From a candidate division WOR-3 bacterium (GTDB taxonomy: Bacteria; Hydrothermota; Tepidihabitantia; Tepidihabitantales; Tepidihabitantaceae): a stretch of 59,466 bases of DNA. Positions 1 through 59,466 of the stretch are shown here, piece after piece. Every line of letters starts with the position of its first letter. Positions within the stretch are counted from its first letter, which is position 1. Position numbers and translations under genes: made by a program. The stretch spans positions 1 through 59,466 of the forward strand of contig JAPLUO010000197.1 of NCBI GenBank assembly GCA_026397595.1. Direction: 5' to 3'. Below the pieces are notes generated by a model, which did no database searches, was not told the origin of the DNA, and worked only from the letters and a program-made list of their open reading frames with translations.

Positions 1-162
1 TGTTCCAAGTAAAGCAACACGCCCCTGGCTCGGTGCCAAAGACGGAGATTGCCGTCCGACCTCGCCCGCGCGAGCAAGGCTCGCAGCATTCGCACCTGTC
101 GGGCAGCTCGATACTGCTTCCTTATCAGCGTAGACACCTCCTGTCAGGAAATCATGGTCCAT
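1..162 (-). CDS. 5' end of an unidentified gene running off the left edge (partial)
   Basis: An ATG at 160-162 (minus) lies 9 nt after a promoter-like -10. The frame stays open to position 1 (MDHDFLTGGVYADKEAV...). A second frame is also open, so start and frame are uncertain. No family recognised. Confidence 0.25.
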   Translation of the reverse strand, partial: MDHDFLTGGVYADKEAVSSCPTGANAASLARAGEVGRQSPSLAPSQGRVALLGT

Positions 163-171
163 ACGGGAGGG

Positions 172-200
172 AATGTAACAGAAGTCGCGCCTATTGTCAA
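172..200 (-). promoter_or_regulatory. sigma70-like promoter (TTGACA-17-TACATT)
   Basis: Read on the minus strand: TTGACA, 17-nt spacer, TACATT. It lies downstream of the stop of the 385..1701 gene. Confidence 0.4.
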
Positions 201-384
201 TAATTATGCCGTTTGATATAGTTCTCGCGGGTGCGGTCAGCGTGACAACAATCAGCCGCTGCAATTCTGCGCTTCTCATTCCAGCATCAGCGCTCCGACA
301 GTACAGTTCACACAACAATGCCAAGCCCCGACCCGTGACCGAGAAGCCGCCAAGCCAGTATCGTGTCACCGACACGCCCGACGA

Positions 385-1701
385 TCAGAAGCGTCCGCCC
401 CTGTGTAACAGCCATAGGTACGCTCCGGCAACGCTGTGACTGCCGTCACGAGGAAAGGCGCTCGTCAAGTACCCGGACCACAAATACAGGTTCAGCGCGA
501 TAACAGCCGACATCAGAACCGTCAGGAGGATGCTGTTTCTCCGCGTCATGCCGTTTCGTGATACCTCCAGACCGGCGACCAACGAAAGCATGGGCAAGGT
601 CTCGATAAACGCCCGATTGCCGAAGGAGTGGTCAAACCACCAGCACCACCATGTCCCATTAGCGACGGCAAAGAGCGCAAATGACCCGACCGCCGCGATT
701 GCCAGACCAAACAGCGCTTTCCGGCGGAACACGGCGCAGCCGGTCAGAAGCAGCAGGGCCGCATACCAAGGGTTGTATACGAACAACCCGTGGCGATGCG
801 AGAAGAGAGTGCCAACGACGCCCTTCAGACCGGCGCTGAAATGCTCGGAGGGGTACGTGCTGAGCCGCCACTGTCCCCACAGCAGATAGAGAGTGACAGG
901 CTGAATCGCCGCGACGCCCAGCGCACCTGCCAGGGCTGTAAGCACTTCGGCAGTTCGCCACCGGCGTTGGCGACCGGCCAGGACGATGAGGAACGGCAGC
1001 AGCAGGATGTTGGTGTTGCGAATCAGGAAGAGAAGGCCGACGAGGACGCCCATCAGCAGACTGAGCAAGTGCGGGACGCGCCGCTCGTTCTTTGGGAGAC
1101 GGCTGATCATGAACAGGAGTGCGTTAATCACTGTCACGCCGCCGGCATGCGACATCCCGGCATCCACAACGTAGTGGATGAGATTTGTCCCCACGAGGGC
1201 GATTGTACAGAAGCCGGCAGCCCAACGTCGGTCGACGCCGAAGTTCGCCAATGCGCGATACAGAAGGTAGAACGACGCAATGCAGTACAATATCAGCGAC
1301 CAGATGACGGATATCTGGTATGGCAGCGAGGCACCGTCTGCAGGCGACCTTGACAGAAGCGCCACGGCATGTCCCAACAGGAGACCGGGCACCTCGATGA
1401 TGGCGATGCCCACCGGGTACTTGTTTGCGACGAGGCCCCGAGGCGTGAGGACCGTTGCATAGCTGGGCATCTGAACGGGTGGATATAGAAGCTGATAGTC
1501 GTTACGGAAGTCGATGTCGTGGTCAAGAAGCACCGACCGCGCCCAGGCGTAGTAGCCGTTGGCGTCGCCGATGATGATGCGCTTGTCTTCCCTGAGCTTC
1601 GTGGCGAACACCGTGACCGCAAGCGAACCGACCAGCGCCAGGGCGAGCACAACCATGTACAGCCGGTCGTATCTGCGTGCAGTAGCAGGAATGTCAGACA
1701 T
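385..1701 (-). CDS. polytopic membrane protein, GT-C-fold (ArnT/PMT-like) glycosyltransferase candidate
   Basis: 438-aa ORF with many hydrophobic helices. It has the loop motif GYYAWARSVLLDHDIDFRNDYQL and NKYPVG..E.PGLL. It is a clear paralog of 19586..20923, with about half the residues identical by eye. Family assignment is an inference. Confidence 0.6.
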   Translation of the reverse strand: MSDIPATARRYDRLYMVVLALALVGSLAVTVFATKLREDKRIIIGDANGYYAWARSVLLDHDIDFRNDYQLLYPPVQMPSYATVLTPRGLVANKYPVGIAIIEVPGLLLGHAVALLSRSPADGASLPYQISVIWSLILYCIASFYLLYRALANFGVDRRWAAGFCTIALVGTNLIHYVVDAGMSHAGGVTVINALLFMISRLPKNERRVPHLLSLLMGVLVGLLFLIRNTNILLLPFLIVLAGRQRRWRTAEVLTALAGALGVAAIQPVTLYLLWGQWRLSTYPSEHFSAGLKGVVGTLFSHRHGLFVYNPWYAALLLLTGCAVFRRKALFGLAIAAVGSFALFAVANGTWWCWWFDHSFGNRAFIETLPMLSLVAGLEVSRNGMTRRNSILLTVLMSAVIALNLYLWSGYLTSAFPRDGSHSVAGAYLWLLHRGGRF

Positions 1702-1912
1702 TGCGTGGCATCCAGTTGTGCCGTGGTTTCACGGGTTGGGCCGCCGCGGGAGGCCACAAGAGAGACCTGCCGTAATAGGTCGACTCGACCTTACGTTGTC
1801 GGAATCGCAGTTGCACAACCAGCATTGCTAGCCACGGATTGTGGTCTTCCGGGATTCCGGGGGACACACTACCTCACCTCCGTCACGGCCGAGGGAGCGG
1901 ATTCCATGCGTC

Positions 1913-1941
1913 ATTATGGAGAATCTGGCCGGGCTTGTCAA
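1913..1941 (-). promoter_or_regulatory. sigma70-like promoter (TTGACA-17-CATAAT)
   Basis: On the minus strand: TTGACA (1941-1936), 17-nt spacer, CATAAT (1918-1913). It lies about 210 nt upstream of the start at 1701. Confidence 0.5.
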
Positions 1942-2026
1942 ATGCGCGGGGATGCTCGCTCACGGTTTGCGGTCTACGTTCGGTCACGGCTCGCGGGCCG
2001 GCCGCACCGTCGAGCAAGCGGCGCAG

Positions 2027-3316
2027 TTAGCCGGTGGTCTGAATCGTACGTCGCCGCGCGCCGGCGAGGTTGCCAATGAATAGTGCGACGACGGCAATCA
2101 GCAGCAGGTCGTAGGGCAGTCGGAAGCGGACGCGCGTGAACCAGACCGCATAGGCGAAGGCGTTGGACACATACAGAATAGTGAGCAGGACTTCCAGCCG
2201 GGAAAGACGCATCCGACCGGCGAGCAGCAGGCGAGCGATGAAGAGCAAGAGCAGCGGAGCGTATGTCACCAGCATCAGGAGGTCTCGGGCGCGGGACGAC
2301 TCGGATTTCTGCGCCAGGTCGTTCCGGTAGTTGAACCAGTTAAGTACCTTAAGAGCATAGAGCCGGATTGCCCGTCCTTTGTTGTGCCGGATGAAGTCGA
2401 TGGCCTGCCTTTGGTAGTACGCATCGAGCTCTACCTCGTTCAGCCCCGAGTCCTTGGGCACGTAGGCTGAGATGTCCGTGCTCGCGCCTGAATTCCAACC
2501 GGCCTTCTCAGAGTTCCCATAGAGCAGCGTGATACCGCCACCCGTGGTGAGGATTGGTGCACCAAGCACGCGTTGGTTGCGCACCAGCCAAAGCCCTACT
2601 ATCAGTGCCACTACTGCCGCCATTATCGCGACAGAGCCGACGCGCGCGCCCAAGTGCCACTCGCGCCGTGCGACAAGTAGCCAGACCGCGACGACCGTGA
2701 GTGAGAACAGGAAGTGAACCACCGAGGTGGCAAGCCACGCGCAAAGAACTCCAAGAAGCAGGCCCGAGGTGAACCAGCCGGGTCTGCGGGTCGCAAGCAC
2801 CGTTACCACAAGGACGAGGAGCAGGCCGGCCAAAGTCTGCGGATAGAGGGTCCCGGCAGTGTAGAACAGGACCACGTACCCGGCGCACATGACGGGTGCG
2901 GCGACAGCACCGATCCAGTTGCTGCGCCTGCGCACGAGCCGATACAGGAGGAGCATGCTCGCCGCCAGCATAACGAAGTTCAGGATTCTCAGTACCACAA
3001 CGTTGGCACCCAACGCGATGAAGACGGCGAGAAAGAGCGGATACCCCGGCGGGCGGAATGCCGTCGGAGTCACCCCGTCTAGGGAGTACCCGTGCCCGTG
3101 GACCAGGTTCTGTGCGATGGCGTAGTAGTCCTTCTCGTCGACGAATCGCAGCGTGTTGCCGAGTTTGACAGAGTAAGCGGCACCGGCGAGGACGATCAGC
3201 CCGGACAAGGCAAGCGCGACTACGACAGTCCATTTCGGCACGTCACAGCGTAGCCGGAGCAGCGGCAATGTCAATTGCCGCACTCGAACGAAGGCCGACC
3301 CTTGAGATTGGCGCAC
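2027..3316 (-). CDS. ArnT/GT39-GT83-like membrane glycosyltransferase
   Basis: 429-aa polytopic ORF. The motif DEKDYYAIAQNLVHGHGYS...FRPPGYPLFLA is typical of polyprenyl-phosphate-sugar dependent GT-C transferases. Confidence 0.65.
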   Translation of the reverse strand: MRQSQGSAFVRVRQLTLPLLRLRCDVPKWTVVVALALSGLIVLAGAAYSVKLGNTLRFVDEKDYYAIAQNLVHGHGYSLDGVTPTAFRPPGYPLFLAVFIALGANVVVLRILNFVMLAASMLLLYRLVRRRSNWIGAVAAPVMCAGYVVLFYTAGTLYPQTLAGLLLVLVVTVLATRRPGWFTSGLLLGVLCAWLATSVVHFLFSLTVVAVWLLVARREWHLGARVGSVAIMAAVVALIVGLWLVRNQRVLGAPILTTGGGITLLYGNSEKAGWNSGASTDISAYVPKDSGLNEVELDAYYQRQAIDFIRHNKGRAIRLYALKVLNWFNYRNDLAQKSESSRARDLLMLVTYAPLLLLFIARLLLAGRMRLSRLEVLLTILYVSNAFAYAVWFTRVRFRLPYDLLLIAVVALFIGNLAGARRRTIQTTG

Positions 3317-3450
3317 GGTCCATATTGTGGCGAATCGCGAGTGGAACTGTATCTGGCCGTCGGCCCTTTGTGGGCTGTAGGACCGCGTGTCTTAATACAG
3401 CCACGCGGGCGGCTCGTGCATCAGGCATCGCGCTGGAGCGGTGGCGGTGC

Positions 3451-3478
3451 TTGACCCAACGGGGTGCAGGGATATACT
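3451..3478 (+). promoter_or_regulatory. sigma70-like promoter (TTGACC-16-TATACT), leaderless relative to ATG 3486
   Basis: TTGACC at 3451-3456, TATACT at 3473-3478, and an ATG 7 nt downstream. Confidence 0.5.
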
Positions 3479-3485
3479 CAGGCCG

Positions 3486-3674
3486 ATGAAAGGCGTGGTC
3501 TTGGCCGGTGGCTTGTGCACGAGGCTGCTGCCGCTCACAAAGCTAACCAACAAGCATTTGTTGCCGCTCTATGACCGGCCGAAGGGCTGGCGGCATGATG
3601 CGGGGTCCTCGTTTGAGGCCTACGCCCGTGCCGACGCGCTGGCACGGGGATTGAGACTTCGGTCGGGTTCGTGA
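3486..3674 (+). pseudogene. remnant of a glucose-1-phosphate thymidylyl/nucleotidyl-transferase (RmlA-like N-terminus only)
   Basis: MKGVVLAGGLCTRLLPLTKLTNKHLLPLYDRP matches the RmlA-type N-terminus (GGxGTRL is degenerate here: GGLCTRL). Similarity is lost after about 32 codons. The ORF ends in a TGA that overlaps the polA GTG (GTGA). Confidence 0.6.
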
Positions 3675-6145
3675 AGCGTCTGCTGCTGATAGACGGCCAT
3701 TCGGTCATCTACCGGAGCTTCTTCGCGTTCATCCGCGCCCCGCTCCGGAACTCCAAGGGATTCAACACGTCCGCGGTCTTCGGATTTGCCCAGACTCTGA
3801 AGCGACTGCTCAAGAACCTGAAGCCGGATTACTGCGCCGTCGTTTATGACGCGCCGGGACGGACGTTTCGGGATGAGAAATTCAGCGAGTACAAGATGCA
3901 GCGGCCGCCCGCGCCTGAGGAACTGCCACCTCAGATGCCGGTTGTGAAGGAGATGGTGCGGGCCTGGGGGATTGTCGCTTTCGAGGTCGCGGGCGTGGAG
4001 GCGGATGACGTGCTTGGGACTTTGGCGCGGAGGTTCGAACACCGGGGTGTGGAAGTGACCATTGCGACTTCGGACAAGGACATGCTCCAGCTTGTCCGCA
4101 GCGGCGTGAGCGTATACGACCCGTGGAAGGAGAAACGGTTCGGCCCGGAGGACGTGAAGGAGAAGCTGGGCGTGGGCCCGGAACTGGTGCCGGACCTGCT
4201 GGCTTTGAGCGGTGATGACATTGACAACATACCGGGCGTGCCCGGGGTCGGGCCCAAACGGGCAAAGGAGATACTCGAGCGCTGGGGTTCGTTCGAGGCG
4301 GCGATGGCGCAGGATGAGCGTGTACGTGGTCACGTCGAGATTGCGCGGTTGAGCCGGGAGCTGGCGCAGATAAAGACTGACGTCGACGTGCCGGCCGAGC
4401 TTGATAGCCTGAGGCCCGGTGTGCCGGACGCGGCCGCGCTGCAGGCCATCTTCACTGAGATGGAATTCCGCGGGCTGGCGGCAGAGGTCGCCCCGGCGGC
4501 GGAAGTGAACGCGGAGGTTCAAGAGTTCGGGGGACTGAATGGCCTGAAGAACGCGGGAAGGTTTGGGGTGTGCCTGGAGCCGGGACGGGGCCTTTGGGTG
4601 AGTTCAGGGCCGGGCATGGTCGCGCTGGTGCGGGATTCGGACACGCAGAGGACGCTGCTGTCGGATTCGAGCCTGCTCAAGGTCGGGTTCGACTTGAAGG
4701 AGCAGGTGAGATCAGCGCACCTCCGTGGGCTGGACGTGCGCGGGCCTTTCTTTGACGTCGGGGTCGCAGCATGGCTTTCCGACCCCAACCGCCACACTTT
4801 CACGCCCGAGGAGGTGACCATGCAGGTGCTCGGCAGCCGTGTGCCGCCGCTGTCGAGCGGGGCGCGGGCGGCCCACGCGCTGACAATGTTCGGCGCGCTC
4901 GAGCCGCAACTGCTGGCCATGGGGCTGGGCAAGGTCGAAACCGAGCTCGAGATGCCGCTCGTCCCAGTCCTGGCAGCGATGGAAGAGCGGGGCATCAAGG
5001 TGGACCTCGCCGGTCTGAGCCGGCTTGAGACGCAGTTGGTGCAGAACCTGAAGGCGATTGAGCGGCAGGTGTATCAACTGGCCGGGCACGAGTTCAATAT
5101 CGGGTCGCCCAAGCAGCTTGGCGTGGTGCTGTTCGAGGAGTTGAAGCTGGCGCGGGGGAAGCGAACCAAGACAGGGTATTCGACCAGCGTGGACGTGCTG
5201 AACGAGCTCGCGCCAAAGAGCGAGGTTGTGCGCGAAGTGCTGAAGTACCGCGAGTTGACCAAGCTCTGCAACACGTACCTGGAGCCGCTGCGCCTGGCCG
5301 CCCGTGAGAACACGCACCGGGTCCACGCGGCCTTCAACCAGACCGGGACCGCGACCGGCAGGCTCTCATCGTCCGACCCGAACCTTCAGAATATCCCGAT
5401 TCGCACCGAGCTGGGCAAGCGGATACGGAGCGCATTTGTCGCCGAGCCCGGGAATGTGCTGGTCTCCGCCGACTACTCGCAGATTGAGATGCGGGTGCTG
5501 GCCCATTTGTCCGGCGACGAGCACTTGGCAGAGGCGTTTAAACGGGGTGAGGATATCCACGCTTCGACCGCGGCGGCGATCCTGCGCAAGGATGTCGCGG
5601 ACGTGAAGCCGGAAGACCGTCGCCTGGCCAAGGTTGTGAACTACGGATTGGTCTACGGTATGGGCGACCACGGACTGTCTTCGCGGGCCGAGATTCCGAT
5701 TGAACAGGCGCGGGCGTTCCTTGACGAGTACATGGCGAGGTTCGCGGGCGTGGCGCGGTGGCGTGAACAGACTATCGAGCAGGCGAAACAGAGCGGGTAC
5801 GTGCGGACAATCTCCGGCCGAATTCGGCCGACACCCGGTATCGCTGACTTGAACCGGGCCGTGGCCGAGGCGACCAAGCGCTATGCCATCAACGCCCCGG
5901 TGCAGGGCTCGGCCGCGGACATTATCAAGAGCGCGATGCTCCGGCTTGAGGAACGGCTGAGCGGCGGCGGATTCGGAATCGGTATGATTCTGCAGGTGCA
6001 CGATGAGCTGGTTTTCGAGGTCCCGGAAGCGAAGCTGGAGGAGGCACGCGAGATGATTCGAACCGAGATGGAGAATGCCTGGAACCTGACCGTGCCCCTG
6101 GTGGTCGAGACCGGCGCGGGCCGGACCTGGGGAGAAGCGCACTAG
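3671..6145 (+). CDS. polA: DNA polymerase I
   Basis: 824 aa. It has the 5'-3' exonuclease N-terminus (LLLIDGHSVIYRSFFA) and family-A motifs DYSQIEMRVLAH, RRLAKVVNYGLVYGM and QVHDELVFEV. The size is Taq-like. Confidence 0.95.
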   Translation: MKRLLLIDGHSVIYRSFFAFIRAPLRNSKGFNTSAVFGFAQTLKRLLKNLKPDYCAVVYDAPGRTFRDEKFSEYKMQRPPAPEELPPQMPVVKEMVRAWGIVAFEVAGVEADDVLGTLARRFEHRGVEVTIATSDKDMLQLVRSGVSVYDPWKEKRFGPEDVKEKLGVGPELVPDLLALSGDDIDNIPGVPGVGPKRAKEILERWGSFEAAMAQDERVRGHVEIARLSRELAQIKTDVDVPAELDSLRPGVPDAAALQAIFTEMEFRGLAAEVAPAAEVNAEVQEFGGLNGLKNAGRFGVCLEPGRGLWVSSGPGMVALVRDSDTQRTLLSDSSLLKVGFDLKEQVRSAHLRGLDVRGPFFDVGVAAWLSDPNRHTFTPEEVTMQVLGSRVPPLSSGARAAHALTMFGALEPQLLAMGLGKVETELEMPLVPVLAAMEERGIKVDLAGLSRLETQLVQNLKAIERQVYQLAGHEFNIGSPKQLGVVLFEELKLARGKRTKTGYSTSVDVLNELAPKSEVVREVLKYRELTKLCNTYLEPLRLAARENTHRVHAAFNQTGTATGRLSSSDPNLQNIPIRTELGKRIRSAFVAEPGNVLVSADYSQIEMRVLAHLSGDEHLAEAFKRGEDIHASTAAAILRKDVADVKPEDRRLAKVVNYGLVYGMGDHGLSSRAEIPIEQARAFLDEYMARFAGVARWREQTIEQAKQSGYVRTISGRIRPTPGIADLNRAVAEATKRYAINAPVQGSAADIIKSAMLRLEERLSGGGFGIGMILQVHDELVFEVPEAKLEEAREMIRTEMENAWNLTVPLVVETGAGRTWGEAH

Positions 6146-6146
6146 G

Positions 6147-7352
6147 ATGAAGGGGAGAAGGAGAAACGGCCAAGTGGGAGTCAGGCTAGCGATTAAGCAG
6201 CGAGTGATGTTCTGTTTTGGGACAAGGCCTGAGGCAATCAAGCTGGCACCGGTGATCCGCGAGTTGGCACGGCATCCGATGGAGTTCCACCCGCTTGTGC
6301 TGGTAACCGCACAGCACCGGCAGATGCTGGACCAGGTTCTTCGCGTGTTCGACATCAGGCCGGACTACGACCTTGACGTGATGCGACCCGGGCAGTCGCT
6401 GAGCGACGTGACCGTAGGCGTACTGCGCGGGGTCGAGCGGGTGCTGCGGCAGGTCGGGCCCGACATGGTCATGGTGCAGGGCGACACCACAAGCGCGCTG
6501 GCAGCGGCGCTGGCTGCGTTCTATGAGCGGATCCCCGTGGGACACGTCGAGGCCGGGCTCAGGACGGGCGACAAGTACTCGCCGTACCCGGAGGAGATGA
6601 ACCGGCGGCTCGTTAGCAGTCTCGCTGATATGCACTTCGCGCCAACGCGGACGGCAAGGGATAACCTTCTGAGGGAGGGCGTACCTCGGGGTCGGATTCG
6701 CGTGACCGGCAACACGGTTGTGGACGCGTTGAGGGCAATCCGCGCCAGCAAGGCGAAGTGGCGCGTGCCCGTACTGGACCGGATTGCGCCGGGACAGCGT
6801 GTGGTTCTAGTGACTGCCCACCGGCGAGAGAGTTTCGGGCCGGGGTTCGACCGAATATGTCGGGCCCTGCAGAGGATTGTTGAGCGAAGTCCCGATGTCG
6901 AGGTCGTGTACCCGGTTCACCTCAACCCGAACGTGCGAAGGCCGGCACGGGCCATCTTGGGTAGAAATCCAAGGGTGCACTTGGTTGAGCCGATGGAGTA
7001 TCTGCCGTTCGTCCGGCTGATGGAGCGCGCTTATCTGATACTGACCGATTCGGGCGGAATCCAGGAGGAGGCGTCCGCGCTGGGCAAACCGGTGCTTGTG
7101 ATGCGGGACGTGACGGAGAGGCCCGAGGCGGTTGCGGCCGGAACCGCAAGACTCGTCGGCACCGACGCCGAAGTGATTGTTTCCGCGACCGAGCGGCTGC
7201 TTCGTTCGACTGCTGCCTATCGGAGGATGGCGCGAGCCCGCAATCCGTTTGGTGACGGCCGCGCATCGACCCGGATTGCAGCGGCACTTCGACGGTTCTC
7301 CGTGCCGAAGGCAATTGACTTTGGCCGTCGATTTCCTAGACTTCCAGCGTGA
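6147..7352 (+). CDS. wecB: UDP-N-acetylglucosamine 2-epimerase
   Basis: Motifs FGTRPEAIKLAPV, HVEAGLRTGD and DSGGIQEEA. The exact start is uncertain because the ORF has a roughly 20-aa basic N-extension. Confidence 0.9.
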   Translation: MKGRRRNGQVGVRLAIKQRVMFCFGTRPEAIKLAPVIRELARHPMEFHPLVLVTAQHRQMLDQVLRVFDIRPDYDLDVMRPGQSLSDVTVGVLRGVERVLRQVGPDMVMVQGDTTSALAAALAAFYERIPVGHVEAGLRTGDKYSPYPEEMNRRLVSSLADMHFAPTRTARDNLLREGVPRGRIRVTGNTVVDALRAIRASKAKWRVPVLDRIAPGQRVVLVTAHRRESFGPGFDRICRALQRIVERSPDVEVVYPVHLNPNVRRPARAILGRNPRVHLVEPMEYLPFVRLMERAYLILTDSGGIQEEASALGKPVLVMRDVTERPEAVAAGTARLVGTDAEVIVSATERLLRSTAAYRRMARARNPFGDGRASTRIAAALRRFSVPKAIDFGRRFPRLPA

Positions 7353-8569
7353 ATAGACTAGTCAAGTATCTCAGCGTCATCATCAAGTGGCACCGCCTCA
7401 TTTTCTGGAATACGTTAGTATTCACGGCCCTCGCGGTTGTCGTAAGCTTCATCTTGTCTCCGCGTTACACAGCTACTGCCCAACTCCTGCCACCAAGTGA
7501 CGATGGCGACATTTTTGGCATCACGAGTCTCTTGGGTGGAGGCGCAAGTAGCGGTCTGAGCAAACTCAAGGCGGGGCTCACGGGGTCGTCGACCGGTTCG
7601 GACCTTACTATCGGGATTCTGAATAGCAGAACTGTGATGCAGCATGTCGCCGAGAGATGCAGCATTGCCAGCCACTACAGAATACGGAAACCCACGCCGG
7701 AGAAGCTGGTGCGACAACTTGGTGACATGGCGAAGTTCGCTGCCTCCGATGAGGGGATCGTGAAGATAACCGTTGAGGCTAATTCGCGACTGCTTGCCGC
7801 TCAGTTGGCCAATGCATTCGTGGCCGAACTCGACAGCTTCCTTAGATACTCCAACATCAGTCGCGGCCACAACATGCGTGTTTTCATCGAGAAGCGTCTC
7901 GGCCAGCTTGATACCAGTTTGGCCGTAGCGAGCGAGTCATTGAAGGCGTTCCAAGAAGTCAACAAGGTGGCCTCAGTGGACGACGAAACCAAGGCTTCAA
8001 TAGATGCCTATGCAAAGATGCAGTCGGAGTTGAGCGTCAAGGAGGCAGAGTACGAGGCTGCTCGATCTGGTGCAAGCGATGAGAATCCCTATGTCGACAA
8101 CCTTCGGCGCGAGATTGAGGCCTCCCGCGACGAGTTGCGAAAGTTGGAGCAGGGCGGCGGAGCGGACGGGTTTGGAGTGGGTTACGGAGTCTCGTTCGCG
8201 CGTCTGCCCGGAGTAGCAGCCCAGTTCGCGCGGCGCTACCAGGACTTCAAAATCCAGGAGGAATCCTACGCGACGCTCTACCAGCAGTACGAATACGCGC
8301 GAGTGCTCGAGGCCCGCGATGCCCCAGCATTGACGGTTCTGGACTATGCCGTGCCACCTGAACGGCGCAGCTTCCCGCGTCGGACCGTAATTGTCGGCGC
8401 GGTGCTGCTCTTCAGCCTGATCGCCGGAATCGGGTTCGCGTTCGTCGCTGAGTACTTTGCCGTGATCAAGACCACACGTCCAGAGGAGTACCAAGGCTGG
8501 CGAGGTGTCGCTGACGAGTTGGTAAGTCTGGTCCGCGGCGGTCGGTTAGCATCTGCTCGAAAGCGCTAA
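7349..8569 (+). CDS. Wzz/GumC-type polysaccharide co-polymerase (chain-length determinant), no kinase domain
   Basis: An N-terminal TM followed by LLPPSDD, a long helical periplasmic region and a C-terminal TM (VGAVLLFSLIAGIGFAFV). There is a 4-nt overlap with wecB. Confidence 0.7.
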   Translation: MNRLVKYLSVIIKWHRLIFWNTLVFTALAVVVSFILSPRYTATAQLLPPSDDGDIFGITSLLGGGASSGLSKLKAGLTGSSTGSDLTIGILNSRTVMQHVAERCSIASHYRIRKPTPEKLVRQLGDMAKFAASDEGIVKITVEANSRLLAAQLANAFVAELDSFLRYSNISRGHNMRVFIEKRLGQLDTSLAVASESLKAFQEVNKVASVDDETKASIDAYAKMQSELSVKEAEYEAARSGASDENPYVDNLRREIEASRDELRKLEQGGGADGFGVGYGVSFARLPGVAAQFARRYQDFKIQEESYATLYQQYEYARVLEARDAPALTVLDYAVPPERRSFPRRTVIVGAVLLFSLIAGIGFAFVAEYFAVIKTTRPEEYQGWRGVADELVSLVRGGRLASARKR

Positions 8570-8577
8570 CGGCCCGG

Positions 8578-10059
8578 ATGAACCCGGAGGCCCGGTCCAG
8601 CCGTGAAAATCCGCGGTCGGACACGAGGCGCGTTGCCACGAACACTGCGTATCTGGCACTTGCCGACGTGGCCGGCAAGGTCATGGTTTTTCTCTTCTAC
8701 GTGCTGGCGGCACGCCACCTGGGAGTGGAGAAATACGGCGTCTTGTCTTTCGCCCTGGCTTTCACGACGATGCTAGGGGTGTTGACCGACTTGGGACTCG
8801 GAGTCATAACTACCCGAGAAATAGCGCGGGACCCAGGGCGCGGGCGACCGCAGGTCAATGATGCCTTGACGATCAGGCTCATAGCTTCGGCTATCATCAT
8901 CGCCGTCGTGGCCGTGCTGGTCAATGTGCTCGGATATCCGGGGACAACGGTTCGAGTAGTCTACGTCTGCAGCGTCTGCATCCTCACCAACGCTGTAATC
9001 ACCTTATTTTGCGCCGTCTTTCAAGGCCACGAGCGAATGGAACTGCTGGCTCTGAACAGGATAGCGCAGACAGCAGTGCTGATTATCGGTGCCTTTCTGC
9101 TGCTACGTGGACCGGCGGTGACGGAGCGGTACGCGTTCCTATATGTTGTGGCAGGTGTGGTCTCGGTTGTGCTTGCCGGCATCAACGCAGTGCCCCTCCT
9201 GGGCCGACCGAAGCTCAGCTTCGCTTTTGGTCAATGGGGAAGTCTGCTTCGGCAGTCGATCCCCGTCGGTCTGGCTACGATATTTACGATGTTCTACTAC
9301 TGGATCAGTAGTACCCTTCTGTCCAAGATGGCGGGTGACGCTGCAGTGGGCAGCTATAGTGCCGCCTTCAGAGTGGCAAATGGCCTGGCTTTTATGGGGT
9401 TCGCTTTCTCGGGGGCGGTTTATCCACTATACTCGCGTTTGGTCGCTGGCAGTTCCGAACGCCTAGCTCGCGCACTCGAGCTGTCAATTAAATACATGGC
9501 CATACTCGCGCTGCCGGTCGCCGCGTTCGGCGCCGTGTTCGGGATGCAGGTTGTGCTACTAGTCTACGGCCGCGAATACGCTGGCGCGGCGCCGGTTCTT
9601 CGTCTGCTCGTATGGTGGGCGGCTTTCGCTTCACTGAATTCGCTACTAAGCAACTACCTCATCGCGGAGGGTCAGTCGGGTAGGGTTACGGCACAGACCG
9701 GTGTCTCTCTTCTGCTTAACATAGGCCTCAATCTCGTGTTGATACCGGTCTATGGGGCAGCGGGGGCGGCTATTGCGATTGTCGCTTCAGAGGGAGTTGG
9801 CTTAGTTTACCTAGCCGTGTCGCATTCGCGGGTGCAACATCACGCTCAGGGCCTGTTGGTTTTCGGTGGGGTGCTGCGCGTGTCTGTGGCGCTCGCAGGC
9901 GCATTGCTGGCGGCGGCTGGAGTCGCCAGATGGAACTGGGTAGCCGGCCTCGCGGCAGGGCTCACGGTCTATTTCGTGCTTCTCGTGGCCACTCGAGCGC
10001 TCGGCGGCCGGGACGTGAAGATGCTGCGCTCTTTGCTGGGCGGCGGTGACCCCAGATGA
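8578..10059 (+). CDS. polysaccharide flippase (Wzx/MOP superfamily)
   Basis: 493-aa protein with many TM helices. Its composition and position are typical of Wzx-type transporters. Confidence 0.7.
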   Translation: MNPEARSSRENPRSDTRRVATNTAYLALADVAGKVMVFLFYVLAARHLGVEKYGVLSFALAFTTMLGVLTDLGLGVITTREIARDPGRGRPQVNDALTIRLIASAIIIAVVAVLVNVLGYPGTTVRVVYVCSVCILTNAVITLFCAVFQGHERMELLALNRIAQTAVLIIGAFLLLRGPAVTERYAFLYVVAGVVSVVLAGINAVPLLGRPKLSFAFGQWGSLLRQSIPVGLATIFTMFYYWISSTLLSKMAGDAAVGSYSAAFRVANGLAFMGFAFSGAVYPLYSRLVAGSSERLARALELSIKYMAILALPVAAFGAVFGMQVVLLVYGREYAGAAPVLRLLVWWAAFASLNSLLSNYLIAEGQSGRVTAQTGVSLLLNIGLNLVLIPVYGAAGAAIAIVASEGVGLVYLAVSHSRVQHHAQGLLVFGGVLRVSVALAGALLAAAGVARWNWVAGLAAGLTVYFVLLVATRALGGRDVKMLRSLLGGGDPR

Positions 10060-11455
10060 GGTGCTGTCTTTGAAGGTGGCGTTGGGTTCAGCGCTTCGGT
10101 GGTTTCTAGTCTGCGAGGTACTGTGTGTGGGCGGCTTCCTGGTATTTCTCGGTCTCGGCAATGCGCGTCTGGCGCTGGTCTTCCTCGTCGGGCCCTTTCA
10201 AGTGCTGGCGTGGCTGGTCGCGCTCCGGGACAGTTCGTCTCTGCTTATGCTGTTCGCCGCGCTTCTCCCCGTGGCAGGTATGGAACTGCTTCCCGTTCCC
10301 TATCACCGGTACGTGTATCTCCCTGTGACAATACTCCTACTAGTCGTGACAACTCGCCGTTTCCTGGCCAATGATAGAGATCACAGACGAAATTCGCTCG
10401 ATAGGTATGATGCCTTGCCTTTGACGCTGCTTGGGGCATCGCTTGTGCTTTCTACCGCGAGCGCCGTGTTTCACGGGTGGACTAACGAGAATCTCCGGAA
10501 CCAGGTTGTGCTCTTGGTCGAAGCGATGGTTCTTCTATACGCCTCTGCCGTCGTACCTAGGACCATGCATGAGGTCCGGAATATCATTCTGGCATTCTGC
10601 GCGACATTGTCAGCGGCGATGACCATAGTGCTGCTGTTTTCGGTGCTTGGTGCCGGATGGGGGCCACTGCTAGGTGGTATTACAACCAAGGGGAGCTTCA
10701 ATGTGCTCGGCGCCTTTCTCTCCTGTGGAGCCGTCTTGCTGCTGGGCGCCTTCCTTCAAGCTGACAAGGTGTCTAACCGTGTCATAATACTGCTCTGTAT
10801 GGCTGTCGTGCTGAGCACTTTGGTCTTGACGAAGTCTCGCGGTGCATGGTTCGGGTTCGGGGCGGCCGTTCTGTACGCGCTGCTCCGGGTCCGATCCGGT
10901 TGGCTGTGGACGTTGGTCGTGCTCGCTGTGTTATTGCTTCTTGGTGTCGGCTCGTTGCGCGGAATCCTTCTGTCGCGAGCCGGTGAGACATCCGAAGGCG
11001 ACCCTTCGTTTCTCGGGCGCGTCGCCCTGTGGGTCTACGCATGGAAGGTCATCAAGGCAAACTGGTTGCTCGGCGTAGGCTTCGACAACTTTAGATACGT
11101 GAAGCACTTCTACGGATATCCGGAGCCACTGTGGTATACTATTCGTTTCCACACACACAACATTCTCCTGGAAATGCTCACGGACCTTGGCATCTTTGGC
11201 TTTTTGGGAGGTTGCTGGTTGTACTTGCGCACACTAGTCCGTCTGGATCGAGTCGTTCGCGCAAAGAGCCCGGGTAGTTGGGCACTCGCGCTCGGTTTGG
11301 AAGCCGCTCTGGTGACCTTCGCAGCGCACGGTCTGGTCGACTTCGTCGTTTGGCAATACGGTGCGTTGTCCCTGTTCGGTGTCCTCCTGGGATTGGGGAT
11401 CAGCGTGAGCCGTTTGAGCCCGGCAGTGAGCGCGCCGCCGGGGCGTGTCGCGTGA
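10046..11455 (+). CDS. O-antigen polymerase/ligase family protein (Wzy-like)
   Basis: 469-aa polytopic protein with LTKSRGAWFGFGAAVLY, as in Wzy_C/O-antigen ligase family members. Confidence 0.7.
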   Translation: MTPDEVLSLKVALGSALRWFLVCEVLCVGGFLVFLGLGNARLALVFLVGPFQVLAWLVALRDSSSLLMLFAALLPVAGMELLPVPYHRYVYLPVTILLLVVTTRRFLANDRDHRRNSLDRYDALPLTLLGASLVLSTASAVFHGWTNENLRNQVVLLVEAMVLLYASAVVPRTMHEVRNIILAFCATLSAAMTIVLLFSVLGAGWGPLLGGITTKGSFNVLGAFLSCGAVLLLGAFLQADKVSNRVIILLCMAVVLSTLVLTKSRGAWFGFGAAVLYALLRVRSGWLWTLVVLAVLLLLGVGSLRGILLSRAGETSEGDPSFLGRVALWVYAWKVIKANWLLGVGFDNFRYVKHFYGYPEPLWYTIRFHTHNILLEMLTDLGIFGFLGGCWLYLRTLVRLDRVVRAKSPGSWALALGLEAALVTFAAHGLVDFVVWQYGALSLFGVLLGLGISVSRLSPAVSAPPGRVA

Positions 11456-11612
11456 CGTTTGCCTACCTCAATGTCCTCCAGTCGCCCAGGTCGCCCCGTC
11501 CCACGACGGGGTACTACCGGCTCAGGCGGAGAACGTGGCCTGTAGGTCTCTCAGTTTTTTTTGGTTGGAATGAGAGCTGACTGATGGCCGTGCGATCGGA
11601 TCGTCTCTAGAT

Positions 11613-12821
11613 ATGCGAATCGGAGTTGATGCAGTTGCCCTTGATGCGCCCGGGGCAGGCGTGTCGCGCTACGTGCTTGAAGTATTGACGGGCATGATGG
11701 CCAGCTCTCCAGGCGATGATTTCGTGCTGTACTCATGGCGACCGGTCCATATGCCTGTCGTTGGCGGAAACTGGCGCACGCATGTCGCCCGCGCGGGACG
11801 CTGTTCCGCACCGGGAAGTTGGCTAAGGGATACTCTTCCCAGAATGGCTGCAGAGGACGACATCGACGTGTTCTGGGGACAAAACACGGTGATGCCTCTC
11901 CGGTTGATTCGCCCCTGTCGCAGGGTCCTGACCGTTCACGACGTTACCGGATTTGTCGTTCCCCGCACGATGGAGTTCGCAGGCCGCTTGTACTGGAACC
12001 TTGATTTCCGGGCTGCGATCAGGTCTGCTGATGCTATCATAGCGGTTTCGCGCGCGACGGCTCGCCTGCTCCGCAGGCTGCTCGGGGTTCCACCCGACCG
12101 GGTGACGGTGATCTACGAAGGCTGCTCGCTCCGTCTGGCAGCGGGTACGCCATCAAAGGTCGATGGAGATGTCGTGTCGCGGCTCGGTGTCCCAAGTGAG
12201 TTCATGCTGACAGTTGGAACGCTGGAACCGCGCAAGGACCATGCTACCTTGCTGGAGGCGATTAGGCAAAGGAGTGGTTTTCCACCTTTGATGGTTGCGG
12301 GCGCAGTCGGCTGGAACAGCCGCGGCATTCTCAGTCTTGTACGTGAAGCGGAGCGTGACGGCCGCGCGCGGTACCTGGGGCGGGTGAGCGACGAGGATTT
12401 GGCGTCTCTCTATCGTGCTGCACGGATCATGATCTACCCTTCGCTTTACGAAGGTTTTGGTCTTCCCGTTCTGGAGGCGATGGCCTGCGGATGTCCGGTC
12501 CTCTGCAGTTGGTCATCCAGCATGCCTGAGGTCGGCGGAAGGGCGGCCTGCTACTTCCGGTCGAGGGACGCACTTGGCCTAGCAGACAAGCTGCAGGAAC
12601 TACTGCGAGACGACAGTCGCTTGGCCGAGATGAAAGCCAAGGGAATCGAGCAGGCAGCGAAGTTCAGCTTCAGCAGCGCGGCAAAGCAGACGCTCGGCGT
12701 TCTGCACGGTTCGACGCAGGCGCACCAGCCCGTCGAGCGACGGCGCTGTATGTCAGCGCGCCCAGCCGGGCAAAGCGGGAGGCAAAGTGATCACGGACAA
12801 TCAGTCACGCCAGTCCGGTAG
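11613..12821 (+). CDS. glycosyltransferase family 4 (GT-B)
   Basis: MRIGVDAV... N-terminus and YPSLYEGFGLPVLEAMACGCPVLCS (E-x7-E motif). Confidence 0.85.
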   Translation: MRIGVDAVALDAPGAGVSRYVLEVLTGMMASSPGDDFVLYSWRPVHMPVVGGNWRTHVARAGRCSAPGSWLRDTLPRMAAEDDIDVFWGQNTVMPLRLIRPCRRVLTVHDVTGFVVPRTMEFAGRLYWNLDFRAAIRSADAIIAVSRATARLLRRLLGVPPDRVTVIYEGCSLRLAAGTPSKVDGDVVSRLGVPSEFMLTVGTLEPRKDHATLLEAIRQRSGFPPLMVAGAVGWNSRGILSLVREAERDGRARYLGRVSDEDLASLYRAARIMIYPSLYEGFGLPVLEAMACGCPVLCSWSSSMPEVGGRAACYFRSRDALGLADKLQELLRDDSRLAEMKAKGIEQAAKFSFSSAAKQTLGVLHGSTQAHQPVERRRCMSARPAGQSGRQSDHGQSVTPVR

Positions 12822-13872
12822 CACATTCGTAGATTGTCCGAGCAGTTCGCTCCCAGGTAAACAGAGTTGCCCTATTACGACCGATCTCGCTCAGTCGAGT
12901 CACAAGGCCAGGGCTGTCTAGCAACGTCTGCAGCTTGTCTGCCATGTCTCGGACCGAATAGGGGTCAAACAGGAGCGCCGCTCCTCCGGCGACCTCCGGC
13001 AGACTCGCTACGGCGCTGCACGCCACCGGTGCCCCGTGCAGCATTGCCTCGAGAACTGGGAGCCCGAACCCTTCATAGACCGACGGGCAGACTAATAGCC
13101 GGCAGTGCTGGTACAGGCTCGACAACTGGGCGTCAGAGACCCCACTGAGAATGATGACGCGCGATTGGATACTATCGGCCCTGACCGTTCGTGCAACATG
13201 ACCGAGTTGCTCCTCACTTCCACTTCCAACAAGAACGAGCTTGAGGTTCCGCTCGGCGCGAACCCGGGCGAACGAGTGTATGAGCCGGATTACGTTTTTG
13301 TGCGGGGCGTGGCTACCTACGTAGAGGACGTAGGGGACAAACCGCTTGGCGTAGTCGGTGTCTTCGCCGGAGGGCACGATGCCCGGGCCGCAGAAGGCGA
13401 CGGTGGCTCGCCGTCGAGGCAGAAGATTCATTGCAGCGAGGTCCCCCCTTGTGCAGTGTGAATCGGTGACAACTCGGTCGGCAAAGCGCAGGGTTTGGAG
13501 TCCGACCCAGAACGACGTCTTCTCCTTGATCGGGTTCAGCCCTCGTATCTTCAGCGGCGTCAAGTCGTGGACCACTGCTATTGTCGGCAGCAAGGTTGGC
13601 ACTGGGACCCCTGGGGTCAGACAGAGGAGCACATCGTATTTCTCTCTGCAATAGGCGCGAAGGCGAGTTAGGACCCAGAGCATCCTTCTGACGGGGTATC
13701 GAACGCCGTCCGGTATCTCGATTGCACGTCCATAACGGCAGAGAATGTGAGGGTCAGGCGTCAGTATGCTGAGATCACAGTGTTCCGCCAGGTGAGGAAC
13801 GAGCGAGCGGATGTAGAGTGAGATGCCAGCATAAGCGCGCGTATCGAAAGGCGCGCTCACGAGCATTCTCAT
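12805..13872 (-). CDS. glycosyltransferase family 4 (GT-B)
   Basis: CPSVYEGFGLPVLEAMLHGAPVACS motif. It is convergent with the previous GT4 and their 3' ends overlap by 17 nt. Confidence 0.85.
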   Translation of the reverse strand: MRMLVSAPFDTRAYAGISLYIRSLVPHLAEHCDLSILTPDPHILCRYGRAIEIPDGVRYPVRRMLWVLTRLRAYCREKYDVLLCLTPGVPVPTLLPTIAVVHDLTPLKIRGLNPIKEKTSFWVGLQTLRFADRVVTDSHCTRGDLAAMNLLPRRRATVAFCGPGIVPSGEDTDYAKRFVPYVLYVGSHAPHKNVIRLIHSFARVRAERNLKLVLVGSGSEEQLGHVARTVRADSIQSRVIILSGVSDAQLSSLYQHCRLLVCPSVYEGFGLPVLEAMLHGAPVACSAVASLPEVAGGAALLFDPYSVRDMADKLQTLLDSPGLVTRLSEIGRNRATLFTWERTARTIYECATGLA

Positions 13873-14318
13873 GTTAGAATTATAGCTGCAGAATCCCAGG
13901 TCTCAAGGGTGCGTGTGCACTCCGCAATTGCTGGGTGCCCCGCATGCCCGATATACGCATTCGCGGTACTCTCCGGACGTTGATGTCGGTGCCACCGGAC
14001 CGTGCGAAGCGTGGGAGTCTGGTGACGATGAGGGCAGCAGGGACGATCGGCACTTGGGAGGTCCGATGGCTCGATTCCTTGAATCAAGGCTGGTCTTAAC
14101 CGGCTGTTTTCTTAGAGTCAGGTCGATGAGACTGCGAAATTGCACCACGCGGGCCAAAGTCCTGCGAGGGCGGGTCACGAGTACGGTGGCGGTCGAGGTG
14201 CCAAACCTCGAAACGTCGGAATTGCCTCAGTTCGTTCTGTGGAAATCTGCTCTTGCGGCATGCGTGAGGATGGCGAGTCGCGGCTTCGCTCTGGTAGCAG
14301 GCATGCTGACGTGCACGG

Positions 14319-14346
14319 ATGATAGCCTGAGCGCGGCGGATGTCAA
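14319..14346 (-). promoter_or_regulatory. sigma70-like promoter (TTGACA-16-TATCAT)
   Basis: Minus-strand motifs about 450 nt upstream of the GT4 start at 13872. It sits back to back with the plus-strand promoter at 14365. Confidence 0.4.
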
Positions 14347-14364
14347 TTCCGCCTCATGCAGCGC

Positions 14365-14392
14365 TTGACCGCGGACGTGGATGGACTATACT
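14365..14392 (+). promoter_or_regulatory. sigma70-like promoter (TTGACC-16-TATACT)
   Basis: The hexamers are identical to those of the promoter at 3451. It lies about 147 nt upstream of ATG 14539. Confidence 0.5.
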
Positions 14393-14538
14393 GCCCAGCA
14401 GCGTGTCTCTCACGAATCTGGAGAATTACCGTACATGAGCGGGCTTGTGCCGCGGGGCCCAGCGGCAGGACACCGGTTGGACATTACACCTGCGACTGCC
14501 TTGTGGCATGACCCGGTTCGCAGTGACGGCGGTGACTG

Positions 14539-15672
14539 ATGCGCATCGGGGTGGATGCGGTACCTTTTGCGTTTGAGCGCACTGGGGTTGCACGCTACCT
14601 GGGCAGCGTGCTGGACGAGATGCTGGCTGTCGATCCCGCTTCCGAGTTCCTGCTATACACGCCCATTCCAGTATCAGTTCCTCTCCGTAGCGGCAACTGG
14701 CAATTGCGCTTGGTACCTGACCGGCTCGCTCTGCGTCCGAGCGTTTGGGTGCAGACGACGCTGCCCGGTTTGCTGGCATCCGACAAGGTTGATGCGTTCT
14801 GGGGGCAGCCGACGAACCTACCTCTCCGGCCGAAACACAAGTGCTTCCAGATGTTGACGGTCCACGACCTAGTGCCCTATGTTGTACCAGATAGCATGCG
14901 TTTCCGCTCCTGGCTCCGCATGCGGATCATGCTGGGCCTGACGGCCAGGGCAGCCGACGCCGTCATTGCCGACTCGTGGGCTACCGCGGCTCTGGCACGT
15001 CGTTATCTTGGCATTGATATGGAACGGCTGCACGTTGTGCACGCGGCGGCACAAGGTATGTTTCGGCCAGTGCCAAGGGATCAGGCCCGAGCAGCACTCA
15101 TGGATGAGTTTGGTTTACCTCGGAGTTACATTCTGTTCGTGAGCACAATCGAACCGAGGAAGGACCATCTGACGCTGCTGCGCGCCATAGCGAGGGTGCC
15201 GCATGCGCCTCTTCTCGTCTTGGCCGGGGGGGTTGGTTGGCGGTGTAACTCAATCCTCAGGGAGATCAGAGTCGCTGAGGATGCCGGGCGAGTCAAGTAC
15301 GTCGGCAGAGTGGATGACGATTGGCTTCCGGCACTGTACAGCGCGGCCACCATTTCGGTCTACCCTTCGGTGTACGAGGGATTCGGGCTACCGGTGCTCG
15401 AGGCCATGTCCTGCGGGTGCCCGGTACTTTGCAGCGACTCATCCAGTCTCCCGGAGGTCGGCGGTGATGCGGCTTGCTACTTCAGAACTGGCGATAGCGA
15501 AGACCTGGCTCGCAGGCTGACGGAGTTGCTTGACGACGGCGATCGTCTCGATGCCATGTCGGCTGCGGGCTTGAATCAAGCGAATCGGTTCAGTTTTCGG
15601 ACCGCCGCTGAGGAGATCTTGGGGATTATCAGGCGAGGCGTAGCCCCGTCGAGACGAGGCCCGGGCCGGTGA
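14539..15672 (+). CDS. glycosyltransferase family 4 (GT-B)
   Basis: MRIGVDAV... N-terminus and YPSVYEGFGLPVLEAMSCGCPVLCS. Close paralog of 11613..12821. Confidence 0.85.
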   Translation: MRIGVDAVPFAFERTGVARYLGSVLDEMLAVDPASEFLLYTPIPVSVPLRSGNWQLRLVPDRLALRPSVWVQTTLPGLLASDKVDAFWGQPTNLPLRPKHKCFQMLTVHDLVPYVVPDSMRFRSWLRMRIMLGLTARAADAVIADSWATAALARRYLGIDMERLHVVHAAAQGMFRPVPRDQARAALMDEFGLPRSYILFVSTIEPRKDHLTLLRAIARVPHAPLLVLAGGVGWRCNSILREIRVAEDAGRVKYVGRVDDDWLPALYSAATISVYPSVYEGFGLPVLEAMSCGCPVLCSDSSSLPEVGGDAACYFRTGDSEDLARRLTELLDDGDRLDAMSAAGLNQANRFSFRTAAEEILGIIRRGVAPSRRGPGR

Positions 15673-15717
15673 AGCGAGCAGGTTCGTTCCGCCCCGGGGC
15701 AGAGTGGCTCGGTTTGT

Positions 15718-16914
15718 GTGCGTGCTTGCCCGCTCCATGACATGTTGGACATACGTCGCATAGCTCTGGATGCCCGCAGGCTGAATGGCCTGAAGCGCGG
15801 AGTCGGTCAGTATGTGTTTCAGCTCGCCAAGTGGCTACCGAAGCTCGAACCCAATATTGAGTATCTACTGTTCGTTGACCGACCGCTGGGCGCGGGCAGC
15901 ATGCCTGCGGGATGCCGGGAGGTGATTGTCGGCCGTCCATTCACGACCGAGAGTCAATCTGTGAGCGGCATGTGGTCAAAGATTCGATCATATCACTGGA
16001 TGAACTACCTCGTTCCTCGGGCTCTAAAGCGAGAACGCGCAGACCTGTTCCATGCGACCAACTTCGCCGTGCCGGTTCGGGCGGTTTGTCCGTGCGTGGT
16101 GACGATTCACGATCTAATCTACGCCCGTGCGCCGGGCGCCTTTGAACCGCTATACGAACGTTACCTAAAGATGACAGTCCCAGCTGCGGTGCGGCGGGCG
16201 CGTCACGTTATCACTGACTCGGCCGCCACCCGGGATGATCTTCTGGAGTTTGTCCGCCCAGAACCGAGCCGGGTCAGTGTTGTTCACCTCGGAGTTGGTG
16301 ATGAGTATCGTGTGCACAACAGTCCAGTCGAGATCGAGCGCGCAAGGCAGATACTGCGGCTGCCGAGTCGCTTCATCCTTCATGTCGGTGCGATCGAACG
16401 ACGCAAGAAGCTGGAGACACTGCTCGCGGCGGCGGTTCCACTGTTGAGTGCCCATCTAGTCGACGAGGTCGTGCTGGCTGGCGAAGAAGGTCACGGCGCG
16501 GACGATGTGCGTCACGCAGCCGCTGAGCTTGGCGTCCAGGATCGGGTTCGATACTTGGGCTATGTCTCGCAGGACTTACTGCCTGTGCTTTACAGCCTTG
16601 CCGAAGTCTTGAGTCTGGCGTCAGTCTACGAGGGGTTTGGCATGCCAGTGCTCGAGGCGATGGCCTGCGGCACGCCGGTAGTTACTTCAAACGTCTCATC
16701 GCTTCCCGAGATCGCTGGCGACGCAGCACTCACGGTTGCCCCTGGTGACATTGACGGTCTCCGACAGGCTCTTGAGCGCTTGCTTACCGATTCCGGGTTT
16801 CGAAGCGAAATGATACGGCGTGGTCTGGCGAGAGCACGTGCGTTTTCATGGGAACGAACGGCTGCCGGGCACCTTGCCGTGTACCGCCAGGTCCTGGACG
16901 AGGATGGGAACTAG
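15718..16914 (+). CDS. glycosyltransferase family 4 (GT-B)
   Basis: ASVYEGFGMPVLEAMACGTPVVTS motif. The true start may be the ATG at 15742 (MLDIRRIALD...). Confidence 0.85.
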   Translation: MRACPLHDMLDIRRIALDARRLNGLKRGVGQYVFQLAKWLPKLEPNIEYLLFVDRPLGAGSMPAGCREVIVGRPFTTESQSVSGMWSKIRSYHWMNYLVPRALKRERADLFHATNFAVPVRAVCPCVVTIHDLIYARAPGAFEPLYERYLKMTVPAAVRRARHVITDSAATRDDLLEFVRPEPSRVSVVHLGVGDEYRVHNSPVEIERARQILRLPSRFILHVGAIERRKKLETLLAAAVPLLSAHLVDEVVLAGEEGHGADDVRHAAAELGVQDRVRYLGYVSQDLLPVLYSLAEVLSLASVYEGFGMPVLEAMACGTPVVTSNVSSLPEIAGDAALTVAPGDIDGLRQALERLLTDSGFRSEMIRRGLARARAFSWERTAAGHLAVYRQVLDEDGN

Positions 16915-16968
16915 GCGTGCGAGCGGCCCGCAGCGCTGAACCTATCTTGTTGTCCAAGGAGGATCTGC

Positions 16969-18117
16969 GTGTTTGACTGGGTTGCCGTCGTCTTCTTCTG
17001 GATTCCCGTCGCCATCCTGGTGTATCACTGGGTGCTTTACCCGGCTGCCCTGTGGGTGCTGTCGGAGGTCCGGCCGCGTCGGGATGCGCGCGCGGAGCGC
17101 TCAGAGCCATTCTTCGTATCGATTGTGATGGCTGCCTACAACGAGGAGGAGTTGATCGCGGACAAGCTCAGGAACTGCCTTGCGCTCGACTATCCGTCGG
17201 ACAAGATGGAGATCCTCGTCGGGTCGGACTCGTCAACAGACGCGACAGACGACATCGTGAGGCCGTTCAGCGACACCAGGGTGAGACTCGTCCGGTACGA
17301 GCCGCAATCCGGTAAGACGGTGGTCCAGAATCGGCTGCTAGGAGAGGCGAAAGGCGACGTCATCTTGTGCACGGACGTTGATTCACTATTGACCTCGGAG
17401 TCTCTGAAACTGATGGTCGAGCACATGCGTGACCCCAAGGTGGCGGTTGTTAATCCACGGTACGCGAGGGTCAACAAAGACGGCAGCGCCGCCGAGAGCA
17501 TCTATGACCGCTGGGAGACCAAGGTCAAGGAGTTCGAAGGGAGACTCGGGGCGATGGTCGGGTGCAATGCCTACGCGAACATGATACGCCGCGAAGTCGC
17601 GGACCCGATTCCAGATGATACCAATCTCGATGATTTTGTCCTCGGCATCAGGCCTTTCCGCAGCGGGTATGATGTGGTGACCGAGCCAAGGGCGCTGGTG
17701 GTTACGCAGACCGAAACCGAAAGACTCGAGTTTTGGCGCAAGGCGAGGATAAACCGCGGCAACCTGCAGGTGCTGTCGCGCTTTGCCGACCTGCTGTGTC
17801 CCAAGTATGGTATCAAGGCCTGGACATACTTCTCGCACAAGGTCATCAGGATGTTCGTGCCGTTCCTGCTCATCGCCATGCTGATTACCAGCGCGGTAGA
17901 GTTGTCGCAGCCGTTCTTCACCGTCATGCTGGTGCTGCAACTCGCAGCTTTGGCATCAGTCCCGCTGCTCTTGGTTGCGAGGGGCAGGTGGCGTAGGCTA
18001 CTATTCCCTCAGTACTACTACTTCATGAACATTGCTTTGCTCGTTGGTTACTGGCAGTTCTTCACCAGCCGTGAGAAGTACTGGACGAAGACGCCGCGGA
18101 ACCCTACCATCTTGTAA
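16969..18117 (+). CDS. membrane-anchored glycosyltransferase family 2
   Basis: GTG start preceded by AAGGAGG. It has VSIVMAAYNEEE and DSSTDATD (DxD region) plus C-terminal TM helices. Confidence 0.8.
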   Translation: MFDWVAVVFFWIPVAILVYHWVLYPAALWVLSEVRPRRDARAERSEPFFVSIVMAAYNEEELIADKLRNCLALDYPSDKMEILVGSDSSTDATDDIVRPFSDTRVRLVRYEPQSGKTVVQNRLLGEAKGDVILCTDVDSLLTSESLKLMVEHMRDPKVAVVNPRYARVNKDGSAAESIYDRWETKVKEFEGRLGAMVGCNAYANMIRREVADPIPDDTNLDDFVLGIRPFRSGYDVVTEPRALVVTQTETERLEFWRKARINRGNLQVLSRFADLLCPKYGIKAWTYFSHKVIRMFVPFLLIAMLITSAVELSQPFFTVMLVLQLAALASVPLLLVARGRWRRLLFPQYYYFMNIALLVGYWQFFTSREKYWTKTPRNPTIL

Positions 18118-18264
18118 TGAGCACCCGGACGTCCGGCCGACAGGCACGCCGCACTGGGCATGTCCGGGCTCATTGCCGAGTTAGCTGCAGGATTCACATG
18201 GAAGTGTTGCTGTTCGCCGCAGGTGAGTCCATTCCGATTGCCATCTTGTATCAGGAGGAAGACT

Positions 18265-19212
18265 ATGCCTAATTTCCGCGTTTCGATACTTCGAATCCTG
18301 GCTCTGTTGATCGTCGCACATACAGCTTGGGCCAATCTGACCGTGGTCGGCGACAAACTGTCTCTGGACGCGTTGGTCCGAACAAGTGCGTATTGGTGGC
18401 GGGCGGATCAGTCCGGTCTTGCGCGGAGCGAGTTTGCATTTGAGCGAGTCGGGGCGCTCGCCGGCCTGACCGGATACCTTAGTCCAGTCGTTTCGCTCCG
18501 CGTGAGCGGCGATGTCAGTGCCCTGCAACCGCAGGACTTGTACGTCGACATGCACTGGCGCAGCGGGCTCGGGCTGCGCGCTGGCCAGCTTCTGCTACCG
18601 CTGGGTATGGATGCCATGACTGAGCCTGACAGCCAGGCACTGGGCAGCTCGTTCCTGGTCAGCTACGCTAAGCCAGCCGGGACGCGGGATATCGGGGTTC
18701 AGGGCAGTTGGACGCTTGGCCGCCTCTCGGTATCGGCCGCGGTCGTCAACGGAACCGGAGCGAATGCCGGTGACAACAACGACCGGAAGGACTTGTGCGG
18801 GCGACTCACCGTAAGGCCGTTGGTCGTCATGGACGCGGTCCTCGCACTGCGTGCCTACTACGGCTGGCCGGGTTCTCTGGACTCGGTCTGGCGGTCCACG
18901 GCGCTTGAAGCCCGCTTCAGACGTGGGCCGCTGGAACTCCAGGCCGAATTCCAGAATCATCGCAGTCAGTATGCACGGAACAACATGGCATATCTGCAGG
19001 CAGTTTGGGATATCGGGCGATTCGAGCCCGTTGGCCGGTTCGACCTCGTCCTGCCCCAGGGAAAGCGCACTGAGTGGATGATGACCGGGGGGCTGAACCT
19101 GCGTCCCGTGTCTGACCATCTCAAGGTCATGCTCGACTGTTCTTATCATCGGAGCGACCAAGACAACTGGAGCGTCTTCGGCTTCAGCCTCCGACTGCAG
19201 GCAGGGCTTTAG
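18265..19212 (+). CDS. outer-membrane beta-barrel protein (porin-like)
   Basis: ATG at 18265 preceded by AGGAGG. Signal peptide MPNFRVSILRILALLIVAHTAWA. The rest shows an alternating beta-strand pattern. The ORF-track start at 18160 was rejected. Confidence 0.5.
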   Translation: MPNFRVSILRILALLIVAHTAWANLTVVGDKLSLDALVRTSAYWWRADQSGLARSEFAFERVGALAGLTGYLSPVVSLRVSGDVSALQPQDLYVDMHWRSGLGLRAGQLLLPLGMDAMTEPDSQALGSSFLVSYAKPAGTRDIGVQGSWTLGRLSVSAAVVNGTGANAGDNNDRKDLCGRLTVRPLVVMDAVLALRAYYGWPGSLDSVWRSTALEARFRRGPLELQAEFQNHRSQYARNNMAYLQAVWDIGRFEPVGRFDLVLPQGKRTEWMMTGGLNLRPVSDHLKVMLDCSYHRSDQDNWSVFGFSLRLQAGL

Positions 19213-19296
19213 CCTGAATGCAGCGCCCGTCTAGGAGCGACAGGCTTTGAACGGACAAAGAATCCTACGACACCTGGTGCCCCGCATTAGCGTCAT

Positions 19297-19548
19297 ATGG
19301 CCAATGCTTCCGAGCGTTCTGACTCCAGGGCGGGATTCTATATCAGTCCTCGGAGTGGTGGGCGGCTTTCTTTCTGGATTCCCGTGCTGCTTTTCACCTT
19401 GGTGTTGCTGGTTCACGGCCTTAGCCCTGTCTCGCAGTCGTGCGATTCCATGTGGTCGGTCCTTCTGGGTCTCAGCACGATGCGAGAGGGCTACGACGAC
19501 TTCGACGAGTGCCGCGACGCCGTTATGGGAACTGGAAGCGCATCTTGA
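19297..19548 (+). pseudogene. duplicated 5' fragment of the 20981..22405 membrane-protein gene
   Basis: ...RLSFWIPVLLFTLVLLVHGLSPVSQSCDSMWSVLLGLSTMREGYDDFDECRDAV parallels residues of the full gene. About 80% nt identity over about 164 nt (19351-19514 vs 21087-21250) by eye alignment. It ends prematurely. Confidence 0.65.
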
Positions 19549-19585
19549 CTGTCTCGGGAGCTGAGACAACGCTCTGTCTCGAGTC

Positions 19586-20923
19586 GTGAAGTCGCGGAGA
19601 GACAGGTCCTGTGATACGGCGTTCGTTCTATCGCTGTGTCTTGTCTTCCTCGCGTCCATTGGTCTGACCCTTGTTTCCGTCACGCAGGGGAAGAACAAAG
19701 CACTAATCACGAGTGATGGGAAGGACTACTACGTTTGGGCTCGGTCCATTCTTCTTGACCACGACATCGACTTCAGCAACGACTATCAACTGCTGCCCGG
19801 GTCGGGGTCCAACCCGGCCGCGTCTGTAGTGTGGAGTCCGGCGGGGCACGCTGTCAACAAGTACCCCGTCGGCATGGCGATTCTGGAGACGCCCGGGCTT
19901 CTGGTCGGCCATGTCGTGGCCCGCTACGTGGTGCATTCCTCGACAAACGGCGTGACGGCGCCTTATCAAATCGCCGTTGCCTGGTCATTGCTCATCCTCT
20001 ATTTCGTATCCTTTCTCCTTCTATACCGGGCCATGCTTGATCTTGGCGTAACCCGAATGTGGGCATTCGGCTTCTGCCTCACGGCTCTCCTTGGCACGAA
20101 CCTTATCCACTACGTCGCAAAGGAGATGACAATGGTGCACGCGGCAGGAGTAGCGGTGTTCAACATACTGCTCTTCCTGTCTGTTCGGTGGTTCGGTGAG
20201 CACCGGAGAATTCACGTGGCTCACGGAATCCTGCTGGGTGCACTCGTTGGTCTCCTGTTCCTGGTTCGCAACACGAACATCCTGATTCTGCCTGTCCTGG
20301 CAGCGGTGGTTTGGACCAGGAGACGGGTCTACGTCAGCGAGGTATTGCCCGCTCTTTTTGGCGCTGCGGCCATCGCAGCGCTCCAGCCCGTCAGCCTCTG
20401 GTTCCTGTGGGGACGGCTGCGTTTCTCCACTTACTACAACGAGTCGTTCACATCCGGGATCTCGGGGGTCATCAACGCGCTTGGGTCGGCGCGGCACGGG
20501 CTGCTGGTCTATAGTCCTTGGTACTCTGTCCTCCTGCTGATTGCAGCCTATGGGGCGTTTCGCTTGCCACAAGCGAGGCGAGTCTGCATCGCGGCCATCG
20601 CGTCGTTCCTCTTGATGGCTATCGTCAATGGCACATGGTGGTGTTGGTGGTTCGGTTACAGCTTTGGCAACCGCGCCTTCATCGAGACACTTCCTTCACT
20701 CTCTCTCGCTGCCGCCTTGTCAGTCTCGCGACTGAGTATCGGCAGAAAGGTAACGATCGCGCTGATGGTTGTCATGCTCGCTGTCGTGGTTCTGAATCTC
20801 TATCTCTGGATAGGTTTCCTACTTCAGGCATACCCACTCGGCGGCGACCACACCATTGCACAGGCATACCTGTGGCCGTTCTTTCACAGTCCGGCTTCCC
20901 TGATCAATAGATTGTCTCAGTGA
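19586..20923 (+). CDS. polytopic membrane protein, GT-C-like; paralog of 385..1701
   Basis: 445 aa with DYYVWARSILLDHDIDFSNDYQL, NKYPVGMAILETPGLL and NGTWWCWWFGYSFGNRAFIETLP, all shared with 385..1701. Confidence 0.6.
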   Translation: MKSRRDRSCDTAFVLSLCLVFLASIGLTLVSVTQGKNKALITSDGKDYYVWARSILLDHDIDFSNDYQLLPGSGSNPAASVVWSPAGHAVNKYPVGMAILETPGLLVGHVVARYVVHSSTNGVTAPYQIAVAWSLLILYFVSFLLLYRAMLDLGVTRMWAFGFCLTALLGTNLIHYVAKEMTMVHAAGVAVFNILLFLSVRWFGEHRRIHVAHGILLGALVGLLFLVRNTNILILPVLAAVVWTRRRVYVSEVLPALFGAAAIAALQPVSLWFLWGRLRFSTYYNESFTSGISGVINALGSARHGLLVYSPWYSVLLLIAAYGAFRLPQARRVCIAAIASFLLMAIVNGTWWCWWFGYSFGNRAFIETLPSLSLAAALSVSRLSIGRKVTIALMVVMLAVVVLNLYLWIGFLLQAYPLGGDHTIAQAYLWPFFHSPASLINRLSQ

Positions 20924-20980
20924 CACCGTTGATGCGCGACGAGCTTGCCCTGTTCCCGATGAACGACATGCCTTGAGTGA

Positions 20981-22405
20981 GTGCATAATGCGGTCATGTT
21001 CAGTGCCCCGCAGAGGTCCCCGGTGAGCCGGGCAACCGCACGTTCGAATCTTGGAGTGGGAACTCAAGTCCTACCTCGGACTGCTCGGTGGCTTCCTTTC
21101 TGGATTCCTGTGTCGCTGTTCATTCTGGTGCTGTTGGTTCATGGTTTCAGCCGGGTTTCGCAGTCGACCGATTCCATGTGGTCGGTCCATCTGGGCCTCA
21201 GCATAATGCGAGAGGGCGACACTGACCTCGACGAGTACCGTGACGCTGTTCTGAATGGACCTCGGTATGTATATGAGATAATCAACGGTCACATCTACAG
21301 CAGCTACCCGATCGGTACGCCTCTACTGGTTGCTCCGATAGTATATCTGATTGACCTCGGCATCCGATGGCTCCCCCAGCATTCTCCCGGTCCTGAGAGT
21401 TCCCTCACCGTGCCACGCTCTGAGCAAGGTGGGCGGGTGGGTGCTCTTGCGTTTCCCTGGGCAGTAGAGAGACTTATCGCATCGCTGTTGGTCGCACTGA
21501 CGGCCGTCGTCATGTACTTCGTCGGACGGCAGTTCCTGAACCGATGGCTCTCACTTCTATTGGCTTGCGTGTTTGCGTTCTGCACGCCGGCGTGGTCAAC
21601 AGCCAGCAGGGCGCTGTGGCAGCACGGTCCATCGATGCTGATGCTGGCAGCCGCCCTCCTCATCCTGCTTAAAGCCCACAAGAGGCCGTTCTTGGCGCAG
21701 TTTGCCAGCCTTCCCCTGGCGTATTCCTTCGTCATTCGTCCCACAAACGCGCTCTCAATCATCGCTTTGACTATCTACGTTGCCATCCGCTATCGGAGAT
21801 ACCTGCTGCGCTACCTTGCATGGAGTTTGGTGGTTGTCGTGCCGTTTGTGTGGTACGACTTGTGGCTCTATCATTCGATTCTGCCGACTTACTTTGCCCC
21901 CAGCAAAGTAGGCGCGGTTGCCCACTTGTTTGAAGGTCTAGCTGGGACCTTGGTCAGTCCGTCACGCGGTCTCTTTGTGTACTCTCCAGTGTTTCTCTTC
22001 TCGATTTGTGGCGTGGTCCTGAACCTGAAGAAAGGTAAGGACAGGTTGTTCGATCTGCTGTTGGTGGCGGTCGCAACGGCGCATTGGCTCGTTATCTCGA
22101 GTTTCCCTGACTGGTACGGCGGCCATAGTTTCGGGCCACGCTATTTTGCCGACATGGTGCCCTATCTGGTTTACTTCTTGGTCCCGGTGCTGACCTGGTT
22201 CGCGGAGGCGCGCGGCGTTCTCCGAGGTTGTGTCATGGCGGTCTTTCTGTTGCTCGTGCTAGCGAGTTTCCTCATCAATCTCAACGGGGCGGTGAACAGA
22301 GCCACGCAGCTCTGGAATGTCAATCCTGTCAACGTTGACGAAGCACGCGGACGGCTATGGGATTGGGCCGATCCCCAGTTCCTTCGAGGTATCACGAGAG
22401 AGTAA
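20981..22405 (+). CDS. polytopic membrane protein, GT-C/ArnT-like candidate
   Basis: 474-aa ORF with many TM helices. The likely real start is ATG 20996, which lies 6 nt after a CATAAT box at 20984-20989. Confidence 0.55.
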   Translation: MHNAVMFSAPQRSPVSRATARSNLGVGTQVLPRTARWLPFWIPVSLFILVLLVHGFSRVSQSTDSMWSVHLGLSIMREGDTDLDEYRDAVLNGPRYVYEIINGHIYSSYPIGTPLLVAPIVYLIDLGIRWLPQHSPGPESSLTVPRSEQGGRVGALAFPWAVERLIASLLVALTAVVMYFVGRQFLNRWLSLLLACVFAFCTPAWSTASRALWQHGPSMLMLAAALLILLKAHKRPFLAQFASLPLAYSFVIRPTNALSIIALTIYVAIRYRRYLLRYLAWSLVVVVPFVWYDLWLYHSILPTYFAPSKVGAVAHLFEGLAGTLVSPSRGLFVYSPVFLFSICGVVLNLKKGKDRLFDLLLVAVATAHWLVISSFPDWYGGHSFGPRYFADMVPYLVYFLVPVLTWFAEARGVLRGCVMAVFLLLVLASFLINLNGAVNRATQLWNVNPVNVDEARGRLWDWADPQFLRGITRE

Positions 22406-22508
22406 GCCGCCGCTGGCACCCGGGACGTGGAGTAACTGGCAACGGGCCGACCTCTGCGGCTGTAGGCGGATTCGGTGTCGCCGCTGGCGACTGCTGGCAG
22501 AATACCAG

Positions 22509-22844
22509 CTATGCGTTCGAACCGAGGAGTGACCGGAGGGCAACAAGCTCCTTCTTGAGCCAGAGGTGTGTTTGGCGGGGGTCCCTTGGCGCGGCGGTGG
22601 GGGTGGGGTTCGCGGACATCTTGGCGAGTTGGCGGCGGGCGCCGGTCACGGTCAGCTTCTCGGTTCGCACCAGGTGTTTGATGAGCTGTAGGCGTTCGAG
22701 CTGGGCGTCGGTGTAGATGCGGCGACCAGCAGAGTTACGGGCCGGCTTGAGCTCGAACCGCTGTTCCCAGTAGCGCAGCACGTGGGGTTTGATGCTGAGC
22801 TTGCGGCAATCCTCGGTCACCGAATAGTAGTTCCTCGTGTTCAT
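22509..22844 (-). CDS. MerR-family transcriptional regulator
   Basis: YSVTEDCRKLSIKPHVLRYWEQRF...GRRIYTDAQLERLQLIKHL is a typical MerR HTH. Confidence 0.8.
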   Translation of the reverse strand: MNTRNYYSVTEDCRKLSIKPHVLRYWEQRFELKPARNSAGRRIYTDAQLERLQLIKHLVRTEKLTVTGARRQLAKMSANPTPTAAPRDPRQTHLWLKKELVALRSLLGSNA

Positions 22845-23836
22845 TTCCAGATTTCCTGGCTCGGGTTACGTCTCAGCAGCCGGTTTATGCTGTCGCGCGG
22901 AGACAGACCTTCGTATAGAATCTTGCAGACTTCCTCAGTGATCGGCATCTCGACTCGTTGGCTGCCGGCCAGGGTTCGGGCCGAGCGAGCGGTTGTCGCG
23001 CCTTCGGCGACTCCGGATAGCTTCGCCATAGCCGCTGCCGTCGACTCGCCCTGGCCAATGGCGACGCCGAGGGTATGGTTGCGCGAGTGATCCGAGAACG
23101 CCGTGACGATGAGGTCGCCCATCCCGGACAGGCCCGCGAAGGTGAGCGGATTGGCGTTGAACGCGAGGCCGAGCCGGGTGATTTCGGCAAGCCCGCGGGT
23201 CAGCAGGGCAGCCTTGGCGTTGATGCCAAGCCCGATGCCGTCGGCGATGCCGGCGGCGATCGCGATGACGTTCTTCAGGGCGGCGCCGAGTTCGACGCCA
23301 ACGACGTCGCCGTGCGAGTAGACGCGGAGGTTCCCACCGGTGAACGTGTCTCGGACCAGCGTGGCGCCTGTCTCGTTTGAGGACGCGGCGACGAGCGAAG
23401 TGGGATCGCCTAGCGCGACGTCACGAGGTATGCCGGGTCCGGCCAGCACGACGACCGGGAGTGCGGGGAATGTCTCGCTGATAGCGACCGACAGGCGCTT
23501 GAGTGACTTCGGTTCGATGCCCTTGGTCACGGTCACGAATGCCTGAGGCTTCGGGCCCGCGGCTTTCACCTGCCGAACAACGTCAGCCAGGGCGTCCGAT
23601 GGCACCGCGAACACAACCAGCTCGGCCCCGTCGACCACTTTGCCAAGGTCGTCGGTCGCCACCATCGTCTCCGGTATGGTGACGCTCTCGGGCAGGTCAG
23701 GATGACGCCGGGTTGAATGAAGCCGGTCTAGGCTTGCCCGGTTGGATTCCCAGAGCGATACGTCCAGGCCTTTCGCGGCCAGCTTGATGCCGAGGGCAAG
23801 TGCCCAGCGGCCGGCTCCGGCAAAGGCGACCTTCAT
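22841..23836 (-). CDS. gpsA: NAD(P)H-dependent glycerol-3-phosphate dehydrogenase
   Basis: MKVAFAGAGRWALALG Rossmann N-terminus with conserved GpsA core. Its ATG at 23836 overlaps the plsY stop (ATGA). The 518-aa ORF extension is spurious. Confidence 0.9.
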   Translation of the reverse strand: MKVAFAGAGRWALALGIKLAAKGLDVSLWESNRASLDRLHSTRRHPDLPESVTIPETMVATDDLGKVVDGAELVVFAVPSDALADVVRQVKAAGPKPQAFVTVTKGIEPKSLKRLSVAISETFPALPVVVLAGPGIPRDVALGDPTSLVAASSNETGATLVRDTFTGGNLRVYSHGDVVGVELGAALKNVIAIAAGIADGIGLGINAKAALLTRGLAEITRLGLAFNANPLTFAGLSGMGDLIVTAFSDHSRNHTLGVAIGQGESTAAAMAKLSGVAEGATTARSARTLAGSQRVEMPITEEVCKILYEGLSPRDSINRLLRRNPSQEIWK

Positions 23837-24450
23837 GTTTTCCTGAACAGCTTGAGCCACAGTCCGAGCCGTGGTTCCGTGCCGTTGGCGAGGCGTCCGA
23901 TATTCGACCAGTGACGAATGACGATTACGACCGCCACGCCCAGCGTGAATGCGAGCAGCGGTGCGCTGTGCCGGTAGATGAGTGCGGTCAGGATCGGCAG
24001 GGCGCAGGCAAAGACCAGCGACGAGAGTGAGATGAAGCCGGTCACCGCGAGCACCGTAACGTATATACCGAGCCCGGCGAGCAGACCTTTCGGGCAGAGG
24101 AAAGCCGCAACGCCCACGGTTGTTGCCACACCCTTGCCACCCTTGAACCCGAGCCACGGGCAGAACACGTGGCCGAGGATTGCGCCCAGACCGACCAGCG
24201 CCGGCGTGAGGACAAGCGGCTGAGCGAACGCAGTCGGCAGAAGTCCCTTGGCGACATCGAGCAGCAGGACCGGTATTGCCCAGAGCCAGCCAATGGTGCG
24301 CTGGACGTTGGTGAACCCGATATTGCCTGAGCCGTGCCGGCGGATGTCGATTCCGTTCAACCGGCCCGCGACATACCCAAACGGGATCGAGCCGCACGTC
24401 GCGCCGGCCAGCAAGGAGAGGAGGGCAGTCCGGACCATCGGTTCAGTCAC
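23833..24450 (-). CDS. plsY: glycerol-3-phosphate acyltransferase PlsY
   Basis: GSIPFGYVAGR and HGSGNIGFTNVQR motifs in a 205-aa membrane protein. Confidence 0.9.
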   Translation of the reverse strand: MTEPMVRTALLSLLAGATCGSIPFGYVAGRLNGIDIRRHGSGNIGFTNVQRTIGWLWAIPVLLLDVAKGLLPTAFAQPLVLTPALVGLGAILGHVFCPWLGFKGGKGVATTVGVAAFLCPKGLLAGLGIYVTVLAVTGFISLSSLVFACALPILTALIYRHSAPLLAFTLGVAVVIVIRHWSNIGRLANGTEPRLGLWLKLFRKT

Positions 24451-24503
24451 CGCGGCCGACTCCTACTGATGGCGTCAGGATGCGAGTCTCATTCACTGAA
24501 TCC

Positions 24504-24531
24504 AAGATAGCCGCCTGTCGTCCGATGTCAA
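24504..24531 (-). promoter_or_regulatory. sigma70-like promoter (TTGACA-16-TATCTT) for plsY-gpsA-merR
   Basis: Minus-strand hexamers about 55 nt upstream of the plsY start. Confidence 0.4.
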
Positions 24532-24544
24532 GCGGCTGCGGTTG

Positions 24545-24573
24545 TTGACACCGGCCGGACGTGGCAATATGGT
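24545..24573 (+). promoter_or_regulatory. sigma70-like promoter (TTGACA-17-TATGGT)
   Basis: Divergent partner of the plsY promoter, 19 nt upstream of the TTG start at 24593. Confidence 0.45.
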
Positions 24574-24592
24574 TTAACCTAAGAGACGTAAG

Positions 24593-25426
24593 TTGAACAA
24601 CTCACTACCGCAGCAGGACGAGAAGCGACCCGACCGGGCGGTCGCAACGACCGGACAGGCTGCATCACCGCCGAAACTGGTTTTCGAGCCGGACGAGCGA
24701 CAGGCCGCACGGGTCGCACGCGTGCGGACGTTCACCGTACTGGCGGCCGCGGTCCTCACGCTGGGGGCGCTGGTTCTGATTCTGACATACCGACCCCGGC
24801 CACCGGCCCTGCCCGTTCAGATTGCGCAGGCACGTACCGTGCCTCTGCCCGAGAGCACGACTCCAGTTCCAGCGCCGGCTGTCATCCAACAACCTCCAGC
24901 CTTTCACGAGACCGGCGTGGTTGGGACCGCTCAACTAGCAGCAGCGGCAATAGATACACTGGTGAGCAGTGCGGCTGGAAAGTGGATGCGGGCTACCGAG
25001 TTATCGCGGCTCGGCAGTGTGACGCGCGAGAATGGGGAGGACGCGGTCACGAAGCTCAGAAAGGCAGTTGTCCTTGCGGACAGCGCGCGTGGAGACATCG
25101 CCCTGGCGCGGCAGCAGGCCGAGGTCATCTTCAGGGCCTCGCGCGGCGCGGAGTCCGGAACCGCCTTCCGGCTCAGCGCTCTCTACGCCGCCATCGACCG
25201 CTACTTGAAGTCCATGGCTGATGACGCCGATGATCGGTACTCCTTCTACTCGAAGTCAGAGGTCTCGGTCAAGACGGTGCTCCTTGGGGATTCTGCTGAG
25301 TCTGATATCCAGCAGAACGTGGCCATGAGTTATCTGCGCCGGTCTGAGGATCGACAGAACAGCATCCGGCGGCTGGCGCAGCAGGTTCGCGAGGCACTAC
25401 TCAACATTGATAATGCCGGCAGATAA
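24593..25426 (+). CDS. hypothetical membrane-anchored protein
   Basis: 277 aa with one TM (FTVLAAAVLTLGALVLILTY), a Pro-rich linker and a helical C-region. No family recognised. Confidence 0.5.
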   Translation: MNNSLPQQDEKRPDRAVATTGQAASPPKLVFEPDERQAARVARVRTFTVLAAAVLTLGALVLILTYRPRPPALPVQIAQARTVPLPESTTPVPAPAVIQQPPAFHETGVVGTAQLAAAAIDTLVSSAAGKWMRATELSRLGSVTRENGEDAVTKLRKAVVLADSARGDIALARQQAEVIFRASRGAESGTAFRLSALYAAIDRYLKSMADDADDRYSFYSKSEVSVKTVLLGDSAESDIQQNVAMSYLRRSEDRQNSIRRLAQQVREALLNIDNAGR

Positions 25427-26147
25427 GGGCGCGCGTAGCTGGCGACTCCGGGTAGTTCAGCTCGCCGTCGTCTTGGTTGGCATATGCCTGCTGGCGGGCT
25501 GCCGGTTCCCGACCACGGTCTATGGTCAGCTTGCGCTCAAGCCCGGGCAAGACGGCGACGTGCGGCTTGCTCGGGTCGAGTTGCATGACAGCGTTGCCTG
25601 GGATTCGGCCCCGCTATATGCCATTGTTCCGGAATCGGGCGGGTCGTTCTTCCGGGCGTCGTTCGAGTTCCCGGCGGTCGCGCCGGGGCCATACTACCTG
25701 CTGGCGTGGCAGGATAAGGACGCCGACGGCAAAGTCAGTGACGGGGACATGACCGGCGTGTACGGCGGTCCGCACGAGCCGGGCTCGCCAGGCAAGCCGG
25801 TGATGGTTCATGAGGACTGGACCGTCGACGCCGGAGAAATCGAGATGGCGAGGTATGCTGTGCTTGAAGTCGCGGCAGCCGGCCAAAGGTCGCAGTCCGG
25901 CGAGACGACCGGCTTCATCTACACCGCGAACTACGACGTCACTCTAGCCTCATTGACCATCACCTTTCCCGGCCAGCCGGCGATGCCTGATCCGAGTGCT
26001 CCCGGGCCAAAGCTTGCCGATTCAACGTACCGATCCGACGGCTGGAGAATGGGCGGTCCAATGCCCACCGGCCTGCACCAGCTCGAGTTCCGCGGTTTGC
26101 TCGACGACGACAGCTTCGACATCCGAGTGGCCGTGCCCGTCGAGTAG
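25407..26147 (+). CDS. hypothetical lipoprotein
   Basis: Signal peptide with lipobox (LLAGC). It overlaps the previous gene by 20 nt. No family recognised. Confidence 0.5.
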   Translation: MIMPADKGARSWRLRVVQLAVVLVGICLLAGCRFPTTVYGQLALKPGQDGDVRLARVELHDSVAWDSAPLYAIVPESGGSFFRASFEFPAVAPGPYYLLAWQDKDADGKVSDGDMTGVYGGPHEPGSPGKPVMVHEDWTVDAGEIEMARYAVLEVAAAGQRSQSGETTGFIYTANYDVTLASLTITFPGQPAMPDPSAPGPKLADSTYRSDGWRMGGPMPTGLHQLEFRGLLDDDSFDIRVAVPVE

Positions 26148-26177
26148 TTCTCCGTCCGGCGCGGCGGTTCATTCACC

Positions 26178-26205
26178 TTGACTCTCCAGCGTCAGTCCCT
26201 ATGAT
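26178..26205 (+). promoter_or_regulatory. sigma70-like promoter (TTGACT-16-TATGAT), leaderless relative to GTG 26214
   Basis: The -10 ends 8 nt before the start codon. Confidence 0.5.
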
Positions 26206-26213
26206 TACTCGCT

Positions 26214-27401
26214 GTGGACCTAATCGAGAGCCTTGCGGTCAAGAACGAGCAGAAGATACTGCTCGTCGTGCTTGATGGACTGGGCGGCCTGCCCAGGAAC
26301 GGCAAGACCGAACTCGAATCTGCCTCGACTCCCAACCTGGACGCACTGGCGGCCAAATCCGGGCTCGGGCTGCTGACGCCAGTGGATGTCGGAATAACCC
26401 CCGGGTCCGGACCCGGTCACATGGCGCTATTTGGCTATGACCCGGTCAGGTGTTTCGTCGGCCGGGGCGTGATGGAGGTCCTGGGCGTCGGCCTCCACCC
26501 GGGGCCGGACGATTTGTGCACGCGGGGCAACTTTGCCACGCTTGGCCCGGATGGGGCGGTCAGCGATCGCCGGGCCGGCAGGATTGCCACTGAGTTGTGC
26601 GTTGAGCTCTGTGAACGGTTGCAGGCCGCGATCCCGACCATAGAAGACGTCAAAGTGCTGGTCAGACCGGGCATGGGTCACCGGTTCGTCGTAGTGTTCC
26701 AGGGTCCGGGGCTTGGCGACGGGCTTACCGATTCGGACCCTCAGCACAACGGGTTGAAGCCGCTCGCGGTCGAGGCGTCAGGCCCGATCGCGGAAAAGTC
26801 GGCGCGCGTCGCCAATGGGTTCATCGAACGCGCCGCCGAGGTGCTTAAAGACCAGGACCGGGCCAACTTTGTTCTGCTGCGTGGTCTGGCCCTGCCGCCA
26901 CCGATTCCGTCAATGTGCGAGCGGTACAAGCTGACGCCGGCGTGTGTCGCCGCGTACCCGATGTATCGCGGCCTGGCTAAGCTCGTGGGCATGGACGTGC
27001 TTGAGACGGGCCAGACGTGGCAGAGTGAGGTCCAGACCGTGCGCGAGCACCAGTCTGAGTACGACTTCTTCTTCCTGCACTTCAAGGAGACAGACAAGGC
27101 GGGTGAAGACGGTAAGTTCGAGGCCAAGCAGGCGCTGATCGAGCAGTTCGACAAGGAGATTCTCCCGCAACTGCTCGCGCTCAACTTCGACGTGTTGTGT
27201 ATCACCGGCGACCATTCAGCCGGCGACAGTGGTCGGGCATTCGTGGCACCCGGTGCCGATGCTTCTGAACTCCGCGTACGTCCGGCCCCAACCGGTAGTC
27301 GGAGAGTTCGGGGAGGGCGCGTGCGCGCACGGCAGCCTCGGGCACATGCCTTCGGTGAAGCTGATGCAGTTGTTGCTGGCGAACGCGCTCAAGCTGAATA
27401 A
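26214..27401 (+). CDS. apgM: cofactor-independent phosphoglycerate mutase (ApgM type), frameshifted near 27219
   Basis: ILLVVLDGLGGLP...TPNLDALA...ITGDHS matches ApgM. After DHS the conserved continuation PATVVGHSWHPVPMLL...LKLNKFGA lies in the +1 frame (27220..27414). The in-frame tail is Arg/Ala-rich nonsense. Confidence 0.8.
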   Translation: MDLIESLAVKNEQKILLVVLDGLGGLPRNGKTELESASTPNLDALAAKSGLGLLTPVDVGITPGSGPGHMALFGYDPVRCFVGRGVMEVLGVGLHPGPDDLCTRGNFATLGPDGAVSDRRAGRIATELCVELCERLQAAIPTIEDVKVLVRPGMGHRFVVVFQGPGLGDGLTDSDPQHNGLKPLAVEASGPIAEKSARVANGFIERAAEVLKDQDRANFVLLRGLALPPPIPSMCERYKLTPACVAAYPMYRGLAKLVGMDVLETGQTWQSEVQTVREHQSEYDFFFLHFKETDKAGEDGKFEAKQALIEQFDKEILPQLLALNFDVLCITGDHSAGDSGRAFVAPGADASELRVRPAPTGSRRVRGGRVRARQPRAHAFGEADAVVAGERAQAE

Positions 27402-27414
27402 GTTCGGGGCATAG

Positions 27415-27975
27415 TTGGCTCAGCGTCGCGCAATCATCTCGGTCTGGGACAAGACCGGCATCGTCGAACTGGCGCGGGCACTGGCCGCTGCCGGGTACGA
27501 TATCCTCTCGACCTCCAAGACCGCGGCCGCGATTCGCGAAGCCGGAGTCCCCGTAACCGAGATCGCGACCTACACCGGCTCGCCTGAGATTCTCGGCGGC
27601 CGGGTCAAGACCCTTCACCCCAAGATTGCCGGCGGCATCCTGACCACACGTAAAGACGACACGGTCGACCCGATAGACATCGTGGTCTGCAACCTCTACG
27701 CTTTTGAGGACGGTCTGGCACGCGGAGCTACTCACGACGAGCTGGTTGAGTTGATAGACATCGGCGGTGTGACTCTCCTGCGCGCGGCGGCCAAGAACCA
27801 CGCGTTCGTGACCGTGGTCCCGGACCCGAAGCACTACCCGGCAATCATCGCCGAGTTGGGCCGAACCGGCACCATCAGTGCCGGGCTGCGGAAGAAGCTC
27901 GCGGCCGAAGCCTTCACCATCACCAGCCGCTACGACACCGCCATCGCCCGCTACCTCCAGTCCGTGACCGGCTAG
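27415..27975 (+). CDS. purH: stand-alone IMP cyclohydrolase (PurH N-terminal MGS-like domain only)
   Basis: ISVWDKTGIVELA, GGRVKTLHPKI and IDIGGVTLLRAAAKNH motifs. It stops after 186 aa, and no AICAR-transformylase domain is present downstream in any frame. Confidence 0.75.
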   Translation: MAQRRAIISVWDKTGIVELARALAAAGYDILSTSKTAAAIREAGVPVTEIATYTGSPEILGGRVKTLHPKIAGGILTTRKDDTVDPIDIVVCNLYAFEDGLARGATHDELVELIDIGGVTLLRAAAKNHAFVTVVPDPKHYPAIIAELGRTGTISAGLRKKLAAEAFTITSRYDTAIARYLQSVTG

Positions 27976-28218
27976 CCCCGGTTTCTGCTTCTCCGACACC
28001 TGTCTGACTTCCGAGCCGGTGGTCGTGCGTCGTACGTCAGGTGGGAGGCATCGCCGTGGCCTGTGACTATCGTACGGCCAGGGGAGAAGCCCGCGCGTCG
28101 GGCCCGCAGGGGTCCACACGTGTCTCCGCTTCCGTCTATTCCTCTGAGTTGACGTCGGGGCGGAGGGACCCGAGTTCCGCGGGGGGCCTGAGAGCCGGGC
28201 CGCCGACGTAGTCGGGCA

Positions 28219-28246
28219 TTGACATCAGGGGAGAACGGGCTAATCA
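28219..28246 (+). promoter_or_regulatory. sigma70-like promoter (TTGACA-16-TAATCA), leaderless relative to ATG 28253
   Basis: The -10 ends 6 nt before the ATG. Coordinates are +/-1. Confidence 0.5.
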
Positions 28247-28252
28247 AGTGCG

Positions 28253-29539
28253 ATGACGAACCCACCCGAGCCCGCAATGTCGTTGGAGCAGGCCTACGAT
28301 AATCTCAACCCGACTGTCCCCCTGGAGCATGACAGCGAGTTCCTCGTGAAGGAGCTGTACGGCGAGTTCTGCGACACTGTGAGAGACCGGTTGCTCGTGG
28401 GCAAGTCCAGCCGCTCCAAATTGCTCTTGTCCGGCCACATCGGTTGCGGCAAGTCTACACTGCTCAATGTCATTGAGTGCGACCCCAAGGTCGCCCAAGC
28501 ATTTCTTGTTGTCCGTTGCAGCATCAAGGAGTTCGTGGAGCCGAATGAGCTGGAGCATATCGATCTCCTGTTGGCCATCGCACTCACCGTTGTAGATGCG
28601 GGGCACGAAGCGGGCGTCAAGCTCGACACGGGCACGGGCAAGAGGGTGGTCGAGATGTACAGGGAGCTGCGAGGGCTACTGGTGCACACGAAAGCCACGC
28701 AGAGCACCCGGAAAGCAGCCGCGTCCGCGAGTGCAGGGGTGGGGCTGCCCAAGGCGCTCGCCTGGCTAAGTGCGGACTTCAGGGCTGAGTACAAGTATCA
28801 GGATGAGTTCCGTCGTGAGGTCAGGGAGCATTTCCGTCCGCGACTGACGGACTTCATCAAGACCATCAATCTCCTGCTGGATTCAGTGACGGTGAGACTC
28901 GCGGGCAAGGAGTTGCTGGTTCTCGTGGATGATACCGACAAGCCGGTGGCCGATACCGCCCGGACGCTCTTCGGTACCTACGCAGGACAACTGGCCCAGC
29001 CCAACGCAAGCATCGTATACGTGGTAGACACGTCCGTGTCGTGTTTCGAAGAATTCCCGGCCATCAGCAATCGACTCGGTGGTGAGGAGTTCTTCCCTGC
29101 GGTTATCGTTCAGCCAGAGGGTAACAACCCGAGGACGCCGCGGGAACGGGTGCTCTGCGACCTGCTGCGCAGGCGGGTTCCTGCGAGTGTCATCCCGGAC
29201 GAGCATCTCCTACGGTTGGCTCGACTGAGCGGCGGTGTCGTACGGGAACTGCTGAGACTGGCTCAGCATGCCGTCTTCTTTGGTCGAGGTCGGGTCACGT
29301 CAGACGACATAACGCGTGCCGAGACCAAAGTATTCAACAGCTTCAACTTCGATGCCTCGGACGTCAAAGTCCTCAAAGCAGTTCTCAAGGACAAGACCTG
29401 GCTGCCGACGGATGAAATAGAGAAGAAGTCGTTCTTCAGGCTGCTCTTTTGGACTGCGCTCTTCCAGTACCGAAACGGCGACCGGAAATGGCACCGTCCG
29501 AACCCCATCTTCATTCCTTGGCTGCAAAAGCTCAGCTAG
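28253..29539 (+). CDS. Orc1/Cdc6-like AAA+ P-loop ATPase with winged-helix-like C-terminus
   Basis: Walker A GHIGCGKST, Walker B LLVLVDDTD, the sensor-2-like segment LSGGVVRELLRLAQHA...VTSDDITRAE, and a C-terminal segment of about 80 aa. Confidence 0.7.
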   Translation: MTNPPEPAMSLEQAYDNLNPTVPLEHDSEFLVKELYGEFCDTVRDRLLVGKSSRSKLLLSGHIGCGKSTLLNVIECDPKVAQAFLVVRCSIKEFVEPNELEHIDLLLAIALTVVDAGHEAGVKLDTGTGKRVVEMYRELRGLLVHTKATQSTRKAAASASAGVGLPKALAWLSADFRAEYKYQDEFRREVREHFRPRLTDFIKTINLLLDSVTVRLAGKELLVLVDDTDKPVADTARTLFGTYAGQLAQPNASIVYVVDTSVSCFEEFPAISNRLGGEEFFPAVIVQPEGNNPRTPRERVLCDLLRRRVPASVIPDEHLLRLARLSGGVVRELLRLAQHAVFFGRGRVTSDDITRAETKVFNSFNFDASDVKVLKAVLKDKTWLPTDEIEKKSFFRLLFWTALFQYRNGDRKWHRPNPIFIPWLQKLS

Positions 29540-31770
29540 AGCTCGGGCAGCGGCGTGAACTCGACGACCTGATTCGCAGGCTGCGCCTGCACCTCGGGCG
29601 CGGCGGCATCTTCATTCTCGAAGTCAAGGATGACGCGACGCTGACGGTCGTACGCGAGCGCATCCGGGTCGAACTGGGCCATGTCGAATGGCAGGAACTC
29701 GGATTGAGTGACGACCCGATAGCCGAGGCGCTGCGGCTGTTGAGGTCGGGTGCGACACCCGACGCAGTTTTCACCGTGAACCTGCGCGGGCTAGATGAAA
29801 AGCGCGAGAAGCGCACACTCGTCAACCTGAACACCCGACGTGAGTATGTTCCTGAACGGAGTATCCTGCTGCTGCTCTGGTGCCGACCCGGACAGATGTC
29901 CCGCGTGTCCGATATCGCCAAGGACTTCTGGAGTTTCCGGACCGACGTGGGCCGGTTCAGCGTGATGCCGGACCACACTGCCGAGAAGATGCTCGGTCTA
30001 GCCGCAAGGGAGCTAGAGATTGCGGAGGCGCGAGCCCTGCTCGAACGGGTCGAGCGCGACAGTAAAGCCGCTCCATCAGTGCTGCCATCAGTCCATTTCC
30101 GGTTGGGCGACCTGTTGTCCGACGCCGGTCGGCCGGATGAGGCGCTCGATCACTATCTACCCGCGGTAGACGCGTACCGCAGGCTCGACGACAAGCGGAA
30201 CCTTGGCGCGGTCCTCGGCAACATCGGGAACATCTATAGTGCCAAGGGCGAACTCGACAAGGCTCTCAAGTTCCATGACGAGGCGCTGGCAATACACCGC
30301 GAAGGTGGGTATCAGCAGGGCGTGGCGGATGACCTCGGCAACACCGGGAACATCCACAGCGCCAAGGGCGAACCCGACAAGGCGCTCAAGTACTACGAGG
30401 AGGCGCTGGCGACACATCGCGAAATCGGGCATCAACAGAGCGTGGCGAGCGACCTCGGCAACATCGGGAACATCTACAGCAACAAGGGCGAACCCGACAA
30501 GGCGCTCAAGTACTACGAGGAGGCGCTGTCGATACATCGCGAAATTGGGTATCAGCAGGGCGTGGCGGACCAGCTCGGCAACATCGGTAACATCTATAAC
30601 GCCAAGGGTGAGCCCGACAAGGCGCTCAAGTACTACGAGGAAGCGCTGGCCATGGACCGCGAAATTGGGTATCAGCAGGGCGTGGCGAGCGACCTCGGCA
30701 ACATCGCGAACACCTACAGCAACAAGGGTGAAACCGACAAGGCGCTGAAGCACTTAGAGGAGGCGCTGGCCATAAGCCGCGAAATCGGATATCAGCAGGG
30801 CGTGGCGACCCATCTGGGCAACATTGGGCTCATCTACAGCGACAAGGGTGAACCCGACAAGGCGCTGAAGCACTTAGAGGAAGCGCTGGCGATTAACCGC
30901 GGAATTGGGCATCAGCAAGGCGTGGCGATCGACCTCGGCAACATCGGGAACATCTACAGCGACAAGGGCGAACCCGACAAGGCGCTCAAGTACTACGAGG
31001 AAGCGCTGGCGATTGACCGCAAAACTGGGTATCAGCAGGGCGTGGCGACCCAGCTTAGCAACATCGGGCTCATCTACATCGCCAAGGGCGAACCCGACGA
31101 GGCGCTCAAGTACCATGTGGAAGCGCTGGCGATGGCCCGCGAAATCGGGCATCAGCAAGGCGTGGCGGACCAGCTCGGTAGCATCGGGAACATCTACCGC
31201 GCCAAGGGCGAACTCGACCAGGCGCTCAAGCACTACGAGGAAGCGCTGGCGATAGACCGGGAGATCGGGTACCAGCAGGGCGTGGCGAGCTGCCTCGGCA
31301 ACATCGGGCTCATCAACATCGCCAAGGGCGAACCCGACAAGGCGCTCAGGTACCATGAAGAGTCGCTGGCGATTCACCGCGAAATCGGGTACCAGCAGGG
31401 CGTGGCGACCCAACTCGGCAACATCGGGCTCATCTACATCGCCAAGGGCGAACCCGACAAGGCGCTCAAGTACTATGAGGAAGCGCTGGCGATAGACCGG
31501 GAGATCGGGTACCAGCAGGGCGTGGCGACCCAGCTCGGCAACATCGGGCTCGTTTTGACGGACATGGGGAGGCTGGAGCAGGCCGTGCCGAAATTGGTGG
31601 AGGCGTTGGGCGTTTTTCGGGCCATCGGTTTGGCTGACGGCCCCGCGCAGGTGCTGACCGGGTTGGTCCGGTGTGGAGACAAGCTTGGCCGGGCACGGGT
31701 CCAGGAACTGCTCAAGGACGCGGGACTGGATGTCGAGGGCATTGCCAATCTGCTGAAGTTGGTGGACTAG
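29488..31770 (+). CDS. TPR-repeat protein (unassigned ~200-aa N-domain + 12-13 tandem 40-aa TPR units)
   Basis: Repeats of the form LGNIGNIYSxKGEPDKALKYYEEALAIxREIGYQQGVAxx. The start is ATG 29488 (or 29449), which overlaps the ATPase gene by 52 (91) nt. Confidence 0.8.
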   Translation: MAPSEPHLHSLAAKAQLELGQRRELDDLIRRLRLHLGRGGIFILEVKDDATLTVVRERIRVELGHVEWQELGLSDDPIAEALRLLRSGATPDAVFTVNLRGLDEKREKRTLVNLNTRREYVPERSILLLLWCRPGQMSRVSDIAKDFWSFRTDVGRFSVMPDHTAEKMLGLAARELEIAEARALLERVERDSKAAPSVLPSVHFRLGDLLSDAGRPDEALDHYLPAVDAYRRLDDKRNLGAVLGNIGNIYSAKGELDKALKFHDEALAIHREGGYQQGVADDLGNTGNIHSAKGEPDKALKYYEEALATHREIGHQQSVASDLGNIGNIYSNKGEPDKALKYYEEALSIHREIGYQQGVADQLGNIGNIYNAKGEPDKALKYYEEALAMDREIGYQQGVASDLGNIANTYSNKGETDKALKHLEEALAISREIGYQQGVATHLGNIGLIYSDKGEPDKALKHLEEALAINRGIGHQQGVAIDLGNIGNIYSDKGEPDKALKYYEEALAIDRKTGYQQGVATQLSNIGLIYIAKGEPDEALKYHVEALAMAREIGHQQGVADQLGSIGNIYRAKGELDQALKHYEEALAIDREIGYQQGVASCLGNIGLINIAKGEPDKALRYHEESLAIHREIGYQQGVATQLGNIGLIYIAKGEPDKALKYYEEALAIDREIGYQQGVATQLGNIGLVLTDMGRLEQAVPKLVEALGVFRAIGLADGPAQVLTGLVRCGDKLGRARVQELLKDAGLDVEGIANLLKLVD
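30190..31560 (+). repeat. 120-bp tandem coding repeats (TPR units) of high nucleotide identity
   Basis: Twelve consecutive units, each starting GGCAACATCGGG.... They generate antisense and off-frame shadow ORFs. Confidence 0.9.
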
Positions 31771-31821
31771 CGGCGGCAGGCGATGGACGCAAAGAACTAG
31801 CCGTCGTGTTCGCTCCCCGGC

Positions 31822-31850
31822 AGCCGGCTGATGGCCGGCTTTCTCTTCTT
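31822..31850 (+). terminator. intrinsic terminator after the TPR gene
   Basis: AGCCGGC-tgatg-GCCGGCT forms a 7-bp GC stem, followed by TTCTCTTCTT. Confidence 0.55.
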
Positions 31851-31892
31851 GGCGCAGAAGTCAAGGAGGCGGGGCGCATGCCATGTGTTCTT

Positions 31893-31920
31893 GCCGATTT
31901 CCGATTGGCGATTCGGGCGA
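31893..31920. repeat. heptamer array (GCCGATT TCCGATT GGCGATT ...)
   Basis: The 7-nt period is visible by eye. It leads into the 24-bp array. Confidence 0.6.
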
Positions 31921-31969
31921 AGGCTCCGGGGAAGGCCGCGGGGAAGGGCCGGGTCAAGGTATGGGGCAG

Positions 31970-32190
31970 GAGTTGGGGGAAGAGTTGACCCAAGAGTTGG
32001 GGGAAGAGTTGACCCAAGAGTTGGGGGAAGAGTTGACCCAAGAGTTGGGGGAAGAGTTGGCCCAAGAGCTGGGGGAAGAGTCGGCCCAAGAGTTGGGGGA
32101 AGAGCTGACCCATGAGTTGGGGGAAGAGTTGGCCCAAGAGCTGGGGGAAGCGCTGGCCCAAGAGTTGGGGGAAGTCTTGGGGGAATGGGG
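31970..32190. repeat. 24-bp tandem repeat, ~8.5 units (GAGTTGGGGGAAGAGTTGACCCAA)
   Basis: Near-perfect units with an internal 12-bp sub-period (GAGTTGGGGGAA / GAGTTGACCCAA). It is open in frames on both strands, so coding status is unknown. Confidence 0.9.
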
Positions 32191-32401
32191 GAGGGGAGTT
32201 TCGGAAAGGCTGACTAGTGAATTGAGACTGCCGTAGTTAGGCGGCGGACGGGCGCGGCAGAGTTGTATCCTATCACTAAACTCCCGGCTTGGGGAGCTGG
32301 TAGCTGAATGATTCTAGCATACCGGACGTAACGCCAGCGCAGTAGATCGGTTAAGTCATTTGCGGCCGAGAGCAATTCAAGGGTAGTGGTCGCCCCCTAA
32401 G

Positions 32402-32701
32402 CAGCTTTCGAGTTAGCTTTCGAACAAGCCTTGAATGGTGCTCTGAAATGAGCTTTAAGTCCAGCTTTCAGAAGAGCTTTGTCGTGTGCTTTCACTGAAG
32501 CTATGAACTGAGCGATGGAAGAAGCGATGGCCTGAGCTTTGAGGCGAGCGATGCGCTAAGCGATTGAACGAGCTTTGGACTGAGCTTTGAGAGGTGCTTT
32601 GAAATGAGCTTTCGAGTGAGCTCTTGAATGAGCCTTCGATGGAGCTTTCCGGCGAGCTTTCCAGGGAGTTTCCGAGGGAGCTCTCAAGAGAGCTTTGGCG
32701 G
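32402..32701. repeat. 25 consecutive 12-bp units in perfect register, consensus RAGCTTTNNNNN
   Basis: For example GAGCTTTGAAAT GAGCTTTCGAGT GAGCTCTTGAAT GAGCCTTCGATG GAGCTTTCCGGC GAGCTTTCCAGG. There are no indels over 300 bp, and the region is visibly more AT-rich than its flanks. Confidence 0.85.
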
Positions 32702-32743
32702 GTCGCGGACGGTACCGCGCCGACGGGAGTATAGCGTTCGGGG

Positions 32744-32771
32744 TTGACCTGAATCGGGAATCGAATAGATT
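32744..32771 (+). promoter_or_regulatory. sigma70-like promoter (TTGACC-16-TAGATT), leaderless relative to GTG 32777
   Basis: The -10 ends 5 nt before the GTG. Confidence 0.5.
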
Positions 32772-32776
32772 GAGGA

Positions 32777-33373
32777 GTGATTGGCAGGTTTCTGTTCCGC
32801 TCGCGCGGGGTCATTGGACTGGCCGCGTTCGTCGTGGTGTTCTGGCTGGCAAGGCCGACCGTCGGGTCGTGCTCTGCCGGCCTCGCGTTCGTGCTGGCCG
32901 GGTTGGCGGTGCGGTTCTGGGCTTCGGGCTACATCGGGATTGAGGGCCGGGCGCGGGAAATCGGCGCGAGTCGGAGGATTGCGAGCGGGCCGTATCGTCT
33001 GCTGAGACATCCACTATACATCGGGAACTTCCTGTTGGTGGCGGGGATGGTTATCGCGCTGCGGCCTCCTTTGTTGCTGATGGCTGTCGTACTGGTGGGG
33101 TTTTGCGTGGAGTATGCGGTCATCGTTGTTGAGGAAGAGCGGGATTTGTCACGAGGGCGAGGTCAGAGGCTAGAAGCTAGAAGGCAGAATGCAGAAGTGC
33201 TGAGGCAAGAAGCCAAAAGCCAAGAGCCAAAAGCCAAAACTGCGAATGGCGATGGGCGAGAGGCGAATGGCGAGCAGTTCACCGTTGGACGCGCCATGTG
33301 CGAGTGGCGGACGTGGGTGGTGACTGGCGTGGCGTTCGGGCTTGCGGTTGCCAAGGCGGCAGCGAGGAGTTAG
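32777..33373 (+). CDS. isoprenylcysteine carboxyl / phospholipid methyltransferase-family membrane protein
   Basis: GPYRLLRHPLYIGNFLLVAGMVIAL motif. The C-terminal third carries a heptamer-array-encoded insert (RGQRLEARRQNAEVLRQEAKSQEPKAKTANGDGREANGE). Confidence 0.7.
   Translation: MIGRFLFRSRGVIGLAAFVVVFWLARPTVGSCSAGLAFVLAGLAVRFWASGYIGIEGRAREIGASRRIASGPYRLLRHPLYIGNFLLVAGMVIALRPPLLLMAVVLVGFCVEYAVIVVEEERDLSRGRGQRLEARRQNAEVLRQEAKSQEPKAKTANGDGREANGEQFTVGRAMCEWRTWVVTGVAFGLAVAKAAARS
33162..33273. repeat. heptamer array, ~16 units, in frame inside the ICMT-like gene
   Basis: GCTAGAA x2, GCAGAA-type x2, AGCCAAA/AGCCAAG x4 and NGGCGA-type x5, read in 7-nt steps. Confidence 0.8.
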
Positions 33374-33450
33374 GAGTTAGGTGTTAGGAGTTAGGAGACA
33401 GGAAGCAGCGGAAGACTGCTAACCGCTAACTCTTAACTGCTAACTCTCCC
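33367..33450. repeat. inverted heptamer arrays (GAGTTAG-type then CTGCTAA-type) filling a convergent intergenic spacer; possible bidirectional terminator
   Basis: Twelve units in all. The two arms are about 80% complementary over about 30 nt. The TAG stop of the ICMT-like gene (33371-33373) lies in the first unit. Confidence 0.75.
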
Positions 33451-34863
33451 TCACCGCCGGGGCAGGATTTCGAACTCGGCGGTCAGGGAGGCGGAAATGG
33501 ACGGATGGGAGACATCGCATAAATCCTTGACGCGGCTGACCAGCAGGTAGTGGCCGGGTTTCAGGTCCATGGTGTGGATTCGCTCGACCGCGACGCCGGT
33601 CCGGCCGGGACCGGTGATGGAGCGGCTCGAGACTGGCAGGATTGCTTTCTCGCGGGTTTCGCGCTCGACCAGTTCGTAGGTCGCCTGTACGTCATGGCTG
33701 CCCGCCGAGTACGTGGCGAGGTGGTAGATCTCATAGAGGACATAGAATGACTGCCCGCTTCGCACGCGGGGCACGACCAGCGGGACTGCCCGAGCCCAGT
33801 CGAGGCGGCCGAACTGCGGGCTCTGGGGCGTCGAGTCAACCAGCGAGTAGAAAAGCACGTCAGATACCGGTTGGTCGCGCCGGGAGTAGTCTATGAGGTT
33901 CAGGTTCTGAACGCGGCGGGACGCGGTCTGGCCGCCGTCGGCAATGGCCGTGACGGTTACGGTGTAGATGTCGGCAGGCAGGTTGAAAACCTCGCGGCCT
34001 ACGGCGAACTCGACCACGGTCGTGTCCGGCGGCATCGCGCAGCTTACCCATGATTCCCGGTGAGCCGGCGTGCCCTTGTCCCGGGGAGCGAGGTCAATCG
34101 CGACGTTGATGAGAGGCTGGGTCTGGGACGGGAATGCGGCCATGATCGTCCGTAGCGGAATCCCGAACGCGAGTTCGACTTCGACCGAGTCGGCGTGCTG
34201 CCCGAGCCGGCCGAGCGATACCTCTAGTCCAAGGGGCCGGGCGTCCTTTGTGATGGCGGGCGCGGAACGACCCAGGTCCACCGGTTCAAGCGACGGCATG
34301 ACAGCGCTGCGGCCGTAGCGGCTTTCGCCGACCTGTTTGTACGCGGTGCCGGTGCGGACGAAGTCGAACTGGCGACCGAGGGAGTCGTATGACCAGATTT
34401 CCGCCGGGTTGACATAAATGCGGCTGGTTTCGGTCTCTATGGCGTGCGGTTCGTATTGCTCGCGGCGGGCCGGGCCGTAGCGGATGTAGGTGCGGACCCG
34501 GTCGTCGTTCAGCAGGTCGGTCGCGCCGAAGAAGGTCCGGGCCTGAAGCGCGCGCTGGTGGTAGAAGGCAGAGGGAGAAGGGAGGAGGGAGTCGGGAGTA
34601 GGGTTCAGGCCGGGAGGAAGATTGCGCCAGAACCAGTCAAGGTATTCGGCCCGGCCGCGGGCCGTGCTCGACGATGCGTATTGCTGGGCCGCGTTCGGGG
34701 CAATCGCTGCAAGCACGAGATAGTTGAGTTTGTCGTCGTCAGAGAGCGAGTCAGCGGGGGACAACTGTCTGACCTGGCCGCAGGAGGACAGCAGGAGAAT
34801 GCAGAATGCAGATTGCAGAATGCAGATTGCAGACTGCAGACCGCGGGGTTCCGGGTTAGTCAT
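33451..34863 (-). CDS. secreted lipoprotein, possibly GWxTD-domain-like
   Basis: The N-terminus RGLQSAICILQSAFCILLLSSCG is a signal peptide plus lipobox. AEYLDWFWRNLPP...RVRTYIRYGPA is weakly reminiscent of GWxTD proteins. Confidence 0.5.
   Translation of the reverse strand: MTNPEPRGLQSAICILQSAFCILLLSSCGQVRQLSPADSLSDDDKLNYLVLAAIAPNAAQQYASSSTARGRAEYLDWFWRNLPPGLNPTPDSLLPSPSAFYHQRALQARTFFGATDLLNDDRVRTYIRYGPARREQYEPHAIETETSRIYVNPAEIWSYDSLGRQFDFVRTGTAYKQVGESRYGRSAVMPSLEPVDLGRSAPAITKDARPLGLEVSLGRLGQHADSVEVELAFGIPLRTIMAAFPSQTQPLINVAIDLAPRDKGTPAHRESWVSCAMPPDTTVVEFAVGREVFNLPADIYTVTVTAIADGGQTASRRVQNLNLIDYSRRDQPVSDVLFYSLVDSTPQSPQFGRLDWARAVPLVVPRVRSGQSFYVLYEIYHLATYSAGSHDVQATYELVERETREKAILPVSSRSITGPGRTGVAVERIHTMDLKPGHYLLVSRVKDLCDVSHPSISASLTAEFEILPRR
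34791..34849. repeat. heptamer array (GCAGAAT/GCAGATT x6) encoding the signal-peptide core
   Basis: GCAGAAT GCAGATT GCAGAAT GCAGATT GCAGACT GCAGACC at 34801-34842. Confidence 0.85.
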
Positions 34864-34881
34864 TGGGACCTGGCTATTTCC

Positions 34882-36237
34882 TTACAGCATCGGAATCTTG
34901 ACGCCCTGGGTGCGGGCGACTTCGATGGCGTCGTCGTACCCGGCGTCGGCGTGGCGGGCGATTCCGGTGCCGGGGTCGTTCAAGAGCACACGCTTCAGCC
35001 TTTCGTCCATCTCAGTCGTGCCGTCGCAGACAATGACCTGGCCCGCGTGGATAGAGTAACCGATGCCGACGCCGCCACCGTGGTGAATGGAAACCCATGA
35101 CGCGCCCGAGGCGACGTTGAGCATGGCGTTGAGCAGGGGCCAGTCGGCAATCGCGTCAGAGCCGTCTTTCATTGCTTCGGTTTCACGGTTGGGTGACGCG
35201 ACTGAGCCGGTGTCAAGGTGGTCGCGGCCGATGACTATCGGCGCGCTGATTCGCCCCTCGCGCACGGCGAGGTTGAAGGCCAACCCGGCTTTGTCGCGTT
35301 CGCCAAACCCGAGCCAGCAGATGCGGCTGGGCAGGCCCTGGAACGGTATCTCGGCGCCGGCCCTCTTTATCCAGTTGACAAGTGCGGTGTTGTTCGGGAA
35401 GAGGTCGCAGACAAGCCGGTCGGTCTCGGCGATGTCTTTCGGGTCGCCGGAGAGCGCGGCCCAGCGGAACGGCCCCTTGCCCTGGCAGAACAGCGGACGG
35501 ATGTAGGCGGGAACGAAACCGGGGTACTTCCAAGTGCCGATTGACGATTGGCGATTGGCGATTGGCGAGGTGGGGTTGCGGATTTCGGACTCGGGGAGGA
35601 AGCCGCCCTCGACTGCTTTGCCGCGCAGGTTGTTGCCGTAGTCGAACGTTACCGCGCCCATTGACTGGAGCGCAAGCATCAGGCGGACGTGTTCGGCCAT
35701 CGTGCGAAAAGACGCCTGCTTGTATGCGGCCGGGTCCTTACGGCGGAGTTCGAGCGCCTGCTCGAACGACATGCCGCTCGGCACGTAGCCGTTCAGTTCG
35801 TCATGGGCCGAGGTCTGGTCGGTGAGCAGGTCGGGCACGACTTTGCGCTCGACCAGGCGCTTAAGCAGGTCAACGATGTTGCCGCACCAGGCGAAACTGG
35901 CCGCCTGCTTATGGCTCTTCGCGTCGAGGGCCCGGTCAATAGCCTTATCAAGGTCAGGGATACTCTCGTCGAGGTAGCGGGGCTTCTTGCTGGCCAGGCG
36001 TCGGGCCACGCGGGCCGGGTCGACCTCTGCGCCGAGATAGGTCGCGCCGGCCATGGTCGCGGCCAGGGGCTGGGCGCCGCTCATGCCGCCGAGCCCGCCG
36101 GACACGACCAGCCGGCCCGCGAGGTCAGGAGTCCCGAAGTGCTTCCTGCCCGCGGCAACAAACGTCTCGTGCGTTCCCTGCAGGATACCCTGGGTGCCGA
36201 TGTATATCCACGAGCCCGCGGTCATCTGGCCGTACAT
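34882..36237 (-). CDS. hutU: urocanate hydratase, C-terminal 451 aa (gene interrupted by in-frame TAG at 36259-36261)
   Basis: [43 protein letters not shown] and [18 protein letters not shown] motifs. Confidence 0.9.
35537..35592. repeat. heptamer array (GCCGATT GACGATT GGCGATT GGCGATT ...) in frame inside hutU
   Basis: It encodes ...[16 protein letters not shown]..., an insert just before the conserved [13 protein letters not shown]. Confidence 0.8.
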
Positions 36238-36258
36238 TATGAGGCCGGCGGCTTCGAG

Positions 36259-36609
36259 CTAGTCGAAGTAGGGCTTGGTGGCCCAGTGCGGGACGAGGTT
36301 GGAGTTGGCAATCAGCACCCGCGGGGCATGGGGCCATGTGCGAAAGACCGCGACCGGCTTGCCCGACTGGACGAGCAGGGTCTCGTCGTTCTCCAGTTCC
36401 TTCAGCGTGCGGACGATGGCGTGGAAGCAGTCCCAGTTGCGGGCGGCGCGGCCGGTGCCGCCGTACACAATGAGCTGCTCGGGATTCTCGGCGACCTCGG
36501 GGTCGAGGTTGTTCATCAGCATCCGCAGGGCCGCTTCCTGGTGCCAGCCCTTGCACTTGAGGTGCGGGCCGCGCGGCGCCTTGACGGGTTGATATTGAGT
36601 CTGGTTCAT
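36259..36609 (-). CDS. hutU: urocanate hydratase, N-terminal 116 aa
   Basis: [28 protein letters not shown] and LLVQSGKPV...ANSNLVPHW motifs. It is in the same frame as 34882..36237, separated by TAG plus 7 codons. Confidence 0.9.
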
Positions 36610-36626
36610 GGCTGTTCTCCAAGGTC

Positions 36627-36655
36627 AGATTATCGGGCGACACGCTCGATGTCAA
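36627..36655 (-). promoter_or_regulatory. sigma70-like promoter (TTGACA-17-TAATCT) for hutU
   Basis: Followed by a 17-nt leader containing GGAG before ATG 36609. Confidence 0.5.
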
Positions 36656-36693
36656 TCCCGCCCGAATCCCGGAAACCGGAATACAACCGCCAC

Positions 36694-36784
36694 GTAGGAG
36701 AATAGTGAATGGAGAATTGTGAAACTCGAATCCGCCTTTCACTATTCTTAATTCACTATTTTCGCTGTGTCTTTGTGTCTTGGT
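36694..36784. repeat. intergenic palindromic heptamer array
   Basis: AATAGTG AATGGAG AATTGTG AAACTCG ... is followed by its near-complement CTTTCAC TATTCTT AATTCAC TATTTTC. The arms match at about 23 of 27 positions. Confidence 0.75.
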
Positions 36785-36823
36785 GATGAACTCCTATCCT
36801 GGTCCTCTGGTCAACCGGCGGGC

Positions 36824-36852
36824 TTGAATAGCGGAGGCCAAGCCGGTATTAT
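36824..36852 (+). promoter_or_regulatory. sigma70-like promoter (TTGAAT-17-TATTAT), leaderless relative to TTG 36859
   Basis: The -10 ends 6 nt before the start. Confidence 0.5.
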
Positions 36853-36858
36853 CAGGCG

Positions 36859-38619
36859 TTGATTCCAGTGCTGCTCCTGTGTCTGGCGGGCCAGCTTCAC
36901 ACCGGCGACACGCTTGAGGCGGTCAGGTTTGAAGGCATGCGCACGTTCAGCAGCCGAGCCCTGTCCCAACTGGTCACGGTGCGGGTCAGGCGGCCATCCA
37001 GCGAGAACCAACTCAACAACGATGCCGCGGCGCTGGAGTCGTTTTACCAAGACGAGGGATTTCACTCGGTTCGGGTCGAGAAGCAGATGACGCGGGGAAG
37101 GCGGCTGCCGGTTGTGACGTTCCACATTACCGAAGGGCCGCGCACGCGGGTGAGCGCGATTGCACTCACGGGCAACAGTACGGTCGGGACCGAGCAGTTG
37201 CTCAAGCAACTGACGGTGCGTCCGGGCCGCTTCTTTTCGCAGACCGCGCTTGACCAGAGCGTGGCGGCGCTGCGGACATACTACCTCAACTCCGGCTACC
37301 CGTTCGCGCAGGTACAAGATACGGTCACGCGCACCGACACCCTGGCCACGATTTCATTCAGTATCACCGAGGGCAGGCTGTGCCACGTGAGCGAGGTGCG
37401 GGTACGCGGTAACCGGACCGTCCGCACCAGAACCGTGCTGCGGGCCTCGGAAATCCGGCCGGGCGAGCAGTTCTCTCAGAAGCGGATGCAGGAGGCGCAA
37501 CGCCGGCTGTACGCGACCAAGCTGTTCTACCGGGTGATGTTCTTCGTCATAGCGGATAGCGGGCAGGAAACCAGGACCCGGGACCAGGGAGGACCGGACA
37601 GCGTGGCGGTCCGGTTCGACGTAGTCGAACAGGCGTACCGGGGCGTGTCCCTGGGCGCCGGGGTCGAGATTCCGCCCCGGCTGTTGGTATCGGCGGAGTG
37701 GGAGCACGACAACCTGTTCAACCGCGGCCACACGCTGGTCGTCGGCGGTGAGTTCAGCCCGACGCTTCCTTGGAGCTACCGGGTCGGGTTTGACGGTACA
37801 TACCGGGTGCCGTATCTGATTCTGACCAGGATTGACTTCCAGACTCATCCCTACTTCTCGTATGAGCGCCTGAACGACTTGATACGGCAGCGGGAGTATG
37901 GCATTGAAACCGGCATGACCCGGAGCCTTGTTCCCCAGTTCACAGTCGGCCTGACCAACCGTCTCCTGCTGCATTCCGACACTTTGTCCGGCATCACCAA
38001 TTCACTGGCGCTGAGCGGCCAGTATGATACGCGCGACGACATCTTTGACCCGGCTCAGGGCTTGTCTGTCCATGTGGTAGTCGAAGGCGCGGGCGGGCCA
38101 CTGTGGGGTGACAACGACTTCTACCGGCTGACCGGGGACGTGCGCTGGTATCAGCGGTTGGGGATAAGAGTTAGGGGTCAGGGTGCAGGGAGCGGGGATT
38201 TCGTGCTGGCAATGCGCGGCATGGCCGGGAGCGTCCGGCCCTACGGGCGCACCGTGGCAGTGCCGTACTACGAGGCGTTTACGCTCGGAGGCAGGAGTAC
38301 TCTGCGAGGGTATCCGGACCGGTCCATCGGGCCGGGCAGTTCGCCCGGGGACGAATACCGCTACGGTACGGCAGTGGTCAACGGCAACGTCGAGTTGCGC
38401 ACGCCTTACATACTGCGCTGGGTCGGGTTGGTCGGCTTCTTCGATGTCGGCGACGTGGGGTACGACTTCCGGATGCGAGTCTATGAATACGGCGCCGGGG
38501 CAGGCATACGGGTGCGGACCCCAATCGGGCCGGTCAGGCTGGACTGGGGTAAACGCCTGCGGAACCCGCCATCCGGGGACAAGGGCCGTTTCTACCTGGG
38601 GCTGCTCCATGCTTTCTAG
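36859..38619 (+). CDS. tamA: Omp85-family outer-membrane protein (TamA-like; BamA-like not excluded)
   Basis: 586 aa with a POTRA-like N-region and GGRSTLRGY. The barrel ends in ...YLGLLHAF. It lies immediately upstream of tamB, and its size fits the 3-POTRA TamA. Confidence 0.75.
   Translation: MIPVLLLCLAGQLHTGDTLEAVRFEGMRTFSSRALSQLVTVRVRRPSSENQLNNDAAALESFYQDEGFHSVRVEKQMTRGRRLPVVTFHITEGPRTRVSAIALTGNSTVGTEQLLKQLTVRPGRFFSQTALDQSVAALRTYYLNSGYPFAQVQDTVTRTDTLATISFSITEGRLCHVSEVRVRGNRTVRTRTVLRASEIRPGEQFSQKRMQEAQRRLYATKLFYRVMFFVIADSGQETRTRDQGGPDSVAVRFDVVEQAYRGVSLGAGVEIPPRLLVSAEWEHDNLFNRGHTLVVGGEFSPTLPWSYRVGFDGTYRVPYLILTRIDFQTHPYFSYERLNDLIRQREYGIETGMTRSLVPQFTVGLTNRLLLHSDTLSGITNSLALSGQYDTRDDIFDPAQGLSVHVVVEGAGGPLWGDNDFYRLTGDVRWYQRLGIRVRGQGAGSGDFVLAMRGMAGSVRPYGRTVAVPYYEAFTLGGRSTLRGYPDRSIGPGSSPGDEYRYGTAVVNGNVELRTPYILRWVGLVGFFDVGDVGYDFRMRVYEYGAGAGIRVRTPIGPVRLDWGKRLRNPPSGDKGRFYLGLLHAF
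38162..38198. repeat. short heptamer array in frame inside tamA
   Basis: ATAAGAG TTAGGGG TCAGGGT GCAGGGA GCGGGGA, encoding GIRVRGQGAGSGD. Confidence 0.6.
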
Positions 38620-40894
38620 CATTCGGCGGGTTCTGCTCGGAATCGCGATTGCGCTGGTCGCGCTGATTCAGGTCGTACTGGTACTGGCAGCACTGATACT
38701 GCTGGTGCCGTCGGTCGGCAGGTACGCGCTCAGCCAGGCGCTGACGCGGTTCGGGCCGCGGGTGGGGTTCGAGGTGAGCTTCGGACGGATTGAGGGAACC
38801 ATCACGCGGAGCATTACCCTTGCCGACCTGACGTTGAAGCTCGGGCCGGATTCCCTCAAGGTGAGGAAGCTGACGCTGACATACGATCCGTGGACATCAA
38901 TCACGCATCGGACCTTCTCTGCCTCGTTGGCAAGTGCGGTCGAACCGAGGTTCTTCATCAGCTCGGTGCGTCCCGTTTCAGGCCGAGGCGGGACCGGCCG
39001 AAGTCAGTATCCGCCGATTCGGATTGGGCAACTCCGTCTGTCCGGCGGGAGCGCGTTCATCGATACGGCGATGCGCCTCGATTCGGTTGACCTCATTCTG
39101 AATCTCGTCTCAACGCCGGAGCAGATGCAGGTGCAGTTGTCGGAAGTGAAGGCCCGCATGTACCAGGAACACATCTCGCTAGAGAACCTGAGCGGTGGGG
39201 CACGACTTACCCGGGACTCGCTGGTAATAACCGAACTTGTGGCGATGACCAAGAGCTCTTCGTTGCGCGCCGGGTTGAAGATGGCATTCCAGCCGAATAC
39301 TATCGTTGCCCAGCTTGAGAGCCTTTCCATTAGCCTGCAGGAGTTGGCCTCAGTAGCCCCTGTCGGACAGCGCACGCCGGTTCCGGGCCGACTGAGACTG
39401 AAGGGCACCGCGAAGCTGGAGAAGAACCAGGGCTCGGGAAACCTGCAGTTTGCGGCGGAAGGTCTCGCATGGCGTACCATCGAACTGCCGACAATCAGCG
39501 GCGAGCTGGTGCTGCAAGACTCGGTGGTACAAGTGACTATGGCCGGCGCAGATTCGGGACTGGGCAGCGCGGATGTGACCGGCAGGCTGGACCTGCGCAA
39601 GCTCGACTTCTCAGGCTCGGCGCAGTTGGTCGGCATCCGCGTGCGGCGACTCAGTTCGGGGTTGCCGGACGTGATGGTTGACGCCGACATCGAGGCCTCG
39701 GGCCGTGGGCTCGACTCGATTGCGGCGACCGTCAATGCGCGAATACCCGCCCTTGAAATCAACACGCTGAAGGTGGTCGGTTCCTACCGCCAGGCTGGCG
39801 GGCGGGTTGCGATTGAACAGCTTGAGCTGAGCGGGCCGGTCGGTGTCGTCTCCGGCCATGGCACCTGGCAGGGCAGCAGGTTCCAGGCTGAGGTACGGAT
39901 GGACACTTTCGACCTGGGGCTGCTTGCGAAGCTCGAATCGTTGCCGGTGCAAGGACGGGTTTCCGGCAACCTGAGCCTGGCCGGGACCGCGGAGACGCTG
40001 GATGTTGTGTCTGAACTGTCAGTCACCGACCTGAGCGTTGCCGGCGTCAATGCAGCGACAGCGCATGTTGGTCTTGCGGCCGCGATGGGGCGGGAGCTGT
40101 CCGGACAGGTGCGGGTCGGGGTTGCCAGGGCAAGCTACGGCGGATTCACGGTTGATTCCGTGCAGTTGACCTGGCAGGAGCAGCAGTTCGGGCTCGGGGT
40201 CTGGCAGCCCGGGGTCCAGGTCTCAGCCGAGGGCGCAGCCCGGCTGGCGCGAGACAGCGTTGTCATTGACTTCGCCACGCTCCGAATTGGTGCCAAGCCC
40301 GAAACGCTGACCATGCACGACGCGCTTCACCTCCGGCTGCGACAAAACTCACTCGACGTCCAACTCGCCGCACCGGATATCGCCGGCGGCGACGTGCGGG
40401 CGACGCTGGCCAGCGCGGCCGGGAAACCGGCCCGCCTCGACGTGGCCGTGAGTCGGCTGGACCTTGCCAGAGTCAAGGCACTGCTGGGCCTCGGGTTTGA
40501 TATGTCCGGCACAGTCAGTCTTGGCGTAACCGGCAGCGACACGTTCCTTCTGACCCTGGATGCCGACCGGCTGAGCATACCGTCTGCGGACGTCAATCTG
40601 AGCCGGGTCCAGGGCGCGGTCAGTGTCACCCGGACGCGCGCGGCCATTGATCATCTCTGGTTGGTGCACATGGACAGCAGCGCGGTGCCGGAGACAAGCG
40701 TGGTCGCCGGTTCAGTCGAATACCAGACCGAGGCCGGCTTCAAACTGGGTGCCGCTGACTTACGGGTGAGGCTGCGCAATCCCGGAGTCTGGGTGGTGGC
40801 TTTCCTGAAGCCGATCATGGAGTTGCGGCAGGGCACCATCTTCGGAGACCTGGCGCTGAAGGGTGGTCTGACTCGGCCGGTGTTCACCGGGTGA
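38609..40894 (+). CDS. tamB: TamB-like translocation/assembly module protein, N-terminal part
   Basis: ATG 38609 overlaps the tamA end. It has an N-terminal TM anchor (VLLGIAIALVALIQVVLVLAALILLV) and a long repetitive beta-rich region. Confidence 0.7.
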   Translation: MLSSIRRVLLGIAIALVALIQVVLVLAALILLVPSVGRYALSQALTRFGPRVGFEVSFGRIEGTITRSITLADLTLKLGPDSLKVRKLTLTYDPWTSITHRTFSASLASAVEPRFFISSVRPVSGRGGTGRSQYPPIRIGQLRLSGGSAFIDTAMRLDSVDLILNLVSTPEQMQVQLSEVKARMYQEHISLENLSGGARLTRDSLVITELVAMTKSSSLRAGLKMAFQPNTIVAQLESLSISLQELASVAPVGQRTPVPGRLRLKGTAKLEKNQGSGNLQFAAEGLAWRTIELPTISGELVLQDSVVQVTMAGADSGLGSADVTGRLDLRKLDFSGSAQLVGIRVRRLSSGLPDVMVDADIEASGRGLDSIAATVNARIPALEINTLKVVGSYRQAGGRVAIEQLELSGPVGVVSGHGTWQGSRFQAEVRMDTFDLGLLAKLESLPVQGRVSGNLSLAGTAETLDVVSELSVTDLSVAGVNAATAHVGLAAAMGRELSGQVRVGVARASYGGFTVDSVQLTWQEQQFGLGVWQPGVQVSAEGAARLARDSVVIDFATLRIGAKPETLTMHDALHLRLRQNSLDVQLAAPDIAGGDVRATLASAAGKPARLDVAVSRLDLARVKALLGLGFDMSGTVSLGVTGSDTFLLTLDADRLSIPSADVNLSRVQGAVSVTRTRAAIDHLWLVHMDSSAVPETSVVAGSVEYQTEAGFKLGAADLRVRLRNPGVWVVAFLKPIMELRQGTIFGDLALKGGLTRPVFTG

Positions 40895-41970
40895 ACGCCG
40901 AACTGGTATTCGACCGCAGCCGTATCAGTATTGAGAAGCTGACCGGCAGGTCTGACCACGGGAACACGCTGGTCACGGGTTTCGTCGACATCGGCGAGAA
41001 GTGGCAGGTTGACTCGCTCCGGTTCCACGGCGATTTCAGCGGTACCACAATCAACCCACAGCCGGAAATCTATGGCATAATCGGGGGCAGCCTTGACCTT
41101 GACTGGGCCATGGGCCGGCCGTACTCGATTTCCGGAACGGTTGACATCGAGGAAGCGCTGGTGGCATTCGCGTTCGGTCAGTCGGCCGGCGTCGCCCGGG
41201 GGCCCGATACCACATTCGTCTTCGATGTCCGGGTGAGGGCCGAGCGCGACATCTGGCTGCGCAGCCAGCGAGCGGGCATCGATTTCGGCGGGGCGGACAT
41301 TGAGTTCGGCGGGGACATGACCATCCGCAAGACCATGACCGACATGCTCTACACCGGCGAACTGGTCTCGCGGCAGGGCACGGTCTACTACCTCGACCAG
41401 GCCCTGCGTGTTACCAGCGGTTCGGTGAAGTTCGAGAACATCAGCACCGTGAACCCGGACCTTGATATCATCGCCGAGTTGCCAATCCGGGCGGGTCCGG
41501 GTGATACGAAGGTGCCGGACAAGATCGTCCTGACCCTGACCGGCACCCTGGAGAAGCCGGCTTTCGGGTTCACGTCCGAGCCGCCCATCTGGGACGAGAC
41601 GGCGATTGCCTCGTACCTCAGTCTGAACGTGACCCCGGGCCAGCTTGACCAGCAAGGCGCGGTCACCAAGCTGCTGTCCCAACGCCTGCTCAACTACTTT
41701 CAGTTGCAGGTTTCCAAGCGTGCGCGCGGGTTCGTCAGTCTCGACTACCTCGAGTTTGAGAGCGGGCTGCTCGGGGACCGGGAGACCAAGGTCACGGTAG
41801 GCAAGTACGTGGGCAGGAACCTGTACGTGACGTACACGCAGAACTTCACCGGCGACCTCAACCCGGCATTCCGGGTCGAATACTACGTTAACCGTAAGAA
41901 CGAAATCCTCGCCGAGGGCTCGGCCAGCGGCCCGTTCTCGCTTCGATACCAGTTCAAACTCCGGTACTGA
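40891..41970 (+). CDS. tamB: TamB-like protein, C-terminal part (DUF490-type end)
   Basis: GTGA overlap with the previous ORF. The end ...VTVGKYVGRNLYVTYTQNF...FSLRYQFKLRY is typical of TamB C-termini. Confidence 0.7.
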   Translation: MNAELVFDRSRISIEKLTGRSDHGNTLVTGFVDIGEKWQVDSLRFHGDFSGTTINPQPEIYGIIGGSLDLDWAMGRPYSISGTVDIEEALVAFAFGQSAGVARGPDTTFVFDVRVRAERDIWLRSQRAGIDFGGADIEFGGDMTIRKTMTDMLYTGELVSRQGTVYYLDQALRVTSGSVKFENISTVNPDLDIIAELPIRAGPGDTKVPDKIVLTLTGTLEKPAFGFTSEPPIWDETAIASYLSLNVTPGQLDQQGAVTKLLSQRLLNYFQLQVSKRARGFVSLDYLEFESGLLGDRETKVTVGKYVGRNLYVTYTQNFTGDLNPAFRVEYYVNRKNEILAEGSASGPFSLRYQFKLRY

Positions 41971-41973
41971 CGC

Positions 41974-44100
41974 ATGGCGCGTGACGCATTGCGCATGACG
42001 CCAGCCGCCGCCGGCCTGAAGCGTGAAGCGTCGGGCGTAGAGCGCTACTGCAACGTCGCGATACCCCATACCCGGCTGCACGAGCTGACCTACGAGTTCG
42101 AGCCGGAACGCTTCCTCGAACTTGCGCCCGGCGCGTGCGTGCAGGTCCGCCTGCGTGGGAAGAAAGCCAAAGGTCTCGTGCTCGAAGTCCTGGCCCGCAG
42201 CCCGGTGCCAAAGACACTGCCGGTCGAGAAGCTGGTCGAGCCGCGGTTGGTCTCGGAGGAGCTTCTGCGCCTGCTGCGCTGGGTCGGCGCATACTACTTT
42301 GGCCGGATGGGCGCAGTACTCGGCATGGCCCTGCCGCGCGGCATCTGCGGCCACGGACTCAGAAGAGGGGCGAGGGGCGGTGAACGAGCGCTTAGTGGAA
42401 GACGGCCGGTTGTTGTCTCCGACCTTCATCTTTCATCCTTCATCTTCCCTCCTTCTTTCTCCGTGAACGTCCATACCGGTTCGGGCTCGCAAGAAGACGT
42501 CGTGGCCGGCTTCGTCGGTGCGGGGCTTGAGCGCGGGACGGTGATAGTCTTGATGCCGGAGTCCGAGACCGGCGTATGGGCGGGCACGCTACGGGCGAGG
42601 CTGGGAATCGAGCCGGTTCTTTACCACGGCGACCGGAAGGCGTCGGAACGGAAGAGCGTCTGGCGCGAGGTGCGCTCAAGCGAGCGCATGTTGGTTCTTG
42701 GTGTTCGTTCGGCCGTGTTCGCTCCGGTGCCGGACCTTGCCGGCGTCGTTGTGATAGATGAGCACGACAAGGTCTTCAAGGAAGAGCGGCATCCGCGGTT
42801 CAATGCCCGGGACGTGGCTATTGCCCGGGCCCGACTCGCCGACTGCCCGGTGCTGCTCTGCGACCCGACCCCGTCGGCCGAGACCTGGCTGAACCTGCGC
42901 AACGGACAGTACCAGATGGTGCAAAGTCCCGCCGCAAAGTCACAAGGGGAAAGTCCCAAGTCTGAAGTGGAAGGTACAAAGTCTGAAGTGCAAAGTCCCG
43001 CCGCAAAGTCACAAGGGGAAAGTCCCAAGTCTGAAGAGGAAAGTCCCGAATCACAAGTGGAAAGTGCCAAGTCCCGAGGGGAAAGCACCAAGTCCAACTT
43101 GTCCATTTCCCCTTTCCACTTCGTCATTTCCGGCTCCCCGCCTGATACCCTCGTCGTTGACATGCGCAAGCATCGGGGCGAGGTGCTCGCGCCGGTGCTG
43201 GTGAATGAGCTGAAAGAAGCCCGCGCTGCCGGCGAGTCATCGGTGTTGTATATCAACCGCCGGGGACTAAGCCGATACGTCGCGTGCCGTGACTGCGGGA
43301 GTCCACTCCTGTGTACGGACTGTGGAGTCTCGCTCGTGCTCTATTCCGGTGGCAACCTCTGTTGCCGCTACTGCGGCAAGACCAGCACCGCACCGGAGAC
43401 GTGCCCAGCATGCGGCAGTCCTGACTTCCGGCTCAAGGCGCCGGGCATCGAGATGGCCGCGCGCGAAGTGAGCCGGCTGTTGCCGGACGCAAATGTCTTG
43501 ACGGTGCTCACCGAATCCGTTCATCGTTCTTCCCCTGAACCCGGGTCGGTGGTCGTCGGCACGCGTGCGCTGTTCGGGGTTCACTGGCCGGAGCGGGTGA
43601 GGGTAGTTGCTGCCCTGTCGGTTGACGACGACCTGTGCCTGCCAGATTTCCGGGCAAGGGAGCGGACGTTCCAGGTGCTCTCAGAACTGTCCCGGCGCGC
43701 GGCAGCGCATGGGGCTACGCTTGTGCTCCAGACCCGTCGGCCCGACGACCCGGCGGTGCAGGCCGCGACCGCGGGAGATGTGGCGCGTTTCCTTGACCAG
43801 GAATTGAAACTGAGGGAGGAACTGGAGTTCCCGCCCTATCGGCGGCTTGTGCTCATCGAGCTGAGCGCTGCGAGCGAGTCCAAAGCAGCGAGGCACGGAG
43901 AAATGCTGTGTCGAAAACTGGGGCGGGTTCAGGGTGTGGAAGCGATGGGCCCGGTACCGGTGCGCGGAAGAACGAATACCGTGCAGGTTCTCGTCAAGGT
44001 CGCCCGCAACCTCAGGCTGGACCGATTAGTGACCCTGAAACAGCTTGAGTCCGACGGCGTCAGGGCCAGGGTCGACGTGGACCCTTTGGAGACAGTGTAG
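41974..44100 (+). CDS. priA: primosomal protein N' (PriA) with degenerate helicase motifs and two repeat-encoded inserts
   Basis: CNVAIPHTRLHELTYEF N-terminus, a Cys-rich zinc region (CRDCGSPLLCTDCGVSL...CRYCG...CPACGS) and LYINRRG. Walker A reads HTGSGSQEDV and motif II reads IDEHD. Confidence 0.85.
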   Translation: MARDALRMTPAAAGLKREASGVERYCNVAIPHTRLHELTYEFEPERFLELAPGACVQVRLRGKKAKGLVLEVLARSPVPKTLPVEKLVEPRLVSEELLRLLRWVGAYYFGRMGAVLGMALPRGICGHGLRRGARGGERALSGRRPVVVSDLHLSSFIFPPSFSVNVHTGSGSQEDVVAGFVGAGLERGTVIVLMPESETGVWAGTLRARLGIEPVLYHGDRKASERKSVWREVRSSERMLVLGVRSAVFAPVPDLAGVVVIDEHDKVFKEERHPRFNARDVAIARARLADCPVLLCDPTPSAETWLNLRNGQYQMVQSPAAKSQGESPKSEVEGTKSEVQSPAAKSQGESPKSEEESPESQVESAKSRGESTKSNLSISPFHFVISGSPPDTLVVDMRKHRGEVLAPVLVNELKEARAAGESSVLYINRRGLSRYVACRDCGSPLLCTDCGVSLVLYSGGNLCCRYCGKTSTAPETCPACGSPDFRLKAPGIEMAAREVSRLLPDANVLTVLTESVHRSSPEPGSVVVGTRALFGVHWPERVRVVAALSVDDDLCLPDFRARERTFQVLSELSRRAAAHGATLVLQTRRPDDPAVQAATAGDVARFLDQELKLREELEFPPYRRLVLIELSAASESKAARHGEMLCRKLGRVQGVEAMGPVPVRGRTNTVQVLVKVARNLRLDRLVTLKQLESDGVRARVDVDPLETV
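42358..42465. repeat. composite heptamer array in frame in priA (purine-rich half then complementary pyrimidine-rich half)
   Basis: ...GGGCGAG GGGCGGT GAACGAG... is followed by CCTTCAT CTTTCAT CCTTCAT CTTCCCT CCTTCTT. It encodes ...RGARGGERALSG...SDLHLSSFIFPPSFS, directly N-terminal to the Walker A position. Confidence 0.75.
42919..43132. repeat. repeat block in frame in priA: 69-bp unit x ~2.6 built from AAAGTC-type heptamers, then a pyrimidine-rich inverted tail
   Basis: The copy at 42919-42987 is nearly identical over its first ~50 nt to the copy at 42988-43056. It encodes VQSPAAKSQGESPKSE... twice. The tail CCATTTCCCCTTTCCACTTCGTCATTTCC is the complement of the word GGGGAAATGG... seen at about 45065 and about 54844. 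Confidence 0.85.
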
Positions 44101-44216
44101 AGGACGAAGCCAGAAGCTAGATGCTAGAAGTCAGAAGTCCGGGCAGTCCTAACTGCTAACTTACTAACTGCTAACTTACTAACCGCTACCTTACTAACTC
44201 GCGGCGAAGCCGCGTC
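44101..44216. repeat. intergenic heptamer/15-mer array filling the priA / 44217 convergent spacer
   Basis: CAGAAGC TAGATGC TAGAAGT CAGAAGT, then (CTAACTGCTAACTTA) x3. It is flanked by the short inverted termini GTAGAGGACG / CGTCCTAC, which contain both stop codons. Confidence 0.8.
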
Positions 44217-45011
44217 CTACTTGCTGCCCGCCGGTCGTGTCAGGTTCTCCCTGATTGTCTTCGCTTCTTTCGGATACGCGGTCGAGTCGAGCAGGGCCGC
44301 GGCCTCGCGGTAGGCGTCTCCGGCGGAGGCCGTGTCCTTCAAGACTTCGAGCGCCGCGCCCGCGTTGTTGGCGGCTTGCGCCCTGAGCAGGCGGGCTGAA
44401 TCCGGAAGGAACCGGCGCGCGCGCGAGTAGTACGCGACCGCGCTGTCCTGATACCCTCGGCTCTGGAATACCCAGCCAATGGAGAACGCAAGCCGGGGTG
44501 CTGTCCCGGTCGGGCTAGAGTCTTCCCCCATGGACCTTCGGAAGGATTGGACCGAGCGGTCGAGGTTGTCGGCGTCGTACCAGCAGAAAGCCATATAGGC
44601 GCGTATTGCAGCCGACTCGGGCCGAGTCGCGCGATTCAGCATGTTGTTGAGAGCCGTCAGCGCGTCGTACCAGCGGCGCTGGGCGTAGAGCGAGTCAGGG
44701 CCGACGAACCGCGCGCTCATCTCCTCGGGAAACAGGGTCCGGACGCCGCTGTCGAGCTTCACGTCGCCGAGCATCCGGGTTATCGAAATCAGGTCGGGCT
44801 TGGCGTTCGTGAGCAGCGGAATCGGTGCGGGCTCGGATGGCGGTCGGGAAAGAGCTCCCACGACCAGGAAGATCAGGACGACCACGACCACCCCGACGAT
44901 TCCCCACTGCACAACGCTGTTCGACAGCCGAAACTTCTTCGCCGGACGCTTCTGGCGGATATTCTTTATCTTAGCCACGCAGGATATTAGCCGACTCGCG
45001 CCGGCTGTCAA
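44217..45011 (-). CDS. membrane-anchored TPR-like protein (hypothetical)
   Basis: An N-terminal TM (WGIVGVVVVVLIFLVVGAL) and helical repeat-like Ala/Tyr/Arg-rich segments. No specific family recognised. Confidence 0.5.
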   Translation of the reverse strand: MTAGASRLISCVAKIKNIRQKRPAKKFRLSNSVVQWGIVGVVVVVLIFLVVGALSRPPSEPAPIPLLTNAKPDLISITRMLGDVKLDSGVRTLFPEEMSARFVGPDSLYAQRRWYDALTALNNMLNRATRPESAAIRAYMAFCWYDADNLDRSVQSFRRSMGEDSSPTGTAPRLAFSIGWVFQSRGYQDSAVAYYSRARRFLPDSARLLRAQAANNAGAALEVLKDTASAGDAYREAAALLDSTAYPKEAKTIRENLTRPAGSK

Positions 45012-45051
45012 TCAGGCGGTGAATCCCGAGACCCGAAACGGGACCGCCAGG

Positions 45052-45115
45052 ACGCAAATGGGAAGGGGAAATGGCGAAGTGAAGGTAATGAAGTCAGGGG
45101 TCAGAGACCAGGAAC
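45052..45115. repeat. intergenic heptamer array
   Basis: GGAAGGG GAAATGG CGAAGTG AAGGTAA TGAAGTC AGGGGTC AGAGACC. Confidence 0.65.
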
Positions 45116-45122
45116 TGCCCTC

Positions 45123-45686
45123 TTACCACGAAATCTTGAATCCGAATAGTTCAGCCGAAATGCCCGAACTCGTCCGATTTGCCTTGAATGCTGTTGTGTT
45201 ATTGATGTCGCGTTCTTTGGCGCCCCTCTGAGAAACACCACTTACGCTAAGGGCGTCAGAACCATAGGAAACGCTTACGTATGTTGACGACCAAGAGCCA
45301 TCTTCGCTAATCACGCCATTCAAGGTAAGGTCGACGTTCAGGTCCGATGGAGAAGAGGTGGAGGATACGCGGCACTGAGACATGTCATACTTCAAATGTA
45401 CCGTCTGGATGCCATTGCCCTGGTCGTAACTCGTGGTCCCGGTGATGTGCACTGTACCGCCGAACGGCCCGCTGGCGGTTATGTCGATGGCGCCCGAAGG
45501 CGTGCCGGCAATGTTCTGGTTGTAGATGTCCGACAACCCGGTCATTATGCCCCAGGCAACGTCCTTGTAGAATGACTCGTCGCTATACTTGGTTTCATGG
45601 ACGCAGGACACGTTCAGCATCGTTAGGAATGGAATAGCCAAAAACAGGGCCACCCACTTATGTCTGGCATGTAGGAACCTACGCAT
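45123..45686 (-). CDS. hypothetical lipoprotein
   Basis: Signal peptide with lipobox-like LNVSC and a Ser/Thr-rich body. The gene is visibly more AT-rich than its neighbours. Confidence 0.5.
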   Translation of the reverse strand: MRRFLHARHKWVALFLAIPFLTMLNVSCVHETKYSDESFYKDVAWGIMTGLSDIYNQNIAGTPSGAIDITASGPFGGTVHITGTTSYDQGNGIQTVHLKYDMSQCRVSSTSSPSDLNVDLTLNGVISEDGSWSSTYVSVSYGSDALSVSGVSQRGAKERDINNTTAFKANRTSSGISAELFGFKISW

Positions 45687-45871
45687 TCAATTCTCCTCGT
45701 TCACATTCGCGCTCAATAGCATGGGGCAGAAGTCGGGACTTCGAACATTCCCGCGTTCGCAGTCTTCGTGAGGACCGGGCCGAATTCGGAGCATATCATC
45801 AGGCGAAGCCTACCAAATCGGGCCGGGATGTCAAGGCGGCGGCGTGGCTGGAGCTTGTCCTTGGGCTAACG

Positions 45872-47953
45872 CTATTGCTGCGGGTGTCCCGCGAACATTG
45901 GGTAGAGGCGTTCGCGGGTTGGCTGGTCGACTGCGCTGAAGTGCGAGAACTGCATGGAGTTGGCGGCGCGGCCCTGGGAGAGGGAGCGGAGCTGAGTGGC
46001 GTAGCCGAAGGTCTTGATCAGCGGCAGTTCGGCCTTGATTATCTGGTGGCCTTTGACCGGTTCGAGGTGCAGAATCCTGCCGTCGCGCGATGTGACGTCG
46101 CCGAGCACGCTGCCTAAGTACTGGTCCGGGGTTACGACTTCGAGTTCCATTATCGGCTCCAGGAAGGTCGGGCTCGCGGCTGTGAAGGCCTCGCGGAACG
46201 CCTGGCCCGCCGCGACCTTGAAGTCAACGTCGGAGGAGTCCTGTTCGTGCCACTCGCCGTCGAGGATGCGGGCCTTGACGTTGACGACCGCGTACCCGGC
46301 CAGCACGCCCGATTCGAAGCTGTCTTGGATGGCCTGTTTGATGGCGGCGGCGAACTCGCGCGGTAGTGTTCCGGGCTTGAGTTCATCCTCCACGAGGTTG
46401 CCGTCGGGCGAAGGTTCGAGCGCGAGCTTGACGACCGCGTAGTGTCCCTTGCCGCCACTCTGCCGGATGAATCTGCCTTCGGCGGTCGCGGCCGCGGTGA
46501 CGGTCTCGCGGTAGGAGACCTGCGGCTTGCCGGAGTGGACGCCGACCTTGTAGTCGCGGAGCAGCCGGTCAATCAGGATTTCGAGGTGCAGTTCGCCCAT
46601 GCCGGACAGGATGAGCTGGCCGGTTTCCTCGTCGGTGCGGACCTTGAAGGTCGGGTCCTCGAGCGCGAGCGTGTCGAGCGACGTGTGGAGCTTGTCCTCG
46701 TCCGCCTTGGTCCTCGGCTCAATCGCGAGGAACACGACCGGTTCAGGGTACTTGACCGGCTCGAACGCAATCGGGTGGGCGAGATTGGTCAGGGTCTGCC
46801 CGGTGCGCGGTTCCTTGAGGCCGATGACCACGCCGATTTCCCCGGCGGAGAGCGATTCGACTTCCTGCTGCCGGTTGGCGTGCATGATGGCGAGCTTGGG
46901 AATCCGCACGCGCTTCATCTCCGGCACCGACATCACGACTTCGCCTTCTTCGACCTTGCCCGAGTAGACGCGGACGTAGGCGAGCATGCCGCGCTGCGGG
47001 TCGGAGGCGAGCTTGAAGGTCAGCGCCGAGAACGGCGACTTGGCATCGGACGGCCGGGTCTCATCCTTGCCGGTCTTCGGATTGGTGCCGCGCGCTGGCG
47101 GGACGTCGAGCGGCGACGGCAGGTAGTGGACGATGCCGTCGAGCAGCTTCTGGATGCCCTTGTTCTTGAACGCGCTGCCGCAGAAGACCGGCACGATCTT
47201 GAGGGCGATGGTGCCTGTGCGCAGGGCGTGTTTCAGGTCGGTTTCGCCAATCGGCGAGCCGGCCAGGTACTTCTCCAGTAGTTGTTCGTCGAACGTGGTC
47301 AGCGTGTCAATCATCCGGTGCCGGTAGTCCGCGACCTCGGGCAGTCGGTCTTCGGGAATCGGCATTTCCTCGAAGGTCGCGCCCAGGTCGTCGGTGTGCC
47401 AGACAAAGGCCTTCTCGGCCACGAGGTCAATCAAGCCCTTGTACTCGTCTTCAGCGCCGATGGGCAACTGGACCGGAACCGGCGTCTGCTCGAACTTCTC
47501 GGCCATCATCTTGACCACGCGGTAGAAGTCCGCGCCGTTGCGGTCGAGCTTGTTAACGAACGCAATGCGGGGCACGTGGTAGCGGTCGGCCTGGCGCCAG
47601 ACGGTCTCGGACTGGGGTTCGACCCCGCCGACCCCGCAGAAGACGATTATCGCGCCGTCGAGCACCTTGAGCGAGCGCTCGACCTCGACCGTGAAGTCAA
47701 CGTGGCCGGGCGTGTCGATGATGTTGATGCGGTGCTCCAGCCAGGAGACGGTGGTGGCCGCGGCGGTGATGGTGATGCCGCGCTCGCGTTCCTGCACCAT
47801 CCAGTCCATCTGGGTGTTGCCGTCGTCGATGTCACCCATCCGGTGAATACGGCCCGAGTAATAGAGTATGCGCTCGGTCGTCGTCGTCTTGCCAGCGTCG
47901 ATGTGCGCGGCAATGCCGATATTACGAATCTGCGTCAGGTCGGCGCTTTGCAT
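45872..47953 (-). CDS. fusA: elongation factor G (stand-alone copy, not in an rpsL-rpsG-fusA-tuf context)
   Basis: The start [32 protein letters not shown] is at 47953. It has [12 protein letters not shown] and full EF-G domains. The ORF-track extension to 48244 was rejected. Confidence 0.93.
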
Positions 47954-47960
47954 AGGCGTC

Positions 47961-48044
47961 AATGCTATTGGCTGATAGCTAAGAGTCAAGTCGGGACTGC
48001 CGATTCCCGATTGACAATCGTCAACTGTCGGTCGCCAACTCCCA
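47961..48044. repeat. intergenic heptamer array (12 units) containing promoter hexamers
   Basis: AATGCTA TTGGCTG ATAGCTA AGAGTCA AGTCGGG ACTGCCG ATTCCCG ATTGACA ATCGTCA ACTGTCG GTCGCCA ACTCCCA. Confidence 0.7.
47962..47989 (-). promoter_or_regulatory. sigma70-like promoter (TTGACT-16-TAGCAT), near-leaderless for fusA
   Basis: The -10 ends 8 nt before ATG 47953. Both hexamers lie inside the heptamer array. Confidence 0.45.
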
Positions 48045-48051
48045 GCAGGTG

Positions 48052-48080
48052 TTGCGAACGCGGGTCGAGTCTGATATTCT
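48052..48080 (+). promoter_or_regulatory. sigma70-like promoter (TTGCGA-17-TATTCT), leaderless relative to GTG 48086
   Basis: The -10 ends 5 nt before the GTG. Confidence 0.4.
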
Positions 48081-48085
48081 CTCGC

Positions 48086-49075
48086 GTGTACAGACAGTCC
48101 TCGCCGGGCGACGCGGCCGTGTTTCGCGCGGATGTGAGACGGATATGGGACGAGTTCCAGCGGCTCGATAAGTCGCAGGAGTTCGGGAACCTGGAGGGCG
48201 GGAGCGTGGAGCAGCAGCGGGACCACCGTTTGCAACTCCACCATTGCGCGAACTACGCGGCCGTGCTCGAAGTCCTGAGTCAGACGGGTCAGACGAGTCC
48301 GACCGGTCAGACAAGGTCCCTGCGACTGCTGGAGCTCGGCTGCGGCAGCGGTATGCTGACGAGCGCCCTGGCCCGGGTGATGCCCGAGGGTTGGACAATC
48401 GAGGCGACCGACTACTCGGAGCGACTGCTGGCCGGGGCCCGGTCACGGTTCGAGTGCGCGAATATCAGTTTCCGCCACCTGGACGCGCGGGCCATCGGGC
48501 CGGAGCGGCTGGCGGGGATAGACGCGGTGTTGCTGCTTGAGGTGATTGAGCATCTGCCGCAGGATGAGGCGGCCGGTCTGCTGCGACGGGTGTACGATGC
48601 GCTGCCGCCGGGCGGGTTGACGGTGATGACCACGCTCGACCGGGCCGCGTTCCCGCGCACCTTCTCCGGCTACGCGCCGCACTTCGTTGAGTACACTCAC
48701 CGGTCGCTCTCGCAGTTCCTTAAGGAGGGGCGGCACAGCCCGTTCGAGGCTTGCGACGTGTTCCGGCTCGCGTCCGCGCGCATCGTGTGTGAGGCGGTAC
48801 GGGCCGAGGAGCGCGGCGGTTACCTCCTGAACCGGCTCCGGCGGCTGGAGTTGAGTCTCGAGCGCCGGCACGCTGAGTTCAGCGCGTTTCGGGATTGGCT
48901 GGAATCCCGCCTGTTTCGGCTGTACGCTCTTCTGCCCGAGAACGACGGATTCGATCTTGAAGGCTACTTGAGCACGCTTGAGTTCGTCCGGTCCGCACCT
49001 GAATCGCGCGACCGGGATTCATTCGGGCTTGTCGCAGTCCTGAGGAAGGCCGGCGGGGCGGCCACGATGGAGTAA
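48086..49075 (+). CDS. class I SAM-dependent methyltransferase
   Basis: Motif [13 protein letters not shown] with [12 protein letters not shown]. The GTG 48086 start was chosen from promoter geometry. The part of the ORF upstream of it is antisense to fusA. Confidence 0.65.
48279..48317. repeat. 9-bp tandem repeat in frame in the methyltransferase
   Basis: GTCAGACGG GTCAGACGA GTCCGACCG GTCAGACAA, encoding [12 protein letters not shown] just before motif I. Confidence 0.7.
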
Positions 49076-49157
49076 CGGCATCGAGACGAAGCAGATGAAG
49101 AGACTTGCCGCGCCGCTCGCAATGACGGTGTTCAAGGTGCTGCTGGTGAGGTAGCCC

Positions 49158-50210
49158 GTGCCGGCACGGAAGGACGCAGAGCATCTGCCCGGGTTCCTTT
49201 TCCGGGCGGTATCGTTCGAGCGCGGCCGGCTGCGGATTCTCGACCAGACACAGTTACCGCACCGCGTCACTTACCTCTACCCGACCAAAGCGGCTGACGT
49301 AGTTGCAGTCATCAAACGGCTGGCGGTGCGCGGGGCACCGGCCATCGGCGTGGCCGCCGCGTACGGTATGGCCGTCGAGGCCGGGCGACTGCCTGACCGG
49401 AATCTAAGGAGCGGGCTTGAGCGGGCAGCGCGCATGCTGGTCGCCGCGCGACCGACTGCGGTCAACCTCAAGTGGGCTGTTGTCCGTGTCATGCAGTCCG
49501 TGTCCGTCCGTGCGATGTCGCCCGAGGAGAAGCGCCGGGCCGTGCTCGCTGAGGCTCAGCGGATTGAGACCGAGGAAGTCGAACGCTCGCTCGCGATAGC
49601 GCGACACGGTGCGAAACTGCTTCCCAAGAACGCCGAAGTCCTCACCATCTGCAACACCGGTGCGCTCGCCGCTCCTGGAATGGGCACCGCGCTCGGTGTG
49701 ATATTCCAGGCTCACATTGACGGCAAGCGGCCGCACGTGTATGCCTGCGAGACTAGACCACTGTTGCAGGGTAGCAGACTGACAACGCTCGAACTGCAAC
49801 GGGCTAGGATTCCGGTCACGCTGATTGCCGATAGCGCTGCGGCCAGCGTGATTGACCGGTGCGACGTGATGCTCGTTGGTGCCGACCGCATAGCAGCCAA
49901 CGGCGACACAGCGAACAAGGTCGGGACGCGGATGCTCGCGACACTAGCGCGCGCCGCACGCAAGCCGTTCTACGTTGTCGCGCCGTCCTCGACCTTTGAC
50001 TCCGCAACTCGGACCGGACAGCAGATTGTCGTCGAGCAAAGGGATGGGGAGGAGGTACGGGCCTTCGCCGGGTGCCGTGCCGCGCCGGCCCGGACCGTCG
50101 TATTCAACCCGGCCTTTGACGTAACTCCGGCCCGTCTCATCGCCGGCTTCATCACCGACCGCGGCATCCTCAAGCCGCCGTTCCGCAAGAACGTCAGCTC
50201 CAACCCCTGA
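49158..50210 (+). CDS. mtnA: S-methyl-5-thioribose-1-phosphate isomerase
   Basis: FERGRLRILDQTQLP, RGAPAIGVAAAYG, GADRIAANGDTANKVGT and FDVTPARLIAGFITDRG motifs. Confidence 0.88.
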   Translation: MPARKDAEHLPGFLFRAVSFERGRLRILDQTQLPHRVTYLYPTKAADVVAVIKRLAVRGAPAIGVAAAYGMAVEAGRLPDRNLRSGLERAARMLVAARPTAVNLKWAVVRVMQSVSVRAMSPEEKRRAVLAEAQRIETEEVERSLAIARHGAKLLPKNAEVLTICNTGALAAPGMGTALGVIFQAHIDGKRPHVYACETRPLLQGSRLTTLELQRARIPVTLIADSAAASVIDRCDVMLVGADRIAANGDTANKVGTRMLATLARAARKPFYVVAPSSTFDSATRTGQQIVVEQRDGEEVRAFAGCRAAPARTVVFNPAFDVTPARLIAGFITDRGILKPPFRKNVSSNP

Positions 50211-50479
50211 CTTCGGTCTCGCGTCCTGACCTGCGATGCGTCCAAGTCTGACTGCCGACATCCCATAGGAGAGCCCGTCAAGCCTGCGCAGCGTGGCTGC
50301 GACCTGTGATACGGCAACCGAGGCACCCGGGCGCATCAAGCTCTGACATCGCCTGCCCTCTCTGCCGTCCGAGGACGCGAGCTGGGCGGCGATGGTGTGG
50401 CATCTCGTATTCCCGTGGGTCGCGCGACATCGAGAGGAGGCGCGAAGCGCTTGACGATCGGCTGGAGTCGGTTGCCCAT

Positions 50480-50507
50480 TTGACACGCCGCCCGCGAGCG
50501 CTAGAAT
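50480..50507 (+). promoter_or_regulatory. sigma70-like promoter (TTGACA-16-TAGAAT), leaderless relative to ATG 50514
   Basis: The -10 ends 6 nt before the ATG. Confidence 0.55.
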
Positions 50508-50513
50508 CGGGGC

Positions 50514-51575
50514 ATGGTCAGGTCGTCCGAACCCAAGGCCACCTTGACAGACGCTAGTACTAGGCCGGCGTCATCGAGAGCCCCGATCGGAGATGCTCGA
50601 GGTAGCACTTGTGCTCTAGAGCTGCAGGTCCGTAGATACGCGTTCGTACCGCTTCTGATCTGTATGGTCCTGCGCACTGCGGGGGGCTCGCTGATAGACG
50701 AGAACAGCATCTCGCCCCAGGCTGACTCGATGCTGTCCGATACTGTGTTCACGCATCCAAACCCGTTAATGTGGGGGAGCATCCGACCGCCCAAGGGCTG
50801 GCAGACGTGGTCCTACAGCGACTACACCATGGAGCTGTCCGCACCGGGGGGCGCGAAACTCCGGATCACACGCTTGCCTATGGGTAGCTGCGATGTCGGC
50901 CAACCGCTGTCGATGCGCCGCCAGGTGGCAGAGCGGTTACGGAGGCGCTTTCCCGGGACCGTGGTCACCGTGGAGTCAACCACCGCCTTCGGCAAACCCG
51001 CGACTGCTCTGCATCTGGTTTTGCCGAGCGGAGATGTCCGCGACCAGATCAGGTATGCGGATCGGTCCGACCTGGTGACAATCGAGTACCGCGCGGACAG
51101 CTCGAACTACCACCGCCTGCTCCCGCTGGTGAAGGTCAGCCTGCTAACGCTCAACTGCGGCCGTGCGGTTCAGCGTGTGAGGTTGGCCCGTATGTACTTG
51201 GCGATGGGATGCAGCACCTGGGCGGCGGCTGAAGTCGCTCAGGGCCTACGCGATGCCCCCAGCGACAGCGAACTGCAGCAACTTGCGCGCGCCTCAAATC
51301 GGATTGACACGACTGCCACGCAGGGCGACCGCGTACCTGATAGAAGACGACCACCACTAGAGAACCTGGTGAGTGGGGTGATCGATGCGCTCATCGCACC
51401 GCTGCGCCAGTTGACGGTTTCCTGTGATCGATCGCGACGGTATGAACCCACCCAGATGCTGGGGCAGCGTTGGTCAACTCGAGGTTTCTGGTACCGCTGT
51501 GGTGTAGTGATGGGCTTCGCTCTTATTCTGCTCATCGTTGGCGGATGGGGTGTGTATCGGAGGAACCGGCGATGA
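50514..51575 (+). CDS. hypothetical protein with C-terminal TM anchor
   Basis: 353-aa ORF with its own promoter and a C-terminal helix (VVMGFALILLIVGGWGVY). No family recognised. Confidence 0.5.
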   Translation: MVRSSEPKATLTDASTRPASSRAPIGDARGSTCALELQVRRYAFVPLLICMVLRTAGGSLIDENSISPQADSMLSDTVFTHPNPLMWGSIRPPKGWQTWSYSDYTMELSAPGGAKLRITRLPMGSCDVGQPLSMRRQVAERLRRRFPGTVVTVESTTAFGKPATALHLVLPSGDVRDQIRYADRSDLVTIEYRADSSNYHRLLPLVKVSLLTLNCGRAVQRVRLARMYLAMGCSTWAAAEVAQGLRDAPSDSELQQLARASNRIDTTATQGDRVPDRRRPPLENLVSGVIDALIAPLRQLTVSCDRSRRYEPTQMLGQRWSTRGFWYRCGVVMGFALILLIVGGWGVYRRNRR

Positions 51576-51614
51576 CCATCACTGCCGGCTGCCCGCCATC
51601 GGTGCCAGCGGGGG

Positions 51615-51920
51615 GTGCAAGTCGGGACGTGGATGCTCGCGACACTCGCGCGGGCGGCACACAAGCCGTTCTACGTGGTGGCGCCGTCCTCGACCTTTGA
51701 CCTCGCGACCCGGACCGGACGGCAGATTGCGGTCGAGGAAAGGAATGGGGAAGAGGTTAGGGCATTCGCCGGCTGCCGCGCCGCGCCGGCCCCGACCGTC
51801 GTATTCAACCCGGCCTTTGACGTTACTCCGGCCCGCCTCATCACCGGCTTCATCACCGACCGCGGCATCCTCACGTCGCCGTTCCGCCAGAGCATCGCTC
51901 GGCTGTTGGCACGCGCCTAG
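51615..51920 (+). pseudogene. mtnA: duplicated 3' fragment of mtnA
   Basis: TRMLATLARAA.KPFYVVAPSSTFD...FNPAFDVTPARLI.GFITDRGIL is shared with mtnA. There are 29 mismatches and no gaps in about 270 nt aligned by eye (49920-50189 vs 51621-51890). Confidence 0.8.
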
Positions 51921-51930
51921 CGGCGGGGCA

Positions 51931-51969
51931 ACAGAAAAGACGCGGCCCGGGCAGGAATGCCCGGGCCGT
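51931..51969 (-). terminator. intrinsic (possibly bidirectional) terminator
   Basis: An 11-12 bp perfect GC stem, GCGGCCCGGGCA-ggaa-TGCCCGGGCCG. It is flanked by an A-run on the plus strand, which is a T-run for the minus-strand cyclophilin operon. Confidence 0.7.
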
Positions 51970-51985
51970 GATGATTGTCGTCAGG

Positions 51986-52693
51986 CTAGTCGGTGGTGAC
52001 GAAGACCTGTTCCATGACAACCGGTGTGAGCGGCTTGTCCGTGGGAGCGCCCGCGGTCTTCACCGTTGCGAGTTTGTCCAGCACGTCCATACCTTCCTTG
52101 AGCTGGCCGATGACCGTGTACTGGCCGTCAAGCTGGGGTGTGGGTTGGAAGCAGATGTAGAATTGGCTGCCGGATGAGCGTCTCTCCGGGTTGACATTGT
52201 CCCCGGTGCGCGCCATCGCCATCGAGCCTTTGTCGTGACGGCGCTTGATTTCCGCGGGCACGGTGTAGCCCGGCCCGCCGGTTCCGTTGCCGGACGGGTC
52301 GCCGCCCTGGATCATGAAGCCCGGGATGAGTCGGTGGAATACCAGGCCGTTGTAGAACCCCTTGATGCCGAGGTTCGCGACGTTGGTGACGTTCAAGGGC
52401 GCGTCTTTGGTGTAGAACTGGATCTTCATCGTCCCGTAGTCCTTGACCTTGATGGTCAGGTACAGGTTCTCGGGAAGTTTGGTTGCGACGAGCGTGTCTT
52501 TAAGCATACCTTTTGCCGCCGGGGGCGGGGTTACGGACTTGGCTGCAGTTGTGTCGGCCGGCGCGGCCGGCTTGATTGTGTCGGCGGCCAAGGCGGGCGG
52601 CTCAGCCGGCGGCTTGGCCACGGGCTGAGTCGGCTTGGGCGTACCGCAGCCGACAACGAGCAGCACGACCAGTATTGTCAGAAGCCACTTCAT
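51986..52693 (-). CDS. cyclophilin-type peptidyl-prolyl isomerase, lipoprotein
   Basis: Lipobox VVGCG, a Pro/Ala-rich linker, and FHRLIPGFMIQGGDPSGNGTGGPGY. Confidence 0.88.
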   Translation of the reverse strand: MKWLLTILVVLLVVGCGTPKPTQPVAKPPAEPPALAADTIKPAAPADTTAAKSVTPPPAAKGMLKDTLVATKLPENLYLTIKVKDYGTMKIQFYTKDAPLNVTNVANLGIKGFYNGLVFHRLIPGFMIQGGDPSGNGTGGPGYTVPAEIKRRHDKGSMAMARTGDNVNPERRSSGSQFYICFQPTPQLDGQYTVIGQLKEGMDVLDKLATVKTAGAPTDKPLTPVVMEQVFVTTD

Positions 52694-52708
52694 CGAAACG
52701 GACCTCCT

Positions 52709-54745
52709 TTAGTTGCTTGCATGTCCTTGCCGGGATGAACCGTGCGTCACGACGAACTTGTGCCGGGAGGCACCGGTCGCGGTCTCAAGTTCCGCCAGAT
52801 AGACACCGGGTGCGAGCCCGGCTGCCTCGGTGTCCACCGTATACTGCGTCGGTTTGCCTCCGGTCGGGTAACATTTTACCGTCCGACCCGCAATGTCAAT
52901 GATTTTCAAGTCTCGGCTGTCGGCCGGAAGCGTGACGTGCAGTACGCGGTAGGCCGGATTGGGCCATACCGATGTCGATCCGGAGGGCGGAAGACGAAAG
53001 GCGAAAGGCGAAACGGCGCCGGCAGGGGGTGAGCGGTACGACACGGCATCAAGGTCGAGGCCGGCTCTTGGGTCAGAGGGTGAGCCGGTGCTGTCACAGA
53101 CGATGCGCAGGTAGCAGGCGGAGTCGAGGCCGGCCGAGCCCAGGTCGAATGAGGCGGTGCCGCTAGCGTGGCCGATCCTGTTCCACAAACCGGTCCAGTC
53201 GTTGGCGGCGTACAGCCAGTAGCCGTCCGCGACGCTATCACCGTCAAAGACCGTAATGTCGTTGCCCGGCAGATTCCTCATTGTCCTATCGCGGCCCGCA
53301 CTGAGGCAGACATCGCCTTTCCGGCCCAGCGAGAAGTAGCGGCCGTCGGGCGCGCCCAGTGCGTAGATGGAGGTCGTGGGCATGACCTTGGTCGAGTCCC
53401 CGTTGTTCAGCCAGACCATTTCTTCGATGTAGACTTGTCCTGACGTGTCGGGCGCGAGGTCGAAATCAGCAGTCGCCCTGCCTCCGGCCGGCACGACCAC
53501 ACCGGCGACCGTCTTGGGCAGAAAACCCTGCGCGTGGGCGGTCAGCGTGTAGGTGCCGGGCTGAAGCAGGTGGTCGTAGTCGCCGAGTGCATGGTCGGTG
53601 TAGCAGTCCCAGCGCACCGGGCTGTCAACCGATATGCGGGCGAAGAGCGGCGCGCCGGTCAACGAGTCGCGGACCACGCCGCTTGCTCCCTGGCGGCAGG
53701 CGCGAATCATGCCGAGCAGTGCCCGGCGGTTGGCAACGCAAATCGAGTCTATCTGGGCCTGCTCAGATTGATGCGGCCTCTGTGTCTCAATCGTGTAGGC
53801 GAAGTTGCCGAAGAGGCCGAATCCGGCATCCTGGCACGATCCGTCCACCTCGTACCAGCCATAGCCGTTGATGGGCTCAAGCAGTGTCGTGCCCGAGCCG
53901 TAGGTCGAGTCCGCGTACTGTTGGGCCAGAGCCATGATAGAGCCGGAGTCGGGCGGGTCGGCCGGGTGGTTGTCCCAAAGGTAGTTGACATACGACGAGG
54001 CCGAGTGGTACGCGAATTCCATGCAGATGTTGTTGTCCATGCTGTGCTGCCGGATGAAGCGCGTCTCCGGCTGCGAGAATGGACTCGGGCTCCCGCCCAT
54101 TCCGCTCCAGCGATAGCCGTAGTCGCGGTTCAGGTCAACGCCTTTGGCGTTGGAACGGTCACTCGCGATGAAGCCGTCCACGTTGACAATCGGGATGACC
54201 CAGAGCTCGGTTGAGTCCACCAGGTTGTGGATTGAGGTGCTGGTGTCGTAGCTTGCCAGTACGTATTGCAGGAACGAGAGCGTGATTTCGGTCGCAATCT
54301 TCTCATCGCCGTGATGCGGGCCGAGGACCCGGAACTCGGGTTCGGCTTCTTCAGTGAGCGAGTTGTCGGTCACCCGCATCGCCAGAATCAGGCTGTCGTT
54401 GGCACTCCGGCCGATGGTGTCGAGCCGGCAGATGAGCGGGTAGGCCTGGACCAGGCTGACCATGGTGCTGCAGACTTGCGCGTAGGTCCGGTAGTCGAAC
54501 TGCGCCGAGTCGGTCCATGCCTGGTAGTCCGGGATGGTGACTATCGGTGAATAGCCGAGGGCGCGGAGCCGGACAAGGTCGGCGTCAGTGACAAGCACGC
54601 GGGCGGAGCCGTCGGCGACGCTGATGATGGTCAGGTCGTGCGGCAACTGATATACGGCAGCGTGGCTGGGGAGCTGGACTTCGGCCACGCGCCGGGCCTG
54701 CCCGGGCGCGCCGAGAAGCAGCAGGGCGGCGACGATGAGATTCAC
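52709..54745 (-). CDS. M14-family zinc carboxypeptidase with T9SS C-terminal sorting domain
   Basis: GPHHGDEKIATE (HxxE) and the M14 core. The C-terminal ~80 aa (VWPNPAYRVLHV...IIDIAGRTV...LAPGVYLAEL) resembles a type-A Por sorting domain. Confidence 0.75.
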   Translation of the reverse strand: MNLIVAALLLLGAPGQARRVAEVQLPSHAAVYQLPHDLTIISVADGSARVLVTDADLVRLRALGYSPIVTIPDYQAWTDSAQFDYRTYAQVCSTMVSLVQAYPLICRLDTIGRSANDSLILAMRVTDNSLTEEAEPEFRVLGPHHGDEKIATEITLSFLQYVLASYDTSTSIHNLVDSTELWVIPIVNVDGFIASDRSNAKGVDLNRDYGYRWSGMGGSPSPFSQPETRFIRQHSMDNNICMEFAYHSASSYVNYLWDNHPADPPDSGSIMALAQQYADSTYGSGTTLLEPINGYGWYEVDGSCQDAGFGLFGNFAYTIETQRPHQSEQAQIDSICVANRRALLGMIRACRQGASGVVRDSLTGAPLFARISVDSPVRWDCYTDHALGDYDHLLQPGTYTLTAHAQGFLPKTVAGVVVPAGGRATADFDLAPDTSGQVYIEEMVWLNNGDSTKVMPTTSIYALGAPDGRYFSLGRKGDVCLSAGRDRTMRNLPGNDITVFDGDSVADGYWLYAANDWTGLWNRIGHASGTASFDLGSAGLDSACYLRIVCDSTGSPSDPRAGLDLDAVSYRSPPAGAVSPFAFRLPPSGSTSVWPNPAYRVLHVTLPADSRDLKIIDIAGRTVKCYPTGGKPTQYTVDTEAAGLAPGVYLAELETATGASRHKFVVTHGSSRQGHASN
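52986..53020. repeat. short heptamer array in frame in the peptidase
   Basis: GACGAAA GGCGAAA GGCGAAA CGGCGCC, encoding ...SPFAFRLPP... on the minus strand just before the sorting domain. Confidence 0.6.
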
Positions 54746-54751
54746 GAGCGA

Positions 54752-57139
54752 CTAGTGTAGCAGGACCAGCTTGCTGGTCAAACTCCCTTGCGGCGTGGCG
54801 GAGCGAAGGAAGTAGGCGCCGGGAGGCAAGTCGGAAGTGGAAAGGGGAAATGGCGAAGTCGAGACCGTGAAGGACCGGACGAAGCGGCCGGAGGCATCGT
54901 ACAGGGACAACGATGAACGATGAGCGATGAACGATGAACCGGAGATGCGGACGGTCGCGCGGCCGTGGCAGGGGTTGGGGGATACGAAGAGGGAAGCGGG
55001 AGGAGGGAGGAGGGAGGAGTGGGGCTCGGCCAGTCCGACCCCGGGTGCGCGGAACAGAATGCTCGTGGAATCGGCCGGCACGTGCTTGAGCGGGTTGGCG
55101 TCGTACACGTATTGCTGGTACCAGTTCCAACTGCCGTCATCGCCCTGGATTCCGACGGTGCTGCTCGTGGCGTCGGCAGTAACATCGAGGTAGTTGAACC
55201 GGATATTGCCACTGTGTTCGAGGATGACTTGGAACGTGAGCAGGCCGGTGTCCGGCTGCGCTCGCGCAGCGCCGACCCATGTGTAGACTGCCTGTTCGCT
55301 CGTGAGGTTCTCGTAGACTTGTCCGGTGTCGCGGAGAGAGATGTCGTCCCAGAACGGCGCGATGATGTCGGTGATGTCCTCGAAGGGAAGCGGGAAATTG
55401 AGGCCGGCAATGCTGTTCGAGGTCTGGATGTAGCCGTTGGTGCATACGTGGACGCGGTCGGTCGAGTCCCCGTAGAAACGAAACTTGAACGGCAGGTGAC
55501 GGCGGGAAGTGCCCTCGTCCGGGTTCGGGTTCCAGTCGTCAATAACGGTTCCCCCGGCCGTGTCGAACCACGAGAACGCGACCGAGTCCGGTTCCTGTGA
55601 TGATTCGTAGACGTAACCGAACCCGTCCGGGTCGCTGCCCGTGGTCGTGCGCGAGCGCTGGCGGCTGGTGTCGTTGCCCGGGTTTTCGTCACCGGTGAGA
55701 CTGACAAAGGCAGTGGCGTGGAACACGGTCCGCTCCGAGGGCAGGAAGACGCCGAAGTCAACCTGTTGACTCGAGTCCGGCGCGAGTTGGAGCACGGTGT
55801 CCCGGTCGAATACCGGAGCCTGGGTGGCGGAGTCGAGAATCGTAATACGGGCAGTCGGGGTTTCGCCGGCAGCGCCGAAGTTGCGAATCAGCACCAGAAC
55901 CGGGCAGGGGTCGTCCGGGACCAACCTGCCCGAGGGCGAGACGACGCCGGCTACGCCGACATCATGCGCGAAACTCGTCATGTCGAGGTACTCAGTGGTC
56001 TGCGAGTACGGTGCGGCGCCGGGATAGCCGCCGGGGACGTAGATGCGACCGGCCGGGTCGGTGCCGGTGCCGAAGACGCTGGAGACCGGGTGCGGCTTGG
56101 CGGCGCGTTCGTGCCACAGGCCGGTGGCGGCCCCGACCGACCAGACGTCGGAGAGGGCGGAGAAGGATGAAGGCTGAAGGATGAAGGATGAAGACGGAAG
56201 GCCCAAGGCGGGATGCTGTATGCCGTATGCTGTATGCCGTATGCTCTCCGCGGCTGTGCCGTCCAGCGTGAGCCCGCCGATGACGTACAGTTCGTTGTTG
56301 ACCACGCCGCAGGCGGCGCGGCAGCGGCGGGGTCCGGGCAGAGTGTCGAGTTCGGACCAGTAGATAACCGTGGGACTTACGGGGTCGATGAGGCCCATCC
56401 ACGCCTTGTTGGTCGGACCCGAATCGGTCCAGCCGGTCGCGACCAGAATCGTGTCGCCCACGATGCCGCAGGCCATGGCGCCGAGCGGCTCAGGCAAGGG
56501 CGTTGCCGGGTACCAAGTGCTGGTCGCCGCGTCGAAGAACTTGACCGTATCGGTCGGCGGCATTGAGGGATGCCAACTGCCACCGCCCAGCGTGAAAATC
56601 AGGCTGTCGCGCCAGACCACGGTGCCGAAGTCGTACAGGCCTTCCGGCATGTTCGGGCCGACCGTCCACGTATCCGCGGCCGGGTCGTAGACTTCGACGT
56701 CGGCCAGCCCGGTGCCGAACGTCCGGCACCCGCCGAGCACATAGACCTGTCCCTTCACAGTGCACGCCTGTCCCAGCCCACGGCGCTGGGACATGGCGGC
56801 GCGCTGGCGCCACGAGTTTGGCTGCGGCGAATACTCGATGCACAGTCGTTCCATCGTGTCGGAAGGCGAACGCTGGCCGCCGATTGCATAGAGCCGAGGG
56901 CCGGAATCGGTCGAGGCGAACGCGGTCATGTGGAAGGCACGGGGACCGGGCAGCGGCGCGACTTCAAACCACTCGTTGCCGTCCGTCACCGAGCCCGCCA
57001 AGACGGTGCAATAGACCAGGACCAACGCCATCGCCAGGAAAATGGTGCGGCCCGAGTCGAGTCCGCTACATCCGCGCCGGTCCGTATTCTGCATCACAAG
57101 GTCGTGACTGAGGTTACCACTTGGTGTTGTAAGAGTCAA
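54752..57139 (-). CDS. Kelch-repeat protein with T9SS C-terminal sorting domain
   Basis: Kelch-like blades (RLYAIGG, VYVLGG, ELYVIGG) and the C-terminus LFVSPNPCHGRATVRI...LYDASGRFV...PPGAYFL. The likely true start is ATG 57094 (MQNTDRR..., signal peptide). Confidence 0.75.
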   Translation of the reverse strand: MTLTTPSGNLSHDLVMQNTDRRGCSGLDSGRTIFLAMALVLVYCTVLAGSVTDGNEWFEVAPLPGPRAFHMTAFASTDSGPRLYAIGGQRSPSDTMERLCIEYSPQPNSWRQRAAMSQRRGLGQACTVKGQVYVLGGCRTFGTGLADVEVYDPAADTWTVGPNMPEGLYDFGTVVWRDSLIFTLGGGSWHPSMPPTDTVKFFDAATSTWYPATPLPEPLGAMACGIVGDTILVATGWTDSGPTNKAWMGLIDPVSPTVIYWSELDTLPGPRRCRAACGVVNNELYVIGGLTLDGTAAESIRHTAYGIQHPALGLPSSSFILQPSSFSALSDVWSVGAATGLWHERAAKPHPVSSVFGTGTDPAGRIYVPGGYPGAAPYSQTTEYLDMTSFAHDVGVAGVVSPSGRLVPDDPCPVLVLIRNFGAAGETPTARITILDSATQAPVFDRDTVLQLAPDSSQQVDFGVFLPSERTVFHATAFVSLTGDENPGNDTSRQRSRTTTGSDPDGFGYVYESSQEPDSVAFSWFDTAGGTVIDDWNPNPDEGTSRRHLPFKFRFYGDSTDRVHVCTNGYIQTSNSIAGLNFPLPFEDITDIIAPFWDDISLRDTGQVYENLTSEQAVYTWVGAARAQPDTGLLTFQVILEHSGNIRFNYLDVTADATSSTVGIQGDDGSWNWYQQYVYDANPLKHVPADSTSILFRAPGVGLAEPHSSLLPPPASLFVSPNPCHGRATVRISGSSFIAHRSSLSLYDASGRFVRSFTVSTSPFPLSTSDLPPGAYFLRSATPQGSLTSKLVLLH
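54827..55025. repeat. three heptamer arrays in frame within the Kelch-protein sorting-domain region
   Basis: GAAGTGG AAAGGGG AAATGGC GAAGTCG; ATGAACG ATGAGCG ATGAACG ATGAACC; GGAGGGA x3. Confidence 0.75.
56151..56248. repeat. heptamer array, 14 units, in frame in the Kelch domain
   Basis: GGATGAA GGCTGAA GGATGAA GGATGAA ... TGCTGTA TGCCGTA TGCTGTA TGCCGTA, encoding HTAYGIQHPALGLPSSSFILQPSSFSAL on the minus strand. Confidence 0.85.
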
Positions 57140-57316
57140 CAGGCAGATTCCCGCAGGCCCGCCCGACCCTCGGCCGGTGGTTTGACAGCAAGCCGAGGTG
57201 GGGGAGGGGAGATGAGGGTTAGGCGGGAGGCCGCAGGATGTCGGAGTGTCACCGACGGTTCGCGACCATCTGACGGCTCTAGGAGTGGCGCTGCAGCCAC
57301 GTACTTCCCACCTGTC

Positions 57317-57344
57317 TTGACTCGGAGTCCGAACGGCCTATTCT
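57317..57344 (+). promoter_or_regulatory. sigma70-like promoter (TTGACT-16-TATTCT), leaderless relative to ATG 57351
   Basis: The -10 ends 6 nt before the ATG. Confidence 0.55.
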
Positions 57345-57350
57345 CAGCCC

Positions 57351-59466
57351 ATGGCGAAAGCGACGCCTGCGTTTGAGCCCTACAGCCTGCAGCCGGTAAC
57401 CGGCGACGACCTCATCGGTCGGGATGCCGACAAGCAGGAGCTCCAGCGCCTGCTATCCGGCAGGGCCAAGGTCATCATCCTGACCGGCGAGCGCGGCATC
57501 GGCAAGACCTCGCTCCTGATGACCATTCCGTCCCTGGTCGAGAACATGGAGTGGATTCCGCAGTACAATGCGGCCACTGGCGGCGAGTTCTGGGAGACGC
57601 TTGGCGCCCAGCTTGCCGGTCTGCTTCATGCTGCAAAGAGGCTGGGTACATGGCGGTTCGATGGCCTTATCCCCATAGCGGATTTACTCGGGTTGCCGCC
57701 TGTGCCGTCATTGCCGGCGAAGCTATTCACCATTGAGCGTACCGGCGCAGCGGAGCCGGACTTCACCCGATTCCTCAAGGTCTGCGCCAAACTGAAGACA
57801 CGGCGCAAGCCCGTCTGTATCCGCGTCGAGAGCGCGCACCTCATGAAACCGACTGACCACGTCTGGCTGATGGAGTTGTGCCGGGAGTCCGGGAACCTAT
57901 TTGTCATCCTCGAAGCTCCCAGCAACGAACTGGACAAGCTAGATGGTTCGGTACGCAAGGCGGCGTCAGAGCTTCCTCTCGGGCGCCTCTCCGAGAAGGC
58001 TGCCCGCGAACTCGTGCAACGCGGCAAGTTCTTGGAGGACGGCGCGGTCAAGCGCATCGTCAAACTGGGTGAGGGTAGTCCATACTACCTGCAGAACGTC
58101 TGCTGGGTTCTCTGGCAGCGTCACAACTCGGGGCGGTCGGACGAAATCCCTCACATCATCGAGCATCTCGACGCGAGGGACCTGACCGACAAGCTGAAGG
58201 TCGTGCACGGCGAGGTTGTTGGAAGTCTGGGGCGGCCTGCAGCTCAACTGGCTCAGGACCTTGCCATCGTGCCGGCGGCGTTTACCGATGCAATCGCGCG
58301 ACAGTTCACGGGGCTGAAGGCTAAGGACTACGCCGGGGCGCTGCAAGAACTGCTCGACCGCTGCATCGCAGTACAAGAGGGTGAGACGATGCACCTGTAC
58401 CATGGCCGGTTCCGCGAACACCTGCGTGACGTCCAGCACCTGACTGCCGCGGAGGTCGGCAAGCGCTACCTGAAGGCGGCAAGAGCGCTGACCGCGGACC
58501 CGCCGGTTGAACTCGTCCTGCTCGAAGTCTACGACGACGCGCCGCTGCTCAACGAACTCGTTCGAGTCGTGACTCACCCGAATGCGCTGAGCAAACTGGC
58601 GTCCCGTCTCTATGTCAACGGTAGGACGGCCGAGGCACTGGCGACGTGGCAGCGGTTGCTGGACCTCGCCGGAACCGACAAGGTCTGGCGCTCCGCCGCC
58701 CTCGGCAACATCGGGCTCATCTTCAGCGACAAGGGCGAACCCAACAAGGCGCTCAAGTACCTAGAAGAAGCGCTGGCGATACTCCGTGAAATCGGGCATC
58801 AGCAGGGCGTGGCGAGCGCCCTTGGCAATATCGGGAACATCTTCAGCGACAAGGGCGAATCCGACAAGGCGCTCAAGCATCTCGAGGAAGCACTGGCGAT
58901 AGACCGGGAAATCGGGTATCAGCAGGGCGTGGCTGCCCATCTCGGCGACATCGGGCTCATCTTCATCGGCAAGGGCGAATCCGACAAGGCGCTCAAGTAT
59001 TTCGAGGAAGCACTGGCGATAGACCGTGAGATCGGGTATCAACTGGGCGTGGCGAACCATCTCGGCAACATCGGGAGCATCTACATCGGCAAGGGCGAAC
59101 CCGACACGGCGCTCAAGTACCTTGAGGAGGCGCTGGCGATACACCGTGAAATCGGGTATCAGCAGGGCGTGGCGAACGGCCTCGGCAACGTCGGCCGCAT
59201 CTACATCGACAAGGGCGAGCCCGACAAGGCGCTTAGGTACTTGGAGGAAGCGCTGGCGATAGGCCGCGAAATCGGACACCAGCAGGGCGTGGCGAACGGC
59301 CTCGGCGACATCGGGACCATCTACCGCGACAAAGGCGAACCCGACAAGGCGCTCAAGTACTTGGAGGAAGCGCTGGCGATAGACCGGGAAACCGGGCATC
59401 AGCAGGGCGTGGCGGCCCATCTCGGCGACATCGGGCTCATCTACCGCGACAAGGGCGAACTCGACA
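57351..59466 (+). CDS. STAND-like P-loop ATPase (Arch_ATPase/Orc-like) fused to a TPR array; 3' end beyond the window
   Basis: I translated this manually; it is absent from the ORF track because it has no stop in the window. It reads MAKATPAFEPYSLQPVTGDDLIGRDADKQELQRLLSGRAKVIILTGERGIGKTSLLM..., then GEGSPYYLQNV, and from about 58690 at least seven 40-aa TPR units. Confidence 0.8.
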   Translation, partial: MAKATPAFEPYSLQPVTGDDLIGRDADKQELQRLLSGRAKVIILTGERGIGKTSLLMTIPSLVENMEWIPQYNAATGGEFWETLGAQLAGLLHAAKRLGTWRFDGLIPIADLLGLPPVPSLPAKLFTIERTGAAEPDFTRFLKVCAKLKTRRKPVCIRVESAHLMKPTDHVWLMELCRESGNLFVILEAPSNELDKLDGSVRKAASELPLGRLSEKAARELVQRGKFLEDGAVKRIVKLGEGSPYYLQNVCWVLWQRHNSGRSDEIPHIIEHLDARDLTDKLKVVHGEVVGSLGRPAAQLAQDLAIVPAAFTDAIARQFTGLKAKDYAGALQELLDRCIAVQEGETMHLYHGRFREHLRDVQHLTAAEVGKRYLKAARALTADPPVELVLLEVYDDAPLLNELVRVVTHPNALSKLASRLYVNGRTAEALATWQRLLDLAGTDKVWRSAALGNIGLIFSDKGEPNKALKYLEEALAILREIGHQQGVASALGNIGNIFSDKGESDKALKHLEEALAIDREIGYQQGVAAHLGDIGLIFIGKGESDKALKYFEEALAIDREIGYQLGVANHLGNIGSIYIGKGEPDTALKYLEEALAIHREIGYQQGVANGLGNVGRIYIDKGEPDKALRYLEEALAIGREIGHQQGVANGLGDIGTIYRDKGEPDKALKYLEEALAIDRETGHQQGVAAHLGDIGLIYRDKGELD
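58690..59466 (+). repeat. 120-bp tandem coding repeats (TPR units), highly similar at nucleotide level to 30190..31560
   Basis: For example GGCGAACCCGACAAGGCGCTCAAGTAC...GAGGAAGCGCTGGCGAT recurs in both arrays. Confidence 0.85.

Follow-up and report, generated by a model that had tools for sequence, protein, structure and literature searches.

Two related classes of repeats best explain the repeat-rich DNA described here, a 59,466-nt stretch from a candidate division WOR-3 bacterium (the window), and we put the probability of this reading at roughly three in four. It combines the two classes with turnover in place, a stop-codon rule made by selection, and stop-carrying modules at gene junctions. 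The first class would consist of direct tandem 7-nt (sometimes 8-nt) arrays, heptameric simple sequence repeats (SSRs) like the STRRs of cyanobacteria. The second would comprise dispersed REP-like palindromes with long arms built of heptamer arrays and with GTAG / GGAGNNTAG as frequent ends.

Period-7 arrays in genes and spacers

The period-7 excess in the window was far above chance. Under strict criteria the count at lag 7 was 13 arrays, with lags 4, 5, 6, 8, 10, 11 and 13 all empty; under relaxed criteria it was 23 regions, against 2-5 for neighbouring lags not divisible by 3. Contigs of the clade (300 kb) yielded 172 arrays at lag 7 versus 0-16 at lags 4, 5, 6, 8, 10 and 11. A table drawn from 369 kb of this WOR-3 clade holds 180 arrays (81 of them genic), and the density in the lineage is about one per 2-3 kb, in genes and intergenic spacers alike. 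G-rich units (GGGGACN, TGGGGTT) are present, and 8-nt units sometimes replace 7-nt ones. The arrays are abundant in five related ingroup loci and 51 metagenome stretches and almost absent from the outgroup L009, a distribution that marks them as lineage-specific at the level of the sequences compared. An assembly or sequencing artefact, which could be suspected because hutU has an in-frame stop and TamB a frameshift, possible signs of an imperfect consensus, has a negligible probability and is effectively refuted, since the same arrays, in frame at matching sites, were recovered from independent ENA, JGI, NCBI and Logan assemblies.

The arrays and their host genes in the window are as follows (positions of the whole stretch; strand in brackets).

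32777-33373 (+): PEMT/ICMT ORF
33154..33277 (+): adjacent direct arrays GCTAGAA (33169-33189), AAGCCAA (33208-33240) and GCGAATG (33242-33273) inside PEMT/ICMT
33361..33447 (unstranded): inverted heptamer-array pair (GAGTTAG x5, loop, CTAACNC x4) between the convergent PEMT and lipoprotein genes
33451-34863 (-): lipoprotein ORF
34571..34599 (-): GGGAGGA-type array in the lipoprotein ORF, read as ...PTPDSLLPSPS...
34794..34844 (-): AGAATGC x6.4 array encoding the hydrophobic core of the lipoprotein signal peptide (LQSAICILQSAFCILLLSSC)
35535..35570 (-): CGATTGG x4.4 array (sense CCAATCG) in urocanase, an in-frame 8-residue loop expansion
36651..36809 (unstranded): 159-nt insertion between the divergent hutU and BamA promoters, core palindrome 36693-36765
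38161..38201 (+): weak degenerate period-7 stretch (GGGATAA GAGTTAG GGGTCAG GGTGCAG...) inside BamA
41974-44100 (+): priA ORF
42415..42465 (+): CCTTCAT array in the variable PriA linker, adding 4-5 residues compared with the outgroup
42919..43121 (+): long, degenerate array of NNNNAAG heptamers, then an inverted CTTNNNN arm, in the PriA helicase region
44097..44220 (unstranded): composite convergent spacer of three modules between priA and the TPR gene
52988..53016 (-): GGCGAAA array before the T9SS sorting domain, in the linker of an M14 carboxypeptidase (52709-54745)
54752-57139 (-): Kelch/T9SS ORF
54822..55024 (-): three arrays of the Kelch protein, in and just before the T9SS C-terminal sorting domain (a degenerate one at 54822-54858, AACGATG at 54908-54940, GGGAGGA at 54991-55024)
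56152..56253 (-): GAAGGAT (56162-56195) and ATGCTGT (56213-56245) arrays in a Kelch blade loop, jointly an in-frame insertion of ~30 residues

Judged from the alignment, the triple array is a hypervariable in-frame insertion within PEMT/ICMT: the Pfam domain ends at about residue 124, and the insertion, which outgroups lack, lies between EE(E/K)xL and the conserved C-terminal helix FxxxRAxCEWRTWVVTG. Compared with L002, L009 and L010, the lipoprotein array at 34571..34599 inserts 7-10 residues, and the signal-peptide region is built from other arrays in orthologues (e.g., TGCGGCT x6 in L007). The long PriA array is in frame and adds ~75 residues, with TRF periods of 21 and 69; it folds weakly better than shuffles (z = -1.9), and its length differs by 0-75 residues among relatives.

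The urocanase array occupies a loop in the Rossmann-like domain, where outgroups read TPGRSGSW and have no array. The 7-mer of the window was also found in L002 and L006, and 8-mer units in L001, L004 and L007, always in frame. Several discrete fixed-length loop alleles of 20-24 residues occur within 90%-identity clusters, and their distribution departs from overall sequence similarity, which points to recombination or repeated replacement. Arrays at one genic site thus differ in unit, and in some cases in the period itself (7 or 8), with a shared boundary, CCACT, retained, which argues for evolution in place. No variants differing by one unit were found among >60 urocanase sequences; this constancy of loop length was itself counted against turnover based on slippage. 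As a separate observation, hutU of the window carries an in-frame TAG and TamB has a deletion/frameshift, neither disruption lying at an array.

A unit length that is not a multiple of 3, together with several secreted or surface host proteins (the T9SS Kelch protein, the M14 peptidase, the lipoprotein), could suggest that the intragenic arrays are contingency loci, in which a single 7-nt unit gained or lost would alter the reading frame and turn genes on and off (phase variation). We consider this very improbable. Contingency SSRs lie near the 5′ end or promoter and give frame-shifting variants, whereas these arrays are mostly mid-gene or 3′, including mid-gene or C-terminal positions in the housekeeping proteins urocanase, PriA and PEMT; the urocanase sequences contain no frameshifted variant, and hutU and TamB are broken away from their arrays.

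Most large indels that separate the window from L001 (88% nucleotide identity) map to arrays, and array length and unit vary from relative to relative. Unit classes recur at unrelated loci of the window (4 identical-class pairs versus 0.19 expected), and identical heptamers are also found across phyla. Simple local slippage does not account for this recurrence, which is far above chance and points to copying between loci or strong sequence preferences. In the two-class reading, arrays may arise and turn over in place through slipped-strand mispairing and intra-array conversion; whole units would change in concert with the total length staying in frame, and the palindromic elements would spread by copying to new loci.

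Stop codons and array orientation

The preliminary description had proposed that arrays take a stop-free orientation inside genes and that stop-containing units occur only between genes. The sequence facts behind this proposal are correct. GAAGGAT is present in 4.6 copies on the plus strand at 56162-56195, inside the minus-strand Kelch ORF, where it is read ...PSSSFILQPSSFSA..., and its reverse complement CCTTCAT lies at 42421-42465 within plus-strand priA, read DLHLSSFIFPPSFS. The "rule", however, is close to a logical necessity and not a property of the elements, because at least three heptamers are read in all three frames and a genic array therefore cannot hold a stop-bearing orientation. 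This near-necessity is backed by a control taken across phyla: in long ORFs, CTTCTGA arrays (TGA forward) occurred 0 times in sense versus 21 times in antisense, whereas CTTCTGC, a one-base variant that is stop-free both ways, occurred 9 times in sense and 10 in antisense.

Stop-bearing units do occur within genes, only at two or fewer intact copies. In the clade table, a sense-strand consensus stop was found in 6 of 66 genic arrays (GTGAAT family excluded), each with at most two intact stop-bearing units. The TAG-bearing GCTAGAA array (33169-33189) lies within the PEMT ORF in two intact copies, and in the BamA stretch, with GTTAG-like units at 38163-38183, neither TAA nor TAG falls in the reading frame of ORF 36859-38619. 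Only three genic arrays of the window are informative, with a stop on one strand only (at 42423, 54908 and 56162); about 70% of its units are stop-free on both strands.

Intergenic arrays are not specially stop-laden. In the 369 kb of clade data, 28 of 52 had no stop on either strand, and the per-strand stop frequency was 30% versus 23% on the antisense strand of genic arrays, taken as an unselected reference (p = 0.38). Units with stops on both strands were modestly enriched (7/52 intergenic arrays versus 4.5% expected, p = 0.008), in a comparison biased by stop-to-stop ORF calling and with cases that are not independent. The further claim that confines stop-bearing arrays to convergent spacers fails within the window itself, as the stop-bearing inverted array at 36693-36765 lies in the divergent hutU-BamA spacer.

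These data show the stop rule to be the residue of purifying selection that removes arrays putting stops in reading frames. The idea of selection filtering insertions thus gains support from the CTTCTGA/CTTCTGC control, but it comes close to tautology and is already in print (PMC4679880). Survivors within genes are in-frame arrays without sense-strand TAA, TAG or TGA, placed only in loops, linkers and signal peptides, and stop-bearing units persist there only as the few intact copies that the reading frame avoids.

Gene ends, convergent junctions and palindromic elements

Arrays had also been suggested to truncate or redefine gene ends, with comparison to orthologue C-termini as the proposed check. 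The ends match, and for the genes named the suggestion is refuted by its own test. The C-termini of PriA, PEMT, the TPR protein and the lipoprotein are kept within 1-3 residues, whether arrays are present or absent. The PriA end, ...VDVDPLETV, is the same in the window and in relatives with different or no arrays, with near-identical residues in the outgroup; the PEMT stop shifts by at most one residue in relatives without the hairpin, and the PEMT arrays are internal and in frame, not a new tail.

At the PEMT/lipoprotein junction, the GAGTTAG array (33361-33403) is followed by an inverted CTAACTC arm (33417-33447), with termini GGAGTTAG...CTAACTCTCC. The PEMT TAG lies at 33371-33373, within the first GAGTTAG unit, as described before; at the unrelated locus L180, a gene TAG likewise falls in the first TTAG of a GAGTTAG hairpin. 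The window hairpin has an MFE of -55.3 kcal/mol (z = -3.16 versus shuffles). In ingroup L007 and outgroups L009 and L010 this junction has zero length, with overlapping stops (CTAG/TTAG).

The priA-TPR spacer contains a GAAGCNA/GAAGTCA array (44106-44140), a CTAACTG/CTAACTTA array (44149-44199) and a GTAG-tagged small palindrome, the reverse complement of 44198-44220 (GTAGGACGCGGCTTCGCCGCGAG), laid out as GTAG, 2 nt and a 6-bp stem with a 3-nt loop. The reported stops, priA TAG at 44098-44100 and that of the convergent gene at 44217-44219, are where they had been placed, and both TAG codons lie within GTAG/CTAC. The short inverted termini GTAGAGGACG/CGTCCTAC, also part of the preliminary description, fold no better than shuffles (z = 0.02), and no significant overall fold was found for the 44080-44240 module. 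Close relatives have unrelated modules in this spacer: L004 shares the right end, L001 carries a GTGAAT-family palindrome, L006 and L009 are array-free, and L007 has overlapping stops.

GTCAA borders both sides of the 159-nt insertion at 36651; the insertion is missing in L001, L006 and L007, the closest relative lacks it, and L002 and L004 hold different inserts at that point. Its core forms a GTAG-tagged palindrome whose arms have a heptamer periodicity (GGAGAAT AGTGAAT GGAGAAT TGTGAAA / loop CTCGAATCCGCC / inverse) and a fold z of -3.54. Exact copies of the 24-nt loop core number 59, spread over 51 metagenome stretches, the window and L001, and one metagenome holds 19 family copies over 14 contigs. 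This inverted-array hairpin belongs to a dispersed REP-like, apparently often GTAG-tagged palindrome family, the GTGAAT family, with elements of ~160 nt (subfamily 1) or ~85 nt (subfamily 2) and arms of ~30 nt. Subfamily 1 copies start GTAG-, GTGG-, GCGG- or GTCG-GAGAATAG and the window copy CACGTAGGAGAATAG, a putative tag; subfamily 2 copies have no clear GTAG tag. The arms carry stops in all three frames, a gene ends within or adjoining an arm in most copies, and 28 of 48 flanking ORFs end inside one. The notion that the elements supply gene stops thus holds for the palindromic, inverted-array elements (these ORFs and L180) and not for the other arrays. When 92 small ORFs close to family copies were screened crudely for HUH/Y motifs, no candidate emerged for a RAYT, the IS200/IS605-type tyrosine transposase with which REPs are associated.

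The strong fold of the 33361-33447 hairpin, the all-frame stops of the GTGAAT arms, the modest enrichment of both-strand-stop units between genes, and the overlapping stops with no terminator at the hairpin site in L007, L009 and L010 would all suit stop-bearing intergenic arrays being adaptive, serving as all-frame translational stops and bidirectional hairpin terminators between formerly overlapping convergent genes. We regard this as unlikely, since more than half of the intergenic arrays are stop-free on both strands, the palindrome family is also found in the window at a pair of divergent promoters, a place where termination would serve no purpose, T-tract terminators were not detected at arrays, the 44080-44240 module lacks a significant fold, and close relatives lack such modules at the same junctions.

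Somewhat less probable still is that all arrays, the direct genic ones included, are small mobile-element insertions that truncate or redefine gene ends. The clear dispersal of the palindromic family, the GTCAA-flanked insertion, the recurrence of unit types and the unrelated modules of the priA-TPR spacer speak for it. The conserved C-termini and the change of unit and period at one site with the CCACT boundary kept speak against it, as does the lack of conserved flanks or target duplications at direct arrays; around the 85-nt palindromes no consistent target duplication was seen. Under the preferred two-class reading, tight convergent junctions with ancestrally overlapping stops (CTAG/TTAG) would accommodate only both-strand-stop modules, whose outermost TAG would become the gene stop without materially altering the protein end.

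Relation to known repeat systems

The WOR-3 repeats fall into known kinds, heptameric SSRs and REPs. STRR repeats are known from Calothrix and Nostoc, and hosts of STRRs and heptameric SSRs are free-living bacteria with large genomes or high GC. The WOR-3 arrays resemble these repeats in being short (typically ~4 units), scattered genome-wide, probably variable in copy number and in part G-rich; they have at least three head-to-tail 7-nt units above chance and are dispersed and common to related genomes. Published heptameric SSRs include Xanthomonas GGGAATC and Nostoc GGGGA(C/T)T, which reportedly occur less often than expected in coding sequence (Rehm 2015, PMC4692102, where Mrazek 2007 is cited for heptamer over-representation). 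In contrast, 81/180 WOR-3 arrays lie in ORFs, including a catalytic-domain loop of urocanase, and 8-mer variants occur too.

In Beggiatoaceae, Cyanobacteria and Bacteroidetes, directly repeated TAACTGA has a stop in each of the three forward frames and can reach into an ORF end by no more than about two units; in the reverse orientation it can be translated and lies within ORFs, mostly at protein peripheries (MacGregor 2015, PMC4679880). These repeats and the WOR-3 arrays are both tandem heptamers, and CTAACTG/CTAACTC/CTAACCG of the window have almost the same core, but the units (TAACTGC, TAACTTAC, TAACCGC, TAACTCT) are at most 6/7 identical to TAACTGA. TAACTGA repeats lie mostly a few nt upstream of starts, whereas the two such arrays of the window are flanked by convergent stops; WOR-3 arrays have many coexisting units with no single dominant heptamer, are about equally common in genes and between them, and are not concentrated just upstream of start codons.

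REP/REPIN elements were reportedly treated by Bertels and Rainey in 2011. The GTGAAT family shares with REPs an imperfect stem-loop palindrome in high-copy, dispersed, extragenic positions, mainly downstream of ORFs. Typical REPs, however, measure 20-40 bp with 6-13 bp stems, well below the family's sizes, and its arms are made of heptamer repeats. GTAG-tagged REPs are recognised by a conserved GTAG, or a degenerate GTRG/GYAG, at one end. GTAG REPs have termini that give TAG stops and sit between convergent or unidirectional ORFs, sometimes in genes (Di Nocera 2013, PMC3733652). GTGAAT elements, likewise dispersed multi-copy palindromes, appear frequently to have GTAG or GTGG in front and lie mostly downstream of genes, between convergent or unidirectional ORFs, sometimes clustered, with termini supplying TAG; palindromic repeats in replication/repair genes, known for GTAG REPs, have a WOR-3 case in priA, although WOR-3 is not among the phyla listed for GTAG REPs. 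Rickettsia palindromic elements (Ogata 2000, as mentioned in PMC3733652) are selfish DNA in frame in protein-coding genes. WOR-3 repeat-derived peptides are similarly in frame in surface loops of conserved proteins with the ORF intact, but mostly stem from direct heptamer arrays with site-specific, rapidly changing units instead of defined 100-150 bp dispersed elements.

What is noteworthy beyond these known kinds is the presence of hypervariable in-frame arrays within urocanase, PriA and PEMT. We also consider, as an unlikely idea, that a specific process in this lineage, other than generic slippage, writes and rewrites 7-8-nt arrays from a limited unit vocabulary common to distant phyla, making hypervariable peptide cassettes in highly conserved enzymes, with the urocanase loop alleles as the example, and spawning mobile REP-like palindromes with heptamer-array arms. 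If this were true, simple-sequence arrays would be raw material for new palindromic mobile elements and new gene ends.

Period-7 arrays in the window and among relatives

The presence of heptamer arrays was confirmed. Using Tandem Repeats Finder and a lag-autocorrelation scan, period-7 arrays were found to be strikingly in excess in the window; strict criteria yielded 13 arrays at lag 7 against none at lags 4, 5, 6, 8, 10, 11 and 13, and relaxed criteria yielded 23 lag-7 regions, 1171 bp in total, where neighbouring lags not divisible by three yielded 2-5. All of them lay beyond 31.8 kb, except for a weak stretch at 19691-19718 under the relaxed criteria. The arrays and stops placed by the preliminary description were recovered as follows:

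33361-33447, inverted pair of GAGTTAG/CTAACTC arrays (the GAGTTAG hairpin); the TAG of the plus-strand PEMT/ICMT gene, 33371-33373, falls in the first unit
42421-42465, CCTTCAT (reverse complement of GAAGGAT) within plus-strand priA, translated as LHLSSFIFPPSF
44098-44100, TAG of priA, plus strand
44217-44219, stop of the convergent TPR gene
56162-56195, plus strand, GAAGGAT x4.6 within the minus-strand Kelch/T9SS ORF 54752-57139, translated as ...SSSFILQPSSFSA...

Positions 1-31800 contained no strict period-7 array and the remaining 27.7 kb contained 13. The array-free part holds polA, a polysaccharide-synthesis cluster (~6-18 kb), gpsA and apgM, and it may be under stronger constraint or a recent acquisition. 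DNA polymerase I (3671-6145) showed 5'-3' exonuclease and polymerase domains with no Pfam match for a 3'-5' proofreading exonuclease, which could be relevant to repeat instability. Repeats of other periods were also seen: a 24-bp tandem repeat (31970-32174, 8.5 copies, ELGEELTQ) makes up nearly the whole of an ORF within 31883-32236, 12/24-bp repeats lie directly upstream of the PEMT gene (32523-32696), and two genes (30213-31548 and 58697-59466) carry mutually closely similar 120-bp (40-residue, TPR-like) tandem repeats. No Rfam family was matched in the window, and no tRNA or tmRNA gene was found in it.

The urocanase fragment had its closest relatives, at 94-77% identity, in sequences labelled candidate division WOR-3. 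Seven syntenic loci of relatives were compared, five from the ingroup (L001, L002, L004, L006 and L007) and two outgroups (L009 and L010). Period-7 and some period-8 arrays were numerous in the ingroup, whereas L009 had none and L010 only three weak ones, and the array excess is thus lineage-specific. An artefact was ruled out, as the arrays recurred in independent ENA, JGI, NCBI and Logan assemblies. A literature search on tandem repeats of WOR-3 found nothing relevant. Near the urocanase locus of outgroup L010 (1869-2234) we observed a 23S_rRNA_IVP/bAvd-like protein, of the type of accessory protein found with diversity-generating retroelements (DGR).

The unit vocabulary was limited. Identical-class unit pairs at unrelated window loci numbered four (33169/44106, 34571/54991, 42423/56162 and 33420/44149) against 0.19 expected, a number reached in 0 of 2000 simulations. 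Among the matches listed, the CTTCTG(A/C) arrays of relatives also occurred in many distant phyla.

Stop content and array orientation

It had been proposed that arrays inside genes take the stop-free orientation and that stop-bearing units occur only in convergent spacers. Since 7 shares no factor with 3, a run of at least three units is read in every phase, which by definition bars a stop-bearing sense orientation from an ORF; the rule itself conveys very little information. Of the 13 strict arrays in the window, 11 were within ORFs; about 70% of array units were free of stop trinucleotides on both strands, and only three genic arrays (42423, 54908 and 56162) were asymmetric. Tandem repetition of the window's own 7-mers would give an array without stops on either strand in 71% of cases. 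Stop-bearing units did occur in genes, in two or fewer intact copies and with the stop avoided by frame, as with GCTAGAA at 33169-33189 inside PEMT; comparable cases were seen in L002, L006 and L134 (the last a further stretch of sequence), and GTTAG-like units lay out of frame within BamA of the window. The restriction to convergent spacers failed in the window itself, where the stop-bearing inverted array 36693-36765 sits between divergent promoters.

A one-base control was provided by CTTCTGA, which reads TGA forward and no stop in reverse, and CTTCTGC, which is stop-free both ways. A scan for (CTTCTGM)x3 covered the genomes of 185,579 species and matched at least 120 stretches, those listed coming from cyanobacteria, Acidobacteriota, Verrucomicrobiota, Bacteroidota, Chloroflexota, Nitrospirota and others. 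Among these listed matches, about 40% of arrays fell in long ORFs across many phyla; there CTTCTGA was found at 0 sense and 21 antisense loci, and CTTCTGC at 9 sense and 10 antisense loci. The orientation bias is therefore wholly accounted for by stop content.

A clade table was built from 369 kb of non-redundant sequence, with strict arrays and with ORFs judged by coding-type GC3; 81 of its 180 strict arrays lay in such ORFs. When the hairpin family was set aside, a stop occurred in the sense consensus of 6/66 genic arrays, all short and frame-avoiding, and in the antisense of 15/66. The 52 intergenic arrays had stops on both strands (7), one strand (17) or neither (28), and their per-strand stop frequency (30%) did not differ from that of the genic antisense strand (p = 0.38). 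Units with stops on both strands were in modest excess between genes (7/52 against 4.5% expected, p = 0.008). Such an excess might speak for adaptive stop or terminator modules; we did not accept it as evidence of function, because ORFs called from stop to stop take in intergenic arrays that lack stops as if these were genic, and because several cases are the two arms of one hairpin. A consensus terminator scan of the window detected no hairpin-plus-T-tract at any array, and the adaptive explanation was given smaller weight.

The idea of selection filtering insertions thus holds, in view of the one-base control and the clade table; as a finding it is trivial and already published. MacGregor 2015 (PMC4679880) described TAACTGA heptamer repeats, with a core almost the same as that of the window's CTAACTG units; in forward orientation the repeats place a stop in each of the three frames and may overlap an ORF only at its end, and in reverse orientation they can be translated and lie within ORFs, mainly towards the periphery of the protein. 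Rehm et al. 2015 (PMC4692102) described GGGAATC/GGGGA(C/T)T heptamers and cited a general over-representation of heptameric SSRs.

Arrays inside genes, gene ends and palindromic elements

In the urocanase loop, the window, L002 and L006 carry (C/T)CAATCG x4 at a site where outgroups have no array, and at the identical site L001, L004 and L007 carry 8-mer units (CCACTGGA, TCCCTCGA, CCCCTCGA). The 7-mer and 8-mer versions share the 3' boundary CCACT and every one is in frame, so that arrays turn over in place at a fixed site under an in-frame constraint. Several discrete alleles exist inside 90%-identity clusters with a nearly fixed length of 20-24 residues, and they are distributed incongruently with overall similarity. 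Whole units appear to turn over in concert under the frame constraint. Phase variation was given smaller weight beside the constant frame and near-constant length. On the minus strand, an in-frame TAG at 36259-36261 interrupts hutU where 25/25 closest orthologues have Glu (FDELEAAGL); no array lies at this position, and the split marks a pseudogene or else an error in the consensus.

The PEMT arrays form a hypervariable insertion, internal to the protein, whose length ranges among relatives from about 45 to more than 150 residues. On one side of it lies the conserved EE(E/K)xL motif, and on the other a C-terminal helix, likewise conserved and present in outgroups too. Their reading as a C-terminal extension, taken from the Pfam domain end, was rejected on account of this downstream helix. 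In the minus-strand lipoprotein gene 33451-34863, an array encodes the signal peptide's hydrophobic core, and in orthologues other arrays do so. In PriA, the array at 42421 expands a linker by 4-5 residues and those at 42919-43121 add ~75 residues within the helicase region; in the Kelch protein and an M14 peptidase, arrays occupy blade loops, linkers and T9SS sorting-domain loops. The canonical Walker A lysine of PriA is absent throughout this WOR-3 group (42466-42500 and orthologues L001-L009; HTGSGSQED in the window), where Pfam matched only the 3'-DNA-binding and C-terminal domains and the DEHD box is retained. TamB (38609-41970) has a ~59-61-nt deletion relative to L001 near 40884, between short direct repeats CCGGTG/CCGGGTG, which shifts the frame and splits the gene into 38609-40894 and 40891-41970.

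Gene ends were conserved. The PriA C-terminus (...VDVDPLETV in the window) was identical or nearly so in all relatives compared, among them L006, L007 and L009, where this site is free of arrays, and the Pfam PriA_C profile was matched over its full length. This orthologue comparison, called for in the preliminary description, refutes the suggestion that the elements truncate gene ends. The PEMT stop was likewise constant (+/-1 residue) in ingroup relatives with the hairpin present or absent. At the PEMT-lipoprotein junction, the two genes of L007, L009 and L010 abut without a spacer and their stops overlap (CTAG/TTAG), which indicates that the array-bearing spacer grew between two pre-existing stops. 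This applies equally to the PriA/TPR junction, with overlapping stops in L007; unrelated modules occupy its spacer in close relatives. L004 carries a second, paralogous convergent pair (14127-15541; lipoprotein C-terminal fragment and PEMT), its stops separated by its own GAGTTAG/CTCCTAAC hairpin.

The inverted array 36693-36765 belongs to a 159-nt insertion, bordered by GTCAA on each side and missing from the closest relative; it shared 82% similarity, over a length that takes in the loop, with another locus, the PriA-TPR spacer of L001, in opposite orientation. When metagenomes were scanned with the 24-nt loop core, 51 stretches matched, giving 59 copies with the window and L001. This GTGAAT palindrome is dispersed, with 19 copies on 14 contigs of one metagenome that also contains an L001-type genome. 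Its arms are heptamer arrays (NGTGAAT/NGAGAAT); the shorter form (~85 nt) reads GGAGAATAGTGAAT...loop...ATTCACTATTCTCC, and the longer (~160 nt) has longer outer arms. GTAG or GTGG precedes many copies, and some copies are clustered. Clusters of two or three at regular spacing in further stretches (L163 504-1741, L144, L170 119-344) recall BIME-like REP arrays. RNAalifold on 43 copies recovered only the inner stem, since heptamer register shifts blur the arms. A crude motif screen found no RAYT-like ORFs near the palindromes.

The flanking ORF's stop lay inside a palindrome arm in 28/48 cases, most often as the outermost TAG of GGAGAATAG and frequently on both sides. The GAGTTAG hairpin has similar termini (GGAGTTAG...CTAACTCTCC) and recurred in L180, a further locus, after an unrelated gene whose TAG lies within the first TTAG. 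The 707-residue ORF of L180 was considered as PriA and rejected, BLASTP showing it to be unrelated, and L180 is thus an independent hairpin site. The proposal that the elements supply stops is therefore correct for the REP-like palindromes and not for other arrays. General mobile-element truncation received smaller weight; where palindromes supply stops, protein ends are altered by only one to three residues. The inverted termini at 44097/44213 folded no better than shuffles, and a structural role for them was rejected; a classical small GTAG-tagged palindrome forms the right end of the spacer 44097-44220.

Proposed explanation and its bearing

We put at roughly three in four the probability that a selection filter, together with two repeat classes, explains the arrays and the apparent rule. 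Arrays would be generated by slipped-strand mispairing and intra-array conversion, and zero-length convergent junctions would admit only modules with stops on both strands. This account leaves the limited unit vocabulary and the urocanase allele incongruence unexplained. Overall, the interpretation in the preliminary description was partly supported.

TAG donation by palindromic repeats has been published (Di Nocera et al. 2013, PMC3733652); with the stop logic also in print, the finding falls within known kinds and, as first stated, adds little. Four features look new: the phylum of the host, how densely in-frame arrays occupy core enzymes, the turnover of 7/8-nt units at one fixed site, and palindrome arms of ~30 nt that are themselves heptamer arrays. 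CTTCTGA and CTTCTGC provide a clean natural control in which array orientation is set by coding constraints alone. For annotation, ORFs inflated by stop-free arrays call for caution, as do variable gene ends and apparent insertions in array-rich genomes. Heptameric repeats and REP-like palindromes are now extended to candidate division WOR-3, in which core enzymes (urocanase, PriA, PEMT) and signal peptides carry unusually dense, in-frame, fast-evolving arrays.

Follow-up and report, generated by a model that had tools for sequence, protein, structure and literature searches.

The reading frame of priA in this uncultured, WOR-3-related bacterium contains, from position 42919 of the window (the whole stretch of 59,466 nucleotides analysed here), an in-frame block of tandem repeats. 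The locus raises the questions of what the repeating unit is, whether the block is genuine, and how it arose within a core replication-restart gene. An earlier note on this DNA had described a 69-bp unit, built from heptamers, which is repeated about 2.6 times and adds about 70 residues to PriA.

Structure of the repeat block

The following features were defined at the priA locus:

41974–44100, + strand: priA ORF, 708 aa; PriA fold without the winged-helix (WH) domain; motifs I, III, V, and VI degenerate
42423–42455, + strand: second heptamer-derived stretch in priA ("insert 1"), TTCATCY units, SDLHLSSFIFPPS; kept in the near clade
42919–42945, + strand: leader copy 1, GTGCAA AGTCCCGCCGCAAAGTCACAA, VQSPAAKSQ; a degenerate unit in its own right, longer by 6 nt
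42946–42987, + strand: two 21-nt units (GESPKSE, VEGTKSE)
42949–43110, + strand: codons of residues 326–379, predicted to be disordered (AlphaFold; pLDDT < 50, no secondary structure)
42988–43036, + strand: perfect 49-nt duplicate of 42919–42967 (leader copy 2 and first unit) at an offset of 69 nt
43036–43098, + strand: three more 21-nt units (EESPESQ, VESAKSR, GESTKSN)
43070–43120, + strand: imperfect hairpin of the last unit and the tail, centre AAGTC-C-AACTT (−27.4 kcal/mol, z −3.5)
43099–43140, + strand: tail rich in pyrimidines (LSISPFH FVISGSP), made up of about two inverted, diverged copies of the unit

Tandem Repeats Finder (TRF) reported a period-69 repeat at 42919–43065 (2.1 copies, 88% matches) and a period-21 array at 42937–43094 (7.2 copies) with 7-nt periodicity. 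In a repeat search, 42919–42987 and 42988–43056 were 88% identical; as the earlier note had seen for about 50 nt, their beginnings agree, the first 49 nt (42919–42967 and 42988–43036) exactly, and all 8 mismatches are located within the last 20 nt. The period of 69 nt is thus real, but no third copy follows the second one. Instead, there are more 21-nt units, with 62% identity at an offset of 21 nt. Since only 49 nt are perfectly duplicated, the 69-nt repeat reflects a recent segmental event and not 2.6 copies.

The 69 nt themselves consist of a 27-nt leader and two 21-nt units. Within the block AAG recurs every 7 nt, and the 21-nt unit is made up of three AAGnnnn heptamers encoding seven residues, GESxKSQ. 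The self-identity of the block was 0.45 at lag 7 and 0.59 at both lag 21 and lag 69, compared with 0.256 ± 0.031 (maxima 0.34–0.37) in the mononucleotide shuffles used as null. The 17-mer GGGGAAAGTCCCAAGTC has five matches at up to 3 mismatches, every one in the block, where 0.07 were expected. The heptamer substructure described before is therefore present, but the dominant sub-period is 21 nt, not 7 nt. The true unit of change in the priA array is 21 nt; the step of 69 nt is not its normal unit but an exceptional segmental event. A hierarchy of 7 and then 69 nt had been proposed; the growth is hierarchical, but this scheme missed the middle level, 21 nt, the least common multiple (lcm) of 7 and 3, which keeps the frame. 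The translations given in the earlier note were confirmed, and their frame is that of priA. An antisense ORF at 42621–43256 was set aside as a by-product of the G+C-rich repeat sequence.

The repeat in independent sequencing runs

The contig has two private defects which are missing in independent runs, a stop codon at 36259–36261 and a 61-nt deletion at 40885/6, and the assembly is thus not flawless. For the repeat, the unitig spanning the junction from copy 1 to copy 2 (42938–43017) was found with 0 mismatches in the runs X1–X5, which represent 4 samples from 2 studies. Depths across the repeat were about 1:1:2:1 (17.1 : 12.7 : 22.6 : 12.8 in X3 and 5.2 : 6.1 : 12.2 : 5.4 in X5), and in X1, X3, X4, and X5 the shared 49-mer unitig was covered about twice as deeply as its flanks. 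X1–X5 match the window; in X7 there are two related alleles whose unit numbers differ, but these stem from strains about 91–92% identical. All these run data are k=31 unitigs, to which an allele lacking the 49-nt repeat copy would contribute only k-mers that are already present, so that minor copy-number variants would escape notice. With the exact junction, the doubled 49-mer depth, and homologous arrays in relatives, a repeat collapsed or expanded by the assembler, the artefact which the earlier note had named as what would refute its reading, is effectively refuted.

Host protein and insertion point

The host protein is recognizably PriA. It matched TIGR00595 with 305.4 bits (cutoff 230), PF17764 (3′ DNA-binding domain, 3′BD) with 47.7 bits over residues 28–121, and PDB 4nl4 with an E value of 1e-51. 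The AF2 model (pLDDT 84, pTM 0.82) had only PriA structures as its top 9 Foldseek matches (best 8fak_H, E 6e-46). As in canonical PriA of E. coli and K. pneumoniae (PDB 4nl4, 6dgd, 8fak), there are the 3′BD, two RecA-like lobes, a Cys-rich Zn region in lobe 2, and a CTD, and the overall fold is alike (TMq 0.73). The Zn region comprises four CxxC pairs (C438, C441, C447, C450, C464, C467, C477, and C480), all eight invariant in 81 sequences. Unlike canonical PriA, the window PriA has no winged-helix domain, degenerate helicase motifs, and an inter-lobe linker of 77 instead of about 15 residues. In the alignment, the winged-helix domain, a block of about 100 residues in canonical PriAs (P0094–P0100), is missing from P0001–P0093.

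The window PriA has HTGSGSQE, DPT, and ELSRRAAA in place of Walker A GxGKT, motif III SAT, and motif VI QxxGRxGR, respectively, while motif II is partly retained (DEH). None of the 93 aligned clade members retains Walker A or motif III, V, or VI, and none has K in the column of the Walker A lysine. Judged from these motifs, the clade appears pseudohelicase-like and helicase activity was presumably lost. A PriA pseudohelicase is documented for Deinococcus radiodurans, whose PriA likewise keeps the architecture with unconserved helicase motifs (PMC4504706). A repeat linker is undescribed there, and since D. radiodurans belongs to a different phylum, its motif loss is independent of that in the window clade.

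The insert comprises residues 317–394, matching residues 391–406 of K. pneumoniae PriA. It had been placed just before the VVDM segment, which is correct, but after the helicase core, whereas it lies within this core, between the lobes, where it follows motif III of RecA lobe 1 and precedes the first lobe-2 strand (VVDM). With 101 residues in the window PriA and 37–39 in out-group and canonical PriAs, the linker has about 62–64 extra residues, not 70. Its heptads follow the pattern (G/V/E)-E-S-x-K-S-(Q/E) and are hydrophilic and disorder-promoting. An intein, an intron, or a domain insertion was ruled out, as the insert has neither a Pfam match nor predicted structure and is repeat throughout. 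A protein search with the repeat peptide gave zero matches, PriAs included, which is uninformative because the query is of low complexity.

Variation among relatives

The earlier note had proposed a comparison with sister genomes. Related loci differ by whole 21-nt units. The linker length is 57 + 7n residues in 35 of the 38 type-B alleles of related PriAs, with 1–9 units; at the DNA level, GGGGAAAGTNCCAAGTCNSAA is present in register in 1–9 copies. This formula, the 7-nt AAG, and the 49-nt duplicate bear out the proposal of a hierarchical, in-frame, recent growth from heptamers. In the closest relative (L082/P0003), the final three units are orthologous to the last three of the window (43036–43098). 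L084 has nine units, of which three consecutive ones are identical and four in total share that sequence. The spread in linker length is large among relatives otherwise 70–90% identical. Other relatives have wholly different arrays at the same site (SSFIVHRSSFIV, STPVATRSTPSV) or, as the out-groups with a linker of 37 residues, none. The L088 PriA has a perfect (TTCATCG) × 4.9 array at the same site. A contig scan with the clade alignment yielded only distant PriAs (27–41% identity) and no sister genomes among the matches listed. A 28-residue difference between P0011 and P0121 is due to start-codon choice only.

Among 58 units, entropy was flat across the codon positions (0.78 / 0.67 / 0.77), and AAG was conserved every 7 nt. 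Unit variation thus tracks the heptamer phase and not the codon phase, which points to slippage at the DNA level with selection only for an open frame.

Heptamer arrays across the genome

The priA block is one instance of a genome-wide habit of forming heptamer arrays. The window contains 19 period-7 arrays (1.35 in shuffles), 10 period-14 arrays (0.3 in shuffles), and 5 period-21 arrays (0 in shuffles). In relatives there is about one heptamer array per kb, genic as well as intergenic. In-frame heptamer stretches were also detected in a Kelch/T9SS protein, in urocanase, and in the tail of PEMT.

Heptamer SSRs are over-represented in some bacteria, and heptanucleotide SSRs elsewhere are reported to be under-represented in coding regions (PMC4692102). 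The arrays resemble cyanobacterial STRRs and the GGGAATC-type repeats of Xanthomonas and Nostoc in the strong genome-wide excess of 7-nt arrays, in lengths and sequences that vary extensively from one close relative to the next, and in inverted arrangements able to form stem-loops (PMC4692102). Unlike STRRs, many arrays here are in frame within genes (priA, urocanase, Kelch/T9SS protein), and the host belongs to an uncultured lineage related to candidate division WOR-3.

Inverted tail and hairpin

The pyrimidine-rich inverted tail reported before is real, with inverted arms that are 72% (43006–43030 / 43097–43121) and 10/10 (43055–43064 / 43112–43121) complementary. In all tail-bearing alleles it is conserved as (D/N)(F/L)xISPFxxVIS. 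The hairpin arms are conserved in 11 alleles, with pairs almost invariant and a covariation term of +0.91, and the hairpins of relatives folded no better than shuffles (z −0.1 to −1.5). With near-zero covariation and these unremarkable folds, a conserved RNA or DNA structure is unsupported beyond the inverted repeat itself. Rfam gave no match at gathering score anywhere in the 59-kb window.

Origin of the linker

We consider it probable that the block is a coding minisatellite, which forms a lineage-specific, length-hypervariable disordered linker in the inter-lobe hinge of PriA, has grown from heptamer arrays, slips in 21-nt steps, and is nearly neutral. Its kind is already known and its mechanism ordinary; its place, the PriA hinge, is unusual. 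Like bacterial intragenic minisatellites or VNTRs, which arise by slipped-strand mispairing, it consists of in-frame tandem units that vary in number from one close relative to another and are homogenised at the DNA level, and it has a low-complexity, disordered product. Unlike the usual VNTRs, it resides in a core replication-restart gene and not in one for a surface protein, its unit is a heptamer triplet, and its own inverted copy comes after the array.

The source would be the AAGnnnn heptanucleotide tandem arrays abundant throughout the genome. Inside genes, the frame survives only if heptamers are gained or lost in threes (21 nt, 7 residues), so that the array grows and shrinks by 21 nt, presumably via unequal recombination or slippage during replication. 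In addition, the 27-nt leader and the first unit (48–49 nt) would recently have been copied 69 nt downstream in this genome, likely by misalignment of the leader start (GTGCAAAGTCCC) with the unit start (GTGGAAAGTCCC), two sequences that differ by 1 nt. This event may have been either a duplication of 48 nt or one of 69 nt from which a 21-nt unit was later lost. The 3′ tail is probably an old inverted unit copy that has since been fixed. As the ATPase/helicase motifs were lost in this PriA clade, the lobes would not need to close on ATP, and the hinge is probably permissive. The linker peptide is probably a near-neutral flexible spacer. As a counterpoint, a function could underlie both its hydrophilic make-up and the conservation of the hydrophobic tail (FAISPFPLVIS).

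A stronger role for selection is assumed if the linker is an adaptive, function-tuned tether that sets the reach between the N-terminal fork-binding and the C-terminal Zn/CTD halves, or that diversifies against a phage-encoded PriA binder. The variable length among otherwise similar relatives would fit, as would the uniformly hydrophilic, disorder-promoting composition next to a conserved hydrophobic tail. However, third codon positions are no more variable among units than the others, comparable heptamer-derived stretches occur in unrelated proteins, and other relatives manage with entirely different arrays or none at the same site, which makes tuning very unlikely. A phase-variation (contingency) locus, where gain or loss of a single heptamer toggles priA by frameshift, is hardly credible: the 7-nt periodicity exists, and heptanucleotide SSRs drive phase variation in Haemophilus, but the heptamers are degenerate (identity at lag 7 well below that at lag 21), no frameshifted allele was found among the fetched DNA loci of relatives or the unitigs, and priA is a housekeeping gene.

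A second locus in the same metagenomes has a 45-nt part of the hairpin with about 91% identity, for which pure in-situ slippage does not account. A small mobile or copy-pasted palindromic element, comparable to the palindromic elements of Rickettsia or the small dispersed repeats of cyanobacteria, could have delivered the array and inverted array to priA in frame, with later expansion. The module is an inverted repeat, and contigs of X1, X2, X4, X6, and X7 match 43077/82/90–43121 with 2–4 mismatches in unrelated flanks, which in X7 are themselves inverted heptamer arrays (CAAGGACAAAGC ... GCTTTGTCCTTAG). In L081, the PEMT 3′ array reads as the reverse complement of the exact tail 19-mer CCATTTCCCCTTTCCACTT, heptamer "words" are shared between arrays (11 pairs against 4.9 ± 2.0 by composition, P ~0.0075), and intergenic hairpins arise from inverted heptamer arrays at several sites (e.g. 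33360–33450, z −3.8). Nevertheless, neither defined termini nor a target-site duplication was seen, all 38 type-B alleles have the module at a single orthologous site, and length shifts by internal 21-nt units. Moreover, of the 120 matches to the hairpin core (17 specified bases) in a metagenome scan, 6 were priA loci and 114 arose by chance, with no other gene among them, and a second copy was not found in the 59-kb window. Rickettsia palindromic elements are discrete dispersed copies of 100–150 bp with recognisable consensus ends, which form in-frame palindromic insertions in ORFs. Like these, the priA module is palindromic DNA tolerated in frame at a permissive surface site of a housekeeping protein; unlike these, it has no defined ends, varies in length by internal units, and only a 40–45-nt segment of it was seen elsewhere. 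Altogether, insertion of such an element is improbable. Likewise unlikely, and speculative, is lineage-specific repeat seeding, in which self-propagating palindromic heptamer-array micro-elements or an idiosyncrasy of polymerase or repair install arrays of limited vocabulary genome-wide, including in frame at permissive enzyme loops, followed by change in 21-nt quanta. The priA linker would then be one copy of a new coding-tolerant class of elements and not just local slippage.

Significance

The priA locus illustrates how a repeat whose unit length is no multiple of three can spread within an essential gene, a 7-nt SSR becoming a 21-nt, seven-residue protein repeat under the constraint of the frame, and is a clean natural example of lcm-quantised evolution. 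It also marks the inter-lobe hinge of a pseudohelicase-like PriA as structurally permissive. For this uncultured freshwater lineage related to WOR-3, the density of about one heptamer array per kb, with many arrays in coding sequence, bears on gene calling in MAGs, on assembly, and on alignment-based phylogeny, and strains could be told apart by the priA array. Should the arrays turn out to be dispersed elements, they would represent a novel bacterial counterpart to in-frame palindromic elements.

PriA identity and position of the insertion

The ORF at 41974-44100 (+) encodes a 708-residue protein, which is PriA. It scored 305 bits against TIGR00595 (cutoff 230) and 47.7 bits against PF17764 (3'BD), with PriA_C at 25.8 bits, slightly below the cutoff, and it matched Klebsiella pneumoniae PriA (4nl4) with an E value of 1e-51. 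An AlphaFold model based on 81 homologues reached a pLDDT of 84 and a pTM of 0.82, and its best nine PDB matches were all PriA (8fak_H: E 6e-46, TMq 0.73). Using phmmer, residues 140-317 were aligned to residues 214-391 of the K. pneumoniae protein, i.e. lobe 1 ending just past motif III, and residues 394-706 to 406-746, i.e. lobe 2 with the Cys-rich region followed by the CTD. From this pairing, the insert comprises 77 residues in place of an inter-lobe connector of roughly 15. The first strand of lobe 2 is VVDM (392-396); residues 326-328 and 330-379 were modeled with pLDDT below 50 and no secondary structure.

Repeat structure of the block

Within the block encoding the insert (42919-43132), Tandem Repeats Finder detected a period of 69 (42919-43065; 2.1 copies, 88% matches) and, nested inside it, a period of 21 (42937-43094; 7.2 copies). 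A repeat search gave 88% identity between 42919-42987 (copy 1) and 42988-43056 (copy 2), and a seven-member family at 21-nt spacing (21, 21, 27, 21, 21, 21). Self-identity of the block was 0.45, 0.59 and 0.59 at lags 7, 21 and 69; shuffled sequences gave 0.256 ± 0.03, and none was as high at these lags. The 7-nt substructure described in the earlier note is real, as the block reads as a series of AAGnnnn words (AAGTCAC, AAGGGGA, AAGTCCC, AAGTCTG, etc.), although the unit that repeats coherently has 21 nt, GGGGAAAGTNCCAAGTCNSAA, and codes for G-E-S-x-K-S-Q/E.

The period of 69 nt claimed there was recovered, but not the near-identity of whole 69-nt units. The period consists of two 21-nt units plus a 27-nt leader (GTGCAA AGTCCCGCCGCAAAGTCACAA, VQSPAAKSQ), and only 49 nt, leader plus one unit, are identical (42919-42967 = 42988-43036). 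The last 20 nt differ at 8 positions, the same level as between any two units. With 8 changes placed at random on 69 sites, all would fall within the final 20 with a probability of about (20/69)^8 (roughly 5e-5); the 69 nt are therefore not a tandem duplicate that diverged evenly. What had been read as a partial third copy is further 21-nt units. The closest relative (P0003/L082) has the leader plus five units; the window exceeds it by exactly 48 nt, namely a second leader and its first unit. The leader start GTGCAAAGTCCC and a unit start GTGGAAAGTCCC are identical except for one base, which makes this a plausible misalignment site, and the duplication may plausibly have arisen by misalignment of the two. 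The pyrimidine-rich inverted tail likewise exists: arms 43006-30/43097-121 are 72% complementary and 43055-64/43112-21 pair at 10/10 positions, and the hairpin of last unit and tail has -27.4 kcal/mol (z -3.5).

Verification of the assembly

A check for an assembly artefact was worthwhile, as this contig has two private defects that do not occur in the independent runs. In the urocanase gene (minus strand), an in-frame stop at 36259-36261 replaces a Glu of the orthologues; position 36261 is A in the window and C at full depth in X4 and X5, two of the public sequencing runs X1-X7, so that the stop is private to this assembly, reflecting either a rare variant or an error. A frameshift at 40885/40886, due to loss of 61 nt where relatives encode about RVRISQARLGVPVIGATFD, divides TamB into ORFs 38183-40894 and 40891-41970. 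The missing 61 nt are present in an X4 contig and loose ends in X3 agree; therefore, this deletion is also private to the assembly.

For the block, an artefact, which the earlier note had named as refutation, is very unlikely. The unitig 42938-43017, which includes the unique end of the first copy and its junction with the second, was found without mismatches in X2-X5 and, over 42945-43017, in X1; these five runs represent four samples from two studies. Depths of flank, junction, shared 49-mer and flank were 17.1 : 12.7 : 22.6 : 12.8 in X3, 5.2 : 6.1 : 12.2 : 5.4 in X5 and, noisier, 14.4 : 5.5 : 9.5 : 15.9 in X2. The X3 and X5 values agree with a duplication carried by practically the entire population; rare variants may be missed, because the check used Logan unitigs (k = 31), where no novel 31-mer would reveal an allele lacking the duplicate. 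Two related strains in X7 (identity about 91-92%) have unit numbers other than that of the window.

Linker variation in relatives

When 5.8 billion proteins were searched, a PriA clade of more than 90 members from freshwater, sediment and soil metagenomes emerged, the closest named sequences being from candidate division WOR-3 (about 42-50% identity). The synteny Omp85-TamB-PriA-TPR protein is kept among relatives. Canonical PriAs have a linker of 38-39 residues, measured over the stretch matching query residues 300-400. Of the 55 clade members lacking the tail, 28 have 35-38 residues, with 37 as the value in 23; these 28 are all more distantly related members. One sub-clade has 45. Alleles with the SPF tail have 57, 64, 71, 78, 85, 92, 99 or 113 residues. 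Of 38 tail-bearing alleles, 35 follow 57 + 7n, the exceptions being the window (101 = 57 + 6×7 + 2), P0012 (87) and P0045 (58). P0012 (76% identical) has its own second VQSPAAK leader within the array at a different spacing, an independent event, so the leader was duplicated more than once.

In the DNA of twelve other loci (eleven distinct alleles), the 21-nt units occur in perfect register, with one (L085, L120) to nine copies (L084). Three consecutive L084 units are identical, indicating recent expansion. At the same site, L088/P0009 carries a perfect (TTCATCG)×4.9 array coding for SSFIVHRSSFIV, which identifies the hinge as a recurrent home of different heptamer arrays.

Heptamer arrays elsewhere

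The window contains 19 period-7, 10 period-14 and 5 period-21 arrays (dinucleotide shuffles: 1.35, 0.3 and 0).

Examples of heptanucleotide arrays and an affected gene in the window
33165-33447, heptanucleotide array
34563-34840, heptanucleotide array
35538-35568, heptanucleotide array
44106-44199, heptanucleotide array
52986-53018, heptanucleotide array
54909-55019, heptanucleotide array
56162-56245, heptanucleotide array
54752-57139, minus strand, Kelch/NIDO/T9SS-CTD protein gene (Pfam), three in-frame heptamer-derived stretches

Relatives' loci have about one such array per kb, inside called genes and between them. The words come from a limited related set (11 of 171 pairs within one mismatch; 4.9 ± 2.0 expected, P ~0.0075). 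In the Kelch/NIDO/T9SS-CTD protein, (TTCATCG)n, the array that forms the L088 PriA linker, yields GSSFIAHRSS inside the Por_Secre_tail domain; the other stretches are HSSLLPPPASL and SIRHTAYGIQH...SSSFILQPSSF. A urocanase loop (window 35538-35568; L081 3293-3350) is heptamer-derived at the same site with sequences differing between close relatives (an 11-residue peptide versus SPLASRFSPLAS), the arrays being of CCAATCG type in the window and TCGCCTC/GCAATCC type in L081. The PEMT C-terminal tail is also made of arrays: at the 3' end of the PEMT-family gene in L081 (803-932), a 49-nt (7×7) higher-order repeat in three copies is a second case of hierarchical growth from heptamers, and the orthologous region is completely different in the window and L082.

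Between genes, inverted heptamer arrays give strong hairpins; at 33360-33450, for instance, (AGGAGTT)n lies opposite its own inverted complement and folds with -34.9 kcal/mol (z -3.8). Located 3' of priA (44101-44216) are GAAGCTA and CTAACTG arrays, followed by a GC hairpin at about 44200-44214. Such array pairs at gene 3' ends may serve as terminators. An excess of heptamer SSRs is known from Nostoc and Xanthomonas, where they are reported as under-represented in coding regions (PMC4692102), whereas several window arrays lie in frame within real genes.

Other repeats comprise a 24-nt tandem array (GAGTTGGGGGAAGAGTTGACCCAA ×8.5, 91% matches; 31970-32174) downstream of a TPR_12 protein gene, with 12/24-nt arrays close to it (32523-32696). 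Long 120-nt (40-residue) repeats at 30213-31548 and 58697-59466 are the TPR_12 repeats of two large TPR proteins (29449-31767: Pfam 505 bits), i.e. ordinary protein repeats.

Constraint on the block and alternative explanations

For the 58 units compared, entropy averaged 0.78, 0.67 and 0.77 at the three codon positions, without the third-position excess expected if the peptide were under purifying selection. Variation falls at unit positions 2, 10 and 19, AAG is retained every 7 nt, and the 21-nt unit is open in all three sense frames. With open frames and no third-position excess, selection is apparent only on the overall length (0 mod 3); to this extent the proposed selection for an open frame holds. 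The variation pattern agrees with a DNA repeat evolving in concert and tolerated at the peptide level; adaptive tuning of the linker and phase variation by heptamer gain or loss appear less likely.

The main alternative is a mobile palindromic element. Outside the window, Logan contigs of X1, X2, X4, X6 and X7 represent another locus; their flanks are unrelated, but 32-45 nt corresponding to 43077/82/90-43121 agree save for 2-4 mismatches. In X7 the flanks are inverted heptamer arrays (CAAGGACAAAGC ... GCTTTGTCCTTAG). An exact 19-mer is also common to the tail and the reverse complement of the L081 PEMT array. However, the priA module has no defined ends, the insert site is orthologous in all alleles, and in a pattern scan no gene other than priA carried the core (6 of 120 matches in priA; others chance). 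A conserved hairpin structure gained no support beyond the inverted repeat itself: pairs are near-invariant (covariation term +0.91) and relatives' folds unremarkable.

Probable tolerance at the hinge and significance

In all 93 aligned clade members (P0001-P0093), the Walker A lysine of canonical PriAs is absent (R, Q, G or others), motif III reads DPT or similar instead of SAT, motif V GTRA instead of GTQM and motif VI ELSRRAAA instead of QVAGRAGR, and the winged-helix (WH) domain is missing. The clade retains the 3'BD, all eight Zn cysteines and the CTD. Judged by these motifs, the entire clade looks pseudohelicase-like. The PriA of Deinococcus radiodurans, whose motifs are degenerate in a similar way, has been demonstrated to be a pseudohelicase and retains DNA and DnaB binding (PMC4504706); the losses in the two groups appear independent. 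If PriA of this clade works without ATP cycling, its lobes would not need to close together, and a long floppy connector would be cheap.

The block is genuine. It is a hypervariable coding minisatellite that stems from heptamer arrays and was rearranged recently, and it occupies the hinge between the two lobes of a PriA with pseudohelicase-like features, where the linker is most likely a tolerated disordered spacer. Its mechanism is already known in kind; unusual is the setting, an essential gene with 7-to-21-nt quantisation and heptamers invading coding sequence genome-wide.

Follow-up and report, generated by a model that had tools for sequence, protein, structure and literature searches.

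A single gene bracketed by a diverged direct repeat of the mtnA 3' end in an uncultured WOR-3 bacterium

Campbell-type integration, as in insertion-duplication with suicide plasmids, leaves a gene, an insert, and a repeated piece of the gene, in that order. Many integrase islands and prophages bring along, within attP, a substitute for the end of their target gene; when these elements lie in the 3' ends of tRNA or protein genes, the target is restored by the incoming sequence and the native end is left displaced as a diverged direct repeat. In addition, homology-facilitated illegitimate recombination (HFIR) and double illegitimate recombination in natural transformation are known from Acinetobacter baylyi and Streptococcus pneumoniae. 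In such events, foreign DNA with one or no homologous anchor is joined at microhomologies of 3-8 nt, with no recombinase gene; these events usually delete, rather than duplicate, recipient DNA, and a duplication of 276 bp is at the long end of the reports. Literature searches on documented duplication-insertion events and on island-borne gene ends gave nothing directly usable.

The window, namely the whole stretch of 59,466 nt analyzed here, comes from an uncultured freshwater bacterium of candidate division WOR-3 and contains a comparable arrangement at mtnA (Table 1). The upstream copy of the repeated segment (S1) lies inside an intact mtnA, as a sequence-only reading of this DNA had stated. 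The encoded protein matches PF01008 over its full length (2-280 of 280), scores 387.1 bits on the TIGR00512 equivalog (cutoff 279; residues 16-339), which identifies it as MtnA, and shares 80-87% amino-acid identity with its WOR-3 relatives. According to the repeat search and the MAFFT alignment, S1 and the downstream copy (S2) form a direct, ungapped repeat of 276 nt at a spacing of 1701 bp. The pair was recovered by self-BLAST of the window (E = 1e-99) and was the single repeat family reported by the repeat search. The sequence-only reading had counted 29 mismatches in about 270 nt; its gapless duplication was borne out, whereas the recount gave 31 mismatches in 276 nt (88.8% identity), the repeat being 6 nt longer.

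The homology of S1 to S2 and to all relatives ends at 50196, and the break is the same in the protein and DNA alignments. Beyond this point, MtnA of the window terminates in ..NVSSNP, with a novel 5-residue tail, whereas MtnA of the relatives terminates in ..SIxRLLxR. S2 contains no indels and no stops and is open in the mtnA frame. As already recognized in the sequence-only reading, it leads into a different tail with its own stop codon, TAG at 51918-51920. This tail, SIARLLARA, is typical of the family, and the stop codon and a hairpin are kept downstream.

Table 1. Positions of the features at the mtnA locus, numbered from the first letter of the window
Feature	Position	Strand	Basis or remark
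mtnA, S-methyl-5-thioribose-1-phosphate isomerase, 350 aa (codons 1-254, then S1, then novel tail)	49158..50210	+	PF01008, TIGR00512
Repeat copy S1, mtnA codons 255-346, copy now used	49920..50195	+	Repeat search, MAFFT, self-BLAST
Novel C-terminal tail (..V)SSNP and TGA	50196..50210	+	Protein and DNA alignments
Lineage-specific DNA X, 1425 bp	50196..51620	+	Unmatched at the nucleotide level in the relatives fetched
Sigma-70-like promoter, TTGACA-16-TAGAAT (putative)	50480..50507	+	Pattern match only
ORF353, cargo gene, 353 aa	50514..51575	+	Remote homologues, GC3 periodicity, predicted fold
Repeat copy S2, displaced native mtnA codons 255-346	51621..51896	+	Colinear with L172 and L179
Native mtnA tail (..I)ARLLARA and TAG	51897..51920	+	Fits the relatives' consensus SIxRLLxR
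GC-rich hairpin, 11-bp stem	51943..51968		Between native mtnA end and convergent cyclophilin gene
Cyclophilin-type PPIase lipoprotein gene	51986..52693	-	PF00160; adjoins mtnA in L172 and L179

Close relatives were gathered by protein search, and the contigs encoding the matched proteins were then collected. The sequence-only reading had proposed that relatives be inspected for an empty site, and such a site is present in two of them (L172 and L179): the mtnA stop, the hairpin, and the convergent cyclophilin gene follow one another with nothing between. Both relatives align continuously with the window from 51621 to 52060, and the hairpin is conserved in both. Since S2 is in this ancestral context with the native tail, stop codon, and hairpin, and the tail of S1 is novel, S2 is the end that mtnA originally had, and the added DNA has moved it 1701 bp away. 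By the same comparison, S1 serves as the replacement end of the intact gene, and the cyclophilin gene is the ancestral convergent neighbor of mtnA; S2 itself is now, to all appearances, a non-functional relic 1.7 kb downstream. The geometry of an intact gene with a repeated piece of it, described before, is retained, and its polarity is refined in that the downstream copy represents the original end.

The whole structure is real and not an artefact of one assembly, as the sequence-only reading had held, because Logan contigs of three runs (X1, X2, and X4; three samples from two studies) are identical across it. These contigs cover at least 49549-52600, with 0 differences, and both junctions are crossed by the separately assembled contigs at a depth of 8-15x. 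A peat metagenome also contains the identical sequence, at low depth. A chimeric metagenome assembly of two strains might have been suspected, given that the window is a metagenomic contig and that related strains co-occur in the samples; it is already contradicted by the contigs and the peat sequence. The same applies to the idea, raised in the sequence-only reading as the scenario opposed to its own, that a second, independent mtnA paralogue left the downstream piece as its remnant. This candidate was rejected, since the orthologous gene end, the hairpin, and the PPIase gene of L172 and L179 run colinear with the piece. Taken as one explanation, chimera or paralogue remnant is considered extremely improbable. 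No skipping joint, corresponding to a 1701-bp pop-out, was seen in the assembled contigs, which drop rare variants. Short divergent contigs in the same samples represent co-occurring related strains.

The added block is composed of S1 (276 nt) and X (1425 bp). Synteny with L081, the nearest syntenic relative and one without the event, is lost at 50198 and regained at 51987; the gap covers only 50199-51986. In blastn and tblastn searches against 177 loci, X matched the window itself only. The sequence-only reading had described a single-gene insertion bracketed by the duplicated mtnA piece, with a 353-aa gene and its promoter between the copies, and this description is supported. The putative promoter of ORF353 matches the sigma-70 pattern at 11 of 12 positions and no other such site was detected in 5 kb, a length in which chance alone would give 0.7. 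It ends 6 nt before the ATG, a distance that would fit a leaderless mRNA. Metatranscriptome contigs of a sample that contains the organism yielded no usable coverage.

ORF353 shows a GC3 periodicity of 0.80 across 50660-51260. Its remote homologues (P0122-P0125) are 27-33% identical across residues 60-259, and its sequence family comprises only five clusters among 1.84 billion representatives. No Pfam or NCBIfam family was matched, no close homologue of it or of X was found in any collection searched, and the profile search with the family alignment gave nothing new; nor was anything found for P0122 in genome contigs or for ORF353 in viral contigs. A signal anchor is predicted at residues 42-62, followed by a PsbP/Mog1/DcrB-like domain at about 70-210, TPR-like helices, and a C-terminal transmembrane helix at 323-350; this layout rests in part on computed hydropathy. 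The AF2 model, which was built from only 5 sequences, has pLDDT values of 70-90 in the core. Foldseek matched this model to PsbP, CyanoP, DcrB, LpqN, and EagT6 (E = 1.7e-6; probability 1.0; target-normalised TM 0.5-0.66), and the structural match to the alpha-beta-alpha sandwich covers residues about 70-210. The predicted product of ORF353 is a protein anchored in the membrane, with the PsbP/DcrB-like fold and probably extracytoplasmic. Its core would share the sandwich of the PsbP/CyanoP/Mog1p/DcrB/LpqN/EagT6/Tsi3 fold, and, like DcrB and LpqN, it is predicted to be exported and tethered to the membrane. Unlike the PsbP-fold proteins, it seems to carry additional TPR-like helices and a C-terminal transmembrane anchor. 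It should be mentioned that the sole homologue with genomic context (L173) is neither flanked by host-gene duplications nor near mtnA; the suggestion that homologues of the inserted gene might always be so flanked does not hold for this one.

The arrangement resembles a Campbell-type, homology-anchored product in that a segment of the target gene flanks the insert, the 276-nt repeat enclosing 1425 bp of unique DNA. Here, too, the repeat is exactly the homologous segment, and relatives have the empty site. As in such a product, mtnA would stay functional, because the fragment reaches almost to the gene end. In contrast to the products of suicide plasmids, plasmid or vector functions are missing from the insert, the copies differ by 11% and show no recognizable crossover point, and the fragment stops 8 codons short of the gene end and brings a novel tail instead; a circular donor is hypothetical. 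A simple tandem duplication does not describe the locus, as X is present once and S2 leads into the native tail, not into X.

The sequence-only reading had seen no integrase or transposase, and this agrees with the searches. No recombinase was found with Pfam and PHROG in any frame or ORF of 50196-51620, and the insert gave no Pfam, PHROG, NCBIfam, or PADLOC match and no match in plasmid and phage collections. Terminal inverted repeats are absent at 50196 and 51620; with the lack of a transposase and a duplication as long as 276 bp, this does not fit a transposon or IS. The Rfam scan of 48-53 kb gave no family, only one sub-threshold chance match. It might be considered that the locus is a decayed integrase-mediated island or prophage in the 3' part of mtnA, from which the integrase and most of the cargo were later deleted. 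The geometry is the classical one for these elements, with an element-borne end that restores the gene and a native end displaced to the far side, and the homology starts sharply at the left edge, where the att core would lie. However, only 9 nt are shared at this edge before the first mismatch instead of an identical core; the longest identical runs between S1 and S2, of 30 nt, are internal, and an old event could have eroded the core. Furthermore, the 1425 bp between the repeats contain a single PsbP-like ORF and no recombinase remnant, syntenic host genes adjoin the insertion on both sides, searches for viral or plasmid relatives found none, and at this position none of the 177 loci carries an element or another piece of mtnA. 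A decayed island is therefore regarded as improbable.

The 88.8% identity between S1 and S2 compares with 88.0-88.5% to the orthologues of other species. On TIGR00512, the real mtnA scores 387 bits and a hypothetical gene made of the mtnA 5' part and S2 reaches 389; because of this, S2 looks to have been under selection during most of the divergence. S2 also seems to have been unconstrained for some time, because it has unique replacements at four otherwise invariant columns (R to W, V to A, R to P, and P to S) and its branch omega of about 0.43 is raised above that of the orthologues (P = 0.017 against an omega of 0.15). The S2 branch carries 18 derived changes (10 nonsynonymous and 8 synonymous; P = 0.08 under neutrality) and the S1 branch 12 (5 and 7, respectively). 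Since the copies are as far apart as sampled species are from one another and S2 scores like a live copy, much of the divergence may predate the event; in other words, the replacement end may be foreign. For the same reasons, it does not follow that the divergence of about 10% proves an old event, as the sequence-only reading had argued.

An in-situ duplication-insertion would explain the repeat differently. A break or replication template switch in mtnA would have captured 1425 bp of unrelated DNA and duplicated its own 276 bp by illegitimate, microhomology-mediated repair; the copies would have been identical at first and would then have diverged by 11%, with S1 selected and S2 drifting. This is consistent with the dS of 0.254 between S1 and S2, the lowest of any pair that includes either copy (next 0.30-0.40), and with their position as sisters in the NJ tree, but the bootstrap value of this grouping is only 0.21-0.29. 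The excess of derived changes in S2, which are more radical and unique, and the 4-nt microhomology with a 1-nt offset at each of the novel junctions (CAAG and GCTC) also point to it. The dS of 0.25 is within the divergence from L081, for which the four flanking genes give 0.15-0.31; on the other hand, the event must then be about as old as the L081 split. Had a dead fragment of 300 nt taken up about 0.13 substitutions per neutral site, some 25 nonsynonymous changes would be expected, probably with an indel or stop, whereas S2 shows only 10, with its frame uninterrupted and its MtnA profile score undiminished. An in-situ origin is considered possible but rather doubtful.

The most likely mechanism, with an about even chance of being correct, is that DNA of a related strain was integrated through a homologous anchor, in a Campbell-like or HFIR-like manner. 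The sequence and the empty sites of the relatives show that a block was added and the native end displaced. The ancestor had mtnA ending in ..SIxRLLxR and a stop, the hairpin, and the convergent cyclophilin gene. The 1701 bp were added inside mtnA at codon 254/255, the block starting with the mtnA-like S1, which keeps the frame and gives the new NVSSNP end, so that the enzyme gene remains whole. The rest of the block consists of a spacer of about 300 bp with the putative promoter and of ORF353, and the native end (S2, tail, stop, and terminator) has come to lie 1.7 kb downstream. Entry by recombination anchored in mtnA homology, with DNA from a related WOR-3 strain, might have been Campbell-type, by one crossover with a fragment that had circularised, or HFIR-like, by a one-sided homologous anchor and a microhomology join. 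By either route, S1 would already have been diverged from S2 on arrival, and no dedicated recombinase would be required. The S1-S2 identity at the level of orthologues, the low bootstrap value, and the intact, high-scoring S2 speak for such a pre-diverged S1. As in HFIR, both novel junctions at mtnA have microhomology and there is no recombinase gene; the event differs from HFIR in that it duplicates recipient DNA rather than deleting it. Against homology-anchored entry, no donor was found and no relative's mtnA ends in NVSSNP. The copies are nominally nearest at synonymous sites, as in-situ duplication predicts, and the unique replacements and raised omega of S2 also stand against this entry. 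In addition, the polarised differences between S1 and S2 are interleaved, with no visible crossover point, and a homologous crossover would be inefficient at 11% divergence with identical runs of at most 30 nt.

The surroundings of the event are prone to exchange. Between the window and L081, dS is 0.70 in the mtnA 5' part and 0.50 in the S segment, against the lower values of the flanking genes. Sliding-window identity across mtnA against six relatives is mosaic throughout, with nothing special at 49920 as a recombination breakpoint. The genes downstream of mtnA differ in nearly every relative. These patterns show that mtnA is a recombination mosaic and its 3' flank a hotspot of recombination and gene flux in the WOR-3 clade.

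In sum, recombination has left here a clear trace of gene gain, though one of a fairly ordinary kind, in an uncultured bacterium of the WOR-3 group from fresh water. A bolder reading, in which the 276-nt mtnA piece is a functional landing pad and accessory genes move from one WOR-3 strain to another as recombinase-free cassettes with a surrogate housekeeping-gene end, is judged to be a long shot. If it were true, host homologous recombination would integrate cassettes while the target survives, the mtnA 3' flank would be a dedicated exchange hotspot, and the retained S2 would permit precise pop-out. If the replacement end is donor-derived, the locus would document gene transfer between diverged environmental strains through a homologous anchor and in the absence of mobile-element machinery. 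S2 is a datable relic for the timing of the gene gain, and ORF353 comes from a very rare family of proteins predicted to be exported and to have the PsbP/DcrB fold. A single orphan accessory gene entered a housekeeping coding region without inactivating it, and this uncultured phylum preserves the scar as well as the state that preceded it.

The 3' end of mtnA occurs twice in the window, as an ungapped direct repeat of 276 nt with 88.8% identity (31 mismatches) and a spacing of 1701 nt. The first copy (S1) is inside the mtnA gene in use, and the second (S2) is downstream, beyond the cargo gene ORF353. The repeat search gave one long family, the edges were sharp at both ends in the MAFFT alignment, and self-BLAST of the window (E = 1e-99) found the pair to be its sole dispersed repeat of such kind. 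The sequence-only reading had described this duplication as ~270 nt with 29 mismatches, its second copy having an open frame and its own stop; the duplication and the stop are both present. In addition, a 4-nt microhomology with a 1-nt offset was noticed post hoc at both novel junctions (CAAG at 49916-49919 and 51617-51620; GCTC after 50195 and 51896).

Features of the duplicated mtnA end and the DNA between its copies
Feature	Position	Description
mtnA, intact	49158-50210	PF01008 full length; TIGR00512 equivalog, 387.1 bits vs cutoff 279
S1	49920-50195	mtnA codons 255-346
Unique DNA	50196-51620	1425 bp
Promoter-like site TTGACA-16-TAGAAT	50480-50507	11 of 12 positions
ORF353	50514-51575	353 codons; preceded by ~300-bp spacer
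S2	51621-51896	mtnA frame open; own TAG 51918-51920
Hairpin	51943-51968	between S2 tail and cyclophilin 3' end

Counted from their first nucleotides, mtnA, ORF353 and S2 share one reading frame (1701 = 3 x 567), which is probably a coincidence. Between the TGA of ORF353 (51573-51575) and S2 lie 15 in-frame sense codons, and if this TGA were lost, ORF353 and the C-terminal MtnA fragment would form one fused frame.

The region 49800-52000 is covered in full by five public sequencing runs of freshwater or lake metagenomes (three samples, two studies). Separate assemblies from three of these runs (X1, X2 and X4), at 8-15x depth, span both junctions and show no difference. They contradict an assembly chimera and agree with the earlier view that the structure is no artefact. 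An identical 200-nt piece of ORF353 is present, at low depth, in a peat metagenome.

Elsewhere in the window, diverged tandem repeats of 120 nt (~80-85% identity between units) form two arrays (30204-31551 and 58697-59466). The arrays are related to each other, the second running past the window end, and presumably encode 40-residue repeats of large surface proteins. Self-BLAST also gave two short diverged direct repeats of 77-80% identity (19348-19527 and 21074-21253; 12433-12557 and 15359-15483), which are probably paralogous domains. The EF-G ORF on the reverse strand (45872-48244) is open for 790 codons from its first ATG, and EF-G of relatives has 692-695 aa; the ~95 extra N-terminal codons are probably untranslated.

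The mtnA relatives show 80-87% amino-acid identity, and several are named WOR-3; the source organism is a member of this candidate division. The closest syntenic contigs (L081-L083) follow the window at 87-92% nucleotide identity through EF-G, the methyltransferase and mtnA until 50198, and the match resumes at 51987, where the cyclophilin gene has its stop. Between these points they have no match and carry, on the opposite strand, a gene whose product is a DUF2330 membrane protein of 467 aa. The empty site sought in syntenic relatives was found in the loci L172 and L179, in which only a GC-rich hairpin separates the mtnA stop from the convergent cyclophilin gene. At the level of gene order, L172 is repeated in three more contigs encoding an identical mtnA protein, and L179 past the mtnA stop codon is nearly identical to L172. 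At L172:4170-5264, TGG stands in place of the mtnA TAG, so that the called protein (364 aa) extends across the terminator hairpin as far as the cyclophilin gene.

Window positions 51621-52060, comprising S2, its tail, the hairpin and the cyclophilin 3' end, run colinearly with L172, from the 3' end of its mtnA into the DNA beyond (alignment A2). Proteins of relatives end in PP[FY]RKSIxRLLxR, and S2 encodes the end SPFRQSIARLLARA; the mtnA in use ends in PPFRKNVSSNP and is novel from nucleotide 50196. Because of this colinearity with both empty-site loci and the relative-like protein tail, S2 is the original mtnA end, still at its ancestral place. The added DNA is, on the same comparison, the 1701-bp block 49920-51620, which opens with a substitute mtnA end. 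This means that an independent, decayed mtnA paralogue is ruled out as the source of S2; the insertion geometry of the sequence-only reading is confirmed by the empty sites, and its polarity is reversed, the copy within intact mtnA being the substitute. The comparison shows an insertion in mtnA at codon 254/255, in which the surrogate end keeps mtnA intact and the native end is displaced. No second mtnA piece was found in 177 fetched loci except one weak match in a distant locus, so the duplication is specific to the window lineage.

The genes 3' of mtnA vary in almost every relative. Besides the DUF2330 protein of L081, they include 811-aa and 104-aa ORFs followed by the cyclophilin gene (L084), 859-aa and 788-aa ORFs (L169), glycosyltransferases (L085, L177), an HTH protein (L176) and other ORFs (L174, L178). 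The mtnA locus is, from such gene content, an evident hotspot. The upstream flank is also indel-variable, since a response-regulator gene and a gene for a ~855-aa secreted protein lie between the methyltransferase and mtnA in L084, L085 and L172, the response regulator alone in L168, and an 82-bp spacer alone in the window (49076-49157) and L081. Pfam marks on the ~855-aa protein are weak or faint and depend on the contig: some have Por_Secre_tail, one has Peptidase_C25 and others have none.

Furthermore, mtnA is a recombination mosaic. Against L081, dS is 0.15-0.31 for EF-G, the methyltransferase, cyclophilin and M14 peptidase, 0.70 for the mtnA 5' part and 0.50 for the repeat segment, and a ~250-nt patch (49408-49657) shares 88-93% identity with L168/L169, which belong to another lineage. 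The alleles of L168 (P0003) and L169 (P0005) are near-identical except for a compact patch, AAPARTVVF or ASPKGVPVF, corresponding to window ~50080-50110 within the duplicated segment. Both types recur across the clade, and this alternation suggests short recombination tracts in the mtnA 3' segment.

Between S1 and S2, dS was 0.254 and dN 0.078 (omega = 0.31; 31 sites). Their nucleotide identity (88.8%) is no higher than that of either copy to the L084/L085 orthologues (88.0-88.5%). At synonymous sites they are nominally each other's nearest (next values 0.30-0.40), and the NJ tree makes them sisters with a bootstrap of just 0.29 (all sites) or 0.21 (third positions). Polarised with six outgroups, the derived changes numbered 18 in S2 (10 nonsynonymous, 8 synonymous) and 12 in S1 (5 and 7). 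This nominally lowest dS and the excess in S2 fit an in-situ duplication-insertion through illegitimate repair, followed by 11% divergence. Such an event must, however, be about as old as the L081 split and needs a surprisingly well-preserved dead fragment, and we regard it as rather unlikely.

S2 has neither indel nor stop. When the 5' part is joined to S2 and the native tail, the resulting hypothetical gene reaches 389.3 bits on TIGR00512, and the real mtnA 387.1. The nonsynonymous/synonymous ratio of S2 is lower than expected under neutrality (P = 0.08) and higher than that of an orthologue under constraint (P = 0.017 vs omega 0.15), and four unique replacements are at columns otherwise invariant. 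Overall, selection seems to have acted on S2 during much of the S1-S2 divergence and to have been relaxed during part of it alone. This pattern favours, without proving, the view that S1 was already diverged, or foreign, on arrival. DNA of a related strain would then have entered through homology-anchored integration, either by a Campbell-type single crossover with a circularised fragment or by a one-sided homologous anchor plus a microhomology join, a reading to which we give roughly an even chance. The window structure works like Campbell-type insertion or homology-facilitated illegitimate recombination, and differs in defining features from integrase-mediated elements, transposons and tandem duplications.

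The gene-end replacement of integrative islands resembles the substitute mtnA end here, and the geometry would fit the remnant of an integrase-borne island. This origin seems improbable: the insert is just 1.4 kb, has no integrase and no core, and no related element was found anywhere. As the sequence-only reading had stated for integrase and transposase, nothing resembling a recombinase, transposase, phage, plasmid or defence protein, RNA family or terminal inverted repeats was found in the 1425 bp. A recombinase-free cassette using a housekeeping-gene end as landing pad is an equally slim prospect.

ORF353 is an orphan cargo from a very rare protein family. No close homologue was found among 5.8 billion proteins; exhaustive phmmer over 1.84 billion representatives gave four remote relatives (27-33% identity over residues 60-259), ~248 aa long with signal peptides or lipobox, one fused to ankyrin repeats. 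Flanking of homologues by host-gene duplications, a check that had been suggested, was not seen in L173, the single remote homologue whose surroundings are known, which neither adjoins mtnA nor is repeat-flanked. Coding periodicity (codon-position GC) is clear over 50660-51260, with GC3 of 0.80 like neighbouring genes, and weaker in the first 50 and last 100 codons. The core of the AlphaFold model (pLDDT 70-90; 5-sequence alignment) matches structures of PsbP, CyanoP, Mog1p, DcrB, LpqN, EagT6 and Tsi3 (Foldseek E ~1e-6, probability 1.0, target-normalised TM 0.5-0.66). Hydropathy indicates a signal-anchor-like segment (residues 42-62) and a transmembrane helix at the C-terminal end (323-350), which is followed by YRRNRR. 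In our reading, the product is a predicted exported, membrane-tethered binding module. Only with the long 353-aa start would there be an N-terminal export signal, and this start abuts the promoter-like site, an arrangement that fits a putative leaderless mRNA.

The mechanism itself is not new: this is a known kind of event, the phylum here being uncultured and the cargo an orphan, and the locus provides a neat, well-documented scar together with a hotspot.
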